Shown here: positions 1-64,000 of the stretch, one piece after another
Position numbering within the stretch: the first letter of the stretch is position 1
Layout: the number at the start of each line of letters is the position of its first letter
DNA from: Candidatus Spongiisociaceae bacterium
Lineage (GTDB): Bacteria; Actinomycetota; Acidimicrobiia; Spongiisociales; Spongiisociaceae
Direction: 5' to 3'
Length of the DNA: 64,000 bases
Assembly (NCBI GenBank): GCA_965219685.1
Contig: CBDCOH010000002.1
Coordinates: 3,557,064-3,621,063 of the forward strand
Program-made: the position numbers and the translations under genes
The notes under the pieces: generated by a model
Databases searched by the model: none
What the model saw: the letters and a program-made list of their open reading frames with translations, nothing else
What the model was told of the DNA's origin: nothing

Positions 1-465
1 CTGCTCGTATCGTCAGGCGCCGTGGCCGGAAGAAACGCGGCCTCGGGCCGCCCCCAGGACTGCCGCGGGCGCGTCTGGTGTTGTACGGGTCCGGGAGTGT
101 CCGGACTTGGATACGTGCCTGCCTGGATGGGTGTTGCTGTGGCATCGTGAAGGCCCATCTTCGCGGGAGGCGGAGCTCGGACGGTACACCGAGAACGGGA
201 AAGTCCCCGACCTAACGCCAACCACCGCTCACTACCGAAGCCCCAACACCCAACCCCTAGTCCAGCATCGGCGTAGGTGCCGGCACTTCGATCTCGCTGC
301 TCCGCAGCCATGTTCCGACCGGTGCATCGGCCGGCAGGAAGCGCAACTCGGGAGTTGCCGGTGGGCCGTCGGCAGGCTGGAAGCCCAATTCCACACGGCC
401 GTCGGCAAGTCGGCGGGTTCGGATCCTCCCGATCACGGTGCCGTCCGATTCCACGTCGCTGCTGA

Positions 466-726
466 CGCTCCAGCGGTCGGGGCGCGAGTCGCTCGGTAAC
501 TGGCGGGTCGGTCACCTGCTGGGGCGACAACCGCTTCTTCCAGGCGGATGCGCCGTCGCTGGCCGGGGTGCACCAGCCCGCCATCGACGCTCTTGCCGCC
601 TCCGGTGTAACCAAGGGATGCGACACCAACCCGCTGCGATACTGTCCGAACAAACCGGTCACCCGCGCTGAGATGGCTACCTTCCTGGCCCGGGCTCTCG
701 ACCTCCTCTTGAGTGGTGAGTGGTGA
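466..726 (+). pseudogene. Orphan 3' gene fragment: RCC1-like repeat remnant plus one Cys-containing SLH-like module, no start codon
   Basis: The frame is open from the stop at 463-465 to TGA at 724-726. It reads ..VTCWGDNRFFQADAPSLAGVHQPAIDALAASGVTKGCDTNPLRYCPNKPVTRAEMATFLARALDLLLSGEW*. The same GC..P..YCP..VTRAEMATFL module occurs in 27523-29915 and 31278-35557. No plausible start or RBS is present. The stop lies inside a GGTGAGT array. Confidence 0.4.
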
Positions 727-738
727 GTGGTGGTCGGC
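708..738 (+). repeat. Short heptamer array (GGTGAGT x2-3)
   Basis: gagtggtgagtggtgagtggtggtc read directly. It supplies the ..SGEW* tail and stop of the fragment at 466-726. Confidence 0.8.
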
Positions 739-891
739 GGCCTGTCGGTTAGAGCACTTGCCCTAACCGATTCGAGTACGAGCCGGAAGCGTCTACGAGG
801 CGTCATCGACGCCTTGGCCGGACACCAGGTCCAGGTGGGTTGGGTGGGTTCCTGAAGGCCGGTGTGGCTGGGCCGTGACTGCCCGTATGGG

Positions 892-1194
892 TTATGGGAG
901 GATGCTGTGGTCGCCGCAGCGGTGCCAAACGACGTGTCGGGTCCCGGTTCTGAGGGGTTGGCCCCATGAGAATGTTGCGCGTCCGTCGGGTGCCCAGGTC
1001 ATCTCGTAGAGGCCCGTTACCCCGCGTACTCGTTTGACGCGTAGCCCGGGTCGGAACCATGACTGTTCGCCTGCTTCCATTGACCGTAGGTCGGCGATGA
1101 AATCGGAAAGAGCTGCTTCGGGCCGCTTCTCCTGGGTGTTTGTGAGACGTTCGTAGTCACGCAGGAACGTAGGCGTTTCTTCATGTGTAGGCAT
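892..1194 (-). CDS. Putative RelE/ParE-superfamily-like toxin (100 aa)
   Basis: Small ORF 13 nt downstream of another small ORF. The segment LRVKRVRGVTGLYEMTWAPDGRATFSWG...HVVWHRCGDHSI resembles the beta-sheet core pattern of RelE/ParE/HigB-type toxins. The assignment rests on motif resemblance only. Confidence 0.4.
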   Translation of the reverse strand: MPTHEETPTFLRDYERLTNTQEKRPEAALSDFIADLRSMEAGEQSWFRPGLRVKRVRGVTGLYEMTWAPDGRATFSWGQPLRTGTRHVVWHRCGDHSILP

Positions 1195-1207
1195 TCGCGG
1201 AGGTCGG

Positions 1208-1396
1208 CTAGTCGCCGGCCTCAGCAGTTCTTCGCGATTGGAGACACGCGAGGAACTCCTCGTCCGTTGCGTGTAGGTGGCGCTGGCTTGTCTCGGAGTT
1301 GTCGGTCGGGTAGTGGTATTTGCCTGTGTCTGCGTCTATATCAGCGAGGGTCATCGTGGGTTCCTGGTCGATGCCGATGACAGGGGTAGGACTCAT
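1208..1396 (-). CDS. Putative cognate antitoxin (62 aa, acidic)
   Basis: Lies immediately upstream of 892-1194 on the same strand. It is small and acidic. No family was recognised. Confidence 0.3.
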   Translation of the reverse strand: MSPTPVIGIDQEPTMTLADIDADTGKYHYPTDNSETSQRHLHATDEEFLACLQSRRTAEAGD

Positions 1397-1522
1397 GAGT
1401 CGACCCTCCTCTCTTGCGGCGCCTTTCGAGAGTCTACTACACAGCGGGAAGGTGGATGGTGAGCGGTGGTTGGTGGTTGAGGGTGGTGGATCTGGTTCGG
1501 AGTGATCGTTTGAGGCCGGTGA

Positions 1523-1861
1523 TCATTCGCCCGATTCGGGTCTGTCTGTGATAGGAGGGGGCGGAGTTGTTCTTCTTGGGCGAGTCCGAGTCGTTGAGCG
1601 AGGACCAGGTGGGTCTCGGTCTCTGCGAGGGATCCGCTTGCGATTCCGAGGAACCGGAGGTATTCCTATGTGCTGCGCCGGGGCTCCTTCGGCGATGTTG
1701 GCTGCGACCGACGCTGCGGATCTGCGTAGTTGGCTGGTGATCCCGAACCTGTCCGAAGGCGGGAACCCGGTGGAGAGCCGATACGACATCTCGGCGAGAT
1801 CGATCGATTGCTGCCAGACCTCGAGATCGCGATGACTACTTACCATGGCTTCCCCCTCCAT
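1523..1861 (-). pseudogene. Four-helix-bundle protein (23S rRNA intervening-sequence protein family, TIGR02436-like) with an apparent 1-nt frameshift
   Basis: The N-terminal frame gives DLEVWQQSIDLAEMSYRLSTGFPPSDRFGITSQLRRSAASVAANIAEGA. The family-typical continuation EYLRFLGIASGSLAETETHLVLAQRLGL appears only in the +1 frame, after about 1670. Confidence 0.6.
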
Positions 1862-1954
1862 GAATGGTAACCCACTCTATAAGTGGTTGGCAGTATGTAA
1901 TGCTATGGAAGGGTTCACCGGTTGTCTACTGTCTTGTTCCAACCCGTGATCACG

Positions 1955-2057
1955 AGCCACCATCCACCACCCAACCATTCACCACTCACTATTCACCATT
2001 CACCACCCAACCATTCACCATTCACCGTTCACCACTCACTATTCACCATTCACCACT
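1955..2057 (-). repeat. Heptamer array, GGTGAAT/GGTGAGT on the minus strand (about 14 units, some degenerate)
   Basis: The plus strand reads ..ccattcaccactcactattcaccattcaccacccaaccattcaccattcaccgttcaccactcactattcaccattcaccact. It overlaps the last codons and stop of 2039-3145. Confidence 0.85.
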
Positions 2058-3145
2058 GTCCGGGTGGGGGGATCCTCGTGGCGGGACAGCTTCACGGGGT
2101 TTCCGGCCATCTGGAGCGTCGAGCCGTCCGGTAGTTCCACCTCCACGATCATGTTGCGGGCCTGCACCCCCGGGTCGGCCACCACCGCTCCGATGTCGTT
2201 GATCGGACCGCACGGAATCCCCGCCCGCAGCATGCGCTCCAGCCACACGGCGGCGACATCGCCCGAGAGGGCCTCTTCGAGCTCGGCGGCCAGTTCTTCC
2301 GCATTGCGGGTCCGATCGTCGTTGCTGGCGAACCTGGGGTCGTCCACCAGCGACGGTCGTCCCAATGTCTCGCACAACGTCGAGAACAGCCGGTCGTTGC
2401 CCGCCGCGATCACCAGGTGCGTGTCGGCCGCCCGGTAGGCGGCGAAGGGGGTGATCGACGGGTGGCGGCTGCCCAGCGGTCCCGGCACCACCCCGGTGGC
2501 GGAGTACCTGGCGATGGCGTTCTCGAGGATGGCCACCTGGCAGTCGAGCATGGCCACGTCCACGACCTGGCCCAGCCCGGTCCGTTCCCGGTCGTGGAGG
2601 GCCGACAGGATCCCGATCACCGCGAACATGCCGGCGGTGATGTCCCCCACCGAGGTCCCCACCCGGGTGGGGGCCCCTCCCGGATGGCCCGTGAGGCTCA
2701 TCAGCCCGCCCATCGCCTGCACGACCATGTCGTAGGCGGGCCGCTCCGAATACGGCCCGGTCCGCCCGAAGCCGCTGACCGCCGCGTACACCAGCCTGGG
2801 CCACCGCTCGCGCAGCACGTCCCAGCCGTAGCCCATCCGCTCCAGGGCGCCGGGCCGGAAGTTCTCCACCAGCACGTCGGCCTCCTCCACCAGCGCCTCG
2901 AACATCGCTCGGTCGGCCGGTTCCGCCAGGTCGAGGGCCACAGACGACTTGCCCCGGTTCAGCGACTCGAAATACACCGACCGGTCCCCCAGGAAAGGAC
3001 CGAAACCCCGCGCGTCGTCCCCCGTGCCCGGCCGTTCCACCTTTATGACCCGGGCCCCCAGGTCGGCCAGCACCATCGTGGCGTAAGGACCGGCCAGCAC
3101 CCGCGTCAGGTCCACCACCGTTATATCGGAGAGAGGACCGCCCAT
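2039..3145 (-). CDS. Family III CoA-transferase (CaiB/BaiF type), possibly 3'-truncated
   Basis: The N-terminus is MGGPLSDITVVDLTRVLAGPYATMVLADLGARVIKVERPGTGDDAR.. with family-typical motifs throughout. ATG at 3143-3145. The C-terminus ..KLSRHEDPPTRTVVNGE* runs into the heptamer array. Confidence 0.85.
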   Translation of the reverse strand: MGGPLSDITVVDLTRVLAGPYATMVLADLGARVIKVERPGTGDDARGFGPFLGDRSVYFESLNRGKSSVALDLAEPADRAMFEALVEEADVLVENFRPGALERMGYGWDVLRERWPRLVYAAVSGFGRTGPYSERPAYDMVVQAMGGLMSLTGHPGGAPTRVGTSVGDITAGMFAVIGILSALHDRERTGLGQVVDVAMLDCQVAILENAIARYSATGVVPGPLGSRHPSITPFAAYRAADTHLVIAAGNDRLFSTLCETLGRPSLVDDPRFASNDDRTRNAEELAAELEEALSGDVAAVWLERMLRAGIPCGPINDIGAVVADPGVQARNMIVEVELPDGSTLQMAGNPVKLSRHEDPPTRTVVNGE

Positions 3146-3231
3146 CGCGGATCACAGTAGCCGGTTGATGTTCCTCGGGCTCTTCGATCGGTATCGCTCC
3201 CTGCCAGTCCCGTGTCGAAGCACCAGGCACC

Positions 3232-3288
3232 TTTCAACATTCACCATCCCACCATTCACCATTCACCATTCACCACTCACCATTCAGC
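3232..3288 (-). repeat. Heptamer array (GGTGAAT/GGTGAGT on the minus strand)
   Basis: The plus strand reads ttcaacattcaccatcccaccattcaccattcaccattcaccactcaccattcagcc. It provides the ..RLNGEW* end of 3270-3788. Confidence 0.85.
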
Positions 3289-3788
3289 CTGGTCCTGATC
3301 TGATCGAAGTTCTCGCGGGTCTCTATGCGGAACTCACCGAAGCCGGTCGCTAAGGAACGGAGCCCGGAGGCCAAGGAATCGATCCTGGTTCTGTTGCCGT
3401 CGATCAGCTCGCGGTTGCCGTCGATCAGTGTGCGGTTGTGTTCGATCAGTTCGCGGTTGCGTCTGATCTGTGTGCTGTTGTGTTCGATCAGTTCGCGGTT
3501 GCGTCTGATCTGTGTGCGGTTGTGTTCGATCAGTTCGCGGTTGCGTCTGATCTGTGTGCTGTTGTTGTCGATCTTCTGGCCGTTGGCCTGGATCCGCTCG
3601 CGGTTGATCAAGATCTCCGCGTTGAGTTCTGCTGTCCTGGAGTCGATCTGCGCGGCCAGGGCGTGAGTCATTTCGCTGTTCCCGTCGAGCCTGCGCAGGA
3701 TCTGGAGCATGAGGCCCATCAGCATGACGATGATGACCAGCAGGCCGCTGATGAGAGTCAGGGTCGTAGCATCGACTTCCATAGACAT
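3270..3788 (-). CDS. N-terminally membrane-anchored coiled-coil protein with 14-aa (42-bp) tandem repeats
   Basis: A TM helix LTLISGLLVIIVMLMGLMLQIL is followed by NRTQIRRNRELIEH x3 and LIDGNRE variants. The upstream region is AT-rich. No family was recognised. Confidence 0.6.
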   Translation of the reverse strand: MSMEVDATTLTLISGLLVIIVMLMGLMLQILRRLDGNSEMTHALAAQIDSRTAELNAEILINRERIQANGQKIDNNSTQIRRNRELIEHNRTQIRRNRELIEHNSTQIRRNRELIEHNRTLIDGNRELIDGNRTRIDSLASGLRSLATGFGEFRIETRENFDQIRTRLNGEW

Positions 3789-3880
3789 AATGGTAGATAA
3801 CGAATGATAGATTGCAAAAAGAGGGTGTTATCAGGTGTTTTGGTGTTAGATGCTAAGTGTTCGGGGGGTCGCGGGGCGTC

Positions 3881-4247
3881 GGTGTCCCCGGTTTTCTTCG
3901 ATCGGTATCCCTCTCCTGCCCGTCCCATGGCGAAGCACCATCCACGAGCCACCACTCACCATTCACCATTCACCATTCACCATTCAGGCGGTTGTCCCCG
4001 GTTTTCTTCGATCGGGCTGTCTCTCCTGCCCGTCCCATGGCGAAGCACCATCCACGAGCCACCACTCACCATTCACTATTCACCATTCACCATCCCACCA
4101 CTCACCATTCACCACTCAGCCGGTGTCCCCGGTTTCTTCGATCGGGCTGTCTCGCCTGCCCGTCCCATGGCGAAGCACCATCCACGAGCCACCACTCACC
4201 ATCCCACCATTCACCACTCACCACCCCACCATTCACCATTCACCACT
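3881..4247 (-). repeat. Three tandem composite units (108-131 bp): a conserved ~75-nt core plus a heptamer array
   Basis: The core ggtgtccccggttttcttcgatcgg..tctcctgcccgtcccatggcgaagcaccatccacgagccaccactcacc, followed by (attcacc)n, starts at about 3881, 3989 and 4120. A diverged fourth copy lies at 3165-3288. Confidence 0.8.
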
Positions 4248-4324
4248 ACGGCCAGATCGTCGTCATCGGCTTCTGACACCAGCCCGCGAAAACAAACGTA
4301 ACAAGGCTCGTCGAGGGTGAATCC

Positions 4325-4523
4325 TGCGCGCAGCCACGAGCCACAAGCCACCATCCACGAGCCGCCATCCACCAGCCACAAGCCAACCAGCCACGGCATG
4401 AACAAGGATGCAGTTCACTGCTACGCGCCCAAACCGGTTACGGACCATTGATCACCTACCACGGGCTGCGAACCACAAGCCGCCAGCCACAAGCCGCCAG
4501 CCACAAGCCGCCAGCCACAAGCC
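4325..4523 (+). repeat. C/A-rich heptamer and 14-mer arrays (CCACAAG, CCACGAG, agccacaagccgcc x3)
   Basis: 4330-4395 reads agccacgagccacaagccaccatccacgagccgccatccaccagccacaagccaaccagccac. 4471-4523 reads aaccacaagccgccagccacaagccgccagccacaagccgccagccacaagcc. The complement is GGCTTGT/GGCTGGC. Confidence 0.8.
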
Positions 4524-4796
4524 ATCTCACTGCGGAAATGTCCCGGTCTGGACGGCCTCAGCCGTAGTATTGGGGGCGATCAGGAGGTGAAGTGGCTTGC
4601 GTTCGCGGCTCCGCGTCGGTACCGTTACCCCCACATGGCTGATCAGGCCCGCCGCGAAGTTGCGTTAAGCGACGCTTCACATAACATGCGCGTGGGTGGG
4701 CGGCGTGTTATATTGCCAGGGCTGGCCGGGATACGGGTTGTAACCAATTCCCTCTCGGCGGCCGACTAAGCATACGAAGGAAGGAAGGGAGGGCAA

Positions 4797-7151
4797 ATGC
4801 CCCTGATAGCAAGGCAGCGTTCGCGGTTGGCTGTGCTGGCCGTGCTCGCCTTGGTGGGTTCGCTTCTTGCCGTTTCTGCGGTGCCTGCGGTCGCCGCCGA
4901 GGACGACAAAGCGGAAGAAACGGCTATGTACTCAGCTTGCGTGGGTGCCGCTGAAGATGACGCCGGGTTCGCCGACATGAGAGGCAACTTCGCCGAAGAT
5001 GAGGCCAATTGCTTGGCTCACTATGGGATCACTCTGGGAACCGGAACCGATGAGGACGGCAACTCTGTGTACGGGCCGAGCAGTTCCGTTACCAGGTGGC
5101 AGATGGCTCTGTTCCTGAGCCGCGCGGCCGGTCCTGCGGGTATCGAGTTGCCGATGGCCTCGGATCAGATGCTGTCCGATATCGGCAGCTTGGACGATGC
5201 GACCCAGGACGCCATCAACCAGATGGCCGACTTGGGCATCATGGCGCCGCGCTCGTCCGGGATGTTCGATCCCAACGGAGTAGTGTCCCGTAAGGATATG
5301 GCTGTCCATCTGGTCGGCTTCCTCTCCAAGGCCCTTCAGGGTCCCGGCAGCGTTTCCCTTGAAAAGCTTCAGAGCGACGACGGTCTCGGTAGCGGCAAGT
5401 CGCCGTTCACCGACATCGGTGATGTCTCGGTCAGCGCTCACGAGGCCATCAGGGATGTCTTCGAGTTGGGCGTGGCCGAAGGTACATCGGCTACGGAATT
5501 CTCGCCTGATGCTCCGGTGCGCCGGGACCAGATGGCGGCGTTCATCACCCGGGCTTTGGCCCACACCAATGCCCGCCCCGCCGGTCTCACTGCACAGGCC
5601 GACGCCGGTGGCGACACCGGGACCGAGGTCTCGATCTCTGTGTCGGTCCGTGACGACGACCACGGAGTGGTGCCTGACGCACTGGTCGGCAGGATCCATA
5701 CCACCACCCCGGATACGGCGTTCGATGATGCCGGAGAGTGCGATGACGCAACCGGTGATTGCACGCTCAACACCGGCAACGAGGCCACGGATCCGGACGG
5801 CAACGCTGAGCTCCAGGTCACCCTTCCCGATGAGGCTGGTACCTTGACGGTATGGGTGTGGACCGGTGAGTCCGGTGACGAATTCGACGCCGACACCACC
5901 GACTCCGCGATGCTGGAGATTGACGCGGCTCTTCCGGCCACGACGGTGAAGGTCAGCAACGACAACAAGGCCGGGTCGCAGTTCCTCAAGTTCGGTGACA
6001 CGGTTACCTACACCTTGCAGGTTGTCAACAGCGAGGGTGACCCTGTTGCCAAGGCCGGCGCCAAGGTGCAGGTCACGGCTGACGTCCAAACTGTCACTGT
6101 CGCAGCAGAAAATACTCCTGCTCTGAGTGACAATGTTGTCACCGTTACCCCAGGCGGTGTCTCGAGTAGAACCATTAAGACTCACGAGACGGACGCGGCT
6201 GGACAGATCGAACTCTCGTTCACCCACGACGATCCCGATGGGGACACTGCAGGGAATCGGGTCCAGTTGAGCCTGGCGCTGGTTCTGACGGTTGATGGGG
6301 ATCTCGAGACGGTGTCGACTGCGGATCTCAACGACCATCTCGTTGCCACTGACACCCTTGCGAACACCCCCGACAACGGTGCGGACAACATCGGAGTCAT
6401 CTGGTCGGACGCCTCTTCGAGGGCCACGACCATTACGCTCGGTCAAGCGATCAAGTATCACGAGACCAATGCCAACGGGGTTCGCAACACGATCACGGCC
6501 ACGCTGGTTGACCAGTACGGTGATCCGGTCAGGGGCGTGAAGGTTGGACTCTGGTCCGGTGTGACCAATACCGATGCGACTACTACTGCCGCAGCGATTC
6601 TTCAGGGACTCGGTGGCGGTACTTCGGGCTCGCCGGGTGCATCAACCGACATCGCCGATAGTCGCACTACCAACAGGAATGGTGTAGCGACCAAGTCGTA
6701 TACCCGCAATGTTGTGGATGCGGCTCGGGAGCAGGTCGGTGCTTCGTACAGCGCGGTTGTCGGCTGTGATGACACAGACACCGGCGGCACCCCTCCCTGC
6801 ACCGATGTGGCTGATGCGATGGATATTGACATTGCCATCACCAACGTGGAAACTGGCGACAATGGTCTCGATCACTACTGGGCTACGCGGCTCGGTGTGG
6901 GTACGGTGAACGACCAGGTTGTCCTGGTTGCAGATACGGACAACAACACGGTTGTGGCCGGCACTGCGACTGCGCCGACGTTGGCGACCTACGATGCCAA
7001 TGATCACTTCCAGGTCGACGGCGCCAATACCACCATGGAAGCCTTCGAGAAGGCTCTCGGTGGCGCCGATGACAACGACACGGTGGATATCACTATCACG
7101 AGTACTGCTGATAATGCGATCAACACGTTCAACTTCGAGAACGTGGCCTGA
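4797..7151 (+). CDS. Secreted SLH-domain surface protein, paralog 1 (signal peptide, 3 SLH-like modules, Ig-like domains)
   Basis: RBS ggaagggaggg precedes the ATG. The signal peptide is RLAVLAVLALVGSLLAVSAVPAVAA. SLH-like modules include FADMRGNFAEDEANCLAHYGITLGT..VTRWQMALFLSRA. The AHTNARPAGLT hinge and the invasin/Big-like motif ITATLVDQYGDPVRGVKV are present. Confidence 0.85.
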   Translation: MPLIARQRSRLAVLAVLALVGSLLAVSAVPAVAAEDDKAEETAMYSACVGAAEDDAGFADMRGNFAEDEANCLAHYGITLGTGTDEDGNSVYGPSSSVTRWQMALFLSRAAGPAGIELPMASDQMLSDIGSLDDATQDAINQMADLGIMAPRSSGMFDPNGVVSRKDMAVHLVGFLSKALQGPGSVSLEKLQSDDGLGSGKSPFTDIGDVSVSAHEAIRDVFELGVAEGTSATEFSPDAPVRRDQMAAFITRALAHTNARPAGLTAQADAGGDTGTEVSISVSVRDDDHGVVPDALVGRIHTTTPDTAFDDAGECDDATGDCTLNTGNEATDPDGNAELQVTLPDEAGTLTVWVWTGESGDEFDADTTDSAMLEIDAALPATTVKVSNDNKAGSQFLKFGDTVTYTLQVVNSEGDPVAKAGAKVQVTADVQTVTVAAENTPALSDNVVTVTPGGVSSRTIKTHETDAAGQIELSFTHDDPDGDTAGNRVQLSLALVLTVDGDLETVSTADLNDHLVATDTLANTPDNGADNIGVIWSDASSRATTITLGQAIKYHETNANGVRNTITATLVDQYGDPVRGVKVGLWSGVTNTDATTTAAAILQGLGGGTSGSPGASTDIADSRTTNRNGVATKSYTRNVVDAAREQVGASYSAVVGCDDTDTGGTPPCTDVADAMDIDIAITNVETGDNGLDHYWATRLGVGTVNDQVVLVADTDNNTVVAGTATAPTLATYDANDHFQVDGANTTMEAFEKALGGADDNDTVDITITSTADNAINTFNFENVA

Positions 7152-7173
7152 TCGATCAGAAGCTCTAGAACAC

Positions 7174-7203
7174 GGAGGGTCCCGGCGAGAGCCGGGACCC
7201 TCC
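7174..7203 (+). terminator. 13-bp perfect stem-loop after paralog 1 (no U-tract)
   Basis: ggagggtcccggc-gaga-gccgggaccctcc, 23 nt after the stop. Confidence 0.5.
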
Positions 7204-7377
7204 CGCGTTCCGGCCCGCTCAACTGTTCACAACGCCTCGCTGACGGCCTTTTCGCCTCGAACCAAGGTCCGTCGCGCTGCTTACGCCTACCTAGTTCGGC
7301 GATGCTTTAGTTACCACGAATACGGCGGGTTTCCCGTTAGGCTGGGTGGCTAGACCACGGACAAGGAGCGAGACCTG

Positions 7378-9495
7378 ATGTTGAGGCGTTCACCGTTGGC
7401 CACGCTGGCCCTGCTCTCTCTGGTTGCGACGCTCCTGGCCCTGCCTGTGATTCCCGCCGCAGGCCGGAACGGGGAGGCGGACGACCTCCCCCTCTACACG
7501 GCATGCCCAGCGGCCGCGATCGAGTCCGCCGGATTCGAGGATGTCGCGGCGAGTAGCGTCGCCAGGGATGCAATCAACTGCATGGTCCACTTCGGGATCA
7601 TGCCGGGTACCTCCTCCACGACCTTCGAGCCCGGCTTGGGGGTGACCCGCCAGGAGATGGCCCTGATCCTCATCCGGGCGGCAGGTCCCGCCGGGATCGA
7701 CGTGCCCCGAGCGCGGGACCAAGGCTTCGATGACATCAGCCACCTGCCCCGTGAGGTTAGAGACTCCATCAACCAACTTGCCGAGCTGGGTATTACCAGG
7801 GGCACCACCGCGTCCACCTACGTTCCCGGCGGGGTGGTCAACCGCCGCGAGATGGCCCAGTTCTTCACCCGCTTCCTGCGGGAGGCGCCGGTAGGCGAAG
7901 GGGGCGTAGACGTCGATTCGGTCATACCGGACGACCGTGTGTTCACCGATATCGAACTTCTTCCCCACGATCCCTACGACGCCATCCGGCTTATATACGA
8001 GTTGGGGGTGACGAAGGGCACCACCGCCACCACCTACGGTCCTGACGATCCGGTGACACGGGCGCAGATGGCCCTGTTCGTCAGCCGGATGCTGGCCCAC
8101 ACCAATGCGCGTCCGGCCGGTATCACGGTGCAGGTGGAGGACGCCTCCGTTACCGCTGAAGACACGGTCGACCTCGTGGTGTCCCTCCGGGACGATGACC
8201 ACCTACCGATGGTCGACGAGCCGATCGACCTCTTCTACGTGGCTGCGGGCGACGAGGGCTTCTCCTCTAGCGGCAGGTGCAGCAGCAAGGCGATCATCGA
8301 GGCGGGCAGCAGCCGGTGCGCCATCGACCTCGGTGACGAGACCACTGACGGCGACGGGAACCTGTTCTACACGATGGAGATTCCCGAAAGCCTGGCGGTT
8401 TACGCCTGGACCGGCGACCGCAACGACCGCTTCGATATTGACAGCACCGACCATGCCACCCTGAATATTGCCGCGTCCAAGAATCCCGACGGGTTCCTGC
8501 TCACCGACAACATGCGCGAAGGCGCGGAGCGACTTCCGTTCGGGACGACCGTTACCTTCACCTTCCAGGTGGTGGACGAGGACCTCAACCCGGTAGCCGT
8601 GGAAGACGCAGAGATCCGCATCCGGACCGAGGAGTGGAACGACGGCCGCCGGGGTCCGGACCGGACCAGGACCTACACCACCGACTCTTCGGGTCGGGTG
8701 CAACTCACCTTCCGTCTCAGCGACCCGGACCCGGACCGCAACGATCCCCACGGGGAACTCAACCTCGAGGTTCTACGGCATGACTACACGAGGCTGACGG
8801 ACAAGAGCACGGTAGAGATCGACACCACGGCCAACCGGCTACGATGGTCGGACGACGACCCTGAACCCAGGACCCTGCTGCTTGAGCAGAGATCGGTGTA
8901 CAGCAGGGCGACCGCCTCGGGAAGCGCCCACAACCGGGTGACCGCCACCCTGCTCGACCAGTATGGCGATCCGGTGCGGGGCGTGCGGATCCACTTCACC
9001 TCGGGCGACGCGAACGGTCTGTGGTCGAAAGACGGAAACGGCACCGACGCTCAGAACGCCTACCGCAAGACCACCAGCAGGCGGGGAGTGGCCACGGTGA
9101 ACTACACCCGCAACTCGGCCGCCTCGACGATAGAGATGATCGATGCACGCGCCGAGAACTGCAGCACATGCAGCAGAACAATCGATCACTACTGGGTGAA
9201 GGACACGCCCACGAACCTGCAGGAAGACGGTGTCATGGTCCGTCACTACGACGCTGATGCGGATACGTTGGTGTTCGAAGTTACCAGCGGCGGGAACGCT
9301 GGCGTGTACGCGATCACCTTTGACTCGTTCGACCACTTCTACGAATTCGATAGCACCACCAGTACGGACGTGCCGATCAGCTACCAGGCGTTCAAAGAGG
9401 CGCTGGCCGAGTACACGACTACGGATGCGACCCTCGACGTGAACATAATCGGCAGCGATGCCGACGACGTGAACCGGTTCGAGTTGCAGCCTTAA
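7378..9495 (+). CDS. Secreted SLH-domain surface protein, paralog 2
   Basis: RBS caaggag precedes the ATG. Signal peptide LATLALLSLVATLLALPVIPAAG. It has three SLH-like modules, AHTNARPAGIT and VTATLLDQYGDPVRGVRI. Confidence 0.85.
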   Translation: MLRRSPLATLALLSLVATLLALPVIPAAGRNGEADDLPLYTACPAAAIESAGFEDVAASSVARDAINCMVHFGIMPGTSSTTFEPGLGVTRQEMALILIRAAGPAGIDVPRARDQGFDDISHLPREVRDSINQLAELGITRGTTASTYVPGGVVNRREMAQFFTRFLREAPVGEGGVDVDSVIPDDRVFTDIELLPHDPYDAIRLIYELGVTKGTTATTYGPDDPVTRAQMALFVSRMLAHTNARPAGITVQVEDASVTAEDTVDLVVSLRDDDHLPMVDEPIDLFYVAAGDEGFSSSGRCSSKAIIEAGSSRCAIDLGDETTDGDGNLFYTMEIPESLAVYAWTGDRNDRFDIDSTDHATLNIAASKNPDGFLLTDNMREGAERLPFGTTVTFTFQVVDEDLNPVAVEDAEIRIRTEEWNDGRRGPDRTRTYTTDSSGRVQLTFRLSDPDPDRNDPHGELNLEVLRHDYTRLTDKSTVEIDTTANRLRWSDDDPEPRTLLLEQRSVYSRATASGSAHNRVTATLLDQYGDPVRGVRIHFTSGDANGLWSKDGNGTDAQNAYRKTTSRRGVATVNYTRNSAASTIEMIDARAENCSTCSRTIDHYWVKDTPTNLQEDGVMVRHYDADADTLVFEVTSGGNAGVYAITFDSFDHFYEFDSTTSTDVPISYQAFKEALAEYTTTDATLDVNIIGSDADDVNRFELQP

Positions 9496-9512
9496 CACCA
9501 CTCCACCCACCA

Positions 9513-9541
9513 GGTGCGGGGAGCCGACGCCTCCCCGCACC
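9513..9541 (+). terminator. 11-bp stem-loop after paralog 2 (no U-tract)
   Basis: ggtgcggggag-ccgacgc-ctccccgcacc. Confidence 0.5.
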
Positions 9542-9671
9542 CTCTCCCCCGCTCAGAACGTGAGGCGCAGGTCGTCGCTCCGGTCGTTCCGAGACTCACG
9601 TTCGCACGAGACCGCCAGGTCGTGTTGTGGGTGGCCTAACATGTGTTCACACGAGGAGAGGAGGGACTCCC

Positions 9672-11807
9672 GTGAACTGTCAGGTTTTCATGTCCGTGCC
9701 GGCCGCTGGTCTTCGGTCGGCAGTAAGCCTCCCAGGAACGGGAAGGGCAGGGTACCGTAAGCGGTGGATGCCGCTGGCTGTCCTGGCGCTTTCGGGTTCT
9801 CTACTGGTAGCCTCAGCCGCGCCGGTGCTAGGCGTGGTAGGTGTTACGGACCATACGGCCCGGCTCTCCGCTTGCGTGGGCGCGGCTCTTGATCCGGCTG
9901 GCTTCCACGACACGGAGGGCAGCTTCGCCGAGGAGGCGGCCGACTGCCTCGCCCACTACGGGATCACCTTGGGGACCAGCCCGGAGATGTTCTCGCCCGG
10001 GCAGGTGGTGACTCGCGAGCAGATGGCCCTGTTCCTGGCGCGGGCGGCGGGTCCGGCCGGGTTCGAGCTACCGGAGGTCTCCGATCAGGGATTCACCGAC
10101 CTCGACGCCGGGTCCGTCGGCCATGATGCCATCAGCCAACTGGCCGAGCTCGGAATAGTGGAGGGAACCTCGACCACCGCCTTTGACCCGCAGGGCCCGG
10201 TTACCCGCGAGCTGATGGCGTTATGGCTGGCCCGGTTCCTCAGCGCCGCCCCCACCGGTCCGGGAGGTACGGACATCGATCATGTCGAACCCGATGACGA
10301 CCACTTCACGGACATCTCCTCGGTCGACTTCAGGACCCGCGCCGCCATCCGCAAGATCTACGAGATGGGTGTGACCCAAGGGACGTCGGCCTTCACGTTC
10401 TCGCCCGCCAAGGAGGTAACACGGGGACAGATGGCCGTGTTCATCAGCCGCATGCTGGCTCACACCCACGCCCGCCCGGCCGGGTTGACCATCCAGGCAG
10501 CCGAGCCGGCACTCTCCGGGGATTCCGATGTCACGGTGTCGATCTCCTACCGGGACGAGCACCATCGACCCCGGGCGGCCCGGATGGTAGACGTTTTCGC
10601 GTCCACGAACCCCGGAATGGCCTTCGACGACGCCGGCCGATGCACCGGCCACGTCTTCTCGCTGATAGGGCCCGGACAGGCTTGCGTGATGGATAGCTCG
10701 GACCACATCACGAGCCCCTCCGGGTACCTGCGGACCGATATGGATCTGGCGGATGTCGGCGCGCTGCGGGTCTGGGCCTGGCAAGGTCCCAATGGCACCC
10801 TGTACGACGACGACGCCGAAAGGGAGGCGGTCCTCGACATCAGGACCCTCAGTTTCCCAATGGCCCTAGAAGTTAGCGACGACATGCGGCCCACCGCCCG
10901 CAAGCTCCGCCTGGGCGACACGGTGACGTTCACGTTCCGGCTGGTCGATGCTGACGGCGCCCCCGTAGCCAAGCCGGGCGTGAAGTTCAGCCTCGGTTTT
11001 GAGCAGTCAGTGAACGGGCACAGCCTCGGGCTCCGCACCATCGTCAAAGAGACCGCCTCGGACGGCTCGTTCGAGATGGAGTTCCGTCGAGTGGATCAGA
11101 ACCCCGAGCCCGAGGACCTGGGTGACATAGCGCAGTTGGACCTTGATGTTCTGGACAGCGGCATGCTGGGGGTGAAAGACAGGACGACCCTCGGGATGCT
11201 GGCGAACGACGGCACCAGCGATGACAGTCTGCTCGACTGGTCGGACGAGGAGGGAGTGACCACATCCCTCACGCTGTCCCTGCCGGAGGATTACGTCGTA
11301 GCCTCCTCGGAGGGCAGCGGTGCGAGCAACAGGGCACGGGCGAGCCTCACCGATCAGTACGGATCCGGAGTGGCTCGTGGCGGGGCGATAACCTTCACGT
11401 CCACCGACCCCTCGGTGGCGCCTAACAATGTCAACCGCGCCGCCAATGTGGGAGGGGTGGCCATCCTCGATTACCACCGGGACTCCGACTCCGGCGCCAC
11501 GGAGTGGATCACTGCCCGGTCCGGCACGCTCACGGCCGGGGCCCGCCAATACTGGGCCGGCCGCATCCCCGCGGGCACCGGCGGTTCCGGAGAGGTAGTG
11601 GTGGTCGACCCCGGCAACAACCGGGCGGTGCTGTTGAGCGGCGACGATGTCTGGCTCGTGGAGTACAGCTTCGCCGACCGCTTCGAGATCGGCGGCGAAC
11701 GCGTCCGGATCTCCACCTTCGAGGACACCTTGACGGTGGGGAACACCCTCGCCTTCGAGATCTCACCATCCGGCGCAGCCAACACCTACACCCTCACCAG
11801 CCGCTAA
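9672..11807 (+). CDS. Secreted SLH-domain surface protein, paralog 3 (start uncertain: GTG 9672 or ATG 9690)
   Basis: RBS aggagaggaggga lies 5-6 nt before GTG 9672. Signal peptide MPLAVLALSGSLLVASAAPVLG. It has SLH-like modules, AHTHARPAGLT and ARASLTDQYGSGVARG. Confidence 0.8.
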   Translation: MNCQVFMSVPAAGLRSAVSLPGTGRAGYRKRWMPLAVLALSGSLLVASAAPVLGVVGVTDHTARLSACVGAALDPAGFHDTEGSFAEEAADCLAHYGITLGTSPEMFSPGQVVTREQMALFLARAAGPAGFELPEVSDQGFTDLDAGSVGHDAISQLAELGIVEGTSTTAFDPQGPVTRELMALWLARFLSAAPTGPGGTDIDHVEPDDDHFTDISSVDFRTRAAIRKIYEMGVTQGTSAFTFSPAKEVTRGQMAVFISRMLAHTHARPAGLTIQAAEPALSGDSDVTVSISYRDEHHRPRAARMVDVFASTNPGMAFDDAGRCTGHVFSLIGPGQACVMDSSDHITSPSGYLRTDMDLADVGALRVWAWQGPNGTLYDDDAEREAVLDIRTLSFPMALEVSDDMRPTARKLRLGDTVTFTFRLVDADGAPVAKPGVKFSLGFEQSVNGHSLGLRTIVKETASDGSFEMEFRRVDQNPEPEDLGDIAQLDLDVLDSGMLGVKDRTTLGMLANDGTSDDSLLDWSDEEGVTTSLTLSLPEDYVVASSEGSGASNRARASLTDQYGSGVARGGAITFTSTDPSVAPNNVNRAANVGGVAILDYHRDSDSGATEWITARSGTLTAGARQYWAGRIPAGTGGSGEVVVVDPGNNRAVLLSGDDVWLVEYSFADRFEIGGERVRISTFEDTLTVGNTLAFEISPSGAANTYTLTSR

Positions 11808-12184
11808 TCTCCCCAGGACGCGCGCCAGCCGCCACGCGCCGGAGGAAGGGGCTAGTCAAGGCCGCCGGTTAGTCCTTATAGTTCGGACGAGAGCCAGAGA
11901 GAAGAACTTGCGTGACCGCGATCACCGAACGGCTGGTCGATGCCACAGAGCAGGCCCGCGAAGCCGCGTCCCACACCAATCTCGCGCAAGCCACGCACTC
12001 CTTCGAGAAACGGGTCAATCCAGGTCGGCTTCCGTATCATCGCGATCGTGATACACGCCAAGATCGCCTCGCAGCCCTAGTGTTAGCCTTCCTCAATCGA
12101 CCAACGCCGCCGCTGGCGGCTTGTAGATTCTGATGCGATAGTCTAACGTAGATAGCACTACATCATTGCGATGGAGAGGTAGAA

Positions 12185-13540
12185 GTGACAGCTGAGGTCG
12201 CCATCCTCAACCGTGAAGCCGTTGCCATGGCCGCCGACAGTGCTCTCACGCTGGGCGGGCCTGTCGGCAAGGTCTACAACAGTGCCAACAAGCTCTTTGC
12301 CCTGTCGAGGCTGGAACCAGTGGCTGTCATGGTCTACGGAGCGGGTTCGTTCGAGGGAATCCCCTGGGCGACGGTTGTCAAGGAGTATCGCCGTAAGTTG
12401 GCTGCAGGCACATTTGCAACGATCGAGGACTACGCGTCGGATTTCATCGGATACCTCTCATCCCTGGTACATCACATGCCGGCCGACTTCCGGCGACGAA
12501 GTGTTCTTCTGAGGGTGTCCTGGGAGCTCGACCAGCTACGGGATGCGATTGACGCCAAGGTATCCGGCGATCTTTCCGATGACAACCAGGTGACTGATCA
12601 CATACTGGATCGGATTGAGTCGAGGATCGGCCAGCTAGAAGCGGAGGGTGATGAGACCGGGCCCGATGAGTCGGCGGCTGTTCAAGAGTTCAACGAGGCC
12701 ATTGACGACTGGGACGGTTTGATTATGACGTTCCTGAAGGATTTGCCAGCGACGGATACTGTCAAGGAGAGGGCCCGGGCCATGGTGTGTACCTCGCTGC
12801 GGGTCGCCACTTGGTCGCCGGCATCGTCCGGTGTCGTTGTCGCCGGCTTCGGGACTTCACAGCTGTTTCCGGCCCTTTCCCACCACTTGGTAGATGGCAT
12901 CCTCGTGGACCGGGTCCGAGTTCGTCAGATTCAGGGGGTCCAGATTGGTTGGCAGCAGTCTGCTGTGATCTGTCCGTTCGCGCAGCAGGACATGGTGCAA
13001 ACATTCATGGACGGTCTACATCCGGACTTTCCACACGCGCTTGGCGGGTTCATTGATGAAACGATGCGGCTGTACGCGAGTCACTTCGGCGAGCAGGTTC
13101 AGAATGCTCTTCCCTCCGACGAGTACGGGGGACTGATGGAAAGGATGGCCACGGCGAGATCCGAGACTGTCAAATGGTTCCAGGAGCAGATGAGGGATCT
13201 GCTGGAGCAGCAACATTCAGGTCCGATCATGTCGATCGTTAGTATGTTGCCCAAGGAGGAACTGGCGGAGATGGCCGAAGCGCTCGTCAACCTCACGTCT
13301 CTTAAGAGGCGGGTCACTCCGGAGGACGAGACCGTAGGCGGTCCGGTCGATGTTGCGGTGATCTCGAAAGGTGATGGACTTATCTGGATCAAGCGCAAGC
13401 ACTACTTCGCCCCAGAGCTGAACCACCGGTTTTTCGACCGTGACCAAGATCTGTCAACAGGTAAGACAGGTAGCCTTTCTTGCCGAAGGGCTCCGGACGA
13501 TCGGACTGAAGATCGGGACGGGACAGGAGGCAGGTTATGA
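12185..13540 (+). CDS. Candidate Ntn-hydrolase of the proteasome-beta/HslV type with a large helical insertion (451 aa)
   Basis: GTG start with RBS ggagagg. The protein begins (M)TAEVAILNREAVAMAADSALTLG..KVYNSANKLFAL, like the TT(I/V)vai..g.v.aaD..t.g...K(i/l) start of HslV/beta subunits. The C-terminal ETVGGPVDVAVISKGDGLIWIKRK resembles the GG.i.v..i.kdG strand. This is pattern resemblance only. Confidence 0.45.
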   Translation: MTAEVAILNREAVAMAADSALTLGGPVGKVYNSANKLFALSRLEPVAVMVYGAGSFEGIPWATVVKEYRRKLAAGTFATIEDYASDFIGYLSSLVHHMPADFRRRSVLLRVSWELDQLRDAIDAKVSGDLSDDNQVTDHILDRIESRIGQLEAEGDETGPDESAAVQEFNEAIDDWDGLIMTFLKDLPATDTVKERARAMVCTSLRVATWSPASSGVVVAGFGTSQLFPALSHHLVDGILVDRVRVRQIQGVQIGWQQSAVICPFAQQDMVQTFMDGLHPDFPHALGGFIDETMRLYASHFGEQVQNALPSDEYGGLMERMATARSETVKWFQEQMRDLLEQQHSGPIMSIVSMLPKEELAEMAEALVNLTSLKRRVTPEDETVGGPVDVAVISKGDGLIWIKRKHYFAPELNHRFFDRDQDLSTGKTGSLSCRRAPDDRTEDRDGTGGRL

Positions 13541-13719
13541 ATAGAAACATGGAAGAGGAGCTTCATCGAGTGATGGTCGAGAAGAACCGTCCTCCGCACC
13601 GCACGGTGTTCAATCCGGGTGATGACCCGGAGGAATTCGGGCGTCGTGCTGCCCGAGATCTGTTCGATCGGTACATCAGGCACGCGACCAGCACCCCCGC
13701 GCAGTCTAAGAAGGGCTGA
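13537..13719 (+). CDS. Small translationally coupled ORF (60 aa), unknown function
   Basis: ATG 13537 overlaps the TGA of 12185-13540 (ATGA overlap). No family was recognised. Confidence 0.4.
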   Translation: MNRNMEEELHRVMVEKNRPPHRTVFNPGDDPEEFGRRAARDLFDRYIRHATSTPAQSKKG

Positions 13720-13761
13720 ACGCACCCACCAAACCTGGTACTTCGCTGCAAGGCAGGAGTC

Positions 13762-14173
13762 ACGTCCACCGACCCATCCGCAATGTCGAACAACATCAAC
13801 CGTTCCGCCAGTGTGGGCGGCGTGGCCAGCTTCGACTACCGGCGAGACTCCGACTCCGGCGCCACCGAGACGATCACCGCCCGGCACGGCACCCTCACGG
13901 CCACGGCCCGCCAGTACTGGGCTGCCCGGATCCCCGCCGGCGCCAGCGGTTCGGGAGAGGTGGTGGTGGTCGACCCCGGTAACAACCGGGCGGTGGTTGT
14001 GACCGGCGATGACGTCTGGCTCGTGGAGTAACAGCTCCGCCGATCGCTTCGAGATCGACGGCGAACGCGTCCGCATCTCCATCTTCGAGGATGCCATGAC
14101 CGTAGGGGATACGCTCAGCTACGAGATCTCACCCTCCGGCACAGCCAACACCTACACCCTCACCAGCCGCTGA
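13762..14173 (+). pseudogene. Decayed 3'-end copy of a paralog-3-like SLH surface protein gene (frameshifted)
   Basis: It translates VTSTDPSAMSNNINRSASVGGVASFDYRRDSDSGATETITARHGTLTATARQYWAARIPAGASGSGEVVVVDPGNNRAVVVTGDDVWLVE, then needs a -1 correction at about 14030 (gagtaacag versus gagtacag at 11660) to continue YSSADRFEIDGERVRISIFEDAMTVGDTLSYEISPSGTANTYTLTSR*. It is collinear with 11395-11807. Confidence 0.8.
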
Positions 14174-14424
14174 TCCCCCAAGGCTCGCCCAGCCGACATG
14201 GGCTTCGAAAGGGGCTAGTCAAGGCCAGCGGTAGCTCTTATATTCCCAAGAAGAGGTCAGCGCGGGAGGGGTAGCCAGTGACCGCAGTCACCGGGGCCGT
14301 GGTCGATGTCGAAGACCAGGCTCGCTAAGCCGAGCCCCGTACGATCTTCGCATAGGCATTGAACGCCCGCAGATCGGCAACATCTGAGCGGTGATACAGT
14401 CCCTCGCGACAAAAGGAGCAGGAA

Positions 14425-14769
14425 GTGGCATCCACGACTGTCACAACCAGAACACAGCCGACTGCTGGCGCGTCCACCGTAGGGAGTGCATCCCCGACCC
14501 TATCGGCGGACCGGTTACGGGATGTTGAGCAGCAGATCCAGAGAATGGTTGTTCTGCTGGCGCCACATCGGCGTGATCTCGACCTACTAGGTCAAGTCTT
14601 GAGACGTTGGGCAGCAACGCAGCCACCCTCCCCTTACGAGCACATAAGGGAGGCGTTCGCCGAGCAGGCTAACGATATCCGGTGCCATTGGGAACAGGTG
14701 GGCTTCTACCTTCAGAGAGCCCTAGACGACTTCGAGACAAGACCGGAACGTCGACCTCCGTCGGGCTAG
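14425..14769 (+). CDS. Hypothetical protein (114 aa)
   Basis: A strong RBS aaaaggagcagga precedes GTG 14425. No family was recognised. Confidence 0.45.
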   Translation: MASTTVTTRTQPTAGASTVGSASPTLSADRLRDVEQQIQRMVVLLAPHRRDLDLLGQVLRRWAATQPPSPYEHIREAFAEQANDIRCHWEQVGFYLQRALDDFETRPERRPPSG

Positions 14770-14869
14770 GGTGCTGGCCCGTTGAGCATCCACGGTAGGA
14801 GTTCGTCTTGCCGCTCGTGTAACACCCGCGGATAATTTCATCAGGGTGATTCCATCGGAGGGAGATGTG

Positions 14870-15103
14870 ATGCAGGCAGAGGCTACGGCTGTACGTTCCC
14901 GGAAGGAAGAGGTGTTCGCGGTCTTCGAGCAACGCGAGAAGGCACAGAAGCCTCCATTCGACGACGTGCTCGTGTTGTTCCACCACATGAGGGATCGCGG
15001 CTCCGACATCGACGACGTCGGGCTGGCTGTAGCGATCAGTCGCCTCGTACGCGAAGGAAGACTCCGCTATGCCCTCGACGGCATCCGGGTGATTCATCGG
15101 TGA
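14870..15103 (+). CDS. Hypothetical protein (77 aa)
   Basis: RBS ggagggag lies 6 nt before ATG 14870. No family was recognised. Confidence 0.4.
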   Translation: MQAEATAVRSRKEEVFAVFEQREKAQKPPFDDVLVLFHHMRDRGSDIDDVGLAVAISRLVREGRLRYALDGIRVIHR

Positions 15104-15351
15104 GCGGTCGGTAAGGCCGACTCCGCCGATCAAGTCTCGGTGATCCTCGAGAGAGCGTCCACGGGTATGGGAGTTCTTGACCGCTGAACGAACCAAGCTG
15201 ACTCCGAGGCATCCCGGGACGGTCTCGTCGAACCGGAGATTGCGTTCTGACCCGGATTCGCCTGGAACCCTTCCCGGCACGGTCGGTCGCCCCACAAGGT
15301 TGATCGGCCGTTATCCTGGGAGGTAGAACGCGAAAAACGTGGGAGGAACTG

Positions 15352-17445
15352 ATGTTCCCGTCGAGGAGAAGTACCTGGTCGGCGGTGGTCCTGGTCTCGG
15401 TCCTGCTGGGGATCTCGTTGGTTCCGGCCTCCGCCTGGAACGGGGAAGCCGACGAGCCGGCCCTCTACTCGGCCTGCGTGGGTCCGGCGTTGGAAGAGGC
15501 CCGGTTCTCGGATGTCCGCAGGTACCCGGCCGAGATGAGGCAGGCCATAAACTGCCTCTCCCATTACGGGATCACCTACGGCACCGGCGTCGACACCTTC
15601 TCACCGGACGCTCCGGTAAGCCGCGAGCACATGGCGCTGTTCCTGGTCCGGGCGGCCGGACCGGCCGGGATCGACGTGCCCAGGGCTTCCAGTCGGCCCG
15701 CTCGGGACTTCACGGATGTGGAGGGGCTGTCCGACGAGTCGCTGGAGGCAATCGACCAACTGCTCCGGATGGGCATCACGGTCGGCAAGACCCGCTCCAC
15801 GTTCGCTCCCCACGAGACGGTCACCCGAGACCAGATGGCCCTCTTCCTGTACCGGTTCCTCGATCTGGCCCCGGTCGGTCCGGGAGGGGTCGATGTCGAA
15901 GACGCCTTCCCCGACGACAGGCACTTCGAGGATCTGAGGGACTTGCCGATCAGGACTTACGACGCGGTGCGTACCCTGTTCGAGATGGGGGTGGTGGAGG
16001 GCACCTCGAGAACCACCTTCAGCCCCCACCGGCCGGTGACCCGAGCCCAGATGGCGCTGCTGATCACCCGGATGCTCGGCCACACCAACGCCCGGCCCGC
16101 CGGCCTCACCATGCAAACGGACGGCGTGGTGGTGGACGCCGAAGCCGACGCCGAGGTGGTGATCTCGATACGGGACCGGTGGCATCGCCCCGTACCCGAT
16201 GAGCTGGTGGACGTGTTCGAGTGGACCGTGCCGGACTCCCGCCGGGTCGACCCCTTCGATACGCAAGGCCGGTGCGAGGAGGACCAGGTCCGGGTCGTGT
16301 TCGGGAACGATCCCTGCGAGATCGATCAGAGCGACGACACCACGGACCCGGACGGGAACCTGGAGTTCGAGCTGTTCGTGGACGACGACCTGACCCTGTG
16401 GGCGTGGAGCGGGGACCTGCGAGATCGATTCGATCTGGACCGCACGAACTATGTCTCGATCGAGTTCACCGCCGTGGAGCCGCCAGACGCCTTCAAGGTG
16501 ACCGACGACATGCATCCCGAAGCGGAGAAGATGCTGTACGGGAACTCGGTCACCTTCACGTTCCAGCTGGTTGACGAGGACGGGAAGCCGGTGCGCCGGG
16601 GGGACGTGGAGATCGAGATCCAGACTGAGGAGATGAGCAACAACCAGCTGGCCAGGAGGGAGACCAAGACCTACTACACGGACTCGGGCGGGGAGGTCAC
16701 CCTCTACTACCGCATCAACCGCGCCCGGTACGGCGACACCAACACCGAAAGCGAGTTGAATGTCATCGTGCTGGACTCAGCCGGTCTGGATGTGACCGAC
16801 GAGACCACAGTGGACGTCCTGGGCACGGACGTGCTGGTGTGGTCCAGAGAGGAGCGCGAGCCCACCACCTTGGTGCTGTCCCAGACGCTCGAGTACCACA
16901 CCGCCGAAGCCAGCGGAGGCCGCAACCGGGTGACCGCCACCCTCATAGACCAGTACGGCGACCCGGTGCGGGGCGAGATGGTCCACTTCAGGTCGAACGA
17001 CAGTGCCGGCCTGGACGCCGATTCGACGGATCCGAGCCTGGCCAAGGAGAACTACCGGAAGCCGACCAGCAGGCGAGGAGAGGCCACGGTCACCTACATC
17101 CGCGACTCCGCCACCCCGGAAACCGAAGACTTCGCTACCACCTTCGTTGAAGGCGAGACGGTGACCGTCGCTGGGATGACCAAGCATTACTGGGTGCTCC
17201 CCGCTCCAGCAGGACAGACCAGCGGCGTACTAGTTCTCCACGACACCAGGAGGAGCACCCTCGTGTACGACCCGACGAACGCCGGTCCCTACACGATCGC
17301 TTACGACTCCAGAGACTATTTCTACCTAGGAGCCAGCCCGGAAAGCTACGACAGTTTCCGCGCGAAGGTGATGGAAGGCCAGACCCTGACGGTAGACGTG
17401 ACCTCTCACAGAGCGAGCGACGTCAACACCTTCACGCGCAGCTAG
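15352..17445 (+). CDS. Secreted SLH-domain surface protein, paralog 4
   Basis: RBS gggagga precedes the ATG. Signal peptide WSAVVLVSVLLGISLVPASA. It has three SLH-like modules, GHTNARPAGLT and VTATLIDQYGDPVRGEMV. Confidence 0.85.
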   Translation: MFPSRRSTWSAVVLVSVLLGISLVPASAWNGEADEPALYSACVGPALEEARFSDVRRYPAEMRQAINCLSHYGITYGTGVDTFSPDAPVSREHMALFLVRAAGPAGIDVPRASSRPARDFTDVEGLSDESLEAIDQLLRMGITVGKTRSTFAPHETVTRDQMALFLYRFLDLAPVGPGGVDVEDAFPDDRHFEDLRDLPIRTYDAVRTLFEMGVVEGTSRTTFSPHRPVTRAQMALLITRMLGHTNARPAGLTMQTDGVVVDAEADAEVVISIRDRWHRPVPDELVDVFEWTVPDSRRVDPFDTQGRCEEDQVRVVFGNDPCEIDQSDDTTDPDGNLEFELFVDDDLTLWAWSGDLRDRFDLDRTNYVSIEFTAVEPPDAFKVTDDMHPEAEKMLYGNSVTFTFQLVDEDGKPVRRGDVEIEIQTEEMSNNQLARRETKTYYTDSGGEVTLYYRINRARYGDTNTESELNVIVLDSAGLDVTDETTVDVLGTDVLVWSREEREPTTLVLSQTLEYHTAEASGGRNRVTATLIDQYGDPVRGEMVHFRSNDSAGLDADSTDPSLAKENYRKPTSRRGEATVTYIRDSATPETEDFATTFVEGETVTVAGMTKHYWVLPAPAGQTSGVLVLHDTRRSTLVYDPTNAGPYTIAYDSRDYFYLGASPESYDSFRAKVMEGQTLTVDVTSHRASDVNTFTRS

Positions 17446-17466
17446 CCACTAACTAGCCGCCAGCCG

Positions 17467-19560
17467 TCAGGCCGCGTTGACGCTGATGGTGTGGTAGCCG
17501 GTTGCTCCGTCGGGTCGGGGCGGTTGGACCCTGGCGGTCTGGGTGGAACCGGTGCCGTCGGCTGCTCTGACCGCGATCGTGTGGGGACCGGGGGTGAAGT
17601 CGTGTTCCAGGTACCACTGGCGCCAGGTATCTATGGACAGTTCCTGGGGAAGGGTCGCGTTCGTCCATGGGCCGTCATCGACCTGGACCTGTACCCTGAT
17701 GATTCCCCGGTTCTGGGCCCACGCGACTCCGGCGATGACGTTGGGGCCGGCTTTGATCTTTCCCTCCCTGGGGGTGTCGATCCGTGACTGGGTCTTGATG
17801 GGCGCCTCCTTGGCCCATCCTCTCGGGATCCAGTAGGCGTCGAAGTCGTTCCATCCGGTGAACTCCACCTCGGTCAGCCACTTGGTGGCCGACACGTATC
17901 CGTACAGGCCGGAGACGACCAGGCGGGCCGGGAACCCGTGTCGGAGCGGGAGCGGCTCACCGTTCATTCCTACCGCCACCAGGGCCTCGCGCCCGTCGAA
18001 CACCGCGCTGGTGGGGAAGCCCACCGTGAACCTGTCGACCGACCGGCCAACCAACTGGGTGCCTCCCCGCCGGACACCGGCCCGCTCGACGAGCTTCCAG
18101 AGTGGAACGCCCAGCCACTTGGCGTTGCCGACCAGATTCCCGCCCACCTGGTTCGACACGCAGGCGAGCGTGATGTAGCGCTCCACCAGCGGCATGGCGA
18201 TCAACTCGTCGTAGGTGATGCTGAAGGGGGTGTCCACCTGGCCGGTGAAGGAGAGGGTCCAGGTCCGGAGGTCGACAGTGGGAGTGCCGATGGCGGTGTC
18301 GACCACGTAGAACTCGTGGTTGGGCGTGATCAGGTCCGAGACGCCGTCGACGGGTGCGATCTGGGCACGGGTCGGAGCCGCCACGCCGGAAACGGCCGGC
18401 TCGGTTGTGGTGGTCGTCTGGACTGGCTGGGTGGTTGTGGTGGTCGTCTGGACTGGCTGGGTGGTCGTGGTGGTCGTCTCGACTGGCTGGGTGGTTGTGG
18501 TGGTCGTCTGGGCCGGCTGGGTGGTTGTGGTGGTGGTCTGGACTGGCTGGGTGGTTGTGGTCTCGACCGGCTGTGCTGTGGTGGTGGCCCCCTGCGTCGT
18601 CTCGGTGGTTGCGGGCTGGGTGGTTGTGGTTTCGACCGGCTGTGCTGTGGTGGTGGCCCCCTGCGTCGTTTCGGTGGTTGCGGGCTGTGTGGTGGTGGCG
18701 TCGGACGGCTGGGTCGTTCCGGCGGTCTCGGCGGCGGCAGGGACGGTCTCGTTCGTGGCGGGTGCCTCCGGCGCCTGGGTGATCTCGGCGGCGGCGGCGG
18801 TGGAGGGCGCCTCGGCCGCCTGAACGGTGTCGGCGGAGGCCGATGTGGGTTCGGTGGCAGCCATCGTGTCGGCGGCGGCCGTCCCCGTCGTGGTCGCGGT
18901 GTCGTCCGCCGACGGAAATGCGGTGGGGAGTGTCACCTGCTCCCGTCCGATGACGGCCGACCGTACCCGGCTTCCGAGGTAGCGGCCGAGGAGAGTCTCG
19001 CCCACCGATACGGCCACCGTCGCGGCCGACGCGGTGAGGAAGACGCGCCGTGATCCGGCGGCGACGCCTCCCTCGGGAGAAACGGAACGCTGCAACAGGA
19101 AGCGGAGTCCCAACAGCACCCCTACGCCCATGGCCGTAGCAGCCGCCGCGGCGACCAAGGGAAGAAGGGCTCCGGCCAGCGGGTCGGTCCGCCCTGCCGC
19201 ATAGCCGACCATGCCGAACACTACGAAGCCGGCCGCGGCCAGACCCGGACGGTCCCTGGCCAGGATGCCGAGAAAAGCGCCGATCACGAGGGAAACAACG
19301 ACGATCCCGATCACCAGCACCAACTTGTCATTGGTGCCGAAGGTGGCGATGGCCCAATCCACGACAGGTACCGGGCTGTTGTCGATGACCCGTTGACCGA
19401 TAGTGCGTATCAGAGACGGCGCGGACAGGAAGAGACCCGCCACCAGCTCGGAAACGGCGAGAGCGGCGCCCGCGGCGACCACACCCAGCAGAGCGAAGTC
19501 GAGCCGGGACCGCAAGGAGATGCGACGCCTGGGTTCCGGAGCCTGGTCTTCATGCTTCAT
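17467..19560 (-). CDS. Membrane-anchored sulfite-oxidase-family molybdopterin oxidoreductase with a Thr/Pro/Gln-rich repeat linker
   Basis: Start ATG at 19558-19560 (MKHEDQAPEP..). About six TM helices and a T/P/Q-rich linker follow. The catalytic part reads ITPNHEFYVVDTA..ITLACVSNQVGGNLVGNAKWLGVPL..NGEPLPLRHGFPARLVVSGLYGYVSATKWL, then an Ig-like C-terminal domain. The ORF-track extension to 20049 was discounted. Confidence 0.8.
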   Translation of the reverse strand: MKHEDQAPEPRRRISLRSRLDFALLGVVAAGAALAVSELVAGLFLSAPSLIRTIGQRVIDNSPVPVVDWAIATFGTNDKLVLVIGIVVVSLVIGAFLGILARDRPGLAAAGFVVFGMVGYAAGRTDPLAGALLPLVAAAAATAMGVGVLLGLRFLLQRSVSPEGGVAAGSRRVFLTASAATVAVSVGETLLGRYLGSRVRSAVIGREQVTLPTAFPSADDTATTTGTAAADTMAATEPTSASADTVQAAEAPSTAAAAEITQAPEAPATNETVPAAAETAGTTQPSDATTTQPATTETTQGATTTAQPVETTTTQPATTETTQGATTTAQPVETTTTQPVQTTTTTTQPAQTTTTTTQPVETTTTTTQPVQTTTTTTQPVQTTTTTEPAVSGVAAPTRAQIAPVDGVSDLITPNHEFYVVDTAIGTPTVDLRTWTLSFTGQVDTPFSITYDELIAMPLVERYITLACVSNQVGGNLVGNAKWLGVPLWKLVERAGVRRGGTQLVGRSVDRFTVGFPTSAVFDGREALVAVGMNGEPLPLRHGFPARLVVSGLYGYVSATKWLTEVEFTGWNDFDAYWIPRGWAKEAPIKTQSRIDTPREGKIKAGPNVIAGVAWAQNRGIIRVQVQVDDGPWTNATLPQELSIDTWRQWYLEHDFTPGPHTIAVRAADGTGSTQTARVQPPRPDGATGYHTISVNAA
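18400..18720 (-). repeat. Imperfect ~30-bp tandem repeats encoding TTTTTQP(V/A)(Q/E)T units
   Basis: The plus strand reads ggttgtggtggtcgtctggactggctgggt reiterated, plus two ~66-bp units encoding TTQPATTETTQGATTTAQPVET. Confidence 0.75.
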
Positions 19561-19582
19561 CCATCCAAGAGTAGAGGGATCT

Positions 19583-19618
19583 GGTGGATTGTGGATGGTG
19601 GAATTAGTGGCTTGTGGC
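19583..19618 (+). repeat. Degenerate heptamer patch (GGTGGAT/TGTGGAT/GGCTTGT) in the 5' leader of the Mo-oxidoreductase gene
   Basis: ggtggattgtggatggtggaattagtggcttgtggc lies 23 nt upstream of the minus-strand start. It is C-rich on that gene's sense strand. Confidence 0.6.
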
Positions 19619-20031
19619 GAGCCCCGAGTCTTCATCGATCGGGGTTTGTAGGGGTTGACGGAGCGGGAGTTCTGGAATCCTGACCTGGCATTACGGCTAC
19701 CGATAGCCTTGTCCTGGAGACGGTGCGAGTTCACCCGCCGCGTGAAGGCGGCCTCTACGGAGTCCATAGGGTTCAACTGGCCTGATGTACATCGGTGTGC
19801 CGGGGACATGAAGATGCTTCTATGACGCTCCCATATTGTGGAAGTCGGTTGTCGGTATCTATCCACTATTGAGATCGGGTGGAGAGATGATGTTTGTGGC
19901 CCGGCGCGCTCGAGTGCTGGGATAAGGCTGTGTTGTGTCCGGAGGCTCCGGCGGCCCGCATGGTGGTGACGCCTGCACCACCCACGATGCACCGCCAGAG
20001 GCCCCGGATCCCGATCCGATCCCAGGTCGCC

Positions 20032-20064
20032 CCACCAGCCACAAACCACAAGTCACAAGCCACC
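20032..20064 (+). repeat. CCACAAG-type heptamer patch in the 5' leader of paralog 5
   Basis: ccaccagccacaaaccacaagtcacaagccacc ends 7 nt before ATG 20071. Confidence 0.6.
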
Positions 20065-20070
20065 GTTACT

Positions 20071-22173
20071 ATGTCTCCAGGCAAGCAGACGGAGGTAGTG
20101 CGGGTGTTGCAGGAGGCTAAAGGCCGTTGGCGGTGGATCGGGCCGATCCTCCTAGCGGTGGTCGGTTCCCTTCTGGCTGTTCCAGCGGTTCCCGTAGCCG
20201 CGCGGTCCGGGCATGCGGACCATCCCGCCCGGTATTCGGCCTGCGTGGGGGCCGCGACCAAGCCGTTCGGGTTCGATGACACGGAAGGCAACTTTGCAGC
20301 GGCGGCCATAGATTGCCTGGCGCACTACCGGATCACCAAGGGGACCTCGGCGACCTCATACAGCCCCGGCGAGGTGATACCACGGTGGCAGATGGCTCTC
20401 TTCCTCGCTCGGGCGACCGGCCCGACCGGCATCACGCTACCGCCTCCCGTCGCGCGGGGATACACCGACATCGCCCGGTTGAGTCCCGCTGCCCGCGATG
20501 CCATCCACCAGCTGGCGCAGTTGGGGATCATGCTCGGCACGTCCGCCACAACCTTCGACCCGTACGCGCCGGTGACCCGCGTGCAGATGGCGGTGCTGCT
20601 TGCCCGGTTCCTGGACGCCGCCCCTACGGGTCCGGGAGGAACGGACATCAAGGACGTGGAACCCGACGACAATGTCTTCCGTGATCTCAGCGGGGTGCCG
20701 TTCAGCACGTACCAGGCGATCCGCCGTCTCTACGAACTGGACGTCACCGAGGGCACATCGGCCAGCACCTTCTCGCCTGCCGCGCCGGTGAGCCGGGCCC
20801 AGATGGCCGCTTTCATCACCCGGATGCTGGCCCACACCAACGCCCGCCCGTCCGGCGTGTCCGTGCAGACTCCCGAGGAAGATGTATTCGCGAACTCTGA
20901 CGCCCTCGTGCTGGTCTCGGTGCGTGACCCCAATCACCAGCCGTTCTTCGAAGCGAGCGTGGACATCTTCATGGCCGCCGATCCCACCAAGGCCTTCGAC
21001 AAGGACGGCCGCTGCACGGAGAAAGCCCTGGCTGCGGCGGGTGCGCTGGCGTGTGTCATGGACAACTCCGACCCGGAGACCGATGCCGCGGGCAACGCGT
21101 CGGTCCCGGTGGAGGTCGGCGATGACGACTCCCTGCGTATATGGGCGTGGAGAGGGGAAGACGGCGCGGCTTTCGACGAGAATACCTCCGAGGCGGCGAC
21201 CGTCGACATCGAGCTTCTCAGCGACGCCACCGCCTTGGAGGTCACCGACGACCTCGCACCCACCGCCCGCAAACTCCGCTTCGGCGGCTCAGTGACGTTC
21301 ACGTTCCAGTTGATCGACAGGGACGGCGACCCGGTGTCGAAGCCGGGCGTCAGCTTCAGCATCAACGTGGCGGAGTCGAGGGACAACGGCCGCACCTTCG
21401 ACCGGAGCGTCATCACCAAGGAGACCGGTGTCGACGGCGCCGCCCAGGTGACCTTCCTCCACTCGGACCCCACCGCCCAGCCGGGTGACGTGGCCAGCCT
21501 CGACCTCGATGTCAGGATCGGCAACAACCTGGGCGTCGTGGACGCCACCACCATCGGGATGGTGGACGACGACGGCACCAACGACGATCCCCTGCTCGAC
21601 TGGGTCGACGAACGCGCCGAGCCCACTTCGCTCGTGCTGACGGTGCCCAGGGAATACCGGGTCGCCTCCTCGGAGGACACCGGCGCGGGCGGCGCCGTGA
21701 GGGCTACCCTCACCGACCAGTTCGGCGGACCGGTGGTTCGCGAGCAGATCTCCTTCAGGTCGAGCGATCCCATGGGGGTTCCCAGCGGGGTGCGGCGCGC
21801 CACCAACTCGAGCGGCGTGGCCACCCTCCACTACCTGCGGGACTCCGCGGCGGGCGGCGTCGAGAGGATCACCGGCCAGTACGAGCGGGTGGTGGCCACC
21901 GTCCGCCAGTTCTGGGCGGGCCGGGTGACCGGCGCCGCCACCGGCTCCGGTGAGGTGAGGGTCGTGAACACGGACGACAACACGGTGATCGTGGTGGCGG
22001 GCCGCGACGTCCGGCTGGTCGCGTACGACGCCAACGACCACCTCTACATCGGCACGGAGACGGTTCACATAGACGGATTCGAGGAAGCCCTGAGCGTCGG
22101 CGACACCCTCGCCTACGAGATCAGCAGCACGGCCGAGAACGCGATCAACACCTTCACGCTCACCGACAGTTGA
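20071..22173 (+). CDS. Secreted SLH-domain surface protein, paralog 5 (start set at ATG 20071)
   Basis: It begins MSPGKQTEVVRVLQEAKGRWRWIGPILLAVVGSLLAVPAVPVAA. It has three SLH-like modules, AHTNARPSGVS and VRATLTDQFGGPVVRE. Confidence 0.8.
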   Translation: MSPGKQTEVVRVLQEAKGRWRWIGPILLAVVGSLLAVPAVPVAARSGHADHPARYSACVGAATKPFGFDDTEGNFAAAAIDCLAHYRITKGTSATSYSPGEVIPRWQMALFLARATGPTGITLPPPVARGYTDIARLSPAARDAIHQLAQLGIMLGTSATTFDPYAPVTRVQMAVLLARFLDAAPTGPGGTDIKDVEPDDNVFRDLSGVPFSTYQAIRRLYELDVTEGTSASTFSPAAPVSRAQMAAFITRMLAHTNARPSGVSVQTPEEDVFANSDALVLVSVRDPNHQPFFEASVDIFMAADPTKAFDKDGRCTEKALAAAGALACVMDNSDPETDAAGNASVPVEVGDDDSLRIWAWRGEDGAAFDENTSEAATVDIELLSDATALEVTDDLAPTARKLRFGGSVTFTFQLIDRDGDPVSKPGVSFSINVAESRDNGRTFDRSVITKETGVDGAAQVTFLHSDPTAQPGDVASLDLDVRIGNNLGVVDATTIGMVDDDGTNDDPLLDWVDERAEPTSLVLTVPREYRVASSEDTGAGGAVRATLTDQFGGPVVREQISFRSSDPMGVPSGVRRATNSSGVATLHYLRDSAAGGVERITGQYERVVATVRQFWAGRVTGAATGSGEVRVVNTDDNTVIVVAGRDVRLVAYDANDHLYIGTETVHIDGFEEALSVGDTLAYEISSTAENAINTFTLTDS

Positions 22174-22459
22174 GTTCCTCGGCAAAGGGGTGGACAGTGG
22201 TCGGTGGTCGGCTCCCCAGGTACGAGCACGGTCGGCGCCGGGTCGTGACCCGCAGGGCGTACCCCACGCGCTCAGCGGCCATCGTCGGAGGCGCCGCCCG
22301 ATCGGATAACGGAGAGGGCCGGCTCTCGCAGCCCGAGTGAAGGAACTCACCCGAACCGGTGTTCCGGCTGATCCGGATAGATCGGGTTAGGACGACCTTT
22401 CCACTAGCCTTCACCGGTGGGACCGCCATGATCCGAGGGACCGGACATCCCGGCGGGGA

Positions 22460-24598
22460 TTGGCTCGAAGAAACCGCAAGAGGCCGGCACATGACAGGCA
22501 CATGACAGTTTTCTCGAATCGTACGGGTGCGATCCTGGCGACGACCATGGTCGCTTCCCTGCTCGTGCTGGCACCCGGACCGCTGAAGGCGGTCGACGGC
22601 AGGTCCGACAACGTGGCGGCCTACTCCGCCTGCGTGGGTCCTGCAACTGTATCGGCGGATTTCGCCGATACAGTTGATCACTTCGCCGAGAAGGCCATCG
22701 ACTGCCTCGCGTACTACGGGATAACGCTGGGCACCGCCGCGGGCCAGTTCTCCCCCGACCAGTTCATCACCCGCGCGCAGATGGCCCTATTCCTCGTCCG
22801 GGCGGCCGGTCCGGCGGGGGTGAGCCTGCCCACGCCGGCGAGCCGGGGGTTCTTGGACATCTTGGGCGAGGCGCAATTCGTCCGGGATGCGATCAACCAG
22901 ATCGCGGCGCTCGGAATCACGGCGGGCACGTCAGCCACCACATTCCACCCTGACGTCCACATGGACCGCCGGACGATGGCCCTCTTCCTCTACCGGTTCC
23001 TCCTGCTGACCCAGCAGGGACCGGGCGGGACCGGCGCGGCCCTGGTGACGCCCGACGACACATTGTTCGAAGATTTGGGCAACGAGGACGATGCGGTTGT
23101 CAACGCAGTCGGCGTGCTCTACGAGATGGGCGTGACCCACGGCAAGACGGCTACGACCTTCGCTCCTTCCGACCTGGTGACTCGGGCGCAGATGGCGCTG
23201 TTCATGACCCGGGCCCTGGCGCACTCCAACACCCGGCCGGCCCGCGTGACCATCCAGAGCCGGGCCGACGTCGTTCCCAGCGGGGACACACTCGAGGTGA
23301 GTATCTCCGTCAGGGACACCAGGTTCCGCCCGAGGTCAGGGTCGCTGGTCGACGTGTTCTCCACCCCTTCCCGAGACCCGTACGCCTCGTTCGGTCAGGA
23401 CGGGGACTGCCTCCGAAGGGTGGAGGTGGCCTTCGGAAGCCGAGTCTGCGTGATCGATCAATCGGACCGGCGCCTGGACCAGATGGGCAACCTGGTAGTC
23501 GTCCTCGAACCCACCGACAACCTGCTGCTATGGGCATGGACGGGTTCTTCGGGCGAGGAGTTCCGCACCAACGCCACCGAGTACGGTTCCATCCGGATCG
23601 AGGTGCTCAAGCCTGCCACGGCGGTGAGGGTCCGTGACGACATGAAACCTGCGGCCGCCATCCTGAAGTTGGGCGAAACCGTGGAGATGACGTTCGAACT
23701 GGTCGACGAAGACGGTCGCCCGGTCGCCGAGTCCGGGGTACGGATCCAGCTGGCCACGACCTACGAGACGAACGGCGTGATCGGCCGGACCAACATCAGG
23801 ACGCACCGGACCGACGGGGATGGGCGGGTGGTGGTTCCGCTCTCGGCGGCGGACCCCGACCTCACATCCGGTGGCGACTCGGTGAAGGTCGACATCGATG
23901 TGCTGGTGCAGGCGCTCGAGGTGGTGGATCGGAGCAGCCTGCGGGTGGTGGAGAACGATGACGACGACAGCACCGACACCCTGATCACCTGGTCCGAGGC
24001 GGCCCCGGTGGCCTGGACCCTCCGGTTGCGCCAAGCCTCCACGTACAACCAGCTGGACGATTCCATCCTCGGTCCGGTGAACGTGGTCCGGGCGACGCTC
24101 AGGGACCAGTACGGCGATCCGGTGGAGGCCGCCATGATCCAGTTCTCCTCGGATCAGCCCTTGGGCCTTGGTACGACCGGTGTGACCAGGACCGCAGGGG
24201 TCGACGGGGTGGCCACCCTGCGGTATATGTGGAACGGTTCCGGGTCGGCGTCCGAACTCATCTCCGCCGAGGCCACAGGCTTGGACGTCGAGGCTGTGTC
24301 CGTTCACCACTACTGGGCGGTTCTCCAGGCGGGAGGCAGGTCCGCCCTGGCGGTCCCCATCCTGGCGAGCGACATCTACAGGAACGTCATCCTCCACGAC
24401 GCCAGGTCGCCGCGGCTGCTCCGTTACGACGCCAACGACCGTTTCTCGATCCGGGACACCGTCGTCAGCATGACCGCCTTCGAGGAGGCCCTTACCAGCG
24501 GCGACTACAGCCGGATCACCTACACCAAGTACTTCGACGAGCCCGAAGATGTCAGCTTCTTCGACCTCACCAACACCAGGATTTTCGACGACGCCTAG
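22460..24598 (+). CDS. Secreted SLH-domain surface protein, paralog 6 (start TTG 22460 or ATG 22502)
   Basis: Signal peptide GAILATTMVASLLVLAPGPLKA. It has three SLH-like modules, AHSNTRPARVT and VRATLRDQYGDPVEAA. Confidence 0.8.
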   Translation: MARRNRKRPAHDRHMTVFSNRTGAILATTMVASLLVLAPGPLKAVDGRSDNVAAYSACVGPATVSADFADTVDHFAEKAIDCLAYYGITLGTAAGQFSPDQFITRAQMALFLVRAAGPAGVSLPTPASRGFLDILGEAQFVRDAINQIAALGITAGTSATTFHPDVHMDRRTMALFLYRFLLLTQQGPGGTGAALVTPDDTLFEDLGNEDDAVVNAVGVLYEMGVTHGKTATTFAPSDLVTRAQMALFMTRALAHSNTRPARVTIQSRADVVPSGDTLEVSISVRDTRFRPRSGSLVDVFSTPSRDPYASFGQDGDCLRRVEVAFGSRVCVIDQSDRRLDQMGNLVVVLEPTDNLLLWAWTGSSGEEFRTNATEYGSIRIEVLKPATAVRVRDDMKPAAAILKLGETVEMTFELVDEDGRPVAESGVRIQLATTYETNGVIGRTNIRTHRTDGDGRVVVPLSAADPDLTSGGDSVKVDIDVLVQALEVVDRSSLRVVENDDDDSTDTLITWSEAAPVAWTLRLRQASTYNQLDDSILGPVNVVRATLRDQYGDPVEAAMIQFSSDQPLGLGTTGVTRTAGVDGVATLRYMWNGSGSASELISAEATGLDVEAVSVHHYWAVLQAGGRSALAVPILASDIYRNVILHDARSPRLLRYDANDRFSIRDTVVSMTAFEEALTSGDYSRITYTKYFDEPEDVSFFDLTNTRIFDDA

Positions 24599-24956
24599 CC
24601 CCAGCGGCAACGGCGGCATCGACTCGAGCGAGGCGAGCCGTCGGCGGACCGGTGGCCGGTGCCCGGCCGTTCGCCTGCCCCTGACCCCCCGAAATCGCAC
24701 CGAACCGCCGGGTTTGCCGTATGAAAATGATTATCAAGGAATGTCTTGTCCGATTTGCCACCGTTCGGCGCTCTGGTCTGGTATTTTTGCGCCACCCGTA
24801 GTTCGCGCTCTTGTCTGCCGGAAAGCCCCTGAGGCCGTCCGGATCGGGCAGGAAGCCGGTTGGCGGACTGCACAGAAGATCCGGTTAAGGGGTCGGTTTG
24901 AGAAGTTCGGTACAGGCTGGTCCGCTGTCCCAGCGGCTTAGATTCACATTTCAGTT

Positions 24957-25817
24957 GTGAAAGGAGTTGACCAACTGCTCTCAGACACAATGAAGAAGCG
25001 CTACGAGCGGGAGTGGGCCCGGTGGGAGACCTGGGCTTCGTCGCACGGGTATTCGTCGCTTCCCGCCGAGACGGCCCACATCGCCGAGTACGCGATGGGC
25101 CTGCTGGCGTTGGGGGCTGCGCCCTCGGGTGTGGGGATGGTGCTGTCCTCCATCCGGTGGCGCCACCATATCGCGAACGCCGACCCTCCTCCCGACAATG
25201 AGCTAATACCGGCAACCTCGAGCGCTCCCTCCGAAGGGGAGCCCATCACCCGGGCCGACGCCGCCGCCCTGATCGAGGTCACCAGCCTGCGAAGGTCCTA
25301 CCGCGTGGGGAGGGGCGTCAGGCGGGAGCGGCAGTCGCGCACCAACAAGCGCGCCGTCATCGACTCGGTCATCATCGGGCTGGTGTGGGAGACGCTGGCC
25401 ACGGCCAGCGAGATCGCCGGCCTGGAGTGGGCCGACGTGGATCTGGCCGGACGCAGGGTGCGGTACGCGGAGCGGGACGGCTGGTCCCCGGTCTCGGAGG
25501 GGCTCGCCCACCGGCTCACGCTGCTGGCCGAGTTCCAGAACGCCACCACGAGTGTGGTGGGACTCTCGCCCGCCTCCGTCAGGCGCCGGGTACGCGAGGC
25601 TGCCGAGTACGGAGACCTCGGCTCCGGCTGGTCGCTGCGCCGGCTCCGGACCGGAGCGGTCCAGGCCATCGCCGAGCGCGGGGCGTCGATGGCGGATGTC
25701 ACCCGAGCCGGCCTGTCGCTGCCCGGCACGGCCGGACAGGCCGAGAGCGAGGCCATCGGAGTTGGTGAAGGCCTCGCCGCCCACCTGCAGGACTCGCCGG
25801 TACCGAAACCCGACTGA
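24957..25817 (+). CDS. Tyrosine-recombinase (phage-integrase)-like protein with non-canonical catalytic positions
   Basis: The N-terminal part is SAM-like (YEREWARWETWASSHGYSSLPAETAHIAEYAMGL...SSIRWRH). The core-like segment is LVWETLATASEIAGLEWADVDLAGRRV and later WSLRRLRTGAVQAIAERGASMADVTRAGL. The expected Arg of ..G.R.sE.. and a C-terminal nucleophile Tyr are not evident by eye. The start is uncertain. Confidence 0.45.
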   Translation: MKGVDQLLSDTMKKRYEREWARWETWASSHGYSSLPAETAHIAEYAMGLLALGAAPSGVGMVLSSIRWRHHIANADPPPDNELIPATSSAPSEGEPITRADAAALIEVTSLRRSYRVGRGVRRERQSRTNKRAVIDSVIIGLVWETLATASEIAGLEWADVDLAGRRVRYAERDGWSPVSEGLAHRLTLLAEFQNATTSVVGLSPASVRRRVREAAEYGDLGSGWSLRRLRTGAVQAIAERGASMADVTRAGLSLPGTAGQAESEAIGVGEGLAAHLQDSPVPKPD

Positions 25818-25939
25818 TCGGTCACCGACCGGGCGGATCCCGTTCGGTGCGGGGACTCCCGGAGATTCGGAGCAGGCGATCGGGTCTGCACGATCGACAC
25901 GTCCGACCTGCGTCTCGACGGGTCCTTTACGGCGACACC

Positions 25940-26160
25940 ATGCGCAACGTCATCCTGCACGACGAAGTGGCCCCGTTGCTGCTGCGCTAGGACGCCAACG
26001 ACCGCTTCTCGATCCGGGACGCCGTCGTGACCATGGACGTCTTCGAGGAGGCACTGGCGTCCGGGAGCTACGGGCGGGTCAGCTACAGCCGGTACTCCTC
26101 GGACCCGCCGAGGTCAGTAACTTCGACCTCACCAACACCAGGATCTTCGACACCGCCTAG
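25940..26160 (+). pseudogene. Decayed 3'-end copy of a paralog-6-like gene (in-frame TAG plus frameshift)
   Basis: RNVILHDEVAPLLLR*DANDRFSIRDAVVTMDVFEEALASGSYGRVSYSRYSSDP(fs)..NFDLTNTRIFDTA* is collinear with 24372-24598 (YRNVILHDARSPRLLRYDANDRFSIRDTVVSMTAFEEALTSGDYSRITYTKYFDEPEDVSFFDLTNTRIFDDA*). TAG at 25987-25989 replaces TAC. Confidence 0.8.
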
Positions 26161-26540
26161 ATGGGTTAGGTCTTAGGTAGTGAGCGGTGGTTAGCGTTAG
26201 ATCGGATAAGTTGCTGGTCTCGGTGTGTGCTGTCCGAGCTTCCACCCCCGCTAAGCGGGACCTTCACGAAAGAGAAGTATGGGAGACCCGTGGCGAGAGA
26301 CACTGATGCAAACGAGTGGCGGCTGCGTTGTGCATCGATAGTTCAGTGCGATCCTCCAGATCGGATGGCTTGGAACTCCTGATCAAACCGGCCGCATTCG
26401 CTTTCGAACAGCCGATCATGGATCGCCGGATCCGGATCTCCGGCCCGCCCGCACCGCCGGTGGTCACCCCCGCCTGACAAGGAGAACCGCCAGATCCGGT
26501 TCGTAGACAATGCAGTCGTGATGCGGCATGCTGCATGACG

Positions 26541-27182
26541 CTACCGCCCGAAGAACTTGTCGAACAGTTCAATCTGGCCGTCTCGAAGGCTGGCAACTTC
26601 CGTCTTGACGCCGGCGACGTCGTTTTGGAGACCGCCGATGTCCTCTCGAATGCTGGCGACCTCGGTTTTGACGCCGGCGACGTCGTTTTGGAGACCGCCG
26701 ATGTCCTCTCGAATGCTGGCGACCTCGGTTTTGACGCCGGCGACGTCGTTTTGGAGACCGCCGATGTCCTCTCGAATGCTGGCGACCTCGGTTTTGACGC
26801 CGGCGACGTCGTTTTGGAGACCGCCGATGTCCTCTCGAATGCTGGCGACCTCGGTTTTGACGCCGGCGACGTCGTTTTGGAGACCGCCGATGTCCTCTCG
26901 AATGCTGGCGACCTCGGTTTTGACGCCGGCGACGTCGTTTTGGAGACCGCCGATGTCCTCTCGAATGCTGGCGACCTCGGTTTTGACGCCGGCGACGTCG
27001 TTGCGGATGGTGGCCACGTCCTGTTGGAGGTCGGTGATGTCCTTGCGGATGGTTTGCTGCCCGGTCTCGATGTTGTCCAGCCGGTCGAGGATCTGTGTGA
27101 GAATGCCAGCTAGCGCCTCGAAGGCCGCGTCTGTCCTGGCATTGCCCGTTGTGGGGAACCGAACGACTGCGGATTGGGCCAT
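26541..27182 (-). CDS. Coiled-coil protein with 21-aa tandem repeats (DVAGVKTEVASIREDIGGLQN x6)
   Basis: ATG 27180-27182 is preceded by RBS aaggggga. The repeat period is 21 aa, which is 3 heptads. No TM segment or signal peptide was seen. No family was recognised. Confidence 0.65.
   Translation of the reverse strand: MAQSAVVRFPTTGNARTDAAFEALAGILTQILDRLDNIETGQQTIRKDITDLQQDVATIRNDVAGVKTEVASIREDIGGLQNDVAGVKTEVASIREDIGGLQNDVAGVKTEVASIREDIGGLQNDVAGVKTEVASIREDIGGLQNDVAGVKTEVASIREDIGGLQNDVAGVKTEVASIREDIGGLQNDVAGVKTEVASLRDGQIELFDKFFGR
26592..27000 (-). repeat. 63-bp tandem repeat, about 6.5 copies, five of them identical (26655-26969)
   Basis: The unit ggcgacctcggttttgacgccggcgacgtcgttttggagaccgccgatgtcctctcgaatgct restarts at 26655, 26718, 26781, 26844, 26907 and 26970. 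Confidence 0.95.
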
Positions 27183-27522
27183 GAACGTTCCCCCTTACCT
27201 GTGATCGCTTATAGGGTAACTATACCACCCGACCGTTAGATACCGTCAACAAGGTTGGACATCTAACTGGTTCAAGTTTTTCGACTCCAACGAAAAGTGG
27301 AAATACCAGGCGCTTTGCGTGGGGCGGATCAATACGGATGGGACGAGGATGATCGCCGTGTCCGGACCGGCGGCGATGTTTGTGCTCGCGGCACCCTTGA
27401 CTATGCACGATGGGTGTGACAGCGGCAACCCCTACTCGCACTCGAACGGGACTAACCGGTGGGCACACAGGATCCGCCGCTCGAGACCCCGCCTAGGTGC
27501 CGGCGGGGCTGCCAGTGGGTCC

Positions 27523-28638
27523 CTACTCCAGCCTGTCGACCAATCTCTGGAACTTGCCGGCGGAGAAGGACACGGGAGTGTCCTCCACCCGGTTGCCGGT
27601 CTTGTCGATCAGCAGGGCCCGGGATGTGTACGGGCCGCCGTAATGTCTCCACACCGCGTTGGAGCCGTCCCAGAGGTTGGTGAAGGTCAGCCCGTAACGT
27701 CGAACGAAGCCCTCGCCGGAACTCCGGGGATTCCAATGATCCGGGTTGATACCCACCACTGTGACCTTGTCTGTGTTCTTGCGAGCGAACTGCTCGACCT
27801 CCGGAGCATGCCTCCGGCAAGTCGGTCACCATTCCGCCCAGAACCAGAACAGCACCCCCTTGTCGCCCGTGAACAGCGAGCGGAGGTTGACGGTCTCGCC
27901 GCTGGAGAGGTCGGTCAGGTCGACATCGGGGACGTCGTCGGAGATGGTGACCGGTTCGGGCTCGGTCGTCTGGTCGTCCTGTTTGAGCAGCGCCCGGTGC
28001 AGGAAGGTGGCCATCTCGGCTCGGGTGACCGAATCGTGGGGGCAGTAGCGGAGCGGGCCGGTCGCGCATCCGGTGGTGATCCCGGCTGTGGCCAGGGCGT
28101 CGATGTTCGGCGCGTGGGTGTTGCCTGCGGTGTCCGTGAAGCCGGCCGGGCCGGCGGGTTCGAGAGCGAAGGCACGGGTGAGGAAGGTGGCCATCTCGGC
28201 TCGGGTGACGGCCTGGTCGGGGCAGTAGCGGAGCGGGCCGGTGGCGCATCCTTTGGTGATCTCACGGTCGGCGAGTTCCTCCGCGTAGCGCGACCACCAC
28301 TCTGAGGCGTCCACGTCGTCGAAGCGGGAGGTCCCTCCGGCGGTGACGTCGCCGCCGAGGACCCGGATCAGCCATACGGCCATGACCCATCGCTCGATCT
28401 TCTCCTGCGGGCAGAATTCGCCTTCCCCGCACTCGGTGCCCTCGAACACGCCCGACTCGGCCAGGGCATTGATCGCCGGCTCGTGGAAGTCGCCCGCACC
28501 GACATCGGAGAACCCGTCCGCGCCCCCGGCCGGCGGGGAGGCCAGAAGCGACGCCAGCAGTACCACGACCAGCGCCAACGGGGCGGCCCGACGGCGCCCG
28601 GGCGATGCTGTGTGCTCACGGGTTGTCACGGCTGCCAC
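27523..28638 (-). CDS. Exported SLH-like x3 plus TlpA/redoxin-type thioredoxin-fold protein with in-frame TGA (candidate Sec) at the CxxC position: W-U-P-T-C
   Basis: ORFs 27826-28638 and 27523-27759 are in the same frame, with no other stop between them. TGA at 27826-28 reads ..VLFWFWAEW[TGA]PTCRRHAPEVEQFARKNTDKVTVVGINPD... Signal peptide LALVVVLLASLLASPPAGGA. Confidence 0.7.
27782..27796 (-). promoter_or_regulatory. Candidate SECIS-like hairpin CGAGC-AGUUC-GCUCG, 29 nt 3' of the UGA (gene A)
   Basis: The identical 15-mer occurs at the identical spacing in all three paralogs. An additional hairpin CCGGAG-GCAUG-CUCCGG lies 8-25 nt after the UGA in this gene. Confidence 0.4.
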
Positions 28639-28805
28639 CCCCCTGTCGGGTCGGGCCTCATGATAGTTCTCCGGATGGGTCCGGTGTCGGATACCACCCG
28701 GCGCCCGTGGACGGGATGCCGGCCAGCCGTGTCGACGAGGCCGGAGGATTCAGGACCGGGTCCGGGGCGATCCCCCACGTGCGCAGTCGGTCGTCACGAA
28801 CCGGA

Positions 28806-29915
28806 CTACTCCAACGCCGCCAGCAACCTGTCGATCAGGTCCGGGTCGAAGTACGAGTATTGAGGCGAGGGCACCGGGTTGCCCTCCCGGTCGACGAAGC
28901 GGAACCTCACCCGGTCGCCCTGCTTGCGCAGCAGCCGGAACTCGGACCAGGACCCGATCCCGTAGTGCGCTGTCGTTGCCCAGGGCTGATCGTCGCGAAG
29001 GATCGGAAAGGTCAAGCCGTGGGTGGCCACGAAGTTCGTGATCGCGTTAGGAGAATCCTCGGAGTTGATCCCTATGACCTTGACCCTATGGGTGTTGTCA
29101 CGAGCGAACTGCTCGACCGCGGCCGCTTCCCGCCGGCATCTCGGTCAGCCAGGCGAGAAGAACCAGAGCAGGAGGGGCTTGTCGCCGGTGACGAACGAGC
29201 GGAGGCTCACGGTGTCTCCCGTGGAGACGTCGGTCAGGTCTGTGTCGGGGACATCGTCGGAGATGGCGACCGGTTCGGGTCCGGTCATCCGGTCGTTCTG
29301 TTTGAGCAGGGCCTGGTGGAGAAAGGTGGCCATCTGGGCTCGGGTGACCGCCTCGTTAGGGCAGTAGCGGAGGGGGTCGGTCGCGCATTCGCGGGTGATC
29401 CCGGCTGCGGCTAGGGCGTCGATGTCCGGCGCGTGGTGGTCGCCTTCGGTGTCCGTGAAGCCAGCCGGGCTGGCGGCTTCGAGGGCGAAGGCCCGGGTGA
29501 GGAAGCTGCCCATCTGGGCTCGGGTGACGTCCTGGTCGGGGCAGTAGCGGAGGGGGCCGGTGTCGCATCCTTTGGTGATCTCGCGGTCGGCGAGTTCCTC
29601 CGCGTGGCGCGACCACCATTCGGAGGCGTCCACGTCGGCGAAGCGGGAGGTCCCTCCGGCGGTGACGTCGCCGCCGAGGACTCGGATCAGCCATACGGCC
29701 ATGACCCATCGCTCGATCGGGTCCTGGGGGCAGAATTCGCCTTCCCCGCACTCGGTGCCCTCGAACACGCCCGACTCGGCCAGGGCGTTAATCGCCGGTT
29801 CATGGATGCCGCCCGCACCGACGTCGGAGAACCCGTCCGCGGCCCCGGCGGGGAGCGGACCCAGCACCGAGGCCACCAACACCACGGCTACCAGGACGGT
29901 CGGCCAACCCGTCAT
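28806..29915 (-). CDS. Exported SLH-like x3 plus thioredoxin-fold protein with in-frame TGA at the CxxC position: G-U-P-R-C
   Basis: ORFs 29145-29915 and 28806-29030 are in the same frame. TGA at 29145-47 reads ..LLLWFFSPG[TGA]PRCRREAAAVEQFARDNTHRVKVIGINSE..GLTFPILRDD... It is a close paralog of 27523-28638. Confidence 0.7.
29101..29115 (-). promoter_or_regulatory. Candidate SECIS-like hairpin (gene B)
   Basis: The same CGAGCAGUUCGCUCG lies 29 nt after the UGA. Confidence 0.4.
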
Positions 29916-29992
29916 GCGGCGGAGGCGTCAACCTATTGGGGCGGCGAATACCGGACCAGGTCCGATAGACCTGGTCGGCAGTGGACGCGGCG

Positions 29993-31027
29993 TCATACCA
30001 ACTCGTCCAATAGGTTCTCGACGCGGGTCCGGTCGTAGGGTTCGGTCCTCTCCATCAGCCGGTTGCCGAACGGATCCAGGAGCAGGAAGTCGGACGTGGC
30101 GTCCATCTCGTAGTGTTCCCATGCCTCACGGGAGTCGCTCCAGAGCACAGTGAAGGTGGTGCCCTTGTCAGCTACGAACTCCTGGGCTATCTCCAGGGTT
30201 CCTATGCCGCCGACGCCTATGACGATGAGGCGGTGGGAGTTGTCCCGAGCGAACTGCTCGATGGCCGGAGCCTCTTCGTTGCACGTCTCTCAGAACGGCG
30301 ACCAGAACCAGAACATGAGCGGCTTCTCGCCCTTGACCACCGACCGCAGGCTCACCAACTCGCCGGTAGCCGTGTCGAACATCCGGACGTCGGGCACGTC
30401 GTCGGAGATCTCGATCGTGAGCGGCGCCTCGGTGGTGGTCGGCGTGGGTGCCTGGGTGGTGGTAGGCGCCTGGGTGGTGGTGGTCGGTGGCTCGGTGGTG
30501 GTGGTCGGCGCTTGGGTGGTCGTGGTGGGCGCGTCGGTCGTGCTGGTCGTCGGCGCCTGGGTGGTGGATGTCGCCGGTGGTTCCTCGACGGTCGTGGAAG
30601 TCACGCCGGTCCCGGCCGTGTCGACGGTGGTGGAGGTGACTGCGGCGACCGTCGTGGCTGCGGCGGCCGTGGTGGTGGTGCTGTCCGGGACGGCCGATGT
30701 CGTCGTGGCGGCCCGGGCCGCGGTGGTGCTGGTTTCCGGCGCCGTCCCGTCCTCGGAGGGGTCGCGGTCAGCCACGCTGGTCCCGGGGTCGGGCATGGTG
30801 GTCCCGGTCGTGGTGGAGGCGCCGGCATCCACGGCGTCGGCTGCCACCGTGGTGGTGGTTCCGCTCCCGCAGGCGGCGACCATCAGGGCCGCTGCCACCA
30901 CCCCGGCGTACCAGCCGGGCAACGGACGGGTCGGCCGTCGCTCCCGTGGCCGACGAGACCGCCTCGGACCCGCGCCCCGGTCCGGATCGACCGTGGCGCT
31001 CCCGCCTTCGTCGGCGTGCTGGCCCAT
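29993..31027 (-). CDS. Lipoprotein-type thioredoxin-fold protein with a Thr/Ala/Pro-rich linker and in-frame TGA at the CxxC position: F-U-E-T-C
   Basis: Start ATG at 31025-27. The lipobox-like segment is AALMVAACGSG. TGA at 30290-92 reads ..KPLMFWFWSPF[TGA]ETCNEEAPAIEQFARDNSHRLIVIGVGG..TFTVLWSDS..FLLLDPFGNRL..DELV*. The frame is open to the TGA at 29993-95. Confidence 0.65.
30246..30260 (-). promoter_or_regulatory. Candidate SECIS-like hairpin (gene C)
   Basis: The same CGAGCAGUUCGCUCG lies 29 nt after the UGA. Confidence 0.4.
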
Positions 31028-31277
31028 GGAACAACGGCTCGGGCTGCGACGAACCGCGCGGGTGTCGCCTGTCACCCACCTTCTCGCTGTCACCGGCTAA
31101 GCATAGAGGCTGGTGAGAGTTGCCGATCGGGCAGTGCAGGGCCACCCGAGGGCCGCAGACGCCGGCTGCGCCGCCGCCGCCGAGGCTCGACCGCCCGCGG
31201 AGGGGTCGCGCAAGGGCAACCCGGCCGGATGGCGGTCGTATCCTCCCGCTACGATCCGGTTGGCCGATCAGGTACCG

Positions 31278-33806
31278 GTGTTGAGAGAAATCCTCAGAAG
31301 GGAGGGCGGCGCCCTCCGAGCCTCGTGGCTTGTCCTCGCGGGCGTCTCCGCAGCGCTGCTGCTGCTTGCCACGCCCGCGCGGGCGGAGTCGCCCTGCGGC
31401 TCCCCGACGGTGATTCCCGACGGCTCGGAAGCTCTGCGGTCCGACTGCGAGGTGCTGTGGGAGTTCTACACCGGTCTCGAAGACCCGGGCGTACTGGACG
31501 ATGCCGACAACCCCAACGCCTGGCTACCTACCATCCCGTTCGTCGAGTGGCAGGGACTCGAGGTCCGGAACGACCGGGTCGTAATCCTCTCCCTGTCCGG
31601 AGCCGAGTTGAAGGGACCCGTCTCCCCCGGCCTCGGTGGCCTGGCCGGCCTGCGGGCCCTCTACCTGAACTCCAACCAACTGACCGGTCCGATCCCCCCC
31701 GAACTGGGTGACCTCTCGGAGCTCGTCCTGCTGCAACTGGACGACAACGGGTTCACGGGACCGATACCCCCGGAGATAGGGCAACTGGCGGAGCTGGTCT
31801 ACCTTCTCCTGAACAGCAATGACCTCACGGGACCGATCCCGCCACAGTTAGGCGACCCCACCAAGCTGAAGTGGCTGTACCTGTTCGGCAACGAGCTGAG
31901 CGGGCCGATACCCGAGGAGCTGTCGCGCCTGGACGACCTCGAGAAACTCGCCCTGGGCGACAACCAGCTCACCGGGTCCATCCCGCCGGAGCTGGGGAGG
32001 CTCGTGAACCTGACCCTGCTGGCGCTCAACGACAACCAACTCAGCGGGTCCATCCCGCCGGAACTGGAGTCCCTGACCAAGCTGGAACAGCTGTATCTCC
32101 GCGGCAACCGGCTGACCGGTCCCATCCCTCCCGGCCTCGATCAGGTGCTCGAGCCCGCCGACAAGGACGAGATCGATCCCTTCTGGGCGGATCCGCTGGG
32201 TCTCATCGCCCACGCGGCCTACTACCGCCAGTACAGCCTCGGCTCGACTGTCTGGCACGTGTGGTTCTGCGATGTGCCGCTGGGCGACGCGCCCGTCGTG
32301 GCGAACGAGGTGGTGAGGCGCCTGAACCGGGAGGTGGTCTCCTACTTCGAGTGGGTGTCGGGCGACCGGTACCGGCCGAGCTTCCAAGCGGAGGGTTGGC
32401 TGGCCGGTGACAGCCGGTCGGACTGTGAGGCCGCGCTGGAGGCCGAGGACCCCGAGATGCCCATGCTCCTGGTCGAGAACAGCCCCGCCAACGACGGCTA
32501 CGCGGCGGGCCGGGGACTGGTGGTGCTAGGAGGCGGCACGGTCGTCCCGACACCGGGGTTCCGCCAGGCGCGCCTGTCGACCGTGGTCCACGAGATGGGC
32601 CATGCGTTGGGCTTCCCGCACTCCTTCGGCGGCAGGATCAGATGGTCGCCCGAGGGCCAGCTCAGCGGGGTCTACGAGTACGACAACCCGATGGACATGA
32701 TGAGCGGCGACCTCGCCCTGGGGCTCGACACCGGGACGATCGCCGCCAACCGGTACGCGGCGGGCTGGATCGAACCGGACGAGGTGGCGGTCCACGGGGC
32801 GGGAACGACAGCCGTCTACGAGCTCCGCCCGCCTGGTGCGGGCGGCACCCAGATGCTGGTCCTGCCGGGGAGGAGGCAGGGCGTGTTCACGGTGCTGGGA
32901 GCCAGGGTCGCCCTGGGTCATGATGTGGCCATCCCGCGAGCGGGGGTCGAGGCCTACCGCATCGACCAGAGGGAAGCGGCGTGCACCTACCCCTGGCGGG
33001 GCGCTTGCTCGGGAACCGAGCGGCGTACCCAGCCCTACCCGCCCGCCGAGCCGGGAGCAGGTTACGGCGACGATCTGGGCAGCCGCGGCCGGCGCCGCCT
33101 GGTCGATCACGTGTACCGCCCGGGCGACGTGTTCGAGATCGGCACGACCACGATCGAGGTGGTCGAGAAGGTCGGCAACAACTACCGGGTGCGGGTGGCG
33201 GACTCCTCTGCGCCGCCGCCCCCGCCGGAGCCCGCCCCCGGTCCGTCGTTCGACGGGCGCTTCTCCGACGACGACGGCAGCGTCCACGAAGCCGACATCG
33301 AAACGATCGCCGCGCTGGGCATCACCGTCGGCTGCAACCCGCCCGACAACAACCGTTACTGCCCCGGCGACGTCGTGACCCGGGCGCAGATGATGGCCTT
33401 CCTGGCCCGCGCCCTCGGCGAGGAGGGCGACCCCGAGGTGACTACCGGCCGGTTCTCCGACGTGCCCGACAACGCCTGGTACCTGCCGTACCTGGAGCGG
33501 CTGGCCGACCTCGGGGTGGTCGAACCCTACGAGGACGGCACCTTCCGCCCTGACGAGCCCATCACCCGGATCGACATGGCCGTGCTCCTAATGCGAGCAT
33601 TCCCGGGCATCGACGAGGTGACCGAACCCGAGGGAGTCTTCGTCGATGTGCCCGCAGACGCTCCGCACGCGGGGGCGGTCGAGGGCATCCTGGCGGCGGG
33701 GGTCACCAAAGGATGCTCCGAGGACCCACTCTCCTACTGTCCCGGCGGGGCCGTGCCCCGCGACCAGATGGCGTCCTTCCTGGCGCGAGCCCTGAAAGCC
33801 GGCTAG
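31278..33806 (+). CDS. Secreted plant-type LRR plus metzincin-like zinc protease plus 3 C-terminal SLH-like modules
   Basis: Probable GTG 31278 or TTG 31281 start before signal peptide LRASWLVLAGVSAALLLLATPARA. There are about 9 LRRs of the form LxxLxLxxNxLTGPIPPELGxL. The zinc motif is VVHEMGHALGFPHSFG (HExxHxxGxxH). C-terminal modules carry GC..P..YCP..VTRAQMMAFLARAL. Confidence 0.75.
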   Translation: MLREILRREGGALRASWLVLAGVSAALLLLATPARAESPCGSPTVIPDGSEALRSDCEVLWEFYTGLEDPGVLDDADNPNAWLPTIPFVEWQGLEVRNDRVVILSLSGAELKGPVSPGLGGLAGLRALYLNSNQLTGPIPPELGDLSELVLLQLDDNGFTGPIPPEIGQLAELVYLLLNSNDLTGPIPPQLGDPTKLKWLYLFGNELSGPIPEELSRLDDLEKLALGDNQLTGSIPPELGRLVNLTLLALNDNQLSGSIPPELESLTKLEQLYLRGNRLTGPIPPGLDQVLEPADKDEIDPFWADPLGLIAHAAYYRQYSLGSTVWHVWFCDVPLGDAPVVANEVVRRLNREVVSYFEWVSGDRYRPSFQAEGWLAGDSRSDCEAALEAEDPEMPMLLVENSPANDGYAAGRGLVVLGGGTVVPTPGFRQARLSTVVHEMGHALGFPHSFGGRIRWSPEGQLSGVYEYDNPMDMMSGDLALGLDTGTIAANRYAAGWIEPDEVAVHGAGTTAVYELRPPGAGGTQMLVLPGRRQGVFTVLGARVALGHDVAIPRAGVEAYRIDQREAACTYPWRGACSGTERRTQPYPPAEPGAGYGDDLGSRGRRRLVDHVYRPGDVFEIGTTTIEVVEKVGNNYRVRVADSSAPPPPPEPAPGPSFDGRFSDDDGSVHEADIETIAALGITVGCNPPDNNRYCPGDVVTRAQMMAFLARALGEEGDPEVTTGRFSDVPDNAWYLPYLERLADLGVVEPYEDGTFRPDEPITRIDMAVLLMRAFPGIDEVTEPEGVFVDVPADAPHAGAVEGILAAGVTKGCSEDPLSYCPGGAVPRDQMASFLARALKAG

Positions 33807-33855
33807 ACGAGTGGCTGGTGCTTGGTGGACAGTATTGCTGTTTTAATGCACCGGA

Positions 33856-33895
33856 CCATTCACCATTCACCACTCACCATTCACCATTCACCACC
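33856..33895 (-). repeat. Heptamer array (GGTGAAT/GGTGAGT on the minus strand) between convergent genes
   Basis: The plus strand reads ccattcaccattcaccactcaccattcaccattcaccacc. It lies about 105 nt downstream of the stop of the minus-strand gene 34001-35557. Confidence 0.85.
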
Positions 33896-34000
33896 TGGCT
33901 GGGTGCGGTCGCTTCCGGTCAGATCCTTTGGAACCACTCGGCTAGGACCCGGAGCACCGGCGAGACGTTGCGGCAGCGCCTCAGCGGTTGGGCGATCCTG

Positions 34001-35557
34001 TCAGCAGAAGGGGAGGTCCATCAAGCTGAAGTCGTTGCTGGTGTCCATCAGTCCCTGCGGTATGCATCCCTGAAACTGGTTCCCGCCGTAGAACCGCACG
34101 TAGTTGATCTCGGGAAGGTCACCCAGGGAGGCGGGGATGCGACCCTGCAACCTGTTGTTGGCCACATCCAGGAGGCGAAGTTTGGTGAGATTCCCCAGCT
34201 CGTCGGGAATCTCACCCGTGAGTCGGTTTTCGTTTAGCCACAGGTTGGCGAGGCGCGACAGTCTTCCAAGCTCCGGGGGGATGGGGCCTGTCAGTTGGTT
34301 CCTGGAAAGGATCAGCACCTCGAATTCCTCCAGGTCGCCCAACTCCGAAGGTATGGGACCGCTCAATCGGTTCCCCCCAAGGGACATCCACCAGAGCGAC
34401 TTCACCGTCCCGAGTTCGGCCGGGATGGCCCCTGTCAGCACGTTGTCGCGCAGGGACAGGACACCCAGGTTGGCGAACTCGCCGAATTCAGGTGGGATGC
34501 CTCCACTCAGCGCGTTGCCTCCCAGGGACAGCTGTTCCAGGCGGGTGAGTCCGGTCAACTCAACCGGGATGGGTCCGTCGAGCAGGTTGTCGGCGAGGAT
34601 GAGGGTCCTGAGTTGCTGGAGAGAGCCCAATTCGGAGGGCACCGACCCGGTGAGCCCATTCTCGCTCAGGTCAAGGGTCTCGAGCGCGGAGAGATCGGCC
34701 AGGATCGGCGGGAAGGGTCCCTCCAGCCCGTTGCCCTTCAGTTCCAGCTTCTTGACACGGTCGTCATCGTCGGTGGTGACACCGCCCCAAGCTTCCAGTT
34801 GGCCCCCTGTCAACCAGTTCTTCCTGCTGGTCCAGTTGTTGCCACTCGTCGTGTTGTAGAGGACCGCGAGGATGGCCCGGTCCGAGGTGCGGATGGCTCG
34901 GTGCAGGAACGTCGCCATCTCGGCGCGGGCCACGGGTCTGTCCGGGCAGTACTTCAGAGGGTCGGTGCTGCAGCCCGCGGTGATCCCGGCCGCGGCCAGC
35001 GCGTCGATGGCGGCTTCGTGGGTGTCGCCTCCGGTGTCGACGAACCCGGCGGAGGGCGCTTCTTCTATCTTCAGGGTGCGCACTAGGAACGTCGCCATCT
35101 CTCCCCTCGTCACCGCCCGATCGGGGCAGTAGCTCGGAGGGTCCGTCTTGCATCCGATCGTGATCTCGAGCCGGGCGATGCGCTCGGCGTAGGGTGACCA
35201 CCACTCATCGGCGGAGACATCGGCGAATCGGGAGGTGTCGGTGTTGTAAGGCTTGTAGCCGAACGCCCGCACCAGCCAGACCGCCATCACCCAGCGGTCG
35301 ACCGGATCCCAGGGGCAGAACATGTCCGTGTCGCACTCGGTGTCCTCGAAGTAGCCCCACTCGGCGAGGGTGTCGACCGCGGCCTGGAGTCCACCCGCCT
35401 CGGCCGAATCCGTGAAGAAGCCTTCCTCCTCGGTCGCCGCCGCGTCCGGGGCGAGCACCGTGCCGACCAGCGCCGCGACCAGGAGGAGGATCGTGCCGAC
35501 GAGGAGGCGGTGCGGGACTGATGAAGACTGCCGGAGATCGGTCTGCGGGATGCTCAT
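34001..35557 (-). CDS. Secreted protein with 3 N-terminal SLH-like modules and a C-terminal plant-type LRR domain
   Basis: Start ATG at 35555-57 with RBS gagg 6 nt upstream. Signal/TM segment LLVGTILLLVAALVGTVLAPDAAA. SLH-like modules include ..TIGCKTDPPSYCPDRAVTRGEMATFLVR. There are about 11 LRRs, for example LSLGGNALSGGIPPEFGEFANL. Confidence 0.75.
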   Translation of the reverse strand: MSIPQTDLRQSSSVPHRLLVGTILLLVAALVGTVLAPDAAATEEEGFFTDSAEAGGLQAAVDTLAEWGYFEDTECDTDMFCPWDPVDRWVMAVWLVRAFGYKPYNTDTSRFADVSADEWWSPYAERIARLEITIGCKTDPPSYCPDRAVTRGEMATFLVRTLKIEEAPSAGFVDTGGDTHEAAIDALAAAGITAGCSTDPLKYCPDRPVARAEMATFLHRAIRTSDRAILAVLYNTTSGNNWTSRKNWLTGGQLEAWGGVTTDDDDRVKKLELKGNGLEGPFPPILADLSALETLDLSENGLTGSVPSELGSLQQLRTLILADNLLDGPIPVELTGLTRLEQLSLGGNALSGGIPPEFGEFANLGVLSLRDNVLTGAIPAELGTVKSLWWMSLGGNRLSGPIPSELGDLEEFEVLILSRNQLTGPIPPELGRLSRLANLWLNENRLTGEIPDELGNLTKLRLLDVANNRLQGRIPASLGDLPEINYVRFYGGNQFQGCIPQGLMDTSNDFSLMDLPFC

Positions 35558-35696
35558 GGAAGGCCTCAACTGTGGTGCTCGGGTGCTTCCGGACGCTACC
35601 ACTTGTCTCCAGGATCGGGCATTCCCGCAATGGTGGGGATGGCTTGCTCGGGACGCCGACGTACGTTCGGACCCGGACGGGTATAGGGTTCCCATC

Positions 35697-37100
35697 ATGC
35701 GACCGGTACTCACCTCCGAGCAGTCCCGCCGCCAGGACGCTCTCGCCGATGTGGACCCGCGGACGCTGCTGGACCGGGCCGGGCTGGCGGTGGCCCTGCA
35801 GGCGGCTGCACTCGGGGCCGGCTACGGATGCCGGGTGGCGGTGCTCGCCGGTCCCGGTAACAACGGCGGGGACGGATACGTGGCCGCCCGTCACCTCTAC
35901 GGGCGGGGAGCGGCCGTCGACATCTATCCGCTGACCGCGCCGAGGAGCGGTCCGGCACGATGGGCACACCGGCTGGCCTCTAGGGAAGGAGTGGCCGTCC
36001 GGGACTGGGACGACCCTCGACCGGCGGATCTGGTGATCGACGCCCTGTTCGGGGCTGGGTTCCGGGGAACGTTGCCCGACCTCTCCCCGTGGCGGGAGGC
36101 CCCGGCATGCATGGCCGTGGACGTCCCGTCGGGACTGGACGCCTCTACCGGCGAGGCCGTGGACGGCGCCCTGGTAGCCGACGCGACCGTGACCTTCCAC
36201 GGGTACCGGGTGGGCCACCTCGTGGGTCAGGGTCCGGACCTCTGCGGGGAGGTGGTGGTGGCGGACATCTGGCTGCCCGACGTGGAGCCCGAGATGTGGC
36301 TGTGCGAGGAGGCGGACGCCCCCCTCCCGGCGCGGAGCCGCACCGGCCACAAGTGGTCGGCCGGGTCGGTCCTGGTGATCGGCGGCTCCGACGGCCTGGA
36401 CGGGGCGGCCACCCTCACCGCCCGGGCGGCGCTGCGGGCCGGGGCGGGGGCGGTGATGATCGCCTGCCCGCCCACCGTCGAGGAGAAGGTGCGGGCGCCC
36501 GAGATCATGACCAGGGCGATCGGCGAGAGCCGCTCGTTCTCGGCCGCCGACCTTCCCCAGGTGCTGGCCCTGGCGGACCGTTTCGACCTGGTGATCATCG
36601 GGCCCGGCCTCGGATCGGCCGCCGACCTGGGAGGCTTCGTCAGCGGGTTCTTGGAGGGCTGCGGCGGTCCGGTGGTGGCCGACGCCGACGCCCTCAACGC
36701 CTTGGACGGGCCTCGGGACCTGGTCAGGGAAGGGGAGACCGTGATCACCCCCCACACCGGAGAGTTCTCCCGCCTGACCGGCCGGGCCGCCTCCTACCAG
36801 GAAGCCGCCTCGCTCTCGGCCTCCACGGGGGTGACCGTCCTGCTGAAGGGCGCTCCCACCTTCGTCATGGGAGCGGCGCGCTGGGTGGTGAACTCCGGAG
36901 GTCCCGAACTCTCGACCATCGGGACCGGGGACGTGCTGGCGGGGATGATCGGCGCCTTCTGGGCCTCGGGGCTGGACGGTCCGGCGGCGGCCCGGTCAGG
37001 GGCGTACTGGCACGGCCGGGCCGGGGCCGACCTGCAACAGACCCGCACGGTCACCGCGGACGTGCTCGCCGATCACATCGCCGAGACCACTCGCCGGTGA
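35697..37100 (+). CDS. nnr: Bifunctional NAD(P)H-hydrate repair enzyme (epimerase/dehydratase, YjeF family)
   Basis: It begins MRPVLTSEQSRRQD..VAVLAGPGNNGGDGYVAARHL. The C-terminal carbohydrate-kinase-like half reads HKWSAGSVLVIGGS..GAA..LLKGAPT..GTGDVLAGMIGA. Confidence 0.8.
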   Translation: MRPVLTSEQSRRQDALADVDPRTLLDRAGLAVALQAAALGAGYGCRVAVLAGPGNNGGDGYVAARHLYGRGAAVDIYPLTAPRSGPARWAHRLASREGVAVRDWDDPRPADLVIDALFGAGFRGTLPDLSPWREAPACMAVDVPSGLDASTGEAVDGALVADATVTFHGYRVGHLVGQGPDLCGEVVVADIWLPDVEPEMWLCEEADAPLPARSRTGHKWSAGSVLVIGGSDGLDGAATLTARAALRAGAGAVMIACPPTVEEKVRAPEIMTRAIGESRSFSAADLPQVLALADRFDLVIIGPGLGSAADLGGFVSGFLEGCGGPVVADADALNALDGPRDLVREGETVITPHTGEFSRLTGRAASYQEAASLSASTGVTVLLKGAPTFVMGAARWVVNSGGPELSTIGTGDVLAGMIGAFWASGLDGPAAARSGAYWHGRAGADLQQTRTVTADVLADHIAETTRR

Positions 37101-37191
37101 CCCGCCTGGCGCGAGTCCGACAAGCGCCGATTAACCATTCGTTCGCAACTAACTAGGTTGCGTATCGGTTGCACATGCGTACAATGCTTGC

Positions 37192-37953
37192 ATGACCTCG
37201 ATTGACCACCTTCTGGAAAGCGATCTCGACACAGCTTCTGCCATCGCCGCTGGCATCCTTCCCGATGTGGTCGTTTCGCTGGATCTCCTCATGCCCCTGT
37301 TGGCGGCCGGGGCGGACCGTGCCGCATTGCGCCGCTACTACCTAGCTGTCGATGCCGCGGCACAGACTCTGGCATCGCTGCCTGCCGGCAATACGAAGGC
37401 CCACGTTCCTCCCGCCGTGGTGTACCGGCTGCTGCGGAGAGACATTGCTGAGTTGGCGTGGGTCGCCCCGTCGGCTGACGGAACCGGTGTTCTTACCGCG
37501 TTGGTCGACCGGATCCGGGGGCTGGTCGGTGGCGTGCCCCGGCAGTGCGTCAAAGCGCGGCCCGACATCGACGAGCACCGCTTCGGATGGTTCCTCGAGT
37601 CAATAGTCGACCTGGAGTTCGAGCAACGGTGCGGTTCGCCGCTGCGGCGCGCTATGAGGACTCTGGAACTGTCGAGCACTGAGATGGCTGGCTTGATGGG
37701 GGTGACCCGCCAAGCGGTGGACAAGTGGTTAGCCGGCGCGCCACCGATCGAGCGGATGGCGAAAATCGGAGCGATAGCCGAGATCTCCGACATGCTGCGA
37801 CACCGGCTGCGCGACGGCATGCCCCCCGTGGTGGCGCGGCGTCCCGCAGAGGCATACGGAGGACGCTGCATGCTTGAGGTGATTGCTGACGACGACCACG
37901 AGTGGCTGCGCCGTTCCGTCAGGGACAGCTTCGACTTCGCAGCCGTCGCGTGA
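37192..37953 (+). CDS. Xre-type HTH plus MbcA/ParS-like (DUF2384) antitoxin with a ~150-aa N-terminal extension
   Basis: LELSSTEMAGLMGVTRQAVDKWLAG (HTH) is followed by ..RRPAEAYGGRCMLEVIADDDHEWLRRSVRDSFDF. The gene overlaps the downstream RES gene. Confidence 0.65.
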   Translation: MTSIDHLLESDLDTASAIAAGILPDVVVSLDLLMPLLAAGADRAALRRYYLAVDAAAQTLASLPAGNTKAHVPPAVVYRLLRRDIAELAWVAPSADGTGVLTALVDRIRGLVGGVPRQCVKARPDIDEHRFGWFLESIVDLEFEQRCGSPLRRAMRTLELSSTEMAGLMGVTRQAVDKWLAGAPPIERMAKIGAIAEISDMLRHRLRDGMPPVVARRPAEAYGGRCMLEVIADDDHEWLRRSVRDSFDFAAVA

Positions 37954-38465
37954 GAATGCTGACCGTACCGATCGGCGGCCTGTACTACCGGGTCGCTGAC
38001 CCGGACTGGGCCGACCCGCTCGACACGTCCTTCGCCGCGGCACCGCCAGGCCAGCGATGGAACCCCACCGGGCTGGCATGTCTGTACCTGAACCACGACA
38101 AGACAACAGCCCGAGCCAATGTCATGAAACGATTCGTAGGCCTCCCCTACGGCCCCGAGGACCTCAACCCCGCAACAGCCCCCCTGCTGCTCGGCGTCGA
38201 CGTTCCCGAAGGAGCCGCAGCCGACGCCTACACCGAAGCCGGCCTCTCCGCCATGGGACTACCCGGCACCTACCCCCACGACACAGCCGGTGACGTGATC
38301 CCACACCAGACATGCCAGCCAATCGGTCGGGCAGCGCACGACGCAGGACTGGACGGTACCGACTGCCGATCCGCCGCCGGCGACAGCTGCCGCGAGCTCG
38401 CATGGTTCCCCGGACCCAGAACAGCATCCGAGAAATCACGGCTGGCCTTCGACCACTGGTGGTGA
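37950..38465 (+). CDS. RES-domain toxin (start GTG 37950 or ATG 37956)
   Basis: YYRVADPDWADPLDTSFAAAPPGQRWNPTGLACLYLN..TARAN...DCRSAAGDSCRELAWFP matches the R..(E)..S family pattern. GTGA overlaps the antitoxin stop. Confidence 0.65.
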   Translation: MRMLTVPIGGLYYRVADPDWADPLDTSFAAAPPGQRWNPTGLACLYLNHDKTTARANVMKRFVGLPYGPEDLNPATAPLLLGVDVPEGAAADAYTEAGLSAMGLPGTYPHDTAGDVIPHQTCQPIGRAAHDAGLDGTDCRSAAGDSCRELAWFPGPRTASEKSRLAFDHWW

Positions 38466-38637
38466 TCAGGCACCATTCGACCCCACGGAGTTCGCGCTCG
38501 ACAAGACGAGTAGTTCCAAGGGATCTGGCTGGACGCGCCTGGACTCGACGATGTAAGCACAACGATCCAATCTAACGTTAATCACTAGTGCCAACTAACA
38601 ACTATAGACTAACGACTAGATACTAGTCATCCAGATG

Positions 38638-38931
38638 TCAGGCGATGCGGGTCATCCGGCTGATGACGATTCCCTCGATGTGGTCGGCAATGGCGGCCAG
38701 CCCGTCGGCGATGTGAGGTTCGTCCAGGTGGAGGTCGAGGTCGGCTTCGCTCCGCCACAGGGCGACGAAGTAGAAGAGGCCCGGGTCGTCGTCGACCACG
38801 TGCAACCGGTAGTCGAGGCATCCCTCCTCCTCACGGGTGGGAGCGACCATGGCGACGAGAGCCCTCCGGACCGTGTCCTCCGATCCGGCCACGGCCCGTA
38901 CACGGGCCACGGCTGTGAGGGTTTCTGCCAT
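38638..38931 (-). CDS. Antibiotic-biosynthesis-monooxygenase (ABM, YgiN-like) family protein
   Basis: MAETLTAVARVRAVAGSEDTVRRALVAMVAPTREEEGCLDYRLHVVDDDPGLFYFVALWRSEADLDLHL. It is a tandem paralog of 39010-39303. Confidence 0.75.
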   Translation of the reverse strand: MAETLTAVARVRAVAGSEDTVRRALVAMVAPTREEEGCLDYRLHVVDDDPGLFYFVALWRSEADLDLHLDEPHIADGLAAIADHIEGIVISRMTRIA

Positions 38932-39009
38932 GGAGGCCACTGTACCGGCTCCTTCCACCGCCAGGAGTGCGGTAAGGGGCCGGTCGGGGGGCCGTTCTAC
39001 GGATCCCCG

Positions 39010-39303
39010 TCAGGCGATGCGGGTCATCCGCTTGATGTCGATCTGCTCGATCTTGCCCTCCACGGCATCGATGGACTCCCGCACGTGGGCGGAGGCCAGG
39101 TGGATGTCCAGGTCCTCCCCGCTCCGCCACTGCTCGACGAAGTAGAAGAGCCCCGGGTCGTCGTCGACGGCGTGCAGGTTGTACTCGATGCAGCCCTCCT
39201 CCTCGCGAGTGGGGGGGACGATGGACAGGAGGGCCTCACGGACAGCGTCCTCCGAGCCGGACGCGGCCCGGACCCAGGCAACAACAGTCAGTACGTCGGT
39301 CAT
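39010..39303 (-). CDS. ABM (YgiN-like) family protein, tandem paralog
   Basis: MTDVLTVVAWVRAASGSEDAVREALLSIVPPTREEEGCIEYNLHAVDDDPGLFYFVEQWRSGEDLDIHL. Confidence 0.75.
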   Translation of the reverse strand: MTDVLTVVAWVRAASGSEDAVREALLSIVPPTREEEGCIEYNLHAVDDDPGLFYFVEQWRSGEDLDIHLASAHVRESIDAVEGKIEQIDIKRMTRIA

Positions 39304-39437
39304 GGACACGACTGTAGTAGCCGCAGCCGGTCAGTGTCCGCCCAGGGCAGGGCGTAGGCGGACCCGCGCTCTCCGTATCCCCGTGTTGGGTCGGCAGAGC
39401 CGCCTTGGTAGGTTGGTCCGGTCGGAGAGGGAGGTCG

Positions 39438-40424
39438 ATGGCACGGGCCAGGTACGGGCTCACGCTGTCCAACCGCAGCGTGCTGCTCGGGATGTCCACG
39501 GTGGGCGAGATGCTCGACCTGGCGGTGGAGGCCGACCGGGCCGGGGTATGGGATTCGGTGTGGGTGGGGGATTCGATCTTCGCCAAGCCCCGCCTTGACG
39601 CCATGGTGGCGCTCGGGGCGCTGGCGGCCTGCACGGAGCGGGTCGGCCTCGGGGTCGGGTGCATGGCGAGCATGCCGTTGCGCGACGCCCTGCTGCTCGC
39701 CTACCAGTGGCTCAGCTTCGACGCCCTGTCGGGCGGCCGGTCCATCTTCGTGGCGTGCCAGGGTCAGCGGGAGGCGGGGGGCGGGAAGTTCGCGGAGGAG
39801 TTCGCCGCATTCGGGGTCGACCCGGGGACCAGGAGCCGGCGGATGGAGGAGGCGATCGAGGTCATGCGCCTCGTCTCCGAGACCGAGAACGCTTCGTACG
39901 AGGGCCTCTACAACCGGTTCGAGGACGTGACGGTACTGCCCCGGCCTGTCCAGCAGCCGCTGCCGATCTGGGTGACCGCCAACCCGAACCCGGCGTTCCC
40001 GAAGCTGTCGGAGAGGGCCCTGCGGCGGGTGGCCCGGATGGGTGACGGCTGGATGACCACCGCCAACACGCCGCAGACCTTCGCCACCAACCTGGCGGCG
40101 ATCCGGACGTACGCGGACGAGGAGGGGCGTCCCCTCGACGAGCGCTTCGAGGCCTGCCTCTACTACAACATCCATGTGAGCGCCGACCGGGAGCGGGGGA
40201 TGGAGGAGGTGGCCTCCTACCTGAAGGACTACTACGGGGTGGACTACGACCGTGCCTTCCTGGACCGGTGGGTGGCCGTCGGCGACCCGCAGCGCTGCGC
40301 CGACCTGATCGGGGAGTTCGTCGACGCCGGGGCGACCACCGTCACCCTGCGGCTGGTGGGCCACGACGAGGCCGGCCAGTTCCGGCGGGTCACCGAAGAG
40401 GTGCTGCCCGCCCTGGTGGGATGA
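39438..40424 (+). CDS. LLM-class (luciferase-like) flavin/F420-dependent oxidoreductase
   Basis: RBS ggagagggagg precedes ATG 39438. The protein begins MARARYGLTLSNRS..LAVEADRAGVWDSVWVGDS... and ends ..GATTVTLRL. Confidence 0.75.
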   Translation: MARARYGLTLSNRSVLLGMSTVGEMLDLAVEADRAGVWDSVWVGDSIFAKPRLDAMVALGALAACTERVGLGVGCMASMPLRDALLLAYQWLSFDALSGGRSIFVACQGQREAGGGKFAEEFAAFGVDPGTRSRRMEEAIEVMRLVSETENASYEGLYNRFEDVTVLPRPVQQPLPIWVTANPNPAFPKLSERALRRVARMGDGWMTTANTPQTFATNLAAIRTYADEEGRPLDERFEACLYYNIHVSADRERGMEEVASYLKDYYGVDYDRAFLDRWVAVGDPQRCADLIGEFVDAGATTVTLRLVGHDEAGQFRRVTEEVLPALVG

Positions 40425-40431
40425 GCGCGCC

Positions 40432-41295
40432 GTGATCGAGAGGTTCGACCATGCGGTCATCGGCGTCCCCGACCTCGACGCCGGGATGGACGCCTTCCGC
40501 AGGCTGGGATTCGAGGTGGCGGTGGGGGGAAGGCACCCGTCGCTGGGAACGCGCAACGCCATAGTCCGGTTCGGTCTCGACTACCTGGAGTTGCTCACGG
40601 TCGAGTTTCCGGACACGGCCCGGGCGAGGGGCACATTCGGGACCGACTTGATGTCCTTCCTGGCGGACCATTCCGGCCTGGTGGGCTACGTGCTGGCCGG
40701 GACCGGCCTCGAAGACGAGGTGGACGCCTTGCAGGACTTCGGTCTCGCCGTCGAGGGGCCGTTCGAGATGGACCGGGTCCACCCGAAGGGCGGCCGGCTG
40801 GAGTGGAAGCTGGTGCTCCCAGGGGGATCCCCCTGGCGCAAGCCGTGGCCCTACCTGATCGACTGGATCACCGACGAGGACGAGTTGCTGGCCTGGGACC
40901 CTCCCGGCGACCACGCCAACCGGGTGAGCGGCGTGGCCGGGATCGACCTGGTGGTCGAGAACCTGGAGGAGGCCGGCGGCCTCTATGAACGGGCGCTCGG
41001 ACTCCGGGCTGCGGACGGCGGGCAACAGTCGCCTGGAGCATCGAGCCGCGACTACCGGCTGGGCTCGTTCCGGCTCGCACTCCACCGGCCCGATGGGGCG
41101 GGACCCGTCGCCGGCGAACTGGATCGGAGGGGACCGGGCCCCTACCGCCTGGTGCTGGCCTCCGCCGACCTCGGTGCCACCGGGGCGGTCCTATCCCGCA
41201 ACGGCGTCCGCTACGACGAGTCGGCCTCCGGCATCAACATCGATCCGGCAGATGCGGCCGGTACCCGCCTGAGAGTGGTGAGTGGTGAGTGGTGA
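40432..41295 (+). CDS. VOC/glyoxalase-like domain protein
   Basis: IERFDHAVIGVPDLDAGMDAFRRLGFEVAVGGRHPSLGTRNAIVRFGLDYLELL. The C-terminal ..RVVSGEW* is supplied by the GGTGAGT array. Confidence 0.65.
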   Translation: MIERFDHAVIGVPDLDAGMDAFRRLGFEVAVGGRHPSLGTRNAIVRFGLDYLELLTVEFPDTARARGTFGTDLMSFLADHSGLVGYVLAGTGLEDEVDALQDFGLAVEGPFEMDRVHPKGGRLEWKLVLPGGSPWRKPWPYLIDWITDEDELLAWDPPGDHANRVSGVAGIDLVVENLEEAGGLYERALGLRAADGGQQSPGASSRDYRLGSFRLALHRPDGAGPVAGELDRRGPGPYRLVLASADLGATGAVLSRNGVRYDESASGINIDPADAAGTRLRVVSGEW

Positions 41296-41336
41296 GTCGA
41301 TCCACTATTCACTATTCACTATTCACCATTCACCAA
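41277..41336. repeat. Two opposed heptamer arrays: (GGTGAGT)3, 6-nt spacer, (ACTATTC)3ACCATTCACC
   Basis: ggtgagtggtgagtggtgagt cgatcc actattcactattcactattcaccattcacc. Each half closes one of the convergent genes, 40432-41295 (+) and 41319-42647 (-). Confidence 0.9.
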
Positions 41337-42647
41337 CTGCCCGCCCTTGTACACGGCGGAGATCCGCTGCGTGTTGTTGATGTCGTCCAGAGGGTCGCCG
41401 TCGAGCACCACCAGGTCGGCCAGCTTACGCTTCTCGACGCTGCCCAGCTCGTCGGCCTGCCCGAGCAACTGGGCGGCCCGGCTGGTGCCCGCGACGATCG
41501 CCTCCATCGGCGTGAAACCGCACCCGTCGACCAGCAGCCGCAGCTCCTCGTGCATGCTGTGGCCGGGGACCACGAACGGGTTGGTCAGGTCGGTTCCCGC
41601 CGTGACGTTGACGCCGCCCCGCTGGGCACGCCCGATGAACGCCATCTGGTTGCGCAGCTCCGTCGGGGCCGCCTCCCAGTCGGAGTCGCTGTAGTCGAAC
41701 GGGTAGGCGTACTGGCTCCACTGCTCGGCTACCGCCGCGGGCATCTCGTCGAGTCCGGCCGGGCAGGTCGCCGCTTCGGTGTTGCCGGCCAGGATGCTCT
41801 GCGAGAGGGTGAGGGTGGGCGTGATGAACGTGCCCCGCTCGGCCATCAGGGCGATCAGCCCGTCGGCGAGGTCCGACTCCGGATCGATGTAGCGCCACGC
41901 CTGGAAGCCGACCAGGGGATCCAGGATCCGGCCGGTCAGGGAGGCCAGTTCGTCCGCCAGGTCGTCGGGGACCAGCTCGCGGCCTATCCGCACGTGCTCG
42001 AGGGCGTCCACGCCGACGTTTACCGCCTCCTCGACGGTGACCATGTGCCCGACGTGGGCGGCGACCCGCACGCCTCGCCGGTGGGCTTCCGACACCACCG
42101 CCCGGAGCACCGGGAGCCGGGCCCACACGTATACCTTGATGAAGTCCATCCCGGCCTCGACCAGCCGCGCCGTCTCCTCGCGTGCGGAGGCCTCGTCGTC
42201 GATGATGGCCAGCCACCGCCACGGGGCGGGAGGATCGGCCGGTCCGTCCAGGATCGTTCCGGCGCCGAAGAAGCGGGGCCAGTCGTCCCGGCCCTCCTTG
42301 AAGGTACGGAAAATCTCGTCGGGATTGAAGTTGCCGGTGTCCCTGACGGTGGTCACGCCGTGGCCCAGCAGGGTGGTCATGAACAGGTCGGCCAGCGAGG
42401 TCGGGTCCTCCACCTGCAGGAAGGAGTTGTCCGCCAGCACGCCCACGTGGACGTGGCAGTCGATCAGGCCCGGGATCACGGTCGACCCGGAGATGTCCAC
42501 CACCTCGGCGCCTTCGGGTATCTCCATGTCGCCCCGGCGGAAGACCGAATCGATCCGCTCGCCGTCGACGAGAACCACCGCGTCGTTGATCGGGTCCCTT
42601 CCGGTACCGTCGATCACCCTTGCTCCAACCAGGGCAGTAACAGCCAT
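41319..42647 (-). CDS. Metal-dependent amidohydrolase family protein
   Basis: RBS ggagcggaggag precedes ATG 42645-47. The protein begins MAVTALVGARVIDGTGRDPINDAVVLVDGERID..VIPGLIDCHVHVG.. and ends ..VYKGGQLVNGE* in the heptamer array. Confidence 0.8.
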   Translation of the reverse strand: MAVTALVGARVIDGTGRDPINDAVVLVDGERIDSVFRRGDMEIPEGAEVVDISGSTVIPGLIDCHVHVGVLADNSFLQVEDPTSLADLFMTTLLGHGVTTVRDTGNFNPDEIFRTFKEGRDDWPRFFGAGTILDGPADPPAPWRWLAIIDDEASAREETARLVEAGMDFIKVYVWARLPVLRAVVSEAHRRGVRVAAHVGHMVTVEEAVNVGVDALEHVRIGRELVPDDLADELASLTGRILDPLVGFQAWRYIDPESDLADGLIALMAERGTFITPTLTLSQSILAGNTEAATCPAGLDEMPAAVAEQWSQYAYPFDYSDSDWEAAPTELRNQMAFIGRAQRGGVNVTAGTDLTNPFVVPGHSMHEELRLLVDGCGFTPMEAIVAGTSRAAQLLGQADELGSVEKRKLADLVVLDGDPLDDINNTQRISAVYKGGQLVNGE

Positions 42648-42956
42648 CTCCTCCGCTCCTTCTCCGTGTGCGGTTGCGCGATCCAATCTAGTGAGGGAAC
42701 CGCCCGGTGGCCCTCCGATGGCGTGCCGTGGTAGCCCGCCGAGGGGTCCGCACCCGCAGCTTGCACGAGGGTTCCGGCTGGTTGGAAGCACCGATCCCCG
42801 GAGCCCTGGCAGCGCGTTCGCAACGGAGTTCTGTATTCGCCCGAACTCCGTTGGCTGTGAGGGATGACGCAAGTTGCATCGCCGATAGGGAGACATCGGC
42901 AATAGCCCACTGTCAGATGTTGCCGAGGTCCGGTACAGTAGCTTCATAACATCGCC

Positions 42957-43268
42957 GTGGATGGGAGGTTCTCCCATTCACGAATGAAATCGCCGGTGGC
43001 ACACCAAGTGCTACCGCAATTCGTCGCCGGGGGCCCGCATCGCGGGCTCCCGCATTTTGTTGCCCACGGATGGCAAGGCAGCATGGACGTCGCCTTGGTG
43101 TTATCGAGCGATGCCGACCTGGTGCCGGCAGTCCGGGCGTTGCGCGACCACGGACTTCGCACGGTAAACGCATCATGGCGTGGTCACGGCCACGAGTTGG
43201 CCAAGGCATGCTGGGGATCATTTGACCTCGACGACATCGCAGGGAAGGTCATCCGCCCCGGTTCGTAA
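42957..43268 (+). pseudogene. Possible NYN/LabA-like domain C-terminal fragment
   Basis: DVALVLSSDADLVPAVRALRDHGLRTVNASW...ELAKAC resembles the end of NYN/LabA domains. The N-terminal part is absent. Confidence 0.3.
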
Positions 43269-43449
43269 CTAGCCGAGCCTTGATCAGAAGGACCGGGGAG
43301 GTGCCTGTCGCACCGCGTCCCGGCGACGGAACGGCGGCGGGTGCGGGAGGGAGACCCTATCGGGCACCGGCGAATGACGGTCGTCCGGCGACCTGGCACT
43401 GGGGGACCGTTGCCGGATTGGCGCAGGCGCCGCTAGCTTCGCCGGAGGG

Positions 43450-44532
43450 ATGCATGAACGTGACGTAGCGCCGGAGCCGACTCGGAGCGGTAGCCGGTGG
43501 CGCCCCCGTGACCGGGCGGCAGCTGCTACGGGCTCGGCCTGGGTGGCGGTCCTGGCCATGTCGGTCGTGCCGGTGTGGGTGCATCTGACGGTCGCCGGCC
43601 GCGGCGGGAACCCGTTCTGGTGGGTCGCGGCCATGAACGTGGGGCAGGGCTGCGTCCTCGTGCCATTCCTGGTTGCCACCCGGCGGGCGGCCGGGCTGAG
43701 GGGGGCGAGGGGCCTGTCAGCCGCCGAGGTGATGGGTGCATCGCCAGGGGCGGGCGGTCGGGTCTGGACGTACGTCACGGCGGTCGGTTTCTGGATGGTG
43801 CCTGCCCGGATGAGCTTCGCGTTTATGGTGTGGGCGACCGAGTGGGTGGGGACGGCCGCGGCTGCCGTCGTCGGCCAGTACCTGGTTCCCCTGGCCGTTG
43901 CGGCGCTCCTGGCGGCATCGGGTCGGTCCGTTCTACCCCGCCACTGGCCGCTGATGGGATCCGTCGCAGTGGTGGGGGTGTGGCTCGTGGCTGCGGGGGA
44001 GTCCGGCGGTGTTGCCCCTCTGCTCGCGTACCGGACGGGATGGCCGGTGCTGATCGGTCTCTCCCTGGCGATGGTGTCCACACTCGGTGCGGCGGCTTCG
44101 GTGGCACTCAACCTGGTTTACGGCGACCGGCTGTCGGTGGCGGCGGCCGGACGCGGTGGGGGCGATCCTCCGGCCGCCGGCGTGTGGTGGGCGATGGCGG
44201 CGATGGCGGGATCGTGCTTCGCCGTGGCCCCGCTGAACCTCGCGGTCGGGTGGTGGCTGTTCGGCCCGGCGCCGCTCAGCGACATGTGGTCCGGGCTGGT
44301 GTTCGGCGCCACGGCGGTGGCTGTAGGGGGTACCGCCCTGCGGTTGGCCAACGCGCTGAGCCGCTCGGCGGCTGTCAACGCCCCGATGCTCCTGGCGATG
44401 CCCCTCGCGGTGCTATGGCTCCTCCTCGCCGGGGCCGCTCCACCGAGGCTCGACCTCTACCTGGCGGGAGTAGCCCTCCTGCTGCTGGTCGTCTGGCACA
44501 CGTCGGGCAAGACCCACAGACGAGGCGGGTAG
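43450..44532 (+). CDS. Polytopic membrane protein, family unassigned (start uncertain)
   Basis: About 9-10 hydrophobic helices, for example VAVLAMSVVPVWVHLTV and LLAMPLAVLWLLLAGAAP. Confidence 0.4.
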   Translation: MHERDVAPEPTRSGSRWRPRDRAAAATGSAWVAVLAMSVVPVWVHLTVAGRGGNPFWWVAAMNVGQGCVLVPFLVATRRAAGLRGARGLSAAEVMGASPGAGGRVWTYVTAVGFWMVPARMSFAFMVWATEWVGTAAAAVVGQYLVPLAVAALLAASGRSVLPRHWPLMGSVAVVGVWLVAAGESGGVAPLLAYRTGWPVLIGLSLAMVSTLGAAASVALNLVYGDRLSVAAAGRGGGDPPAAGVWWAMAAMAGSCFAVAPLNLAVGWWLFGPAPLSDMWSGLVFGATAVAVGGTALRLANALSRSAAVNAPMLLAMPLAVLWLLLAGAAPPRLDLYLAGVALLLLVVWHTSGKTHRRGG

Positions 44533-44543
44533 ACGGTCCTGTC

Positions 44544-44687
44544 ATGTGTTGGGGACGGAACCAACACGGCCAACTGGACGCACCGTCGCGTTCGTTCACG
44601 GCGGTTGCCGCTGGTGCTGGCCATTCGTGTGGGCTGCGGGCCGATGGTTCGATCGTTTGCCGGGGTGGCCGCCTACCTAGACCCTGA
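44544..44687 (+). pseudogene. RCC1-repeat remnant
   Basis: MCWGRNQHGQLDAPSRSFTAVAAGAGHSCGLRADGSIVCRGG spans about one RCC1 blade. There is no gene context. Confidence 0.35.
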
Positions 44688-45004
44688 CGCTGGGCGAACC
44701 GCCGACTTGTATGCGGGGTGCCGCTCGCTGTGGTCGTGAAGGTCGTAGCGTCTGGTAGGTCATCGGCTGGGTTGGCTCGTGAACCGTCTGCCACTTCCTT
44801 GGGCTGGCTCTCCTGAGGTTGACCGGCTGTGGTGGGACGCCTCAGGTGATTCCCCGGTTTTCGGGAGTGGACCGCCCCGGGTTCACCCGCCAACCCATGA
44901 CGAACAGGGCACCACCCAGTATGAGTGAATCAGGGCTAGCACCCAACCGCTGGCACCCGCCCGGTACTATCGGCCTCCGTCGTAGAAGAGACACGGGGGC
45001 GGGC

Positions 45005-46558
45005 ATGCTCGATTGGTTGCTGACCGGCGGCACGGTGGTCGACGGGACCGGGAGTCCCGGCTTCCGGGCCGATGTGGGCCTGGAGGGGGACCGGATCGCA
45101 GCCGTCGGGTCGCTGGACGGTTGCGAGGCGCGCCGGACTCTGGACGTGGCCGGCTCCGTGGTCTGCCCCGGGTTCATCGACGTCCATTCCCATTCCGAGT
45201 TCTCCCTGCTGAGAGGGGCTGATGTCGATGCGCGCCTCCGCCAGGGGATCACTACCGACCTGCTGTCGCCGGACGGTTTCGCCTACGCGCCCCTGTCACC
45301 GGACCGCCTCGGCGAGATGAAGGCCTACCTCGAGGTGTTCAACGGGGCACCCGAGGAAGGCTGGGAATGGTCGGGCAACGAGGAGTACCTGGCGATGTTC
45401 GACGGTCAGGCCGGCATCAACGTCGTGCCCCAGGTGGGGTTCAACGCGGTGCGGGCCGAAGCGGTCGGCTGGGATCCCCGCCCGGCCGAACCATCCGAGA
45501 TCGACCGCATGCGGGAACTCACCCGCCAGGGCATGGAGGAGGGCGCCCCCGGCATCCAGGTGGGCCTCGACTACTTCCCGTCCGGCCATGCCACCACCGA
45601 GGAGTTGATCGCCGTCGCGAGGGTGGTCGCCGAGTACGGGGGCGTGTACACATCCCACGTCAGGGGCATCCGGGGCGACACCGAGGGCGGGGTCAAGGAG
45701 GCCCTCGTGGTCGGGCGGGAGAGCGGCGTGGCGGTCCACATCTCCCATCTGTTCGGCTCGGACGACCTCTACCAACTGCTCACCGACGCCCGCGACGAGG
45801 GCTTCGACGTGACCTTCGACGCCTACCCCTACATGGCTGCCAGCAGCCACCTGGCCTTCTGCCTGCCCAAGTGGGTCGACCGCGGCCCCCCTGCCACCGT
45901 CGTGGAGATGCTGGGCGATGCGAATGTCCGATCCCGGCTGGCTGCCCACATCGACGAGTTCTTCGAGGCCTACGTGGCCCGACCCGAGAACGCCTTCTTC
46001 TCGTCCCTCCCGCCCGGTCCCTACCAGTTCCTGGAGGGTCGCCCGCTCACCGATGCGGTGGGCACGGTGGGCCCCACCCTGGCCGAAGCGGTCTGCACCC
46101 TGCTGGCCGAGTGCCGGATGCGGGTGCTGATGGTGTACCGGTGGTACGACGAGGCCAAGCTGCGCCGGGCCATGACCCACCCTCGCGGGATGGTCGGCTC
46201 CGACGGGCTGTTCCGCGGCAGCTACCCCCACCCTCGGGGGTTCGGAGCCCACGCCCGGGTGCTCGCGCATCTGGTGCGGGAGAAGGGTTGGCTGGAGCTA
46301 CCCGACGCCATCCGCCGGATGACCTCCATGCCCGCCGCCCGCTACAGCCTGGCCGACCGGGGAGTGATCCGCGCAGGAGCCGCCGCCGACGTGGCCGTGT
46401 TCGACCCGGACCGCATCCAGGACCGGGCCACCTTCGAGAACCCCCGCCGAAGGGCCGTCGGGATGGACTACGTCTTCGTCAACGGCCGCCCGGCCATCGA
46501 AGCCGGGCACATTGCAGAAACCGTCGCCGGCCGGGTCCTGCGAAGATCCACGGCCTGA
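45005..46558 (+). CDS. N-acyl-D-amino-acid deacylase (D-aminoacylase) family amidohydrolase
   Basis: MLDWLLTGGTVVDGTGSPGFRADVGLEGDRIAAVG..VVCPGFIDVHSHSE.. and a family-typical C-terminus ..DRGVIRAGAAADVAVFDPD. Confidence 0.8.
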   Translation: MLDWLLTGGTVVDGTGSPGFRADVGLEGDRIAAVGSLDGCEARRTLDVAGSVVCPGFIDVHSHSEFSLLRGADVDARLRQGITTDLLSPDGFAYAPLSPDRLGEMKAYLEVFNGAPEEGWEWSGNEEYLAMFDGQAGINVVPQVGFNAVRAEAVGWDPRPAEPSEIDRMRELTRQGMEEGAPGIQVGLDYFPSGHATTEELIAVARVVAEYGGVYTSHVRGIRGDTEGGVKEALVVGRESGVAVHISHLFGSDDLYQLLTDARDEGFDVTFDAYPYMAASSHLAFCLPKWVDRGPPATVVEMLGDANVRSRLAAHIDEFFEAYVARPENAFFSSLPPGPYQFLEGRPLTDAVGTVGPTLAEAVCTLLAECRMRVLMVYRWYDEAKLRRAMTHPRGMVGSDGLFRGSYPHPRGFGAHARVLAHLVREKGWLELPDAIRRMTSMPAARYSLADRGVIRAGAAADVAVFDPDRIQDRATFENPRRRAVGMDYVFVNGRPAIEAGHIAETVAGRVLRRSTA

Positions 46559-46707
46559 CCTGAGCCTCTCTGCCTGTATAAGGGTCCTACCTCTGGTCAC
46601 CGTGGCGACCGGCTGTTATCCCAATCTTTTTTTGTATCTCGTAGGTACTCGCCAATCTCCCGAAACTAGTCTGGTCGGGACATGCCGGGTAGAGAGGGAG
46701 GTCACTT

Positions 46708-48039
46708 GTGAGCAGTATGCGTGTTTTGACCGGCCGTCCGATGAGCCGTCGGGCTTTCGTACAAAAGGCCGCGGCAGCCGGGGTAGGGCTCAGCGCCCTA
46801 GGTGCGCTCATGGCCTCCTGCGCCGACGACGACGGACCCGACCGACCCCTCACACCTGCCTTCTACGACTGGATCCTGTCCCTGTTCCCGACCCAGGCGG
46901 TTAGCGACAGTTGGGACCAGGAAGTCAACGTGCAGACCGCTCCCGTGGAGGGCTTCGGCATCGAGCGTTTCGTGGCGGAGGGCGAGGAAGGCGAGAGCAC
47001 CTGGGACATCTACGTCGGGATGACCCCCTTCGTGGAGATGGCCGCCCTGATCGATGCAGGCGTCATCGAGCCCTGGGATCCCTACCTGGCCGACGGCGTC
47101 GCAGACACATGGGTTCCGTCGGTCAGGGCGGAAGCCACCTACGACGGCCAGATATACAGCCATCCATTCGACAGCAGCATCGTGGCGGCCGGGTGGCACG
47201 GCGGTCTGGTGGCGGCGGCGGGCCTCGATCCCGACTACGCCCCGCCCACCTGGGACGACTGGCTCGCTTCGGCGCGCCAGGTGATGGACAGCGGGGCGGC
47301 TCCGTTCGGCGCCACGTTCGACGCCAACGGATGGCGCTCTCTGGCGCCGATCGCCCACTCCATCGACATCAACGTCTACACCGACGAGGGCCGCTTCGAC
47401 TTCACCCACGACGCGGTGATCGAGGCTCTCGAGATCATGAGGCGGCTCATGGAGGTGTCGAACCCGGACGTGCTCGGCCAGGGAGCCACCGACGCCGGGG
47501 CCAACGTCACCCCCGACGAGGGCGCCTTCGCGGGCGAGAAGGCCGCCTACTACTTCAAGCACGCCTTCGGGCCGATCAACATGTCGTCCAAGTGGACGGA
47601 CCCCAGCCAGCTGCGGCTAGGGGCCATCCCGACCGTGCCGGGCGGGTCCGGCGGAACGGTGTTCTGGTCGACCGGCGCCGGTCTGTTCACCTACGGCGGC
47701 AACAAGGAGCAGGCGGCCGAGTACATGCACTACCTCACCTCCCACGAGGACATCCACCGGGCGGATGTCGGCAACCAGGGCGGGGTGGTAGGCCAGCTCC
47801 AGCCCTACCAGACGATCTGGAACGAGTGGCGGGCGAATCCGCCGTCCTGGCTGGCGAGCTGGGCGTTCGCGCTGCAGGACCAGTTGGGAAGGGCGAGCGC
47901 GATCCACACTCATACGGCCGGAGTCACCCAGTTCCAGATCGGTCGGCCCCACTGGGAGACCTACCTCACGGGCGAGGTGTCGACCGCCCGCGAGGCCCTG
48001 CAGGCCGCCAAGGACGCGGTGCTCGCCGAAACGGCCTAG
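46708..48039 (+). CDS. ABC transporter substrate-binding protein (family 1, sugar-type) with a Tat-like signal and lipobox
   Basis: MSRRAFVQKAAAAGVGLSALGALMASCADDD. Two MalF/MalG-type permease genes follow. Confidence 0.75.
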   Translation: MSSMRVLTGRPMSRRAFVQKAAAAGVGLSALGALMASCADDDGPDRPLTPAFYDWILSLFPTQAVSDSWDQEVNVQTAPVEGFGIERFVAEGEEGESTWDIYVGMTPFVEMAALIDAGVIEPWDPYLADGVADTWVPSVRAEATYDGQIYSHPFDSSIVAAGWHGGLVAAAGLDPDYAPPTWDDWLASARQVMDSGAAPFGATFDANGWRSLAPIAHSIDINVYTDEGRFDFTHDAVIEALEIMRRLMEVSNPDVLGQGATDAGANVTPDEGAFAGEKAAYYFKHAFGPINMSSKWTDPSQLRLGAIPTVPGGSGGTVFWSTGAGLFTYGGNKEQAAEYMHYLTSHEDIHRADVGNQGGVVGQLQPYQTIWNEWRANPPSWLASWAFALQDQLGRASAIHTHTAGVTQFQIGRPHWETYLTGEVSTAREALQAAKDAVLAETA

Positions 48040-48041
48040 TC

Positions 48042-48069
48042 GTGGTCCGTCTGCTCACAGACGGACCAC
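48042..48069 (+). promoter_or_regulatory. 12-bp perfect intercistronic stem-loop after the SBP gene
   Basis: gtggtccgtctg-ctca-cagacggaccac, 3 nt after the stop. Confidence 0.6.
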
Positions 48070-48076
48070 CGTCGAG

Positions 48077-49024
48077 TTGATTGTCACCGGTCGGGACAGC
48101 CTGAAGAGGTTGTCCCGACCCAGGACGAGACAGAGCGGCAGGCGGTCCGAGGTCATCCCGTTCTTGGTGCCGGCGCTGATCCTGTTCGGCATCTGGCAGC
48201 TGTACCCGATGCTGCGGGTGGTGGCGCTGGCCTTCACGGACTACGTAGTGATCGGCTCCGCCCCCACCTCGTTCGTGGGGTTCGGCAACTTCATCGAAGC
48301 GTTCGGCGATCCGTTGGTGCGGAGCGGGCTGGCCCGCTCGCTGGTATTCACGCTGATCTTCCTGCCGGGGGCGATCATCCTCCCCCTGCTGGCGGCGGTG
48401 GCGCTGACCCGGGTCCGCTCTACCCGCCTGGCCGGTTTCTACCGGGTGGTCCTCCTAGTCCCGGCGCTGCTGCCCGGCCCGCTGATCTTCATCATGTGGC
48501 GGTGGTTGTACAGCCCGGCCATCGGACCCATCAACTACCTGCTGGTCGACGTGCTGGGGTGGTTCACCATCCATACGGTTCCCAACTGGGCCGGGGATCC
48601 GACCCTGGTACTCCCCTCGATCGTGGTGATGGAATGGTGGTGGGGGATCGGGTACCACACCATCTTCTTCCTGGCCGGCCTGGCCGCCATACCGATGAGC
48701 ACGCTGGAGTCGGCAAGGGTCGACGGCGCCCACGAGGGGAGGGTGTTCTGGCACATCCTGCTACCCGGCCTGAGGCCGATCATCGCCGTGCTGGTGATCC
48801 TGCGGCTCGGATCGGCCTTCGCCGTAATCGAGGAGTTCCTCATCTACGGCGGTGTCAACCGGGCACTGCCGACCTATACATGGACCGTCTACATGTGGGA
48901 CACCGCGTTCAAGGTCGGCAGATGGGAGCAGGGCTACGCCTCGGCGGTGGGCCTGATTGGCACGCTGGCGGTGCTGGCCCTGATCCTGCTGATGCTGCGG
49001 TTGGGAAGGCTGACACGCTCATGA
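48077..49024 (+). CDS. Sugar ABC transporter permease (MalF-like)
   Basis: Six-TM pattern. The EAA-like loop is ESARVDGAHEGRVFWHILLPGLRP. Confidence 0.8.
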   Translation: MIVTGRDSLKRLSRPRTRQSGRRSEVIPFLVPALILFGIWQLYPMLRVVALAFTDYVVIGSAPTSFVGFGNFIEAFGDPLVRSGLARSLVFTLIFLPGAIILPLLAAVALTRVRSTRLAGFYRVVLLVPALLPGPLIFIMWRWLYSPAIGPINYLLVDVLGWFTIHTVPNWAGDPTLVLPSIVVMEWWWGIGYHTIFFLAGLAAIPMSTLESARVDGAHEGRVFWHILLPGLRPIIAVLVILRLGSAFAVIEEFLIYGGVNRALPTYTWTVYMWDTAFKVGRWEQGYASAVGLIGTLAVLALILLMLRLGRLTRS

Positions 49025-49893
49025 CGACGGCCGGCATGCGGGAGGTGGGGCTCCGGGACCTGCGCGCACTGCTCGGTCGGGTGGCGACGCACGCGTACCT
49101 GGTCCTGCTGGTGCTGTTCGTGGCGCTCCCGCTGCTCTGGGTGCTGCTGCTGTCCGTCAAGACCCTCCCGGACGCCTACACCAACCAGATCATTCCCCGG
49201 TTCGGCCTGACGCTGGAGCACTACTGGCAGACGTGGGGAACGATCGGCTCCCTTCGGCGTAACTTCCTCAACAGCGCCGTAGTGGCGGTGGGGAGCATCA
49301 CTCTTACCGTGGCGGCGGCGAGCCTGGTGGCCTACGCGGTGGTGCATCTCCGCTTCCGCGCCAAGGCGGTGGTGATCGTCACCGCCTTCGCAGCACTGCT
49401 GATCCCGGTCCGGGTCTCCGGAATCATCGGCGTGTGGGCGGTCCAGCGCCAGCTCGACCTGCTGGACTCGGTCCTCGGGCTGATCCCGCCCTATTCGACC
49501 TTCGGGCTGGCGGTGGGCTTCTTTATCATGAAGAGCACGTTCGAGCTGATACCGAGGGAACTGATGGAAGCCGCGGAAGTGGACGGCGCGTCGCCTCTCT
49601 GGCGGTTCTGGCATGTAGCTGTCCCGCTGGCCCGCAACGGGCTGATCGTGGCCGGCCTCACACAGTTCATCCTGTCGTGGGGCGACTACCTGCTGGCGGT
49701 GACCCTCACCACATCGTTGGAGTCCCGCACCCTGCCGGTGCTGCTCGCCACCGCCACGGGAGGGATGGGCGCTTGGAACTGGCCTTCGATCTCGGCGGTG
49801 TTCGTGATGGCCTCCCTGCCGGTGCTGATCGTGTTCATCCTCGTGTACCGGCGGTTCATGCAAGGGGTTCTCGAAGGTGGATTGCGGGGATAG
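49021..49893 (+). CDS. Sugar ABC transporter permease (MalG-like)
   Basis: ATGA overlap with the upstream stop. The EAA loop is EAAEVDGASPLWRFWHVAVPLARNG. Confidence 0.8.
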   Translation: MTTAGMREVGLRDLRALLGRVATHAYLVLLVLFVALPLLWVLLLSVKTLPDAYTNQIIPRFGLTLEHYWQTWGTIGSLRRNFLNSAVVAVGSITLTVAAASLVAYAVVHLRFRAKAVVIVTAFAALLIPVRVSGIIGVWAVQRQLDLLDSVLGLIPPYSTFGLAVGFFIMKSTFELIPRELMEAAEVDGASPLWRFWHVAVPLARNGLIVAGLTQFILSWGDYLLAVTLTTSLESRTLPVLLATATGGMGAWNWPSISAVFVMASLPVLIVFILVYRRFMQGVLEGGLRG

Positions 49894-49910
49894 AAACGGA
49901 GGGAAGAAAC

Positions 49911-50780
49911 ATGGATGTACCGGCCGGCCCCAAAATGCTCATCGGATACGACGTCGAGTCCTGCGCGATCGGCGAAAGCCTGAGCCGCATCAAGGACCCG
50001 GCGAACCAGCTCTACGAGGCGATGGATTCGGCATCGATCGAGGAAGGCTGCCGGCGGATCGTGTCCCTGCACCGGGATCTGGGAGTGGCGGGCACGGTGT
50101 TCGCCTGCGGGAAGACCGTGCTCCACGCCCTTCCGACCTTCGAGGGGCTGGTCGATGAAGAACTGATCGATATCCAGCAACACACCTACAGCCACGTGCT
50201 GTTCAAGGAGGACGTTCAACTGGGGGCGACCTTCCCCGCCTCCCCTACCCCGGCCCTACGGTTCGAGGTGCGGATGGCGTCGACGGTGCTCCGGGAGTAC
50301 CTGGGCATCGAATGCGTCGGGCTCCGCACTCCCCACGGCTACGCCTCCGGCCTGGCAGACCGCCCCGACTTGGTGGATGTGATCCGATCCGAAGGTATAC
50401 GCTTCGTCAGTTCCTGGGCGCGGGATCCCGAGGGGAACTCGCCGGCTCCGCTTACCAACCAGCCTCACTGGTACGACGGGGGCGGGGTACTGGAGACTCC
50501 CTTCCAGCATTGGATGGACGTGGCGTGGTTCGAGCTGAAAGGACTCGGCGCTCACGACGAGTTCACCAAGGTGCTGCGGGAGGCGGTGGACTGGATCGTC
50601 GACAACGAGGCGGTATACGGGACCTGCTTCCATGACTGGGGGTTGCTGCGCTACCAGTCGGAGGAGTCCGGCTGGCTGCGTAACCTGGTCGAATACGCGT
50701 TGGAGAGCGGGGTGGAGGTGATGAGCTACACGGACTACTACCGGCAGGCAGAGGCTCTCGCGGGGGGTGATGGCCCATGA
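49911..50780 (+). CDS. Polysaccharide-deacetylase-like (NodB-fold) protein
   Basis: RBS ggagggaag precedes ATG 49911. The assignment from LIGYDVESCAIGE...QQHTYSH.. is tentative. Confidence 0.5.
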   Translation: MDVPAGPKMLIGYDVESCAIGESLSRIKDPANQLYEAMDSASIEEGCRRIVSLHRDLGVAGTVFACGKTVLHALPTFEGLVDEELIDIQQHTYSHVLFKEDVQLGATFPASPTPALRFEVRMASTVLREYLGIECVGLRTPHGYASGLADRPDLVDVIRSEGIRFVSSWARDPEGNSPAPLTNQPHWYDGGGVLETPFQHWMDVAWFELKGLGAHDEFTKVLREAVDWIVDNEAVYGTCFHDWGLLRYQSEESGWLRNLVEYALESGVEVMSYTDYYRQAEALAGGDGP

Positions 50781-51700
50781 CGATGCTGATGGAAGGGATC
50801 ATCACGCCGGTGATCACCCCGTTCCACGCCGACGGGAGCATCGACCGGCCCTCCTTCGGCGAGATGCTGGAACACCTCATCAGCGCCGGCGTGCACAGCG
50901 TCATCGTCGGGGGCAGCACCGGCGAGTTCTACGCCCAGACCCTCGCCGAGCGGATCGAGATGATGGAGTTCGGGGTCGACGTGGTCCGGCGGCGGATACC
51001 GGTCATGGCGGGTGTATCCGCCAGCCGCACCGAGGACTCCATCACCCTCGCCGCGGCCGCCCGGGAGCTCGGATGCGACGGCCTGCTGGTGGGGTCGCCC
51101 CCGTACGCGGCGCCCACCGAGAAGGAGAACGCCCTCCATGCCCTGCGGATCGACCGGGCGGCCCGCCTCCCGATCATGCTCTACAACTATCCGGCCCGGA
51201 CCGGCTCGGACATGGGACCGGAGTACCTGAGCAGGGTTAGCCGATCCCCCCGGTTCCGGGCCATGAAGGAGAGTTCCGGCGACATAGACCGCCTCCACCT
51301 GCTGGCCCGCGAGTTCCCGCACCTCTCGATCGCCTGCGGGGCCGACGACCAAGCGCTGGAGTTCTTCGTGTGGGGCGCCCGGTCGTGGGTGTGCGCCGGG
51401 TCCAACTTCCTGCCGGCGGAGCACATCGCCCTCTACGAGACGTGCGCCGTCAAGGGCGACTACGAGCTGGGACGGCGGGTCATGAAAGCCATGCTCCCCC
51501 TGATGTCCACCCTCGAGAGGGGTGGCAAGTTCGTCCAAGGCGTCAAGTTCGGCGCCCGGCTGGCGGGTTTGCCCGCCGGGGTGCCCCGCCAGCCGCTCCG
51601 GTCGCTGACCAAGGAGGAGAAGCGGGAACTTGAGCGGGTCATCCGCACGCTGAAGACCTCGGTGCGCAGCGCCCTGGACGCGGGGTCCGCCCATGCTTGA
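50777..51700 (+). CDS. Dihydrodipicolinate synthase / N-acetylneuraminate lyase family (class I aldolase)
   Basis: GIITPVITPFHADGSIDRPSFGEMLEHLISAGVHSVIVGGSTGEFYAQT..YNYPARTG.. ATGA overlap with the upstream gene. Confidence 0.8.
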   Translation: MTMLMEGIITPVITPFHADGSIDRPSFGEMLEHLISAGVHSVIVGGSTGEFYAQTLAERIEMMEFGVDVVRRRIPVMAGVSASRTEDSITLAAAARELGCDGLLVGSPPYAAPTEKENALHALRIDRAARLPIMLYNYPARTGSDMGPEYLSRVSRSPRFRAMKESSGDIDRLHLLAREFPHLSIACGADDQALEFFVWGARSWVCAGSNFLPAEHIALYETCAVKGDYELGRRVMKAMLPLMSTLERGGKFVQGVKFGARLAGLPAGVPRQPLRSLTKEEKRELERVIRTLKTSVRSALDAGSAHA

Positions 51701-53210
51701 TCTGCTGACCAGGGACGAGTACGCGGCGCTGTCGTCGGCGATGATCCTGCCCGCCAACGCGTTCGTCGACGGCAAGTTCCGCCCCGCCCTCTCCGGCGCG
51801 ACCTTCATGTCCGCCAACCCGGCGACGGGAGAGCCCCTTGCCGAGGTCGCCGCCTGCGGAGCCGAGGATGTCGACTTGGCGGTCCGCAAGGCGCGGGAGG
51901 CCTTCGACGACGGTCGTTGGGCCAAGCGGGCGCCGGCCGACCGCAAGGAGGTCCTCATCCGGCTGGTGAAGCTGATGACCCGCAACCGACGGGAACTGGC
52001 CGTGATGGAGAGCATCGAATCCGGGAAGCCGATCCGGGACTGCGACGCGATCGATGTCCCGGAGGCCATCGACACCATCAAATGGCACGCCGAGCTCATC
52101 GACAAGGTCTACGACAAATCGGCTCCGGTGGGCGACGATGCCATGGCGATCATCGTGCGAGAGCCCGTCGGGGTGGTGGGTGCGGTCCTCCCCTGGAACT
52201 TCCCGCTGCTGATAGCCGCCTGGAAGATCGGCCCGGCCCTGGCCGCCGGGAACTCCGTCGTGCTGAAGCCCTCCAAGCAGACCTCGCTCACCGCCCTGCG
52301 CCTGGCCGAACTGGCGATGGAGGCAGGCCTCCCGGACGGTGTCCTCAACGTGGTCACCGGCACCGGGACCGGGGTCGGGGAGCCGATCGGGCTGCACATG
52401 GACATCGACATGGTGACCTTCACCGGGTCGACCGGGACCGGTCGCAGGTTTCTGCGTTACTCGGCGGATTCCAACCTCAAGAAGGTCACCCTCGAGTGCG
52501 GCGGCAAGAACCCCTTCGTGGTGCTGGAAGGAGCGGAGGACCTGGACATGGTGGCCGAGCACTTCGTGACCGGCGCCTTCTGGAACATGGGGGAGAACTG
52601 CTCGGCCTCGTCTCGCCTGATCGTCCACCGAGCCGTGCGTGACGAACTGCTCGACCGGGTTCTGGCCCGGGCGGCGGACTGGCGGACCGGGGATCCGCTC
52701 GATCCCGTCAACCAGCTCGGGCCGCTGGTCGACGAGGCCCACCACGACAAGGTGTGCTCCTACCTACGGGCAGGTGCTGACGATGGGGCCGACGTCCTGC
52801 TGGGAGGCGAGTCGCTGGGCGGCCTGTACGTGGCGCCGACACTATTCGACGTCCCGAACCCGACGTCGGTCCTCATAACCGAGGAAATTTTCGGCCCGGT
52901 GGCGGCGGTTAGCACAGTGAACAGCAACGAGGCCGCGGTGCGGATGGCCAACGACACGCCCTACGGCTTGGCCGCCTCGGTGTTCTCCGGGAACATGCGG
53001 GAGGCCCTGCGCGGGGCGAGGGCCATCCGGGCCGGCACCGTCACCGTCAACTGCTATGGGGAGGGGGATATCTCCACCCCGTTCGGCGGCTACAAGCAGT
53101 CCGGCTTCGGCGGCCGGGACAACTCGGTATACGCCCACGAGCAGTACACCGAGCTGAAGACCATCTGGATCGACCTCAGCGACCGAGACCTGGAGGAGAC
53201 GATCGACTAA
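51693..53210 (+). CDS. NAD(P)-dependent aldehyde dehydrogenase
   Basis: ..VLPWNFPLL..FTGSTGTGRRF..LECGGKNPFVV..EEIFGPV.. motifs are present. Confidence 0.85.
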   Translation: MLDLLTRDEYAALSSAMILPANAFVDGKFRPALSGATFMSANPATGEPLAEVAACGAEDVDLAVRKAREAFDDGRWAKRAPADRKEVLIRLVKLMTRNRRELAVMESIESGKPIRDCDAIDVPEAIDTIKWHAELIDKVYDKSAPVGDDAMAIIVREPVGVVGAVLPWNFPLLIAAWKIGPALAAGNSVVLKPSKQTSLTALRLAELAMEAGLPDGVLNVVTGTGTGVGEPIGLHMDIDMVTFTGSTGTGRRFLRYSADSNLKKVTLECGGKNPFVVLEGAEDLDMVAEHFVTGAFWNMGENCSASSRLIVHRAVRDELLDRVLARAADWRTGDPLDPVNQLGPLVDEAHHDKVCSYLRAGADDGADVLLGGESLGGLYVAPTLFDVPNPTSVLITEEIFGPVAAVSTVNSNEAAVRMANDTPYGLAASVFSGNMREALRGARAIRAGTVTVNCYGEGDISTPFGGYKQSGFGGRDNSVYAHEQYTELKTIWIDLSDRDLEETID

Positions 53211-53252
53211 GGCTGGTGGCTGGTGGCTGGTGGCTGGTGGCTGGTGGCTGGT
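53211..53252 (+). repeat. (GGCTGGT)x6 heptamer array starting at the first base after the TAA stop
   Basis: Six perfect units were read directly. Confidence 0.95.
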
Positions 53253-53508
53253 GGCGCCATCAATGTGACTAAGGGCGATTGCGCTGATCGGGGGCAAGTG
53301 ACCTAACGAAGGCCTGCGGCGAAGCGGCAAACCCACGGCCCCGCCAGGAAGGCCGCCATGGTGGCGCCGATGGTGTCGAGGAACAGGGGCAGGTTCAAGG
53401 TCTGCGTGAAGAACCTCCCGATGAGGTTGATCCCGATTGCCACCGGAAGCCTATTTGACGTGTTTGTCTTTTCTTCACCATCCACTTGGCCCTGAGTGAC
53501 GACAAGCG

Positions 53509-53548
53509 GGGGAAAAACGCCCTGCCGCCATCGGATGGCGGCAGGGCG
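53509..53548 (-). terminator. Canonical intrinsic terminator for 53595-55688: 12-bp GC stem plus U-tract
   Basis: The minus strand reads cgccctgccgcc-atccgat-ggcggcagggcg followed by ttttt. Confidence 0.8.
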
Positions 53549-53594
53549 TAAGACGGAAGCCGAGTCTCTGGCCGGACATCGGCGTACCGGCCGG

Positions 53595-55688
53595 TCAGGG
53601 TCGTGTCAGCCTGCTCGTCTGCCGGTAACTGCCGTCCTCTTCCAATCTGGTCAGGATCACTTCATCCGAGCCCTGATTGTCGCCGGGGCCGTAGCTGAGC
53701 GTGATGTCGCTGATCCTGATCGTCCCGGCTTGCTGGAAGACATCAACGAAGCACTCCCGGGTTAGATCGGGACAGGCCCGGAGACCCTCGATGGCCACGC
53801 GGCCTGCCAGGTAACCCTCAAGGGAGATGAACCCGGGATCTGCGTCCGGATTGAACGCCGACAGAGCGGTCTGATACTCGCGGACCACCTGTCGGGTCGT
53901 GTCATCCGGCAAGGGCGTCACTTGGGTCACGTACACGCCGGCGCCGCTCTCGCCGAGTCTGCCGAGTTCAGCTGCCAGAGCCTCGGTGCCCACGAACGAC
54001 ACCGCCATGAAGACGGGATCCTGTTCCAGGCGATCTCGTAGCAGCTCGATAGCCGCCGCCGCCGGTTTGTGGGCGCCGATGATGATGACCGCTTCCGGCC
54101 GCGCTTCCGAGATTTGGAATGACGCGCGCCTTATAGCAGTGGTGTTTCTCCGGTAGAACTCCGTTGCCACCGGTTCCAAGCCGCGGCGGTCAAGAGCCTG
54201 GCGCACACCCTCCAGCCCGTCCACGCCGTAGGTGTCGTTCTGGTAGAGCACGGCGACGCGCCGGACGTTCAAGTCCTTGGTGAGGCGTTCCACCATCTGC
54301 TCGGTTTCCTGGTGGTATGAGGCTCGGAAGTTGATTGTATTGCTCAGTTCGGGATCCTCGCGCAGGAAGCGGGCACCCGTGAACGGGGCGATGAAGGGAG
54401 CGCCATCAGCCCTCGCCAGCGGAGCCGATGTCTTGGAGGTGGGCGTACCCACCGCACCGATCAGCCCGAACACGTTCCCACTCTCCAGCAGCCGCTGGGT
54501 GTTGACAAAGGCCCTTTGGGCGTCGTAGCCGTCATCCTGCGTCGGGAGGAGGGTCAAACTGCGCCCGTGGACGCCGCCGCCACGGTTGGCCTCTGCGAAC
54601 GCGGCCCTGATGCCCAATTCCATCCCCTGGCCCAATACCGCCGATGGCCCGCTCAGGGCGGCGGACTGTCCGAAGTGGATCGCCGTGTCGGTAACGCCCG
54701 GAACGCCAACGGCTTCCTCCGGGGGCATCGATCCTGTGGGCGCCGGAGTGCCCAGCACGGCGGCGGCCAGGCTATCGACTTCGAATAGGAGCCGGTGCAG
54801 GATTGCGTCGTTCTCCTCGATGAGGTCCCGTTCGCCGGCGACCAGGTTGAGCCGTTGTTCCAGCACACCGGAGAATGCTCCTTGACCTGTCTCCAGGATC
54901 CGGCGAGCTCCTGGAACTATCCGCGGATCCAATAAGCGCCCATGGTTTGCCGTCAGAAACTCAAGGTTCGACTGCAACCGATCTGAGGCTGCCACGTAAT
55001 TTTCTTCGGTCAATCCGATGTATGACGGGTCCGCCCCGAGGAGCGACGAGACCAGGAACGTCCCTGCGGCGCCGATATCAGCGGCGAGTCCCTCCATGTG
55101 AGTGTATCGGAACATGTCATCCCGTAAGGACCACCTGATTTCATCGCTGGTGAGATCGTAGAAGTGCTCATCCGCACTCTCGCTGCCGGCGACTGCCATG
55201 ACACGGGCAAGACTGATGATTTCGGCAACTGTCTCGGCGTTCTGTCCCAACGCTGCCAACACTCGGGGCCTTCCTGCGGTAATTTGGCTCGTGTTCGCAA
55301 CCAGGCGGTCCGCCTGAACTCTGATGCGACCAACCTGTTCGTCGTAGCCTTTCCCGGCCAGGCTGTCCAGTTGTCGGTATAGCCCAGCCCGATGAACGGC
55401 CGCCTCTCGGGCAGCCTCGGCAAGGCTCTCCCGGGTCATGCCAAGGTGGCTGGTGGTAGATGCGACGGCAGCCAACTCGCTGGCGTGCCTGGTTATCCAC
55501 AGCGTGGCCGCAAGCACCTCCGCGTCGTTGTTGGCGACATCGCCGGTATCGACAGTGTCTTGCGCGCTCAAACTGCCCATCGATAGCCCCCCGATGGTCA
55601 GGGCCAGCGCTACGCCCAAGGCTGCAATCACGCCAAGGCGTCCTCGTCTCGCTGTACTAGTCGCGTTCACTGCGGTTCTCCTCCTCAT
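53595..55688 (-). CDS. Membrane-anchored protein: ~330-aa helical N-terminal extension plus LivK-type (branched-chain amino acid) substrate-binding domain
   Basis: The C-terminal half reads GVTDTAIHFGQSAALSGPSAVLGQGMELGIRAAFAEANRGGGVHGRSLTLL..DDGYD..GLIGAVGTPT. The anchor is GVIAALGVALALTIGGLSMG. The start was set at ATG 55686-88 and has a weak RBS. Confidence 0.7.
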   Translation of the reverse strand: MRRRTAVNATSTARRGRLGVIAALGVALALTIGGLSMGSLSAQDTVDTGDVANNDAEVLAATLWITRHASELAAVASTTSHLGMTRESLAEAAREAAVHRAGLYRQLDSLAGKGYDEQVGRIRVQADRLVANTSQITAGRPRVLAALGQNAETVAEIISLARVMAVAGSESADEHFYDLTSDEIRWSLRDDMFRYTHMEGLAADIGAAGTFLVSSLLGADPSYIGLTEENYVAASDRLQSNLEFLTANHGRLLDPRIVPGARRILETGQGAFSGVLEQRLNLVAGERDLIEENDAILHRLLFEVDSLAAAVLGTPAPTGSMPPEEAVGVPGVTDTAIHFGQSAALSGPSAVLGQGMELGIRAAFAEANRGGGVHGRSLTLLPTQDDGYDAQRAFVNTQRLLESGNVFGLIGAVGTPTSKTSAPLARADGAPFIAPFTGARFLREDPELSNTINFRASYHQETEQMVERLTKDLNVRRVAVLYQNDTYGVDGLEGVRQALDRRGLEPVATEFYRRNTTAIRRASFQISEARPEAVIIIGAHKPAAAAIELLRDRLEQDPVFMAVSFVGTEALAAELGRLGESGAGVYVTQVTPLPDDTTRQVVREYQTALSAFNPDADPGFISLEGYLAGRVAIEGLRACPDLTRECFVDVFQQAGTIRISDITLSYGPGDNQGSDEVILTRLEEDGSYRQTSRLTRP

Positions 55689-55938
55689 GTCTGGGAAGGC
55701 TCTCACACCAGGATTCTGGTCCTCGAGTTCTATTGGGTCGAGCCTAGCCCGCAGCTGTCGGCGCTGTAGTGGCCGTGGCGGTACTGATCGCATCGTCAGT
55801 GGCCGGTTGGCAGGCCCTCGGGGACCTGAATGATCAGTGCGACGTTGAGTGACGAAACTCCATTCCGGCTCCGGCTGATCTCATCGAGCAAACAGGTTCT
55901 AGTAGTTCTTGAGGCGGAGATTGCAGGCTCATCGCGTA

Positions 55939-56289
55939 TTAGTGGGGAGTGACGGCCGTTAGCAGGGTCCAGTTCGGTTTCCCCGCGTACAGGAGGGCCC
56001 GGATTCGGTAGTTCGCGAAGTTGCGGAACCCGAATGCTGCTCGCTTGATTCTCTTGATGAGGTTGTTGAGGGCTTCGGTTGGTCCGTTGGTCACCTTGGA
56101 AATGTGCCAGTTGGTGATCTGGGGGGTCCAGCGGGCGATCGTTCGGCCCAGCTTGTGGATCTCCGGTGGGCAGGATTCGTCTTGGAGGTCGTCGGCGAGT
56201 TGGAGGATGTGGTTCGGAGGGCAACGGCTGGGCTGTCGATCCCATAGCGTTGGCCATCGACGAGTTCCCTCCTCGGCCTGACACGCCAT
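55939..56289 (-). mobile_element. ISL3-family transposase C-terminal remnant (about 116 aa)
   Basis: ..ITNWHISKVTNGPTEALNNLIKRIKRAAFGFRNFANYRIRALLYAG.. matches the ISL3 C-terminal signature. The N-terminal ~300 aa is missing, and the break abuts the heptamer array. Confidence 0.7.
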
Positions 56290-56299
56290 CGTACCATGT

Positions 56300-56418
56300 G
56301 GTGAGTGGTGAGTGGTGAGTGGTGAGTGGTGAGTGGTGAGTGGTGAGTGGTGAGTGGTGAATGGTGAGTGGTGAATGGTGAATGGTGAATGGTGAATGGT
56401 GAATGGTGAATGGTGAAT
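56300..56418 (+). repeat. Longest heptamer array: 17 perfect-phase units, a GGTGAGT block then a GGTGAAT block
   Basis: 119 nt in exact 7-nt phase were read directly. One GGTGAAT is interleaved before the switch. Confidence 0.95.
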
Positions 56419-56512
56419 GGTGTAACTCTGGACGTTACTCGACTACCGGGCCAGGACCGACCACGATGAGCTAGCTAGGTGTGGTAGCCGTTCACGGTTA
56501 ACGGGCAACGGG

Positions 56513-57820
56513 TCAAAAGATCGTTGTCGCGGCGCCTACGACGTTGTAGTCGTCGTCAATGATGAGCAGGACCCGCCACTTGTCGAGGGTGGTGCAGGGA
56601 TGGGAAATCCCGACCCGGACCGGGGTGCCTACGGGGAGGAACGTGGGATCGTCGGGGCGCACGAATGCGTGCTGGTCGTTGAGTTCGACTATGGGAAGCG
56701 GACCGCCTCCCTCGGTGGGGAGTGGGTCGATCACCGAGGGGGAGCCCTCGTCGAAGCCGATGTCCCGGCGCCCGACGTTGAGCAGGGACAGGTCGGTCTG
56801 CGGTCTCGACACGACGGTGGCGCCCACCTCGAGTGCTCCCCGGAAGGGCGTGTAGGCCCAGCCGGGCTGGACGCTGGGTCCGACCGCGGCGTAGTGCCCG
56901 TGGTCGTGGACCAGGTAGCAGCCCGACCGGATGACCAGGCGGTAGGAGTCGATGGCGGCGAGTTCGCCGTGTATGTACTCGCTGACGATCTCGAAGATCT
57001 CCGAGCCTCCGATGCTCAGGACCGGCGGGTGGTCGGTGGCGAAGACTCCCATTCGGTGGAAGTCGCGGAAGGTGCTGGTGACCGTGCCGAGGTATGAGTT
57101 GACCGACGCCAGGCTCTCCGATGAGCGGTCCTCGCCGGCGGGTCCCTCGTATGCTCCTATGCCGCCGACGACCCCGGTTCCTGTCCTGCCGATCTCGCGT
57201 GCCACGGCCTCGGCCTCGGCCCGGCTGCGGCAGCCGGTGCGCCCGTTCGGCACGCCGATGTCGATCAGGAACCGGAGACCGGTGGGGTCCACCCCGGTAG
57301 CGTCGATGGCTGCCCGGTAGGCCCTCACCACTGCCACCGAGTCGACGAAGCTGTAGATCACCGTGCCGGGCTCCGCCGCTAGGCGGACCAGGGTCTCCAG
57401 CGCCACGGGGTCGGCGGCTTCGTTGGCCAGGAGGATCCGGCGTATCCCGAAGCGGTGGGCGGTGACCGCCTGGTGCGGCAGGGCCACCGTCATGGCCCAC
57501 GTCCCGTTCTCGAACTGGAGATTCCACAGGGCCGGGGCCATGGTCGTCTTGCCGTGGGGGGCGAGGAGGACAGCGTTGTCGGCGCACCACCGGCCCATCA
57601 CCTCGGCGTTGTGATGCAGGGCCCTCTGCCGGAGCATGGCGAAGGGGGTGGGGAGGTCCCGGAGAGCGTTCAGGCCCGCCGAGGATAGCCGTGCCGGGGT
57701 CCAGGGCCTGCCGCCGGCTTCGGGAGGTAGGCCCTTCAATCCGGGTGGCAGGGGGATGCGGTCCAGTGATCGGAGCGCCTCCTGCATCACGTCGTAGTCG
57801 ATTCCGGCTGGTTGTGCCAT
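56513..57820 (-). CDS. PLP-dependent D-serine/D-threonine dehydratase/aldolase-like enzyme (alanine-racemase N-terminal fold)
   Basis: ..AVLLAPHGKTTMAPALWNLQ..GIRRILLANE... is followed by a C-terminal beta domain. Confidence 0.6.
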   Translation of the reverse strand: MAQPAGIDYDVMQEALRSLDRIPLPPGLKGLPPEAGGRPWTPARLSSAGLNALRDLPTPFAMLRQRALHHNAEVMGRWCADNAVLLAPHGKTTMAPALWNLQFENGTWAMTVALPHQAVTAHRFGIRRILLANEAADPVALETLVRLAAEPGTVIYSFVDSVAVVRAYRAAIDATGVDPTGLRFLIDIGVPNGRTGCRSRAEAEAVAREIGRTGTGVVGGIGAYEGPAGEDRSSESLASVNSYLGTVTSTFRDFHRMGVFATDHPPVLSIGGSEIFEIVSEYIHGELAAIDSYRLVIRSGCYLVHDHGHYAAVGPSVQPGWAYTPFRGALEVGATVVSRPQTDLSLLNVGRRDIGFDEGSPSVIDPLPTEGGGPLPIVELNDQHAFVRPDDPTFLPVGTPVRVGISHPCTTLDKWRVLLIIDDDYNVVGAATTIF

Positions 57821-57947
57821 CTTTGCTCCACGGCGATGGTCCGGGTGCCCGTGCTACGGTCATGCTACATCGTCGACGCGACGGGTCCTCGACGCAGCGG
57901 CTGACGGGACATGGTTCTGGCCACCGACACGCAGGGACTCGATCGAA

Positions 57948-58886
57948 ATGCTCACCATCCAACCGGACGACCTCAAGTTCGACTACAGCCCGCACCACAA
58001 GCCGGTGGCGACCATCCGTCCCGGCGAGCGGGCCCTGGTCCGCACCGTTGACTGCTTCACGGGAAGATTCCAGACCCCCGAAGGGTTCACCGAGGAGAAC
58101 GTGCGCTGGACGCACGAGTACCTCGACGGTGTGACCGGCCCGATCGCCGTGGAGGGTGTCCAGGCCGGCGACACGGTCGCGGTCACTCTCCACTCGGTCA
58201 AACCGAACAGTGTCGGCTCCGTGGTGCTCAGCCGCTGCGAGGCGCATTCGGTATACGACTGGTGGGAGGAGGAGTTCGCCTGCGACGGGCTGGTGATCGA
58301 AGGCGACACCATCGACGTCTTCGGGATCAGCCTGCCGATCGACCCGGTGGTGGGTTGCATCGCCGTGGCCCCGGCACGGGAGTCGGTGCTCAGCATCAAG
58401 CAGGGCCGCTACGGGGGCAACCTCGACTGCGATCTCATCAGGGAAGGAGCGACCGTCCTACTCGGCGCGGAGGTGGACGGCGCCAACCTGTACCTCGGTG
58501 ACAGCAAGGCCGTGCTGGGGCGGGGCGAGGTGTGCCAGCCGCCGGAGATCGGCACCGACGTCGAGATCAGCGTCGAGGTCGTGGAAGGAATGGTCGGTGC
58601 CGACCTGGTCGGCCCCCGGCTGGTGTCGGAAGACACCATCGCATCGGTCGTCTCGCATCCCAGCCTGGTGGAAGCGGGCCGGATGGCCTTCAAGGACCTC
58701 CTCAACTGGCTGGACGGAGCCACCGAGATGTCCCGCCCCGAGTTGGGCGTCTTCATGGCCTCCGTCGCCGACGTCGGGGTTTGCCAGGTTTCCAACAGCC
58801 TGCCCACGGCCCTCTGCGAGATCCCGCGCAAGTACGTGGAGTTGCTGGATCCGGCGTCCGGGCATGCTCTGACCGACGCGGGGTAG
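57948..58886 (+). CDS. Acetamidase/formamidase family protein
   Basis: ..PVATIRPGERALVRTVDCFTG...TGPIAVEGVQAGDTVAVTLHSV... Confidence 0.65.
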   Translation: MLTIQPDDLKFDYSPHHKPVATIRPGERALVRTVDCFTGRFQTPEGFTEENVRWTHEYLDGVTGPIAVEGVQAGDTVAVTLHSVKPNSVGSVVLSRCEAHSVYDWWEEEFACDGLVIEGDTIDVFGISLPIDPVVGCIAVAPARESVLSIKQGRYGGNLDCDLIREGATVLLGAEVDGANLYLGDSKAVLGRGEVCQPPEIGTDVEISVEVVEGMVGADLVGPRLVSEDTIASVVSHPSLVEAGRMAFKDLLNWLDGATEMSRPELGVFMASVADVGVCQVSNSLPTALCEIPRKYVELLDPASGHALTDAG

Positions 58887-58909
58887 CCTCCGCCGGTACG
58901 CTCCGGGGC

Positions 58910-59971
58910 ATGATGGAGGCGCAGACGGTTCTGGGGCCGGTGCCGGCGGATCAACTAGGACCCACCCTGATGCACGAGCACGTCCTCGTCGACCTCACCT
59001 GCTACTGGAGCGAGCCCGAGGATCCCGCCGACCGCCAATTGGCCCGGGTCAAAGTGGCCGAGGTGAGCCGTTACACGATCCTCGGTACGCCGGTGGGGCG
59101 CTCCACGATGATGATCCTCGACAACCTGGTGTGCGACGATGTGCGGATGGCCGCCGAAGAACTCCGGCACTTCGGGAATGCCGGAGGGGGGACCATCGTC
59201 GACCTGACCATGGACGGGATCGGCACCGGCCCGGAGCGCCGGCGCGATGTCCTGGGGGTTCGGGAGGTGTCTTCCCGCTCCGGTGTCCACATAGTGGCGG
59301 GGACTGGCTACTACGTACACCTGTCCCATCCGGATCATGTGGCCTCGTCGAGCGTTGCCGAACTCGCCGGCGGGATGGTGACCGAGCTGGAGGAGGGCAT
59401 CGCGGGTACCGGGGTGAAGGCGGGGATCATCGGGGAGATCGGCCTTTCGGCTGAGCCGCACCCCGACGAACTCAAGGTCCTTGACGCGGCCGCGGTGGCG
59501 TCGCTGGAGACCGGGTTCACGATCAACCTGCACATCGAGCCGGGTTCTCCCACCGGGCATCACGCCGCCCGGCGGCTGCTCGATCGATCCGTCCCGCCCG
59601 GGCGTATCGTGGTCGGCCACGTGGACGGTTTCATCGACAGGGACTACCTGTACACCCTCCTGTCGCTGGGAGTCACGATCGAGTTCGAGGGTTTCCATCT
59701 GGACGGATGGCAGGGAGGCCGGTTCGGTTTCGACAGCGCCACCGACGCGGAGCGGATCGACATGATCGCCCGCCTTGTCGAAGAGGGCTACGCAACGCAG
59801 ATCGTCCTGGCCCAGGACCTGTGTACCAAGCAGATGTACCGCCGCTACGGCGGTGTGGGCTACGACTTCGTACCCGCCGGGGTGGTGCCCCGCCTGCAAG
59901 ACGCGGGCGTTCCCCCCTCCGCCATCGACACGATGCTGATCCACAACCCCGCCAGACTCCTGAGCCGCTGA
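58910..59971 (+). CDS. Phosphotriesterase-related (PTER/aryldialkylphosphatase family) metal hydrolase
   Basis: MMEAQTVLGPVPADQLGPTLMHEHVLVDL...GIIGEIG...VVGHVD... Confidence 0.7.
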   Translation: MMEAQTVLGPVPADQLGPTLMHEHVLVDLTCYWSEPEDPADRQLARVKVAEVSRYTILGTPVGRSTMMILDNLVCDDVRMAAEELRHFGNAGGGTIVDLTMDGIGTGPERRRDVLGVREVSSRSGVHIVAGTGYYVHLSHPDHVASSSVAELAGGMVTELEEGIAGTGVKAGIIGEIGLSAEPHPDELKVLDAAAVASLETGFTINLHIEPGSPTGHHAARRLLDRSVPPGRIVVGHVDGFIDRDYLYTLLSLGVTIEFEGFHLDGWQGGRFGFDSATDAERIDMIARLVEEGYATQIVLAQDLCTKQMYRRYGGVGYDFVPAGVVPRLQDAGVPPSAIDTMLIHNPARLLSR

Positions 59972-60351
59972 CGGGTCACGGTCACAACGCCTATACCTGC
60001 TGTCGTAATCGCTTCTACAGCTGCTAAACGCCCACCCCGTGAGATGCATGGTCCTTGATGGAGGCGCCTCCGAACTGATGCAAATGAAACATTCCACCGG
60101 GTACGTAACAGCTGCCAAAGCGGCCTGTGCTAACCGTGAAGGGTGGAGATGGAGTGAAAGTTCCTCCACGGCTTCATCCACCCTTGTTTGGGAACGCCTC
60201 CAAAGTTAGATGCTGTCAATATCGCGTCACCGGTGACGACATAACCGAGAGTTATGCACAAGTTTTTTTGGGCATTCCGGGACCCGCCAGCAAGGGCGAC
60301 CGTATACTCGATTTCGTGTCCCTAGAGGCGTCACGACGATTGGAGGATGCC

Positions 60352-62343
60352 ATGGCAGACCACCGGAACCGACGATCTACACAGCGCGGACGGGGACGAT
60401 TCTCCGGCCCGGTCTCCATTCTGGCCCTGCTACTGGCGCTAGCGCTGGTGGCGGCGGCCTGCGGCGAGGACGCGTCGGTGGACGAGGTGGCCGACGCGCA
60501 GGCACAGGCTGCGGCCGCCCAGTCTGAAGCGGCGACGGCTCAGGCGGAAGCGGAAGCGGCGGCGGCGGCGCTGGCCCAGGCTCAAGCCGACCTGGAAGCA
60601 GCCGAGGCTGCGGCCTCCGCAGCCATGGAGGGGGACGAGGCCTCCCAGTCGGAGTTGGCCGCCGCGCAGGCTGCCCTTGAGGAAGCCGAGCAAAGGGCCG
60701 CGGAGGCGGTTGAAGCTTCCGAGGCGGCGCTGGCCGCCGCGGAGTCCGCTCTCGAAGAGGCCGAGCAGATGCTCGACGAGGCGATGGAGGAAGAGGAGGC
60801 GGCGCCTGCCACCACCGAGGCGATGATGGAGGAGGAGATGGGGACGGTCACCATCGCGGTGCCCACCGACATCGCCACCTTCGACCCCAACGGTGTGACC
60901 GGGGTCCGCGACCTCGACATGTACATCAACCTGTACTCCGGCCTGACCCGCCACAGTGTGATACCTTCGGCGCTCGCCGAGGGCCACTACGAGTGGGACC
61001 GGGTGGAGGTCGATCCCAACCTGGCCGAGTCGATCGACATATCCGACGATGGCACCGTCTACACCTTCAAGATCCGGGAAGGTTTGAGCTTCCCGAGCGG
61101 GAACCCCTTGACAGCCAAGGACTTCCACTACTCGTGGGAGCGCGGCCTGGCCCACACCGGCAGCATCACGGACTTCGAACTCGGCGTGATCGAAGTATCC
61201 GACATGAACCAGGTGGAGGTGCTCGACGACTACACGCTGCAGGTGACCCTGCCGCGGCCCAACCCCAGGGTTCTGCGGGTGCTGTCCCTGTCGGTCATGT
61301 CGGCCGTCGACTCCGAACTGCTCAAGTCGGAGGCCACCGACGACGACCCCTGGGCGGATGAGTACGCCCGGAACAACCCGGCCGGGTACGGCCCGTACGT
61401 GCTGGTGGAGCGGGAAGTAGGCACCCGGATGGTGTTCGAACCCAACCCCGACTGGTGGGATTCCGAATCGGCAGGCCAGTCGAGGATCGTCTACCAGGTG
61501 GTTCCGGAGGAGGCCCAGCGGCTGCTGCTGGTCCAGCAGGGCGCCATCGATCTGGCCTACGCCATGTCGGCCCGGACCGCCCAGCGAGCCGGAGACGACG
61601 TGCAGGTCCTCGACTTCCCGACCTTCGCCCAGCGGTACCTGGGCCTGAACCAGACCAAGGCGCCGTACAACATCCTGGAGGTCCGCCAGGCGATCGCCTA
61701 CGCGATCGACTACGAACGGATCATCGCCGAGGTCTACTTCGGTAGCTCCCAGCGCCTGCTCTCGCCTTTCCCGACCGGCCATCAAGGCTGGAGGGATTCG
61801 TGGCCGTACAGCCCGGACATCGAAAGGGCCAAGGCCCTGCTGGCCGAGGCCGGCTATCCGGACGGGTTCGACGCCGAGATGCTCGTTTACGGCGACCTGC
61901 CCGAGATCGAGGCGTCCACGGTGCTGATCCAGAGTGACTTGGAGAAGATCGGGATCAACCTCGGGGCCCGCAGCGTCACCGGAGCGGAGTTCTTCGGGCT
62001 GGTGACTCCGGGGACCGACGACTTCGACATGGCGATCATCCCGTGCACGCCCTGGCTGCCCGAGGTCTGGTACACGTCGAACCTGCTGCTCCATTCGGGC
62101 ACGACCTGTTCGATCACCTACAACAATCCCGTGGTGGACGCGCTGGTCCAGGACATGAAGGCGGCGGCCACGACCGAGGAAGCCATCCCTCCGGCCCAAC
62201 GAGCCCAGGAACTGTGGGAGCAGGACGTCGGGTTCATCCCGATCGCCCAGCCCAACCAGGTCCAGATCCTGAGCAAGGACCTCAAGGGCTTCCTGCTGAC
62301 CAACGAGGACGAGTCGGTGTACTTCGCCTATCTCCATAAGTGA
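60352..62343 (+). CDS. Lipoprotein ABC substrate-binding protein, family 5 (peptide/nickel type), with a ~115-aa Ala/Glu-rich N-terminal spacer
   Basis: RBS ggagg precedes ATG 60352. The lipobox is LVAAACGED. An AQAQAAAAQSEAATAQAEAEAAAA..EEAEQMLDEAMEEEE spacer follows, then the SBP_bac_5-like body (..FDPNGVTGVRD..YGPYVLVERE..). Confidence 0.75.
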   Translation: MADHRNRRSTQRGRGRFSGPVSILALLLALALVAAACGEDASVDEVADAQAQAAAAQSEAATAQAEAEAAAAALAQAQADLEAAEAAASAAMEGDEASQSELAAAQAALEEAEQRAAEAVEASEAALAAAESALEEAEQMLDEAMEEEEAAPATTEAMMEEEMGTVTIAVPTDIATFDPNGVTGVRDLDMYINLYSGLTRHSVIPSALAEGHYEWDRVEVDPNLAESIDISDDGTVYTFKIREGLSFPSGNPLTAKDFHYSWERGLAHTGSITDFELGVIEVSDMNQVEVLDDYTLQVTLPRPNPRVLRVLSLSVMSAVDSELLKSEATDDDPWADEYARNNPAGYGPYVLVEREVGTRMVFEPNPDWWDSESAGQSRIVYQVVPEEAQRLLLVQQGAIDLAYAMSARTAQRAGDDVQVLDFPTFAQRYLGLNQTKAPYNILEVRQAIAYAIDYERIIAEVYFGSSQRLLSPFPTGHQGWRDSWPYSPDIERAKALLAEAGYPDGFDAEMLVYGDLPEIEASTVLIQSDLEKIGINLGARSVTGAEFFGLVTPGTDDFDMAIIPCTPWLPEVWYTSNLLLHSGTTCSITYNNPVVDALVQDMKAAATTEEAIPPAQRAQELWEQDVGFIPIAQPNQVQILSKDLKGFLLTNEDESVYFAYLHK

Positions 62344-62361
62344 TAGGACGCATGCATGAAC

Positions 62362-62395
62362 GGAATGGGTTCGGGCTGTTGCCCGGGCCCATTCC
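62362..62395 (+). promoter_or_regulatory. Intercistronic stem-loop after the SBP gene
   Basis: ggaatgggttcgggc-tgtt-gcccgggcccattcc, with a 2-nt internal mismatch. Confidence 0.5.
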
Positions 62396-62515
62396 TCCAT
62401 TGCGTGAGAGTTGATCTGTCCGCCGAAAGCCGGCGCGCCTGGCTCCGGAGCGCGGATTCACATCGCAGGCGGGATGGGCCGCGGGTCGCGCATGCGGACC
62501 GCTAGCTTCTAGCCG

Positions 62516-63535
62516 ATGAGGAACCTGGGTGTCTTCATAGCGAGACGATTGCTGATCGTCATCCCGATGCTGTTCATCGTCAGCATCCTCACCTTCGTGA
62601 TCCTGCGGGTGATCCCGGCCGATCCCGTGGCTCTGATCGTCGGCATAAACCGCACTCCCGAGCGGGTCGAGTTCGTCACCCGCCAGTTGGGTCTGGACAA
62701 GCCGATGCCGGAGCAGTTCGTGATCTGGATGGGCGATGTCCTGCGGGGCGACCTGGGGACCGCCTGGCACACCGGCCAAGCGGTCACCACCGATCTCGCC
62801 GACCGCATACCCGCATCGGTCGAACTTGCCTTCCTGGCTCTGCTCATCGCGGTGCCGGGCGGCCTCGCCACCGGGGTCATAGCGGCCCGGTACCGGGACC
62901 GCTTCGCCGACTTCGGGCTGCGTTTCTCGTCGCTGCTGGCCATCGCCACACCGGAGTTCCTGTTCGGGATCTTCGCCATCTGGCTGTTCTTCGCCGTGCT
63001 GAACTGGGCGCCCGCCCCCCTGGGGAGGATCGAGTTCGGGATCTCGGCGCCCGAGGCCATCACCGGGCTATACATCGTCGACAGCATCCTGACCCGCAAT
63101 ACCGAGGCGCTGGTCTCCTCGCTCCGCTCGATCGCGTTACCCGCCATCAGTCTGGGGGTCATCCTCTCGGGAGGCTTCCAACGGTTCACCAGGGCGACGA
63201 TGGTCGAATCCCTGAGTTCGGATGCGGTGCTCTCGGCGCGAGGTCACGGCTTGCCCAACCGGCTCGTGTTCTACAAGTACGCGCTGAAGCAAGCCCTGTT
63301 GGTGGTCGTACCGGTTTTCGGCATCGTGGTGGCTTACGCCATCGGTGGCCTCGTGGCGATCGAGAGGATCTTCTCGTGGCCGGGGGTGGGCCGCTACGCC
63401 CTGGAGGCGGCCGGCAAGGCGGATCTGAATGCCGTCCAGGGTTTCGTGCTCTTCTCGGTGGTGCTCTACGTCGCCCTGAACCTCCTCGTGGACATAGTCC
63501 AGGCGATCATCGATCCGAGGATCGAGTACCGATGA
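62516..63535 (+). CDS. Peptide ABC transporter permease (DppB/OppB-like)
   Basis: The N-terminus is family-typical: FIARRLLIVIPMLFIVSILTFVILRVIPADPV. The C-terminus is ..VDIVQAIIDPRIEYR. Confidence 0.85.
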   Translation: MRNLGVFIARRLLIVIPMLFIVSILTFVILRVIPADPVALIVGINRTPERVEFVTRQLGLDKPMPEQFVIWMGDVLRGDLGTAWHTGQAVTTDLADRIPASVELAFLALLIAVPGGLATGVIAARYRDRFADFGLRFSSLLAIATPEFLFGIFAIWLFFAVLNWAPAPLGRIEFGISAPEAITGLYIVDSILTRNTEALVSSLRSIALPAISLGVILSGGFQRFTRATMVESLSSDAVLSARGHGLPNRLVFYKYALKQALLVVVPVFGIVVAYAIGGLVAIERIFSWPGVGRYALEAAGKADLNAVQGFVLFSVVLYVALNLLVDIVQAIIDPRIEYR

Positions 63536-64000
63536 CAGCCGTCGGCGCGACCCGGGAGAGGACCGGTCTGACCGTTCGCCTCAAACGGATCTGGCGGTAC
63601 CCGTCGCTGGTCGTCGGGCTCGTCATGTTCTCCCCGATCCTGCTGGGTTCGATCATCGTGCCCTTCATCAGTCCCCACGGTCCGACCGAGTCGGTGGCGG
63701 GCCGCCAATTGCTCCCGCCCAGTTCCGAACATCTCTTCGGCACCGACCTGTTCGGCATGGACATCATGACCCGCATCTTCGCCGGCGGGCGCTACGACCT
63801 GGGCGTGGCCATGGTTGCCGCGGCGATCGGCATGAGCGTGGGGGTGATCATCGGGGGCTTCTCCGGATACATCGGAGGGCGCTTCGACGAGTTGGTCAGC
63901 CGGGTGATCGAAGCCCTCCAGTCGTTCCCCCCCTTCATCATCGCCCTGGCGGTCGTGTCGGTGCTGGGCAATTCGCTAGCGGTCCTGACCGGTGTCATCG
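63532..64000 (+). CDS. Peptide ABC transporter permease (DppC/OppC-like), 3' end beyond the window
   Basis: ATGA overlap with the upstream stop. The sequence reads ..SSEHLFGTDLFGMDIMTRIFAGGRYDLGVAMVAAAIGMSVGVIIGGFSGY... It is not in the ORF track because no stop falls within the window. Confidence 0.8.
   Translation, partial: MTAVGATRERTGLTVRLKRIWRYPSLVVGLVMFSPILLGSIIVPFISPHGPTESVAGRQLLPPSSEHLFGTDLFGMDIMTRIFAGGRYDLGVAMVAAAIGMSVGVIIGGFSGYIGGRFDELVSRVIEALQSFPPFIIALAVVSVLGNSLAVLTGVI

Follow-up and report, generated by a model that had tools for sequence, protein, structure and literature searches.

Gene-border arrays of G/T-rich heptanucleotides in a Spongiisociaceae genome: a polar, fast-changing repeat class, tentatively not read as dedicated terminators

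Tandem heptamers recur between the genes of a 64,000-nt stretch of Candidatus Spongiisociaceae DNA (the window), with their G-rich strand in an apparently regular relation to the adjoining genes. Do they serve as transcript ends, e.g., through G-quadruplexes (G4s), or has some other process placed and oriented them? Tandem Repeats Finder and our own period-7 scan identified 14-17 period-7 arrays in the window against 0.35 expected by chance (first-order Markov simulations gave 0.35 arrays versus 14 observed), and the scan that gave these 14 returned no array of period 8-12. The arrays have 3 to 18 copies, occur only outside ORFs or within their last few codons, and are built of units that are without exception G/T-rich and C-poor: GGTGAGT, GGTGAAT, GGTGGCT (=GGCTGGT), TGTGGCT (=GGCTTGT) and GGTGGAT. 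The positions given in the initial annotation agree with ours within a few bases; three arrays at 3936-4249 and one at 22189 were absent from its list. The features are as follows, the strand being the one that carries the G-rich unit:

707-735, +: (GGTGAGT)3.3, forming the last codons and stop (..LLSGEW-stop) with which an SLH-like gene fragment closes at 726
1465-1479: small array
1958-2058, -: 13.7 heptamers (GGTGAAT/GGTGAGT/AGTGAGT), within which the CoA-transferase gene 2039-3145 (-) has its stop (tail ..DSGEW-stop); higher-order structure is present at 36 and 50 nt
3221-3287, -: 8.3 heptamers, in which the membrane coiled-coil ORF 3270-3788 (-) finds its stop (tail ..LNGEW-stop); a conserved module of about 56 nt lies 3' on the G strand
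3883-4249, -: higher-order tandem repeat of 110-131 bp, holding arrays 3936-3989, 4046-4119 and 4176-4249, each with the module cttcgccatgggacgggcagg..gatcgaagaaaaccgggg next on the G strand
4331-4394, -: 9 heptamers of GGTGGCT/TGTGGCT type within the 1 kb that precedes SLH paralog 1 (start 4797, +), C-rich on the sense strand of that gene
4473-4524, -: (CCACAAGCCGCCAG)3.6, i.e. 7.4 heptamers, 273 nt upstream of the 4797 start
19582-19617, +: GGTGGAT/TGTGGAT, 4.6 copies, upstream of the molybdopterin oxidoreductase gene (minus strand), 18-29 nt from candidate start codons at 19553-19564; the G strand is the gene's non-coding strand
20032-20063, -: GGCTTGT type, 4.6 copies, C-rich and G-poor in the leader of SLH paralog 5, ending 7 nt before its ATG (20071)
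22189-22211, +: (GGTGGTC)3.3, 16 nt past the stop (22173) of SLH paralog 5, G strand sense
33807-33832, +: degenerate G/T-rich heptamer-like stretch (ACGAGTGGCTGGTGCTTGGTGGACAG), read directly, immediately past the end of gene 31113-33806 (+) and convergent with array 33854-33896
33854-33896, -: (GGTGAAT/GGTGAGT)5.6; the LRR gene 34001-35713 (-) has its stop 104 nt away
41270-41337, both strands: convergent pair between a VOC gene (+) and an amidohydrolase gene (-), with (GGTGAGT)3.6 on + at 41270-41297, a 5-nt gap, and (GGTGAAT/AGTGAAT)4.4 on - at 41303-41337; both genes take their last codons and stop from the array at their own end
53209-53258, +: (GGCTGGT)6.4; the aldehyde dehydrogenase (ALDH) gene 51693-53210 ends in its native TAA, and the array begins at +1; neither strand of the unit contains a stop codon
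53509-53548, -: canonical hairpin and T5 terminator downstream of gene 53595-55793 (-), outside the repeat family and included for contrast only
56296-56426, +: longest array, 17.9 copies (8 GGTGAGT, mixed units, 7 GGTGAAT); it precedes the start of ORF 55796-56284 (-) by 11-38 nt, its G strand being non-coding, and follows the stop of gene 56513-57820 (-) by 86 nt

Several sequence-level claims of the initial annotation were borne out. Both (GGTGAGT)n and (GGTGAAT)n contain TGA in all three frames, and translation gives the array-encoded gene tails ..LLSGEW, ..DSGEW, ..LNGEW, ..VVSGEW and ..LVNGE, each followed by the stop. The stop-free complementary strand gives rise to spurious, overlapping ORFs (3804-4301, 3850-4320, 3857-4276 and 1864-2202). 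The GGTAGTGAGCGGTGGTT motif is present at 26176 (+) and 220 (-), within a 30-nt repeat.

It had also been proposed that an array following a gene carries its G-rich strand on that gene's sense strand. The window agrees with this orientation (about 11 cases versus 1), but the rule is too narrow and its link to the gene's own transcript did not hold up. Eight arrays are G-sense within 50 nt past a stop (707, 1958, 3221, 22189, the degenerate 33807-33832, 41270, 41303 and 53209), and three are C-rich in sense and precede a start by no more than about 40 nt (19582, 20032 and 56296). The single weak or contrary case is 33854-33896, which was assigned to the minus-strand gene at 34001; its G strand is indeed sense to that gene, but the stop of the plus-strand gene is nearer (47 nt), and to this gene the array is C-rich in sense. 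The leader arrays described at 4325-4523 are C-rich in sense; 4473-4524 does not abut the gene. A wider rule describes the arrays: whichever gene border is nearest, stop or start, it is adjoined by the G/T-rich strand's 5' end. That end sits where constraint from the nearest gene begins, i.e. at its stop (or a few dispensable C-terminal codons) or just upstream of an opposite-strand start, and gene orientation is irrelevant to array polarity.

In a census of 264 arrays from many other phyla, with genes called crudely as longest ORFs passing a GC3 filter, the gene border was nearer the G-strand 5' end in 162 arrays versus 47 (p = 5e-16). Borders within 50 nt numbered 155 on the 5' side versus 47 on the 3' side, and 84 of the 150 5'-side stops lay within 10 nt of the array. 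Viral contigs replicate the polarity (78 versus 42); the Acidimicrobiia subset alone gave 14 versus 8, not significant under these crude gene calls. Polarity was independent of stop-codon content, GC class and array length, and units without a stop on either strand retain it (31 versus 13), as exemplified by TAA followed directly by GGCTGGT in the window and TAG followed by TCAGTGG in locus L126. Because co-directional spacers contain as many G-sense as C-sense arrays (81 versus 81), which differ only in position (at the upstream stop or the downstream start), the placement rule is not tied to the gene's own transcript. Neighbouring arrays are convergent, with G-strand 3' ends facing each other, and hardly ever divergent (46 versus 2 and 24 versus 0; together 70 versus 2), and where a single array has a degenerate inverted partner, this lies 3' in 28 cases versus 5' in 1. 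Shared flanks, which point to exchange between arrays, are also found on the 3' side: a 3' module is common to four window arrays, and flanks similar within one locus were found for 14/341 (3') versus 6/579 (5') in the census.

Comparison with relatives shows that the arrays turn over very fast and are not conserved: at one gene end, relatives at 90-96% identity differ in unit, and other relatives carry none. At the 3' end of the amidohydrolase gene, the units are GGTGAAT/AGTGAAT in the window, GGTGTCA in L124 (96% identity), TTGTTAG in L162 (92%) and GCTAGTT in L163 (90%), and no array occurs there in L120 and L122. In these four array-bearing lineages the array starts 1-3 codons past the conserved YKGG, whereas array-less relatives have five more native codons after it; this recurrence could reflect selection for presence instead of a hotspot. 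At position +1 after the ALDH stop, the window has GGCTGGT, L126 has GGTCAGT, and L125 has no array; in L125, about 230 nt (a block of G arrays, unique sequence and a C array) stand in place of 38 nt including eight codons. Sequences of 81 kb from five relatives contain no arrays, and 123 kb from the sub-lineage of the window contain about 30. Within one genome, the same two or three units recur at many sites.

Could the arrays act through RNA structure? The initial annotation suggested, as inference only, that two-tetrad G4s could form in mRNA 3' ends; that they substitute for U-tract terminators is a reading that we consider highly improbable. In its favour, G-sense arrays start at, or within 10 nt of, stop codons, and the related GGGAATC and GGGGAYT repeats form G4s in vitro (Rehm et al. 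2015; PMC4692102). In the ViennaRNA G4 model, two-tetrad G4s are possible only for GGNGG units such as (GGCUGGU)n and (GGUGGAU)n; for the main units, which have only GG tracts with 5-nt loops, (GGUGAGU)6 and (GGUGAAU)6 are predicted to give no G4 (MFE about 0 to -2 kcal/mol), contrary to the suggestion. Furthermore, the same-site units of relatives are poorer in G (TTGTTAG, GCTAGTT), the polarity extends to the non-coding strand upstream of genes and comes with equal G-sense and C-sense frequencies, and the four-unit preference reported for G4-forming repeats is not seen among arrays of 3-18 copies. A hairpin element, REP-like or a bidirectional terminator or insulator lacking a U-tract, is a less far-fetched though still unlikely alternative. 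Its basic unit would be a 5' G/T array, a spacer and a 3' C/A array, single arrays would be decayed pairs, and RNA of either strand would form a long hairpin, terminating transcripts or shielding mRNA 3' ends in a genome where canonical terminators are few. The pair at 41270-41337 is predicted to fold at -37.8 kcal/mol (+ transcript) and -26.4 kcal/mol (- transcript), and a pair is kept at this amidohydrolase/VOC junction in three relatives despite differing units. Convergent pairs prevail across phyla, and many single arrays have the degenerate 3' partner. The reported scarcity of U-tract terminators in the window was confirmed, terminator-like sites showing no excess over shuffles (8 versus 10.5 and 4 versus 6.7), as was the one at 53509-53548; transcript starts and stops at the repeats of Rehm et al. 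exceed those at controls (PMC4692102). However, C-then-G pairs would fold equally well and are almost absent, most window arrays are partnerless (53209, 56296, 1958, 3221, 707), arrays also lie 1-40 nt from start codons, where a terminator would be harmful, no T-run follows the 3' arm (by composition), and close relatives are entirely without arrays.

Synthesis of G/T repeats primed by a resident 3' end, added or copied at DNA breaks or insertion junctions, would run the G strand 5' to 3' away from the retained gene, and two healed ends would yield a convergent pair, sometimes with captured DNA. This would explain the orientation-independent polarity and the 70 versus 2 convergent pairs in one step. 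Native sequence was replaced, not merely inserted into (4-8 terminal codons and the whole spacer), the arrays of the L125 block enclose about 70 nt of unique DNA that is new there, arrays border variable gene content (the ALDH/D-Ser-dehydratase island, the L163 insertion), they share sequence on the 3' side, and viral contigs are also array-dense. We nevertheless regard it as rather doubtful, since no such activity is known in bacteria; the window genes include no candidate enzyme (reverse transcriptase, primase-polymerase), single arrays retain 100-250 nt of apparently ordinary spacer at their 3' side, and several arrays sit at exactly +1 of an intact native stop without erosion. The arrays might also be periodic binding sites for a protein of OB-fold or ring type (Csp, S1 or HutP-like) whose footprint is 7 nt, or form a network in which the G/U-rich arrays of 3' UTRs base-pair with complementary C/A-rich arrays in the leaders of other genes, a post-transcriptional arrangement proposed for TAACTGA repeats (MacGregor 2015). 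Complementary units do recur in 3' UTRs (G) and leaders (C) at many loci of one genome, and C-strand RNA is predicted to be fully unstructured (MFE 0.0). However, same-gene units differ among close relatives, which is hard to reconcile with a specific partner, the associated genes are functionally unrelated, and the stop-codon adjacency is left unexplained, making this reading very improbable.

We therefore tentatively favour hypermutable, concertedly evolving repeats with a polarity at the DNA level over dedicated terminators. Slipped-strand mispairing would make arrays grow and change, as would exchange or templated copying from one dispersed array to another (concerted evolution). A strand-asymmetric DNA process might let an array advance in the 5' direction of its G strand, replacing neutral DNA, until it is halted by purifying selection at the gene border. 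We know of no enzymology that gives such polarity, and degenerate in-phase units on the two flanks showed no asymmetry (117 versus 113, p = 0.71), nor did a phase-tolerant version of this test of polar growth. Array polarity would then account for the orientation rule, the GEW- and NGE-stop tails, the leaders free of G and the convergent pairs that form hairpins, none of which would be a sign of a dedicated G4 or terminator function; any effects on expression (all-frame stops, unstructured leaders, hairpins) would be secondary.

The window arrays are heptanucleotide long simple-sequence repeats, adding further unit types to a known class. In cyanobacteria such repeats are known as STRR, a formal likeness that was recognized earlier and holds, and they are said to have been found over-represented in large, GC-rich genomes by Mrazek in 2007. 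The unit of the window is not special to its genome, (GGTGART)4 being present in more than 119 loci from many phyla. The same placement rule and convergent pairs were described for GGGAATC and GGGGAYT repeats, previously known with this placement from Xanthomonas and Nostoc, for which no function was found (Rehm et al. 2015; PMC4692102); the window arrays are alike in both respects and differ in their units. In that study 83% of the repeats keep their context between two Xanthomonas species (PMC4692102), and this conservation, together with the excess of transcript starts and stops, leaves room for a function. In the group to which the window genome belongs, the arrays represent a repeat bloom in one sub-lineage of the sponge-type Acidimicrobiia.

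Between 707 and 56426 of the window, Tandem Repeats Finder and a separate period-7 scan identified heptamer arrays of 3 to 18 copies, 15 of them clear and two small. Both scans match the coordinates of the initial annotation, whose list holds for the sites it gave and lacked four arrays, of which three lie at 3936-4249 and the fourth at 22189-22211. By one criterion, 14 period-7 arrays were observed in the window against 0.35 expected from first-order Markov simulations, and the same criterion returned none of period 8-12. On the G strand (the G/T-rich, C-poor strand), the units are GGTGAGT, GGTGAAT, GGTGGCT (=GGCTGGT), TGTGGCT (=GGCTTGT) and GGTGGAT; several unit families occur side by side in one genome, and two or three units are reused at many sites. 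The window, part of a 4.39-Mb contig, has a G+C content of about 65%, yielded zero tRNA genes and zero Rfam families in the respective scans, and encodes SLH/Big_1 surface-protein paralogs, LRR proteins, ABC transporters and assorted enzymes; for two of its proteins the closest named relatives are from Acidimicrobiia MAGs and 'Candidatus Spongiisocius sp.'. A large cell-envelope gene cluster occupies 4797-24598 and 27826-35713, with six co-directional SLH + Big_1 paralogs (~700 aa) followed by SLH and leucine-rich-repeat proteins.

All window arrays lie outside Pfam-supported genes or overlap just their last codons. They affect annotation in two ways, both anticipated by the initial annotation and borne out in the window: their stop-free strand generates false ORFs, and they rewrite C-terminal tails (..GEW* and ..NGE*). 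The mechanical ORF 41319-42977 (-), of 552 aa, also exceeds the real gene; its homologues (~440 aa) cover 79% of it, which places the true start near 42640. The placement rule, that the 5' end of the G strand abuts the nearest gene border (stop or start), is followed by about 11 window arrays and contradicted by 1.

Window arrays and the gene borders that they adjoin
G-sense (G strand reads as the gene's sense), overlapping or directly following the stop of:
array 707, SLH-like fragment
array 1958, CoA-transferase gene
array 3221, ORF 3270-3788
array 22189, SLH paralog 5
degenerate stretch 33807-33832, gene 31113-33806
array 41270, VOC gene
array 41303, amidohydrolase gene
array 53209, aldehyde dehydrogenase (ALDH) gene
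C-sense (complementary strand reads as the gene's sense), before a start:
array 20032, ending 7 nt before the ATG at 20071
array 19582, 18-29 nt before the start of the molybdoenzyme gene
array 56296, 11-38 nt before the start of ORF 55796-56284

The array at 33854-33896, which had been proposed to follow a gene, is a weak case, being 104 nt from the stop assigned to it and 47 nt from the stop of the other gene. Five arrays at 3936-4524 lie inside a 1-kb upstream region and abut no gene. With regard to phase-variation repeats (contingency loci), which sit in an ORF or promoter of surface or virulence genes and switch expression by copy number, arrays 4331-4524 and 20032 are upstream of SLH surface-protein paralogs, and metabolic genes flank most arrays. 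Convergent pairs (a G array followed by a C array, with the G-strand 3' ends facing) are found at 41270-41337, at 33807-33896, and in 19582/20032, which share one spacer; such pairs are also present in the relatives' loci L124, L125 and L162.

Other repeats accompany the arrays or lie within genes of the window. A 56-nt module is common to four arrays, on their G-strand 3' side: the ~56-nt module (CCTGCCCGTCCCATGGCGAAGCACCA.. on the + strand) plus heptamer array forms three tandem copies at 3883-4249, a higher-order tandem repeat of 110-131 bp, and a fourth copy of module plus array is located at 3200-3225, downstream of ORF 3270-3788. That ORF (-), a membrane coiled-coil protein, contains in-frame 21/42/84-bp tandem repeats at 3391-3606; in-frame 30/60/90-bp repeats occur at 18403-18698 in the N-terminal part of the molybdopterin oxidoreductase ORF (-), and a near-perfect 63-bp tandem repeat (6.7 copies, 98% identity) at 26581-27002 inside the coiled-coil ORF 26541-27182 (-). 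A weakly heptamer-like 30-nt repeat (GGTAGTGAGCGGTGGTT[A/G]GCGTTAG..) occurs at 207-236 (-) and 26176-26205 (+), after two gene fragments, with 93% identity between copies. Just downstream of the 1958-2058 array, ORF 1523-1861 (-) has a match to the first half alone of PF05635, the family of 23S rRNA-intervening-sequence proteins, which includes the Avd proteins of diversity-generating retroelements.

We scanned the seed (GGTGART)4 in one genome per species and obtained at least 119 loci which, among the matches listed, came from Bacteroidota, Planctomycetota, Acidobacteriota, Gemmatimonadota, Chloroflexota, Mesorhizobium and others. Overall, (GGTGART)n arrays were found in many unrelated phyla, on at least 119 genome contigs (L001-L119) and on 35 viral contigs (L127-L161). 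About half of the 8-kb loci among the matches listed held additional heptamer arrays. Arrays were masked symmetrically, ORFs were called crudely, and each array was oriented by its G-rich strand. Among the matches listed, the gene border was nearer the 5' end of the G strand in 162 arrays versus 47 (p = 5e-16), and 84 of the 150 stops on that side were at most 10 nt from the array. This polarity was present, among the same listed matches, in every GC class and at every array length. Sorted by the stop codons in their units, the arrays had it where the G strand alone carries a stop and where both strands or neither do; the 13 arrays whose unit has its only stop on the C strand had the same trend (8 vs 4, not significant). 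In co-directional spacers of the matches listed, G-sense and C-sense arrays were equally frequent (81 vs 81). The G-sense ones sat at the stop of the upstream gene, at a median distance of 4 nt, and the C-sense ones near the start of the downstream gene, at a median of 39 nt. Oppositely oriented neighbours among the matches listed were arranged G-then-C in 46 cases and C-then-G in 2. The 35 viral contigs, which are dense in heptamers (145 arrays in 337 kb), replicated both the polarity (78 vs 42) and the pairing (24 vs 0), giving 70 convergent versus 2 divergent pairs in the listed genome matches and viral sets together. Apparently single arrays often carry a degenerate inverted copy of the unit, on the G-strand 3' flank in 28 cases versus 1, and in the wider set the 3' flanks within a locus resemble one another more often than do the 5' flanks.

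Several explanations of this polarity were weighed. Stop-codon selection is rejected: the polarity is found in units without a stop on either strand (31 vs 13 among the matches listed), and GGTCAGT arrays follow stops although their TGA sits on the C strand only. Avoidance of Shine-Dalgarno decoys is weakened by the polarity of low-GC loci, mostly apparently from Bacteroidota, a phylum in which Shine-Dalgarno sequences are largely unused. Cyanobacteria are not known to have Rho. Models in which the arrays load Rho (rut sites) are weakened by equal placement in the cyanobacterium Nostoc (PMC4692102) and by C-rich arrays in leaders, where rut would harm. The RNA polymerase elemental-pause motif (G-10 Y-1 G+1) is matched by GGTGAGT and GGCTGGT, whereas GGTCAGT, GGGAATC and GGGGACT do not match it. 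Orientation by replication strand is countered by the interleaving of both array orientations while the cumulative GC skew climbs steadily across the window. The E. coli Chi octamer GCTGGTGG lies inside (GGCTGGT)n; it is absent from the other units, there is no replication-biased orientation, and we treat it as a coincidence. Polar growth with degenerate units at the old end gave a first signal that proved to be an artefact of repeat-phase anchoring, and symmetric tests revealed nothing of asymmetric decay of array ends. For a mobile element with a conserved core, BLAST searches with spacers returned self-hits only, save the local 131-bp repeat. Just one array had a tRNA gene within 50 nt, namely tRNA-Phe at a distance of 1 nt.

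A structural role of the transcribed arrays was considered as well. The initial annotation had suggested two-tetrad G-quadruplexes (G4) at mRNA 3' ends, a reading that does not hold for the main units. In the ViennaRNA G4 model, (GGUGAGU)n and (GGUGAAU)n form no G4 and have minimum free energies (MFE) near zero, and a two-tetrad G4 would be permitted for GGNGG units only. The window units have GG only, lacking G tracts of three or more, and their copy numbers show no preference for four; tracts of at least three G define a quadruplex-forming subclass, not heptamer repeats as a whole. C-strand RNA is predicted to be unstructured (MFE 0.0), and modelled single arrays reach 0 to -8 kcal/mol. The convergent pair at 41270-41337 has a predicted fold of -37.8 kcal/mol in the + transcript and -26.4 kcal/mol in the - transcript, but no T run follows it. 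The arrays are not among the sites reported by a terminator scan of the window and do not have the GC-rich hairpin followed by a U tract of intrinsic terminators; U-tract terminator-like sites in the window are in no excess over shuffles. The single clear case that had been pointed out, at 53509-53548, is a real hairpin with T5 on the minus strand.

The closest likeness is to the heptamers of Rehm et al. 2015 (PMC4692102), GGGAATC in Xanthomonas and GGGGA(C/T)T (GGGGAYT) in Nostoc. These tandem 7-mers are scattered over the genome, mostly between genes and with strand asymmetry, and lie 'almost exclusively' nearer the 5' neighbouring ORF whichever its orientation. They frequently form convergent inverted pairs and vary in length and sequence among relatives; they were not tied to the function of nearby genes, and that study established no function for them. 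The window arrays share the tandem 7-mers, dispersion, intergenic site, gene-border placement, convergent pairs and variation among relatives. They differ in carrying GG where the Rehm repeats carry GGG or GGGG, which makes them poor G4 formers, in lacking the four-unit preference of those G4-forming repeats, in conservation among relatives (83% for the Rehm repeats between Xcc and Xac, far lower for the window arrays), and in their actinobacterial host with several unit families per genome. According to the summaries of Mrazek 2007 in PMC4679880 and PMC4692102, heptanucleotide repeats have been recognised since 2007 as the commonest long bacterial microsatellites, being the most abundant class of LSSRs (5-11 nt); these are typical of large, GC-rich genomes of non-pathogens including Actinobacteria, are taxonomically sporadic, and are proposed to originate by polymerase slippage. 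That survey was statistical, and its summaries do not describe gene-border polarity or unit turnover at orthologous sites. Because of the anatomy shared with the Rehm repeats, and because heptamers are the commonest long repeats of this kind, we regard the window arrays as another member of the heptamer class.

The cyanobacterial STRR heptamers, known since 1990 and serving mainly as fingerprinting targets, are reportedly, after Mazel et al. 1990, CCCCAGT, TTGGTCA and CAACAGT. They are likewise dispersed, intergenic tandem heptamers, and a single base separates TTGGTCA (=GGTCATT) from GGTCAGT, a unit of relatives L125 and L126, but the window arrays differ from these repeats of heterocystous cyanobacteria in unit sequence, GC context and phylum. 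In the account of PMC4692102, STRR denotes three heptanucleotides of Calothrix PCC7601 (Mazel et al. 1990). MacGregor 2015 (PMC4679880) described TAACTGA direct repeats in Beggiatoaceae, Cyanobacteria and Bacteroidetes, with a patchy distribution across phyla and a position that is often just a few nucleotides before a start codon. These are also intergenic tandem heptamers; unlike the window arrays, they place the stop-containing strand directly upstream of starts, have 2-6 copies and are A/T-rich. With REP/BIME elements and intrinsic terminators the arrays have in common an intergenic position beside gene 3' ends and convergent pairs that can fold into long hairpins, but they lack a conserved palindromic core, a U-tract and a shared spacer, and are mostly single and unstructured. 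The unique spacers within pairs, and filled sites with loss rather than duplication of the target, separate them from REP/BIME and MITE-type elements.

Comparison of orthologous gene ends revealed rapid turnover of the units. At a single gene end, four different units occur among relatives of 90-100% identity.

Junction of the amidohydrolase and VOC genes (protein identity to the window in brackets)
Window: GGTGAAT/AGTGAAT facing GGTGAGT
L124 (96%): GGTGTCA facing GGTGCTA
L162 (92%): TTGTTAG facing GGCTGGT
L163 (90%): GCTAGTT, then two inserted genes
L120 (89%): no array, spacer 21 nt
L122 (84%): no array, spacer 1 nt

In all four array-bearing lineages the amidohydrolase arrays start 1-3 codons past the conserved YKGG, whereas array-less relatives have five native codons there; the arrays have thus replaced a dispensable C-terminus and now supply the stop. 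At position +1 after the ALDH stop, the window has GGCTGGT, L126 has GGTCAGT and L125 has no array. In L125, 38 nt, among them the final 8 codons of an FmdA-like gene, have given way to a block of ~230 nt that consists of G arrays, ~70 nt of unique sequence and a C array; the site is empty in the window and L126. Lineages differ sharply in array density: the window and five close relatives contain about 30 arrays in 123 kb, compared with zero in 81 kb from five other relatives; a metagenome scan for same-species copy-number comparison gave only relatives of at most 88% identity, all without arrays.

Gene content varies beside some of these sites. The insertion in L163 (5055-5905) comprises two small genes, one of them DUF6036, between amidohydrolase and VOC genes that abut in all other relatives, and directly adjoins the heptamer array. 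The segment from ALDH to a D-Ser-dehydratase-like gene contains a Peripla_BP_6 fusion gene and a 162-aa ORF in the window (53211-56512), an OLD-family nuclease and a UvrD helicase, which look like a Gabija defence pair, in L125 (11387-15042), and small ORFs only in L126 (11309-12757); heptamer arrays stand at its edges in the window and L126.

The data fit hypermutable heptamer microsatellites in concerted evolution within a genome, with a DNA-level polarity in which the G/T-rich strand runs 5' to 3' away from the nearest constrained sequence. Since this polarity is indifferent to gene orientation, stop content, GC class and phylum, and G-sense and C-sense arrays are equally frequent, we do not regard the arrays as dedicated 3'-end signals of the genes before them; convergent pairs may act as hairpins or terminators. 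The polarity might arise by directional encroachment of arrays, limited by selection, or by the synthesis or copying of G/T-rich heptamers primed from 3' ends at breaks or at the junctions of insertions. Any mechanism must fit arrays that begin exactly at a stop codon or at the limit of a dispensable C-terminus, four units at one gene end, the 70 versus 2 pairs, the parity of G-sense and C-sense arrays, and the occurrence in many phyla and viruses. This lineage adds two constraints, namely poor G4 formers under the same rule, which argues against G4 formation as the cause of the placement, and very fast unit turnover at fixed gene ends. We consider it rather unlikely that a conserved DNA transaction not described before, whether end-primed synthesis or directional encroachment, underlies the polarity across phyla and viruses, irrespective of gene orientation, and the near absence of divergent pairs; if this were true, the arrays would mark sites of past breakage or insertion and evolve as one genome-wide family.

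Follow-up and report, generated by a model that had tools for sequence, protein, structure and literature searches.

What do six related genes for wall-anchored surface proteins contribute to a single genome? The window analysed here, a 64,000-nucleotide stretch of a 4.39-Mb contig, carries six such paralogues (A-F) on one strand. The host is a sponge-associated Acidimicrobiia bacterium, and Acidimicrobiia are common associates of marine sponges. A first-pass annotation of this DNA proposed that the family is a substrate for intragenomic antigenic variation, with the sap system of Campylobacter fetus as the model. In that system the homologues share a long, almost identical 5' region, the one promoter sits on an invertible segment and the remaining copies are silent and promoterless. 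The annotation also held that no such system is established for this lineage, which agrees with our literature searches. They found no published description of the family or of the cell surface in sponge Acidimicrobiia, and a comparative-genomics paper on sponge Actinobacteriota nowhere mentions SLH or S-layers. The answer reached below is that variation occurs between strains and is concentrated in one gene, A, not among the six copies.

The gene models are a necessary starting point (Table 1). All six reading frames are found on the plus strand where they had been annotated. Each protein has a signal peptide followed by three SLH wall-anchor modules and four beta-sandwich domains, and every motif quoted earlier for the family (the AHTNARPAG hinge, a Cys pair, VTFTFQ, DQYGDPV and YDANDHF) is present in the alignment. 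The genes are individually equipped with a Shine-Dalgarno sequence and start, again as claimed, with slight adjustment of the start codons of E and F. The start of E is most likely GTG 20104 rather than the earlier ATG 20071. GGAGG occupies 20091-20095, 8 nt ahead of the GTG, and no Shine-Dalgarno sequence is present at the ATG. In addition, P0236, an E homologue with 97% identity, is 689 aa long, which agrees with a start at 20104. For C, an alternative opening of the reading frame at 9627 is possible. The six genes are apparently separate transcription units. The hairpin that follows A has a stem of about 13-14 bp and a fold z-score of -3.3, and none of 200 shuffled sequences folds as well.

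Table 1. Features of the SLH surface-protein locus, with positions counted from the first nucleotide of the window.
Feature	Position	Strand	Description
Gene A	4797..7151	+	784 aa; signal peptide, 3 SLH, 4 beta-sandwich domains; Pfam SLH; candidate major S-layer-type protein
Gene B	7378..9495	+	Paralogue, 705 aa
Gene C	9672..11807	+	Paralogue, 711 aa
Gene D	15352..17445	+	Paralogue, 697 aa
Gene E	20104..22173	+	Paralogue, 689 aa from GTG 20104
Gene F	22460..24598	+	Paralogue, 712 aa from TTG 22460 or 698 aa from ATG 22502
A leader	4592..4796	+	Conserved, upstream of gene A, ~205 nt
Hairpin 3' of A stop codon	7173..7205	+	GC-rich, perfect, terminator-like, without U tract
Hairpin 3' of B stop codon	9513..9541	+	Fold z-score -2.5
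C' pseudogene fragment	13760..14242	+	C-type 3' end and 3' flank, frameshifted
F' pseudogene fragment	25946..26160	+	F-type C-terminus, in-frame stop and frameshift

The assignment of A-F as paralogous SLH-anchored surface proteins and as plausible S-layer candidates is supported. All six match the Pfam SLH family (PF00395) with E-values of 1e-16 to 4e-26 and scores of 58-91 bits over two to three scored modules, the family cut-off being 20.8 bits. There are three TRAE-like motifs in each protein. Residues that bind the SLH ligand include the TRAE Arg, the GIIxG Gly and SLH-Trp13 (PMC6081394). The Arg is kept in all 18 modules and the Gly in 17 of the 18; the second module of A has GIMAPR in place of GIIxG. 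The canonical tryptophan, on our reading of the alignment, is apparently unconserved. Among solved structures only the SbsB and Sap anchors are matched by sequence, and only across the SLH region, with no detectable similarity to the SbsB, Sap or EA1 structures beyond it. The modules may bind the wall, and the predicted ligand of the N-terminal SLH trimer is a pyruvylated secondary wall polymer. A csaB pyruvyl transferase gene is absent among the scanned ORFs of the window.

How old are the copies? Pairwise protein identity among the paralogues is 34-51%, and the closest pairs are C/E (51%) and B/D (45%). The earlier description of a conserved anchor joined to a strongly diverged remainder comes down to a modest gradient when paralogues are compared, with about 50% identity in the SLH part and 22-45% elsewhere. 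A and B, in some cases with C and D, occur in the same order as 1:1 orthologues in six other loci from five or six genomes (L003, L004/L005 and L010-L013), which indicates that the duplications are ancient. B orthologues are 72-80% identical and adjoin A in all six of these loci. Orthologues of C are 81% identical in L004 and 73% in L003, those of D are 71-90% identical and E has homologues at 97%, 80% and 79% identity. The closest cluster representative to F is 54% identical over the full length. The six copies thus appear to be old and stably inherited.

Gene A differs from the other copies in its divergence. A shares only 50-66% identity with its orthologues, against 72-80% for B, and it is the faster of the two in all six comparison loci. 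The exposed domains of A diverge at about double the rate of the exposed domains of B-D. The comparison with L004, the closest relative, is the most informative one. Nucleotide identity is 94-100% over 4529-5200, falls to 43-70% over 5500-7300 and returns to 80-90% in B. In the same comparison dS is 0.21 in the SLH part of A, 0.10-0.20 in D and about 1.0 in the exposed part of A, although this last value might partly reflect misalignment of very divergent sequence. Segments flanking the exposed part have a dS of 0.1-0.5, against about 1.0 inside. The drop and return of identity at A, together with the raised dS in its exposed part, indicates allele replacement. Allelic mosaicism across strains, which the first-pass annotation had raised, is present at gene A, in the window relative to L004. 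Recombination is the presumed cause of the mosaic.

Gene A also stands apart in its RNA. In two sponge metatranscriptomes (X13 and X14) long RNA contigs within the first 53.2 kb of the window (1-53.2 kb) correspond to A only. These are assembled contigs of a related strain, with about 86% nucleotide identity to the window. Contigs of the A orthologue have depths of 23-131 in X13 and 3-8 in X14, contig depth being a poor measure of expression, and the one with a depth of 131 spans 4646-4885, from within the leader into the start of A. For the other copies there is no contig for B, a 33-nt match only for C and traces for D-F, although missing contigs are weak evidence of silence. The rest of the 1-53.2 kb interval has only 35-180-nt motif matches in RNA contigs. 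On the question raised by the first-pass annotation, whether one copy dominates, the RNA of the related strain points to gene A.

The region upstream of A is conserved as well. Its leader is 99.5% identical to the window in L004, 85% in L003 and 73-75% in L010-L013, whereas DNA further upstream is unalignable (27-32%) in the relatives, L004 excepted. A leader hairpin at about 4723-4767 keeps two compensatory pairs. However, the leader has no Rfam match and folds no better than shuffled sequence (z +1.7). Of 16 A-type homologues, the bodies of which are 36-88% identical, 14 have the signal peptide of A unchanged (100% identity), and its codons are strongly conserved across genomes. This conservation suggests that the leader and the near-invariant signal peptide may serve high-level expression and export.

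The best reading of these observations is that A is the dominant expressed member of the family and a candidate major S-layer-type coat protein, and that B-F are minor wall proteins. By analogy with known S-layer proteins, A might form a lattice. The locus as a whole would then hold six ancient SLH-protein genes, with a dominant coat whose exposed part is replaced between strains, five stable minor paralogues and no programmed switching, and we regard this as probably correct. Each protein would be secreted via a Sec-type signal peptide, and the four MG/Big_1-like beta-sandwich domains would extend outward from the wall. Homologous recombination would swap the exposed domains of A, the fastest-evolving part of the locus, from strain to strain, with crossovers falling within the conserved 5' portion of A and close to where B begins. 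B-F would be stably inherited and expressed at low or conditional levels, comparable to minor wall proteins.

What if the proteins are adhesins rather than lattice subunits? A beta-sandwich stalk might present a C-terminal binding domain as in invasin and intimin, and the six paralogues might bind different sponge or particle ligands. The predicted structures are relevant here. AF2 models of A (pLDDT 83) and D (pLDDT 90.3) have a helical SLH part at about residues 40-245 and then the four beta-sandwich domains. The best Foldseek matches of the exposed part are MG/Ig-like domain arrays and invasin (1cwv) with E-values of 1e-9 to 1e-12, but the TM-scores are low (0.12-0.21), as for generic beta-sandwich arrays. 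There are also weak Pfam matches to Big_1/Invasin_D3. In the models the exposed part appears to have the tandem beta-sandwich fold of invasin/intimin Big_1 arrays and of the MG domains of alpha-2-macroglobulin and complement C3. However, A-F lack a thioester, a bait region, an outer-membrane beta-barrel and a C-type lectin tip; the resemblance is one of fold only. These predicted folds are as consistent with an adhesin as with an S-layer subunit. Two further points suit adhesins: SLH-anchored leucine-rich-repeat proteins, which belong to a class associated with sponge symbiosis (PMC11706023), are encoded by neighbouring genes, and six stably conserved paralogues would be consistent with functional specialisation. 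Against this, the A-F proteins have no recognisable lectin or integrin-binding domain, and the combination of an N-terminal SLH region, beta-sandwich domains and very high RNA for one member is characteristic of S-layer proteins from Gram-positive bacteria, SbsB and Sap among them. An adhesin function is a real but lesser possibility. It is also compatible with the coat-protein reading because S-layer proteins can act as adhesins too.

A second alternative is that growth phase or host state activates different paralogues, without DNA rearrangement. A parallel for such regulated alternation of coats is offered by sap and eag, which are neighbours in Bacillus anthracis. The separate transcription units that A-F appear to form would allow it, and RNA traces of D, E and F are low but non-zero beside the high level of A. 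However, these traces are short and less than 90% identical and may derive from other organisms. A dominates both metatranscriptomes examined, and no regulator has been identified. Regulated alternation is rather unlikely.

This leaves programmed switching of the Campylobacter fetus type, in which the six homologues would be alternative cassettes that recombine via conserved 5' blocks, or are moved to a single promoter, and so change the coat within a lineage. Some features of the locus are reminiscent of it. The genes stand in tandem on one strand and share an N-terminal anchor, one copy dominates the RNA and the two partial copies are evidence of some past duplication or rearrangement. However, the core elements of that system are missing. 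In a pairwise DNA comparison A-F share no near-identical 5' block or other long stretch, the best matches being 60-83% identical over less than 200 nt. There is no significant inverted repeat among the copies; the sole one found is 34 nt at 71% complementarity. The leader motif of A has no second copy in the window, every gene possesses a separate start region and both A and B are followed by terminator-like hairpins. The sample from which the genome derives shows a single A allele, with no chimeric or rearrangement joints, so the chimeric junctions between copies that the first-pass annotation had envisaged are not found there. ORFs beside the fragments have no match to a recombinase family. 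With paralogues that are ancient and have 1:1 orthologues in fixed order, sap-like switching among the six copies is very improbable, and the antigenic-variation proposal is largely refuted.

The two extra 3' fragments reported earlier are both present and both broken. C' consists of the final 137 codons of a C-type gene and some 75 nt beyond the stop codon; it is 83% identical at the nucleotide level to C (11395-11880) and has a +1 frameshift. F' is 78% identical to F (24383-24598) and has an in-frame TAG and a frameshift. Mismatches with the parent, counted by fragment base, number A 19, C 22, T 18 and G 20 in C' and A 9, C 13, G 21 and T 7 in F'. C and D are adjacent in L003 and L004, making the spacer with C' lineage-specific. 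Both spacers carry accessory DNA, and the fragments within them do not resemble silent cassettes. The proposal that C' and F' are functional donor templates for C and F, by a diversity-generating retroelement or shufflon-like 3'-end switching, would suit their position (each is 1.3-2 kb downstream of its look-alike gene and covers that gene's C-terminal domain) but is scarcely credible given direct rather than inverted repeats, fragments with frameshifts and a stop codon, a lineage-specific spacer around C' and adjacent ORFs without a reverse transcriptase or recombinase family match. A diversity-generating retroelement is contradicted by mismatches that lack adenine bias and by the missing reverse transcriptase match in adjacent ORFs. 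C' and F' are probably decaying remnants within spacers that acquired accessory DNA.

If not Campylobacter fetus sap, which known system is closest? Like A-F, sap is a multigene surface-layer-type family in one locus with one member dominating expression. However, its nearly identical 5' region, single invertible promoter and silent copies have no counterpart here, and SapA attaches to LPS without SLH modules. The Bacillales proteins SbsB (Geobacillus stearothermophilus, PDB 4AQ1) and Sap/EA1 (Bacillus anthracis, 3PYW, 6BT4) resemble A-F in having an N-terminal SLH trimer followed by several beta-sandwich domains. Unlike them, A-F apparently lack the canonical SLH tryptophan. As for genome context, the S-layer genes sap and eag lie side by side on one strand of a genome that encodes many further SLH proteins, and they are two where there are six paralogues here.

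The slpA/Cwp family of Clostridioides difficile is the third comparison. It too has many paralogues with a triple wall-anchor module, several of them clustered. slpA encodes the abundant coat protein, a role for which A is a candidate from its high RNA. One preprint describes slpA as highly variable between strains and exchanged by homologous recombination (bioRxiv 10.1101/2025.04.02.646754), and another source identifies its product as a phage receptor (PMC10100898). The signature of A is slpA-like, in that its RNA is high, its flanks are conserved and its exposed part is replaced; it is a hypervariable candidate coat gene with excess synonymous divergence inside, as in an slpA-type cassette. 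The differences are that the anchor is SLH rather than CWB2, that A is not visibly a two-subunit precursor, that the exposed fold is a string of beta-sandwich domains, that no SecA2 or glycosylation genes are found in the window and that the host is an uncultured actinobacterial sponge associate. Firmicutes already exemplify the principle, which combines an SLH anchor with a variable exposed part and with recombination at the gene for the major coat.

Perhaps the conserved ends of A have a second role. The leader and signal-peptide codons, with the start of B, might be recombination anchors as well as an expression signal. A would then be a swappable coat cassette that passes between sponge-symbiont strains living together, under pressure from phages or host phagocytes, with B-F as reserve coats for other conditions. 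We offer this tentatively, but if true it would give both Actinomycetota and animal symbiont communities their first described S-layer cassette system. Should A be the coat protein, sponge phagocytic cells and the symbiont's phages would meet it before any other molecule, and its replacement at the level of strains would show where these uncultured bacteria are under selection. A separate observation is that the same island anchors leucine-rich-repeat proteins to the wall via SLH modules, which suggests how 'eukaryotic-like' proteins could be displayed on the surface.

The six plus-strand open reading frames A to F lie at the coordinates reported in the first-pass annotation, and the motifs quoted there are present in their alignment. 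SLH is matched by all six proteins in Pfam (E 1e-16 to 4e-26), with weak matches to Big_1/Invasin_D3. They can be aligned end to end at 34-51% pairwise identity, the figure being 51% for C/E and 45% for B/D. The idea of a conserved anchor and a strongly diverged remainder stands in part. The anchor is the more conserved, but only moderately so, with mean pairwise identity of about 50% in the SLH part versus 22-45% elsewhere. The best-supported interpretation sees the cluster as a stable set of SLH-anchored wall proteins, with A as the major coat (S-layer-type) protein, which is highly expressed and owes its diversity between strains to allele replacement. An adhesin role is compatible with this coat-protein picture.

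The family is large. Searches with D, A, and E each listed 600-870 homologues, among which several members on one contig are common, and F matches 349 clusters (50% identity level) at E <= 1e-30. Relatives of D occur in MAGs labeled Acidimicrobiia, and sponge metagenomes are among the runs containing the window sequence or close relatives. With the six proteins as tblastn queries there is no seventh full-length copy in the window, and the two 3' fragments C' and F' are confirmed.

Features of the SLH gene cluster and its surroundings (window coordinates)
Feature	Position	Strand	Remarks
A	4797-7151	+	Pfam SLH
B	7378-9495	+	Pfam SLH
C	9672-11807	+	Pfam SLH
PHROG 5990 gene (unknown function)	12185-13540	+	451 aa, full-length match E 1e-102
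C'	13760-14242	+	last 137 codons of C and ~75 nt of 3' flank, 83% nt identity; +1 frameshift
D	15352-17445	+	Pfam SLH
E	20071-22173 as first read; GTG 20104 likelier start	+	Pfam SLH
F	22460-24598; start TTG 22460 or ATG 22502	+	Pfam SLH
ORF between F and F'	24957-25817	+	286 aa, good codon bias
F'	25946-26160	+	F end, 78% identity; in-frame TAG and frameshift
Short SLH protein	27826-28638	-	270 aa, paralogue of 29145-29915
Short SLH protein	29145-29915	-	256 aa, paralogue of 27826-28638
LRR + SLH protein	31113-33806	+	
LRR + SLH protein	34001-35713	-	
Heptamer arrays	710-732, 1958-2057, 3221-3286, 3936-4247, 4331-4394, 4473-4524, 20032-20063, 33855-33894		

Two start codons deserve comment. 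GTG 20104 is more likely than ATG 20071 for E because it is preceded by GGAGG, no Shine-Dalgarno sequence precedes the ATG, and homologue P0236 (97% identical) has 689 aa. The start of F is ambiguous. An 11-nt unit (GGCACATGACA) is doubled there (22486-22508, +). This gives rise to an upstream ORF of 4 codons, preceded by AAGAGG, and its stop overlaps the in-frame ATG 22502.

One clue to the role of A is its RNA. The suggestion that a single copy might dominate expression is supported for A at the RNA level by two sponge metatranscriptomes, each from a separate study (X13 and X14), where contigs about 86% identical cover the gene. In X13 a 1.7-kb contig has a depth of 23 and 5' pieces reach 101-131; depth in X14 is 3-8. 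The comparison covered 1-53.2 kb of the window at an 85% identity threshold. Over this range there are no RNA contigs for B, a single 33-nt match for C, short low-depth traces for D to F, and elsewhere nothing beyond 35-180-nt matches to conserved motifs. Contaminating DNA would give even coverage of the whole locus, which argues that the signal is specific to A. Furthermore, because the fastest-evolving exposed part of A matches at about 86%, B-F orthologues of the same strain should exceed 85% if assembled. Possibly B to F are put to regulated use under other conditions.

A is also the variable member. Within the same genomes, orthologues of A are 50-66% identical and those of B 72-80%, domain 2 and the C-terminal domain being the most variable parts of A. 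Compared with the closest related locus (L004), nucleotide identity is 94-100% over 4529-5200 and 43-70% over 5500-7300, a stretch that takes in the terminator region; it recovers to 80-90% in B and is 94-99% over most of D. The corresponding dS is about 1.0 in the exposed part of A and 0.21 in its SLH part, and 0.47-0.57, 0.22-0.36, and 0.10-0.20 in B, C, and D, respectively. Allele import through homologous recombination would produce such a mosaic, in which dS differs between adjacent segments in the same two genomes. An increase in dS would not be expected from positive selection alone.

The 5' end of A is strikingly constant. Of 16 A-type homologues with mature parts 36-88% identical, 14 share its 34-residue signal peptide at 100% identity. 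Across six comparison loci, identity to the window is 92-100% for the 102 signal-peptide nucleotides and 73-99.5% for the preceding 205 nt, which include long invariant blocks; beyond these, upstream DNA can be aligned only in the closest relative. An RNA contig extends past the A ATG by 150 nt or more on the 5' side. Pairing in a leader hairpin (~4723-4767) is kept through two compensatory changes, among seven sequences that amount to about three lineages. A stable structure for the leader as a whole finds no support in single-sequence folding, which gives an unremarkable z of +1.7; compensatory changes occur in that one hairpin only. No Rfam family was found anywhere in the window, including the leader, and sigma-70 and terminator consensus scans for A gave nothing useful. 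A 32-nt leader pattern recovered only two loci in a metagenome scan, both carrying the allele of comparison locus L003. In the consensus fold, the A Shine-Dalgarno sequence (GGAGGGC) is predicted to pair with codons 2-3 (GCCCCU; 4792-4808, +), a region invariant in all seven sequences.

What of variation within the genome? The first-pass annotation suggested the six copies as a substrate for antigenic or phage-receptor variation, as in Campylobacter fetus sap. Cassette switching of this kind was rejected on the identity, repeat, leader-motif, allele, and gene-order data. A repeat search of 4300-27300 found no long near-identical block among A to F, the best DNA matches being 60-83% over <200 nt, and the sole inverted repeat is 34 nt with 71% complementarity. 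The window has a single occurrence of the A leader motif. Strong hairpins lie 3' of the A and B stop codons. The first gene is A-type and the second B-type in all six of the other loci, which come from five or six genomes, with C and D following in L003 and L004. The duplications are therefore older than these lineages, and homogenization of the copies has not taken place. DNA runs from the genome's own sample assembled one A allele, and the chimeric junctions that switching had suggested are absent from them. Programmed intragenomic variation among A to F is therefore not supported.

The fragments C' and F' might instead be donors for a DGR or shufflon. This was rejected on the repeat search and the lack of adenine bias in their mismatches; none of the ORFs beside them has a recombinase or reverse transcriptase match in Pfam, PHROGs, or PADLOC. 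Likewise, an impression that the ORF between F and F' is a degenerate tyrosine recombinase is unsupported by any match in these three databases. It was also considered that an integrative element may have brought a replacement 3' end for C. C and D adjoin in L003 and L004, and the 3.5-kb spacer in the window is lineage-specific. Its GC content is 59% over 12-14 kb, and C' follows this lower-GC stretch with its phage-family gene (PHROG 5990), which has no match in Pfam or PADLOC and an 88% identical copy upstream of D in locus L007. C and C' (84% identical over the coding part) differ evenly and lack an identical core. Measured against the L004 orthologue, C' (87.1%) is not clearly the closer of the two (88.3% for C). 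The segment duplicated 3' of the C and C' stops carries a promoter-like site in both copies (TAGTCA, 17-18 nt spacer, TATAGT/TATATT; 11853-11882 and 14216-14244, +).

AlphaFold2 models from homologue alignments (pLDDT 90.3 for D and 83.3 for A) place four beta-sandwich domains after a helical SLH region, with additional low-confidence loops in A. Among solved structures, sequence similarity reaches only the SLH parts of SbsB and Sap. The modeled exposed part resembles strings of MG/Ig-like domains in complement C3/C4, alpha-2-macroglobulins, TEP1, and invasin; the likeness is a generic one between tandem beta-sandwiches because fold E-values are significant but TM-scores low. In solved SLH complexes the TRAE-motif arginine contacts wall-polymer pyruvate (PMC6081394). 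A TRAE-like arginine is present in 18 of 18 SLH modules of A to F and the GIIxG glycine in 17; the canonical tryptophan is apparently unconserved. There is no csaB in window 35-64 kb, where the genes are for ordinary metabolism and transport. We infer wall anchoring, lattice formation, and a selective agent in the form of phage or sponge phagocytes.

Sap, EA1, and SbsB are SLH-anchored and parallel A to F in architecture, and the position of A within the family parallels that of slpA within the Cwp family of C. difficile. The underlying principles are already established for Firmicutes. Literature searches found no description of SLH/S-layer proteins of sponge Acidimicrobiia, and such proteins go unmentioned in a comparative study of sponge Actinobacteriota.

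Four further SLH proteins are encoded at 27-36 kb. Two combine leucine-rich repeats with SLH modules and would be "eukaryotic-like" repeat proteins anchored to the wall; this class has been linked to sponge symbiosis (PMC11706023). The two short ones have 61-63% identical relatives in L006 and L007, encoded directly after the D orthologue. Tandem heptamer arrays (CACCATT, CACCACT, CCACAAG, CAGCCAC) occupy many intergenic spacers, including those 5' of A and E. In the genome's own sample, contig depth at 4200-4310 is 5-10 times that of the neighboring DNA, and the repeats are therefore abundant in it. A gene at 26541-27182 (-) is made up of 6.7 copies of a 63-nt unit with 98% identity and encodes a coiled-coil-like product of 213 aa. 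Finally, the 860-aa molybdopterin oxidoreductase-domain protein encoded between D and E (17467-20049, -) has 30-nt and 69-nt tandem repeats (18403-18698) in its gene upstream of the catalytic domain.

Follow-up and report, generated by a model that had tools for sequence, protein, structure and literature searches.

Whether an in-frame TGA ends a protein or is decoded as selenocysteine (Sec) is the question raised by three consecutive genes, referred to here as A, B and C, in the 64,000-nucleotide stretch of DNA that was analysed (the window). Frame-1 translation yielded exactly one internal stop in each gene, and all three stops are TGA in the raw sequence. Across the stop, gene A reads VLFWFWAEW, stop, PTCRRHAPEVEQFAR; gene B reads LLLWFFSPG, stop, PRCRREAAAVEQFAR; and gene C reads LMFWFWSPF, stop, ETCNEEAPAIEQFAR. 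In all three genes, the TGA takes the place of the first Cys of the CxxC motif within a Redoxin/AhpC-TSA (TlpA/ResA/DsbE-like) domain and the resolving Cys is kept, as a preliminary description of the locus had stated. The features are collected in Table 1, where gene C is given as the longest open reading frame; its true start is probably further downstream. A promoter and terminator scan of the three-gene locus gave nothing informative.

Table 1. Positions in the window of genes A, B and C and of their features
Feature	Positions	Strand	Remarks
Gene A	27523..28638	minus	372 codons, predicted Sec codon and stop included; putative signal peptide, three SLH-like modules, DsbE/TlpA-like redoxin domain; W-U-PTC active site
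Gene A, in-frame TGA	27826..27828	minus	predicted Sec codon, residue 271
Gene A, candidate SECIS apical hairpin	27782..27796	minus	CGAGC-AGUUC-GCUCG; codes for part of VEQFAR
Gene A, three SLH-like wall-binding modules	27988..28512	minus	Cys pair (C..x..C-P) in each
Gene A, Redoxin/AhpC-TSA domain	27592..27945	minus	Pfam match; TGA inside
Gene B	28806..29915	minus	putative signal peptide, three SLH-like modules, redoxin domain; G-U-PRC active site
Gene B, in-frame TGA	29145..29147	minus	predicted Sec codon, residue 257
Gene B, candidate SECIS apical hairpin	29101..29115	minus	
Gene B, three SLH-like modules	29307..29831	minus	with Cys pairs
Gene B, Redoxin/AhpC-TSA domain	28953..29264	minus	Pfam match; TGA inside
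Gene C (longest ORF)	29993..31093	minus	lipoprotein-type signal, Thr/Ala/Pro-rich linker, redoxin domain; F-U-ETC active site
Gene C, in-frame TGA	30290..30292	minus	predicted Sec codon
Gene C, candidate SECIS apical hairpin	30246..30260	minus	
Gene C, lipobox V-A-A-C-G	30866..30880	minus	directly visible in the sequence
Gene C, Thr/Ala/Pro-rich linker	30428..30859	minus	degenerate 21-bp repeats
Gene C, Redoxin/AhpC-TSA domain	30065..30406	minus	Pfam match; TGA inside

With Cys substituted at the site, the Pfam matches to Redoxin and AhpC-TSA span the TGA (E values of 1e-15 to 3e-9). Genes A, B and C scored 58, 46.5 and 37.1 bits against Redoxin (PF08534, cut-off 26.6) and 55.9, 51.8 and 36.2 bits against AhpC-TSA (PF00578, cut-off 26); these two models, together with cd02966, set the TlpA/ResA/DsbE-like redoxin frame used in this study. 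The best matches among solved structures were Mycobacterium tuberculosis MPT53/DsbE (1LU4) and DsbF (3IOS) and Bacillus ResA, at E values of 1.4e-13, 1.5e-12 and 5e-11. In all of these proteins, the residue aligned with the U of genes A-C is the first Cys of WCPxC, and FWFWAEW-U-PTC of gene A aligns with LWFWTPW-C-PFC of MPT53. None of the NCBIfam selenoprotein models (e.g., NF041054, ResA-like WAxxUGC) matched genes A-C above its cut-off; the best of them, WAxxUGC_long, reached 21 bits versus a cut-off of 300 bits, and all other NCBIfam matches were also below threshold.

The family was followed through the window and 41 related Acidimicrobiia loci (L001-L041), giving 62 genes, with many of the source genomes coming from sponges and corals. 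Thirty-nine of the 41 loci came from a genome scan, representing 30 species-representative Acidimicrobiia genomes, and were fetched by peptide patterns upstream of the TGA site. TGA occupies the site in all 62 genes and TGC, TGT, TAA or TAG in none, which excludes a chance origin; in more distant relatives the column holds Cys. Each of the ten protein-database homologues is a gene call that either stops at the TGA or starts immediately after it. The TGA-containing genes are a real and conserved feature of sponge-associated Acidimicrobiia, shortened by gene callers. The tandem triplication pointed out earlier is present in the window but restricted to a few genomes (the window, L002 and L014), the C-then-A pair being the common arrangement among family loci.

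A near-invariant hairpin, CGAGC-AGUUC-GCUCG (consensus YGAGC-RGUUY-GCUCR), lies 34 nt past the TGA within the coding sequence, and the same bases encode (V/I)EQFAR. Its five core pairs are formed in all 56 distinct sequences, with three compensatory changes from C-G to U-A (each accompanied by a replacement of Arg by Gln), one U-G and one G-U; as the hairpin is nearly invariant, this covariation rests on few events. Synonymous sites within it are frozen: Ala is GCT in 58 of 58 cases (background 9.8%), Glu is GAG in 59 of 59 (background 63%), and Val is GTC or GTT but never GTG (background 37%). The window contains three copies of the motif, with 0.18 expected by chance. According to excerpts of PMC13188914, the bacterial SECIS model comprises an apical loop of 3-9 nt with a G in its first two positions, an upper stem of 4-16 bp, a distance of 16-37 nt from the UGA and a free energy of at most -7.5 kcal/mol. 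With its loop AGUUC (5 nt, G-U at positions 2-3), a stem of 5-6 bp and a spacing of 34 nt, near the upper end of the range, the conserved stem-loop after each TGA fits the geometry of this model. Folded alone, the mini-hairpin reaches -6.6 kcal/mol in A and -6.8 in B, slightly short of this limit, and -7.6 in C; its 60-nt context folds at -21 to -25 kcal/mol, but these folds are not conserved.

Two other elements were considered and rejected. One is a hairpin right after the UGA, in alignment columns 18-34: gene A forms it strongly, gene C lacks it, and only 72% of cells are paired. At a spacing of 14 nt, it lies closer to the UGA than the model allows, and its CCGG/CCGG pairing stems from Arg and Pro codons. 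The long lower stem of the gene A fold is not conserved in orthologues. Cys-form relatives (P0136 and P0142-P0144) carry Cys at the U column and have no hairpin. P0142 keeps the LEQFAR peptide but encodes it with CTG..GCC, which breaks the hairpin, while P0136, situated directly after a Sec form in L173, has HMAKFAER.

ARAGORN and Rfam detected no tRNA-Sec, either in the window or in the 41 related loci. Pfam detected no SelA, SelB or SelD among 30 window ORFs, and neither the window nor the regions flanking the 41 loci yielded selA, selB or selD. When E. coli SelA, SelB and SelD were searched by tblastn against the Acidimicrobiia DNA covered by this analysis, the only match (in L019) proved to be TypA/BipA instead of SelB. 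E. coli SelA was also unsuitable as a database query, the best 120 matches all being from Enterobacteria. Using an Acidimicrobiia-type SelA (from L153), at least 120 SelA clusters were retrieved, with several named Acidimicrobiia, Acidimicrobiales or Acidimicrobiaceae among the matches listed, and in other Acidimicrobiia contigs (L164-L171) selA-selB operons adjoin WhiB. Such operons are widespread in the class Acidimicrobiia. No contig or assembly was common to operon carriers and family-gene carriers, and no tRNA-Sec was found beside the Acidimicrobiia selA-selB operons of the L153-based search. A metagenome scan with the SelA motif SGDKLLGGPQAG, back-translated for high GC, gave at least 120 loci; none of those listed carries family genes or the Cys-pair SLH motif, and tetranucleotide similarity and tblastx provided no usable handle on their taxonomy. 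According to PMC5649159, SelA and SelB are enriched in the bins of sponge symbionts, among them bin76 of the Acidimicrobiia, while in Slaby et al. (2017) there is no SelA/SelB COG match for bin134 (GC 64.3%, approximately 90% complete), one of two sponge Acidimicrobiia bins. A preprint reports selA/B/C/D for all 84 complete Actinomarina genomes. A literature search on 'Spongiisocius' found no papers.

The TGA could be a true end. Each locus would then make a shortened N-terminal anchor, with just SLH modules or linker, and what follows would be a small gene of its own or an untranslated remnant, as in a split gene or pseudogene; public gene callers treat all homologues in this way. However, such a break would cut through the active site of one globular domain, and the frame stays open for 94-135 codons past the TGA in all 62 genes. 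The median dN/dS past the TGA is 0.30-0.41, versus 0.20-0.46 in the 45 codons before, and GC3 there is still coding-like (0.81 in gene A and 0.86 in gene B). Purifying selection at a dN/dS of about 0.3 and the open frame substantiate the earlier view that this segment is still selected. The first ORF past the TGA starts at least 20 codons downstream, and such products would be without CxxC. Three parallel nonsense mutations, judged very unlikely from the start, are not credible when kept across 30 species. Termination as the whole story is thus highly improbable; some termination at UGA probably accompanies Sec insertion in bacterial Sec decoding. A genome-wide reassignment of UGA to Trp or Gly, known from some Eggerthellaceae, Mollicutes and Gracilibacteria, gains some interest from the UGA-to-Trp change recently reported for one actinobacterial family (PMC13462651), but is refuted by stop usage. 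TGA is the most frequent terminator both in the window (24 of 42 crude gene calls, that at 7149-7151 being a real terminator) and in the 62 family genes (TGA 34, TAG 20, TAA 8). As TGA is also the commonest true terminator, the recoding is site-specific, in agreement with the preliminary description. A window scan for in-frame TGA amid coding-like sequence returned only genes A-C and one tandem pair, in which the fourth TGA (39010-39012) separates two same-frame ABM-domain genes, both ending in RMTRIA and a stop; together with a genomic GC content of about 66%, this leaves reassignment a negligible chance. Nothing was found in favor of an assembly or base-calling error at the three sites. The same TGA is present in independent Illumina (short-read) and long-read assemblies from many samples and species, and as these agree, sequencing error is excluded for practical purposes.

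Under SelB-independent read-through, a near-cognate tRNA (for Trp or Cys) or a suppressor would decode the UGA, yielding WxxC or CxxC instead of a selenoprotein, with the hairpin serving only to stimulate read-through. Consistent with this are the Sec machinery not being found alongside family genes in the window and the 41 loci, the sponge Acidimicrobiia bin mentioned above, and a hairpin that is by itself short and of modest stability. However, the site is the nucleophilic Cys of CxxC, where Sec/Cys pairs typify selenoproteins, and Trp at this position would destroy the catalytic center. A need for Cys could be served by one change from TGA to TGC or TGT, yet TGA was kept throughout the family, and Cys-form paralogues coexist with Sec forms. 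The hairpin also fits a SelB-type SECIS, with G-U in its loop, and selA-selB is common in the class. We consider read-through improbable.

The export and anchor signals described earlier were all found, namely a putative signal peptide and three SLH-like modules in A and B, and a lipoprotein signal with a Thr/Ala/Pro linker in C. By eye, the N-termini of gene A (RRR, LALVVVLLASLLA, then AGGA) and gene B (VLVAVVLVASVLG, then AGAA) are signal-peptide-like. SLH (PF00395, cut-off 20.8 bits) matched gene A at 56.6 bits (E = 2e-15) and gene B at 53.2 bits (E = 3e-14), with three repeated modules of about 52 residues in each; gene C has no SLH. Many neighboring SLH surface proteins also carry Cys pairs in their modules.

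Very probably, genes A-C encode exported, envelope-tethered thioredoxin-fold oxidoreductases with SECIS-directed Sec at the UGA, and would represent Sec versions of the actinobacterial DsbE (MPT53)/DsbF/ResA-TlpA group. The UGA at the nucleophilic CxxC position would be read as Sec, with the hairpin acting as a SECIS that recruits SelB with Sec-tRNA(Sec). The full-length proteins would be exported via their N-terminal signal peptides, A and B being held on the cell wall by the SLH-like modules and C on the membrane by its lipid anchor and long Thr/Pro-rich linker. The U-x-x-C center would catalyze extracytoplasmic thiol-disulfide exchange in a presumed direction and on presumed substrates, for which the neighboring SLH surface proteins with Cys-pair modules are a speculative choice.

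When anchors, role and decoding are taken jointly, genes A-C can be read as a case of cell-surface selenium redox chemistry, which we propose tentatively, the odds being somewhat against it. If so, genes A-C may encode the first extracellular selenoenzymes of a monoderm that are tethered to the cell wall by SLH modules or held by a lipid anchor. A redox system that is dedicated to this role and depends on selenium may operate on the sponge/coral symbiont surface, where it might fold or repair the co-encoded Cys-pair SLH proteins or guard the surface against host oxidants. Decoding may depend on a minimal SECIS, distal to the UGA, that at the same time dictates the peptide EQFAR, and the UGA itself may possibly be held in a long-range helix with (G/C)UCA located 62-66 nt downstream.

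While the selenoprotein class is already known, the SLH wall anchors and the tandem paralogues are new. The ten database homologues have no source name or only 'hypothetical protein', with SLH as the sole Pfam match; being cut at the TGA and poorly named, they have left a predicted active-site selenoprotein family in at least 30 Acidimicrobiia species invisible to annotation. SelA/SelB enrichment in sponge symbionts has been reported, in the passages cited above, without known clients, and this family would offer concrete and abundant ones, with up to three candidate paralogues per locus in Acidimicrobiia symbionts. It also offers a clean natural system in which Sec and Cys paralogues are direct neighbors and in which a very small SECIS candidate, almost without variation, is directly testable. 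How selenoproteins can function in the oxidizing extracytoplasmic space is a question that the family brings up.

That redoxin-like UxxC selenoproteins are an established class, as noted in the preliminary description, agrees with the literature excerpts, in which "thiol-disulfide isomerase-like", "Redoxin family" or TlpA-like members have been predicted since 2005. As portrayed there, these proteins share with genes A-C a TlpA/Redoxin-type thioredoxin fold, Sec as the first residue of UxxC, a marine microbial source, and identification through Sec/Cys pairs with no biochemical characterization; the exemplars MGB1650493.1 and HEU0032618.1 were compared by their description. The retrieved passages on this class do not mention SLH anchors, a lipoprotein/linker form, the tandem C-(B)-A order, a restriction to Acidimicrobiia or the EQFAR hairpin. 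Like the E. coli fdhF-type SECIS and the bSECISearch consensus, the candidate hairpin is an in-coding stem-loop downstream of the UGA. Its apical loop is small and has G then U early on, its upper stem has 4 bp or more, and its spacing falls within 16-37 nt. It differs in its very short stem, in its position at the far end of the spacing range, and in that the stretch between UGA and hairpin forms only a poorly conserved second hairpin. In contrast to genes A-C, MPT53, DsbF and ResA have Cys instead of Sec and carry neither SLH modules nor a Thr/Pro linker, and identity is moderate, over about 80-90 residues. They are secreted or lipid-anchored extracytoplasmic oxidoreductases of Actinobacteria and Gram-positives, as is predicted for the products of genes A-C, and share the motif context FWFW-x-x-W-[C/U]-P-x-C.

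Each of the three consecutive redoxin-domain genes, A, B and C, contained a single internal stop when translated from the first start to the terminal stop, and in every case this stop was a TGA at the first Cys position of the CxxC motif. When Cys was substituted for the internal stop, the Pfam Redoxin and AhpC-TSA models matched across the TGA site in all three genes, with Redoxin scores of 58, 46.5 and 37.1 bits as compared to a cut-off of 26.6 bits. Genes A and B also matched the S-layer homology (SLH) model, their products having a signal-peptide-like N-terminus followed by three SLH-like modules of about 52 residues each, every one of which carries a Cys pair. In the gene C product, a V-A-A-C lipobox precedes a linker of about 145 residues that is rich in Thr, Ala and Pro. 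Translations and Pfam matches agree with the preliminary description, which was accurate as to the stops, modules, lipobox and linker. None of the NCBIfam selenoprotein models recognized these genes. The nearest solved structures were M. tuberculosis MPT53/DsbE (1LU4, E 1.4e-13) and DsbF (3IOS, E 1.5e-12), and ResA; the W-U-P-T-C motif (U, predicted selenocysteine, Sec) aligns with W-C-P-x-C of these proteins, and approximately 70% of the redoxin domain is encoded after the TGA.

Positions of the UxxC genes and of neighboring features in the window
Feature	Position	Strand	Remark
Gene C	31093 to 29993	minus	first of three consecutive genes in 27523-31093
Gene C internal TGA	30290-92	minus	FWFWSPF-TGA-ETC (raw sequence)
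Gene B	29915 to 28806	minus	middle gene
Gene B internal TGA	29145-47	minus	LWFFSPG-TGA-PRC (raw sequence)
Gene A	28638 to 27523	minus	last gene
Gene A internal TGA	27826-28	minus	FWFWAEW-TGA-PTC (raw sequence)
(G/C)UCA complementary to UGA	27762-27766, 29081-29085, 30226-30230	minus	62-66 nt downstream of UGA
Leucine-rich-repeat protein	31113-33806	plus	adjoins locus
Leucine-rich-repeat protein	34001-35713	minus	adjoins locus
Six surface-protein paralogues	4797-7151, 7378-9495, 9627-11807, 15352-17445, 19894-22173, 22460-24598	plus	about 700-785 aa each
Molybdopterin oxidoreductase-domain ORF	17467-20049	minus	860 aa
Coiled-coil-like ORF	26541-27182		213 aa, minus strand; directly downstream of gene A
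63-bp tandem repeat	26581-27002	minus	6.7 copies, 98% matches
TGA between ABM genes	39010-39012	minus	within 38638-39330

A protein search with the A domain yielded ten homologues (P0001-P0010), each of which either ends at ...FWAEW or ...WFLSPF or starts just downstream; gene callers elsewhere have therefore been stopped by the same codon. These public gene calls, cut at the putative Sec codon or beginning after it, carry no source name or are called “hypothetical protein”, and SLH is their sole precomputed Pfam match, so that the redoxin domain does not show up in present-day annotation. We then scanned one genome per GTDB species with peptide patterns from upstream of the site (ISDDVPD.. 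and GDKPLLLWF), obtaining 39 loci in 30 assemblies, nearly all labelled Acidimicrobiia and many from sponges or corals (Candidatus Spongiisociaceae and Spongiisocius; Aplysina, Rhopaloeides, Ircinia-type sponge and Porites bins). Complete or nearly complete chromosomes with the family include OZ253564.1, OZ242000.1, OZ246890.1, OY760694.1, OZ241858.1, OZ241390.1, OZ243930.1, OZ241886.1, OZ219922.1 and CBDBCY01.

The window and the related loci L001-L041 together hold 62 family genes, and the first CxxC position is TGA in all 62, with no TGC, TGT, TAA or TAG. Beyond it the frame stays open for 94-135 codons (mostly 97-100). The genes themselves end with TGA (34), TAG (20) or TAA (8), and in the window TGA is the terminator in 24 of the 42 crude gene calls; the stop at 7149-7151, cited earlier as ordinary, is among these. 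A general reassignment of UGA, decay into pseudogenes and sequencing error are ruled out by the uniform use of TGA, the agreement across assemblies, the open frame and the normal TGA terminators, and site-specific recoding therefore follows. Median pairwise dN/dS values after the TGA were 0.31 (A-type), 0.30 (C-type) and 0.41 (APH-type), and those for the 45 codons before it were 0.27, 0.20 and 0.46, respectively; purifying selection acts in the same way on the peptides of both sides. With the conserved hairpin and the Cys-form relatives described below, these results confirm the earlier observation of an in-frame TGA at CxxC in three genes and support its interpretation as selenoproteins: genes A, B and C are very probably genuine Sec-encoding genes.

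The longest open frame, 135 codons, belongs to a B-type orthologue on a long-read contig (L002, 10001-11130) with an unrelated C-terminal tail (..RRRPDREVAGGV..), suggesting a frameshift error or a mutation close to the 3' end. Another in-frame TGA in the window, at 39010-39012, only mimics recoding. It results from an ordinary tandem duplication of a gene for an antibiotic biosynthesis monooxygenase-like (ABM) protein, both copies being in the same frame and ending with ..RMTRIA*; the same ABM pair is present in L002.

Alignment of the three paralogues revealed that 16 nt lying some 30 nt past the TGA, TCGAGCAGTTCGCTCG, are invariant. For 56 distinct sequences, RNAalifold predicted a single consensus fold, (U)CGAGC-AGUUC-GCUCG(A), a hairpin whose five core pairs are intact in all 56. 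At columns 39-53, 52 sequences have C-G, three have U-A and one has U-G, the three U-A cases combining a synonymous GTC-to-GTT change with an Arg-to-Gln codon change; a G-U replaces one G-C pair, and the sixth pair is U-A in 28 sequences and U-G in 18. Synonymous sites within the stem are frozen: the Ala codon is GCT in 58 of 58 cases (as compared to a mere 9.8% of the Ala codons in the remainder of these genes), the Glu codon is GAG in 59 of 59 (63% background), and Val is encoded by GTC or GTT, GTG (37% background) never being used. In the loop, the two positions at which a change has little effect on the peptide do vary (A/G and C/U). We counted three occurrences of the motif in the window versus a chance expectation of 0.18. 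Two Cys forms were taken as controls. P0142 retains the peptide LEQFAR, encoded as CTG GAG CAG TTC GCC CGA with two of the five pairs broken, and P0136 has HMAKFAER and no hairpin.

The bacterial Sec insertion (SECIS) hairpin model, in the form quoted in PMC13188914, specifies a loop of 3-9 nt, an upper stem of 4-16 bp, a spacing of 16-37 nt from the UGA, a G within the first two nucleotides of the loop, with G or U as the usual next base, and an energy of at most -7.5 kcal/mol. Having a 5-nt apical loop with G-U at positions 2-3, an upper stem of 5-6 bp and a spacing of 34 nt, the predicted hairpin conforms to this model, with a borderline free energy for the mini-hairpin alone (-6.6, -6.8 and -7.6 kcal/mol in A, B and C, respectively). 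A second hairpin directly after the UGA was rejected as the signal: it is strong in gene A but poorly conserved, with 72% of cells paired, and is absent from gene C.

The UGA and the next base are also complementary to a downstream (G/C)UCA, found at the same position in related loci, with U-A in 53, G-C in 45 and A-U in 59 of 59 sequences. For the fourth pair, 30 sequences have C-G (P...V subfamilies) and 21 have G-C (E...L subfamily), and exceptions inside the subfamilies are uncompensated. The pairing could reflect a closing helix that includes the UGA; just as plausibly, it is a side effect of the subfamilies differing at two amino acids.

When the post-TGA segment was used as query in an exhaustive search, further truncated fragments and full-length Cys-form relatives were retrieved. 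Among the latter, P0136 has the same signal and three SLH modules with the motif W-C-PDC, and P0142-P0144 are of the lipoprotein or linker type with APH-C-xxC. Such Sec/Cys pairing is the hallmark by which selenoprotein families are classically known. A Logan contig (L173, SRR26713616) carries a Sec-form A-type gene (W-U-PVC, 95-1210) with the Cys-form P0136 (W-C-PDC) directly after it (1428-2531); the paralogues share the three-SLH architecture, the Cys form lacks the hairpin, and the two make up a natural Sec/Cys pair within one genome. Cys-pair SLH modules occur in 25 of the 62 family genes, the remainder having Thr/Pro/Ala-rich linkers, often with a lipobox. Usually, a C-type gene immediately precedes an A-type gene (at least 12 genomes); the C-B-A triple was found in the window, L002 and L014.

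Neither the window nor the flanks of related loci yielded Sec machinery (selA, selB, selD or tRNA-Sec), the sole tblastn match to the E. coli queries being TypA. Matches listed for an E. coli SelA database query were from Enterobacteria only. At least 120 loci emerged from a metagenome scan with the SelA PLP-site motif in a high-GC version, among them one with an Acidimicrobiia-type SelA (L153). The best 120 database relatives of this SelA share 68% identity or more with it, and every one has a Pfam SelA match; several bear the name Acidimicrobiia, Acidimicrobiales or Acidimicrobiaceae bacterium. In six distinct Acidimicrobiia contigs (L164, 10001-12976; L165; L166; L167-L169; L170; L171), one of them 3.83 Mb long, a selB gene comes straight after selA. 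The pair adjoins FxsA, WhiB and NfeD genes in five of the six (L164-L169; not L170 or L171), within the neighborhood MBL-fold hydrolase, usually NUDIX, FxsA, selA, selB, WhiB, NfeD, two ArsA-like ATPases and STAS; L170 retains just FxsA-selA-selB, and in L171 a penicillin-binding protein takes the upstream place. A scan of L164 and L165 detected no tRNA-Sec adjoining the operon, and no selA-selB contig came from a family-bearing assembly. Slaby et al. 2017 (PMC5649159) report that most symbiont bins from Aplysina sponges, unlike their free-living relatives, combine SelA and SelB COGs, Acidimicrobiia bin76 having both and bin134 neither (their Table S4), and a 2026 preprint reports selA, selB, selC and selD in all 84 complete genomes of Actinomarina, from another order of the same class. 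Sponge symbionts and the class as a whole are therefore known to have the Sec trait, and we infer that genomes carrying the A/B/C family possess the machinery.

Most likely, SelB with Sec-tRNA(Sec) would bind the CGAGC-AGUUC-GCUCG hairpin, allowing UGA to be translated as Sec and yielding a full-length protein of about 365-370 residues, which would be exported via its signal peptide. The A and B proteins would be tethered to wall polymer by their SLH modules, and the C protein to the membrane by a lipid anchor and extended linker. By analogy with the Cys relatives DsbE, DsbF and ResA, the U-x-x-C center would catalyze thiol-disulfide exchange, as an oxidase, isomerase or reductase. Because SLH surface proteins dominate the window and the leucine-rich-repeat neighbors share the Cys-pair modules, oxidative folding or repair of Cys-pair SLH surface proteins is a reasonable, but speculative, role.

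Both leucine-rich-repeat proteins carry the unusual SLH-like modules of A and B, with their conserved Cys pair (C-x(6-8)-[YF]-C-P...VTRAQMA), and are possible substrates or partners of the putative UxxC enzymes. Upstream of genes A, B and C, the six paralogues make up an extensive surface-protein island; a signal peptide and SLH modules at the N-terminus are common to all six, and five also have Big_1/invasin-like Ig domains. Amid these genes lies the ORF with a C-terminal molybdopterin oxidoreductase (sulfite-oxidase/MsrP-type) domain. In the coiled-coil-like ORF, for which Pfam yielded low-complexity coiled-coil matches only, each copy of the near-perfect repeat encodes a 21-residue unit such as GVKTEVASIREDIGGLQNDVA.

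In the retrieved portion of the literature on UxxC selenoproteins, we found no description of the SLH-anchored architecture, of tandem Sec paralogues and Sec/Cys neighbors, of a restriction to Acidimicrobiia with 100% Sec usage over 30 species, or of the near-invariant distal hairpin. Genes A, B and C are valuable for annotation and for the selenium biology of sponge symbionts, and involve no new principle: with the “Redoxin family protein” (PF08534, UxxC) and “UGC-containing TlpA family” selenoproteins of the GOS and later surveys, thioredoxin-fold selenoproteins with UxxC, broadly like these, are already established predictions.
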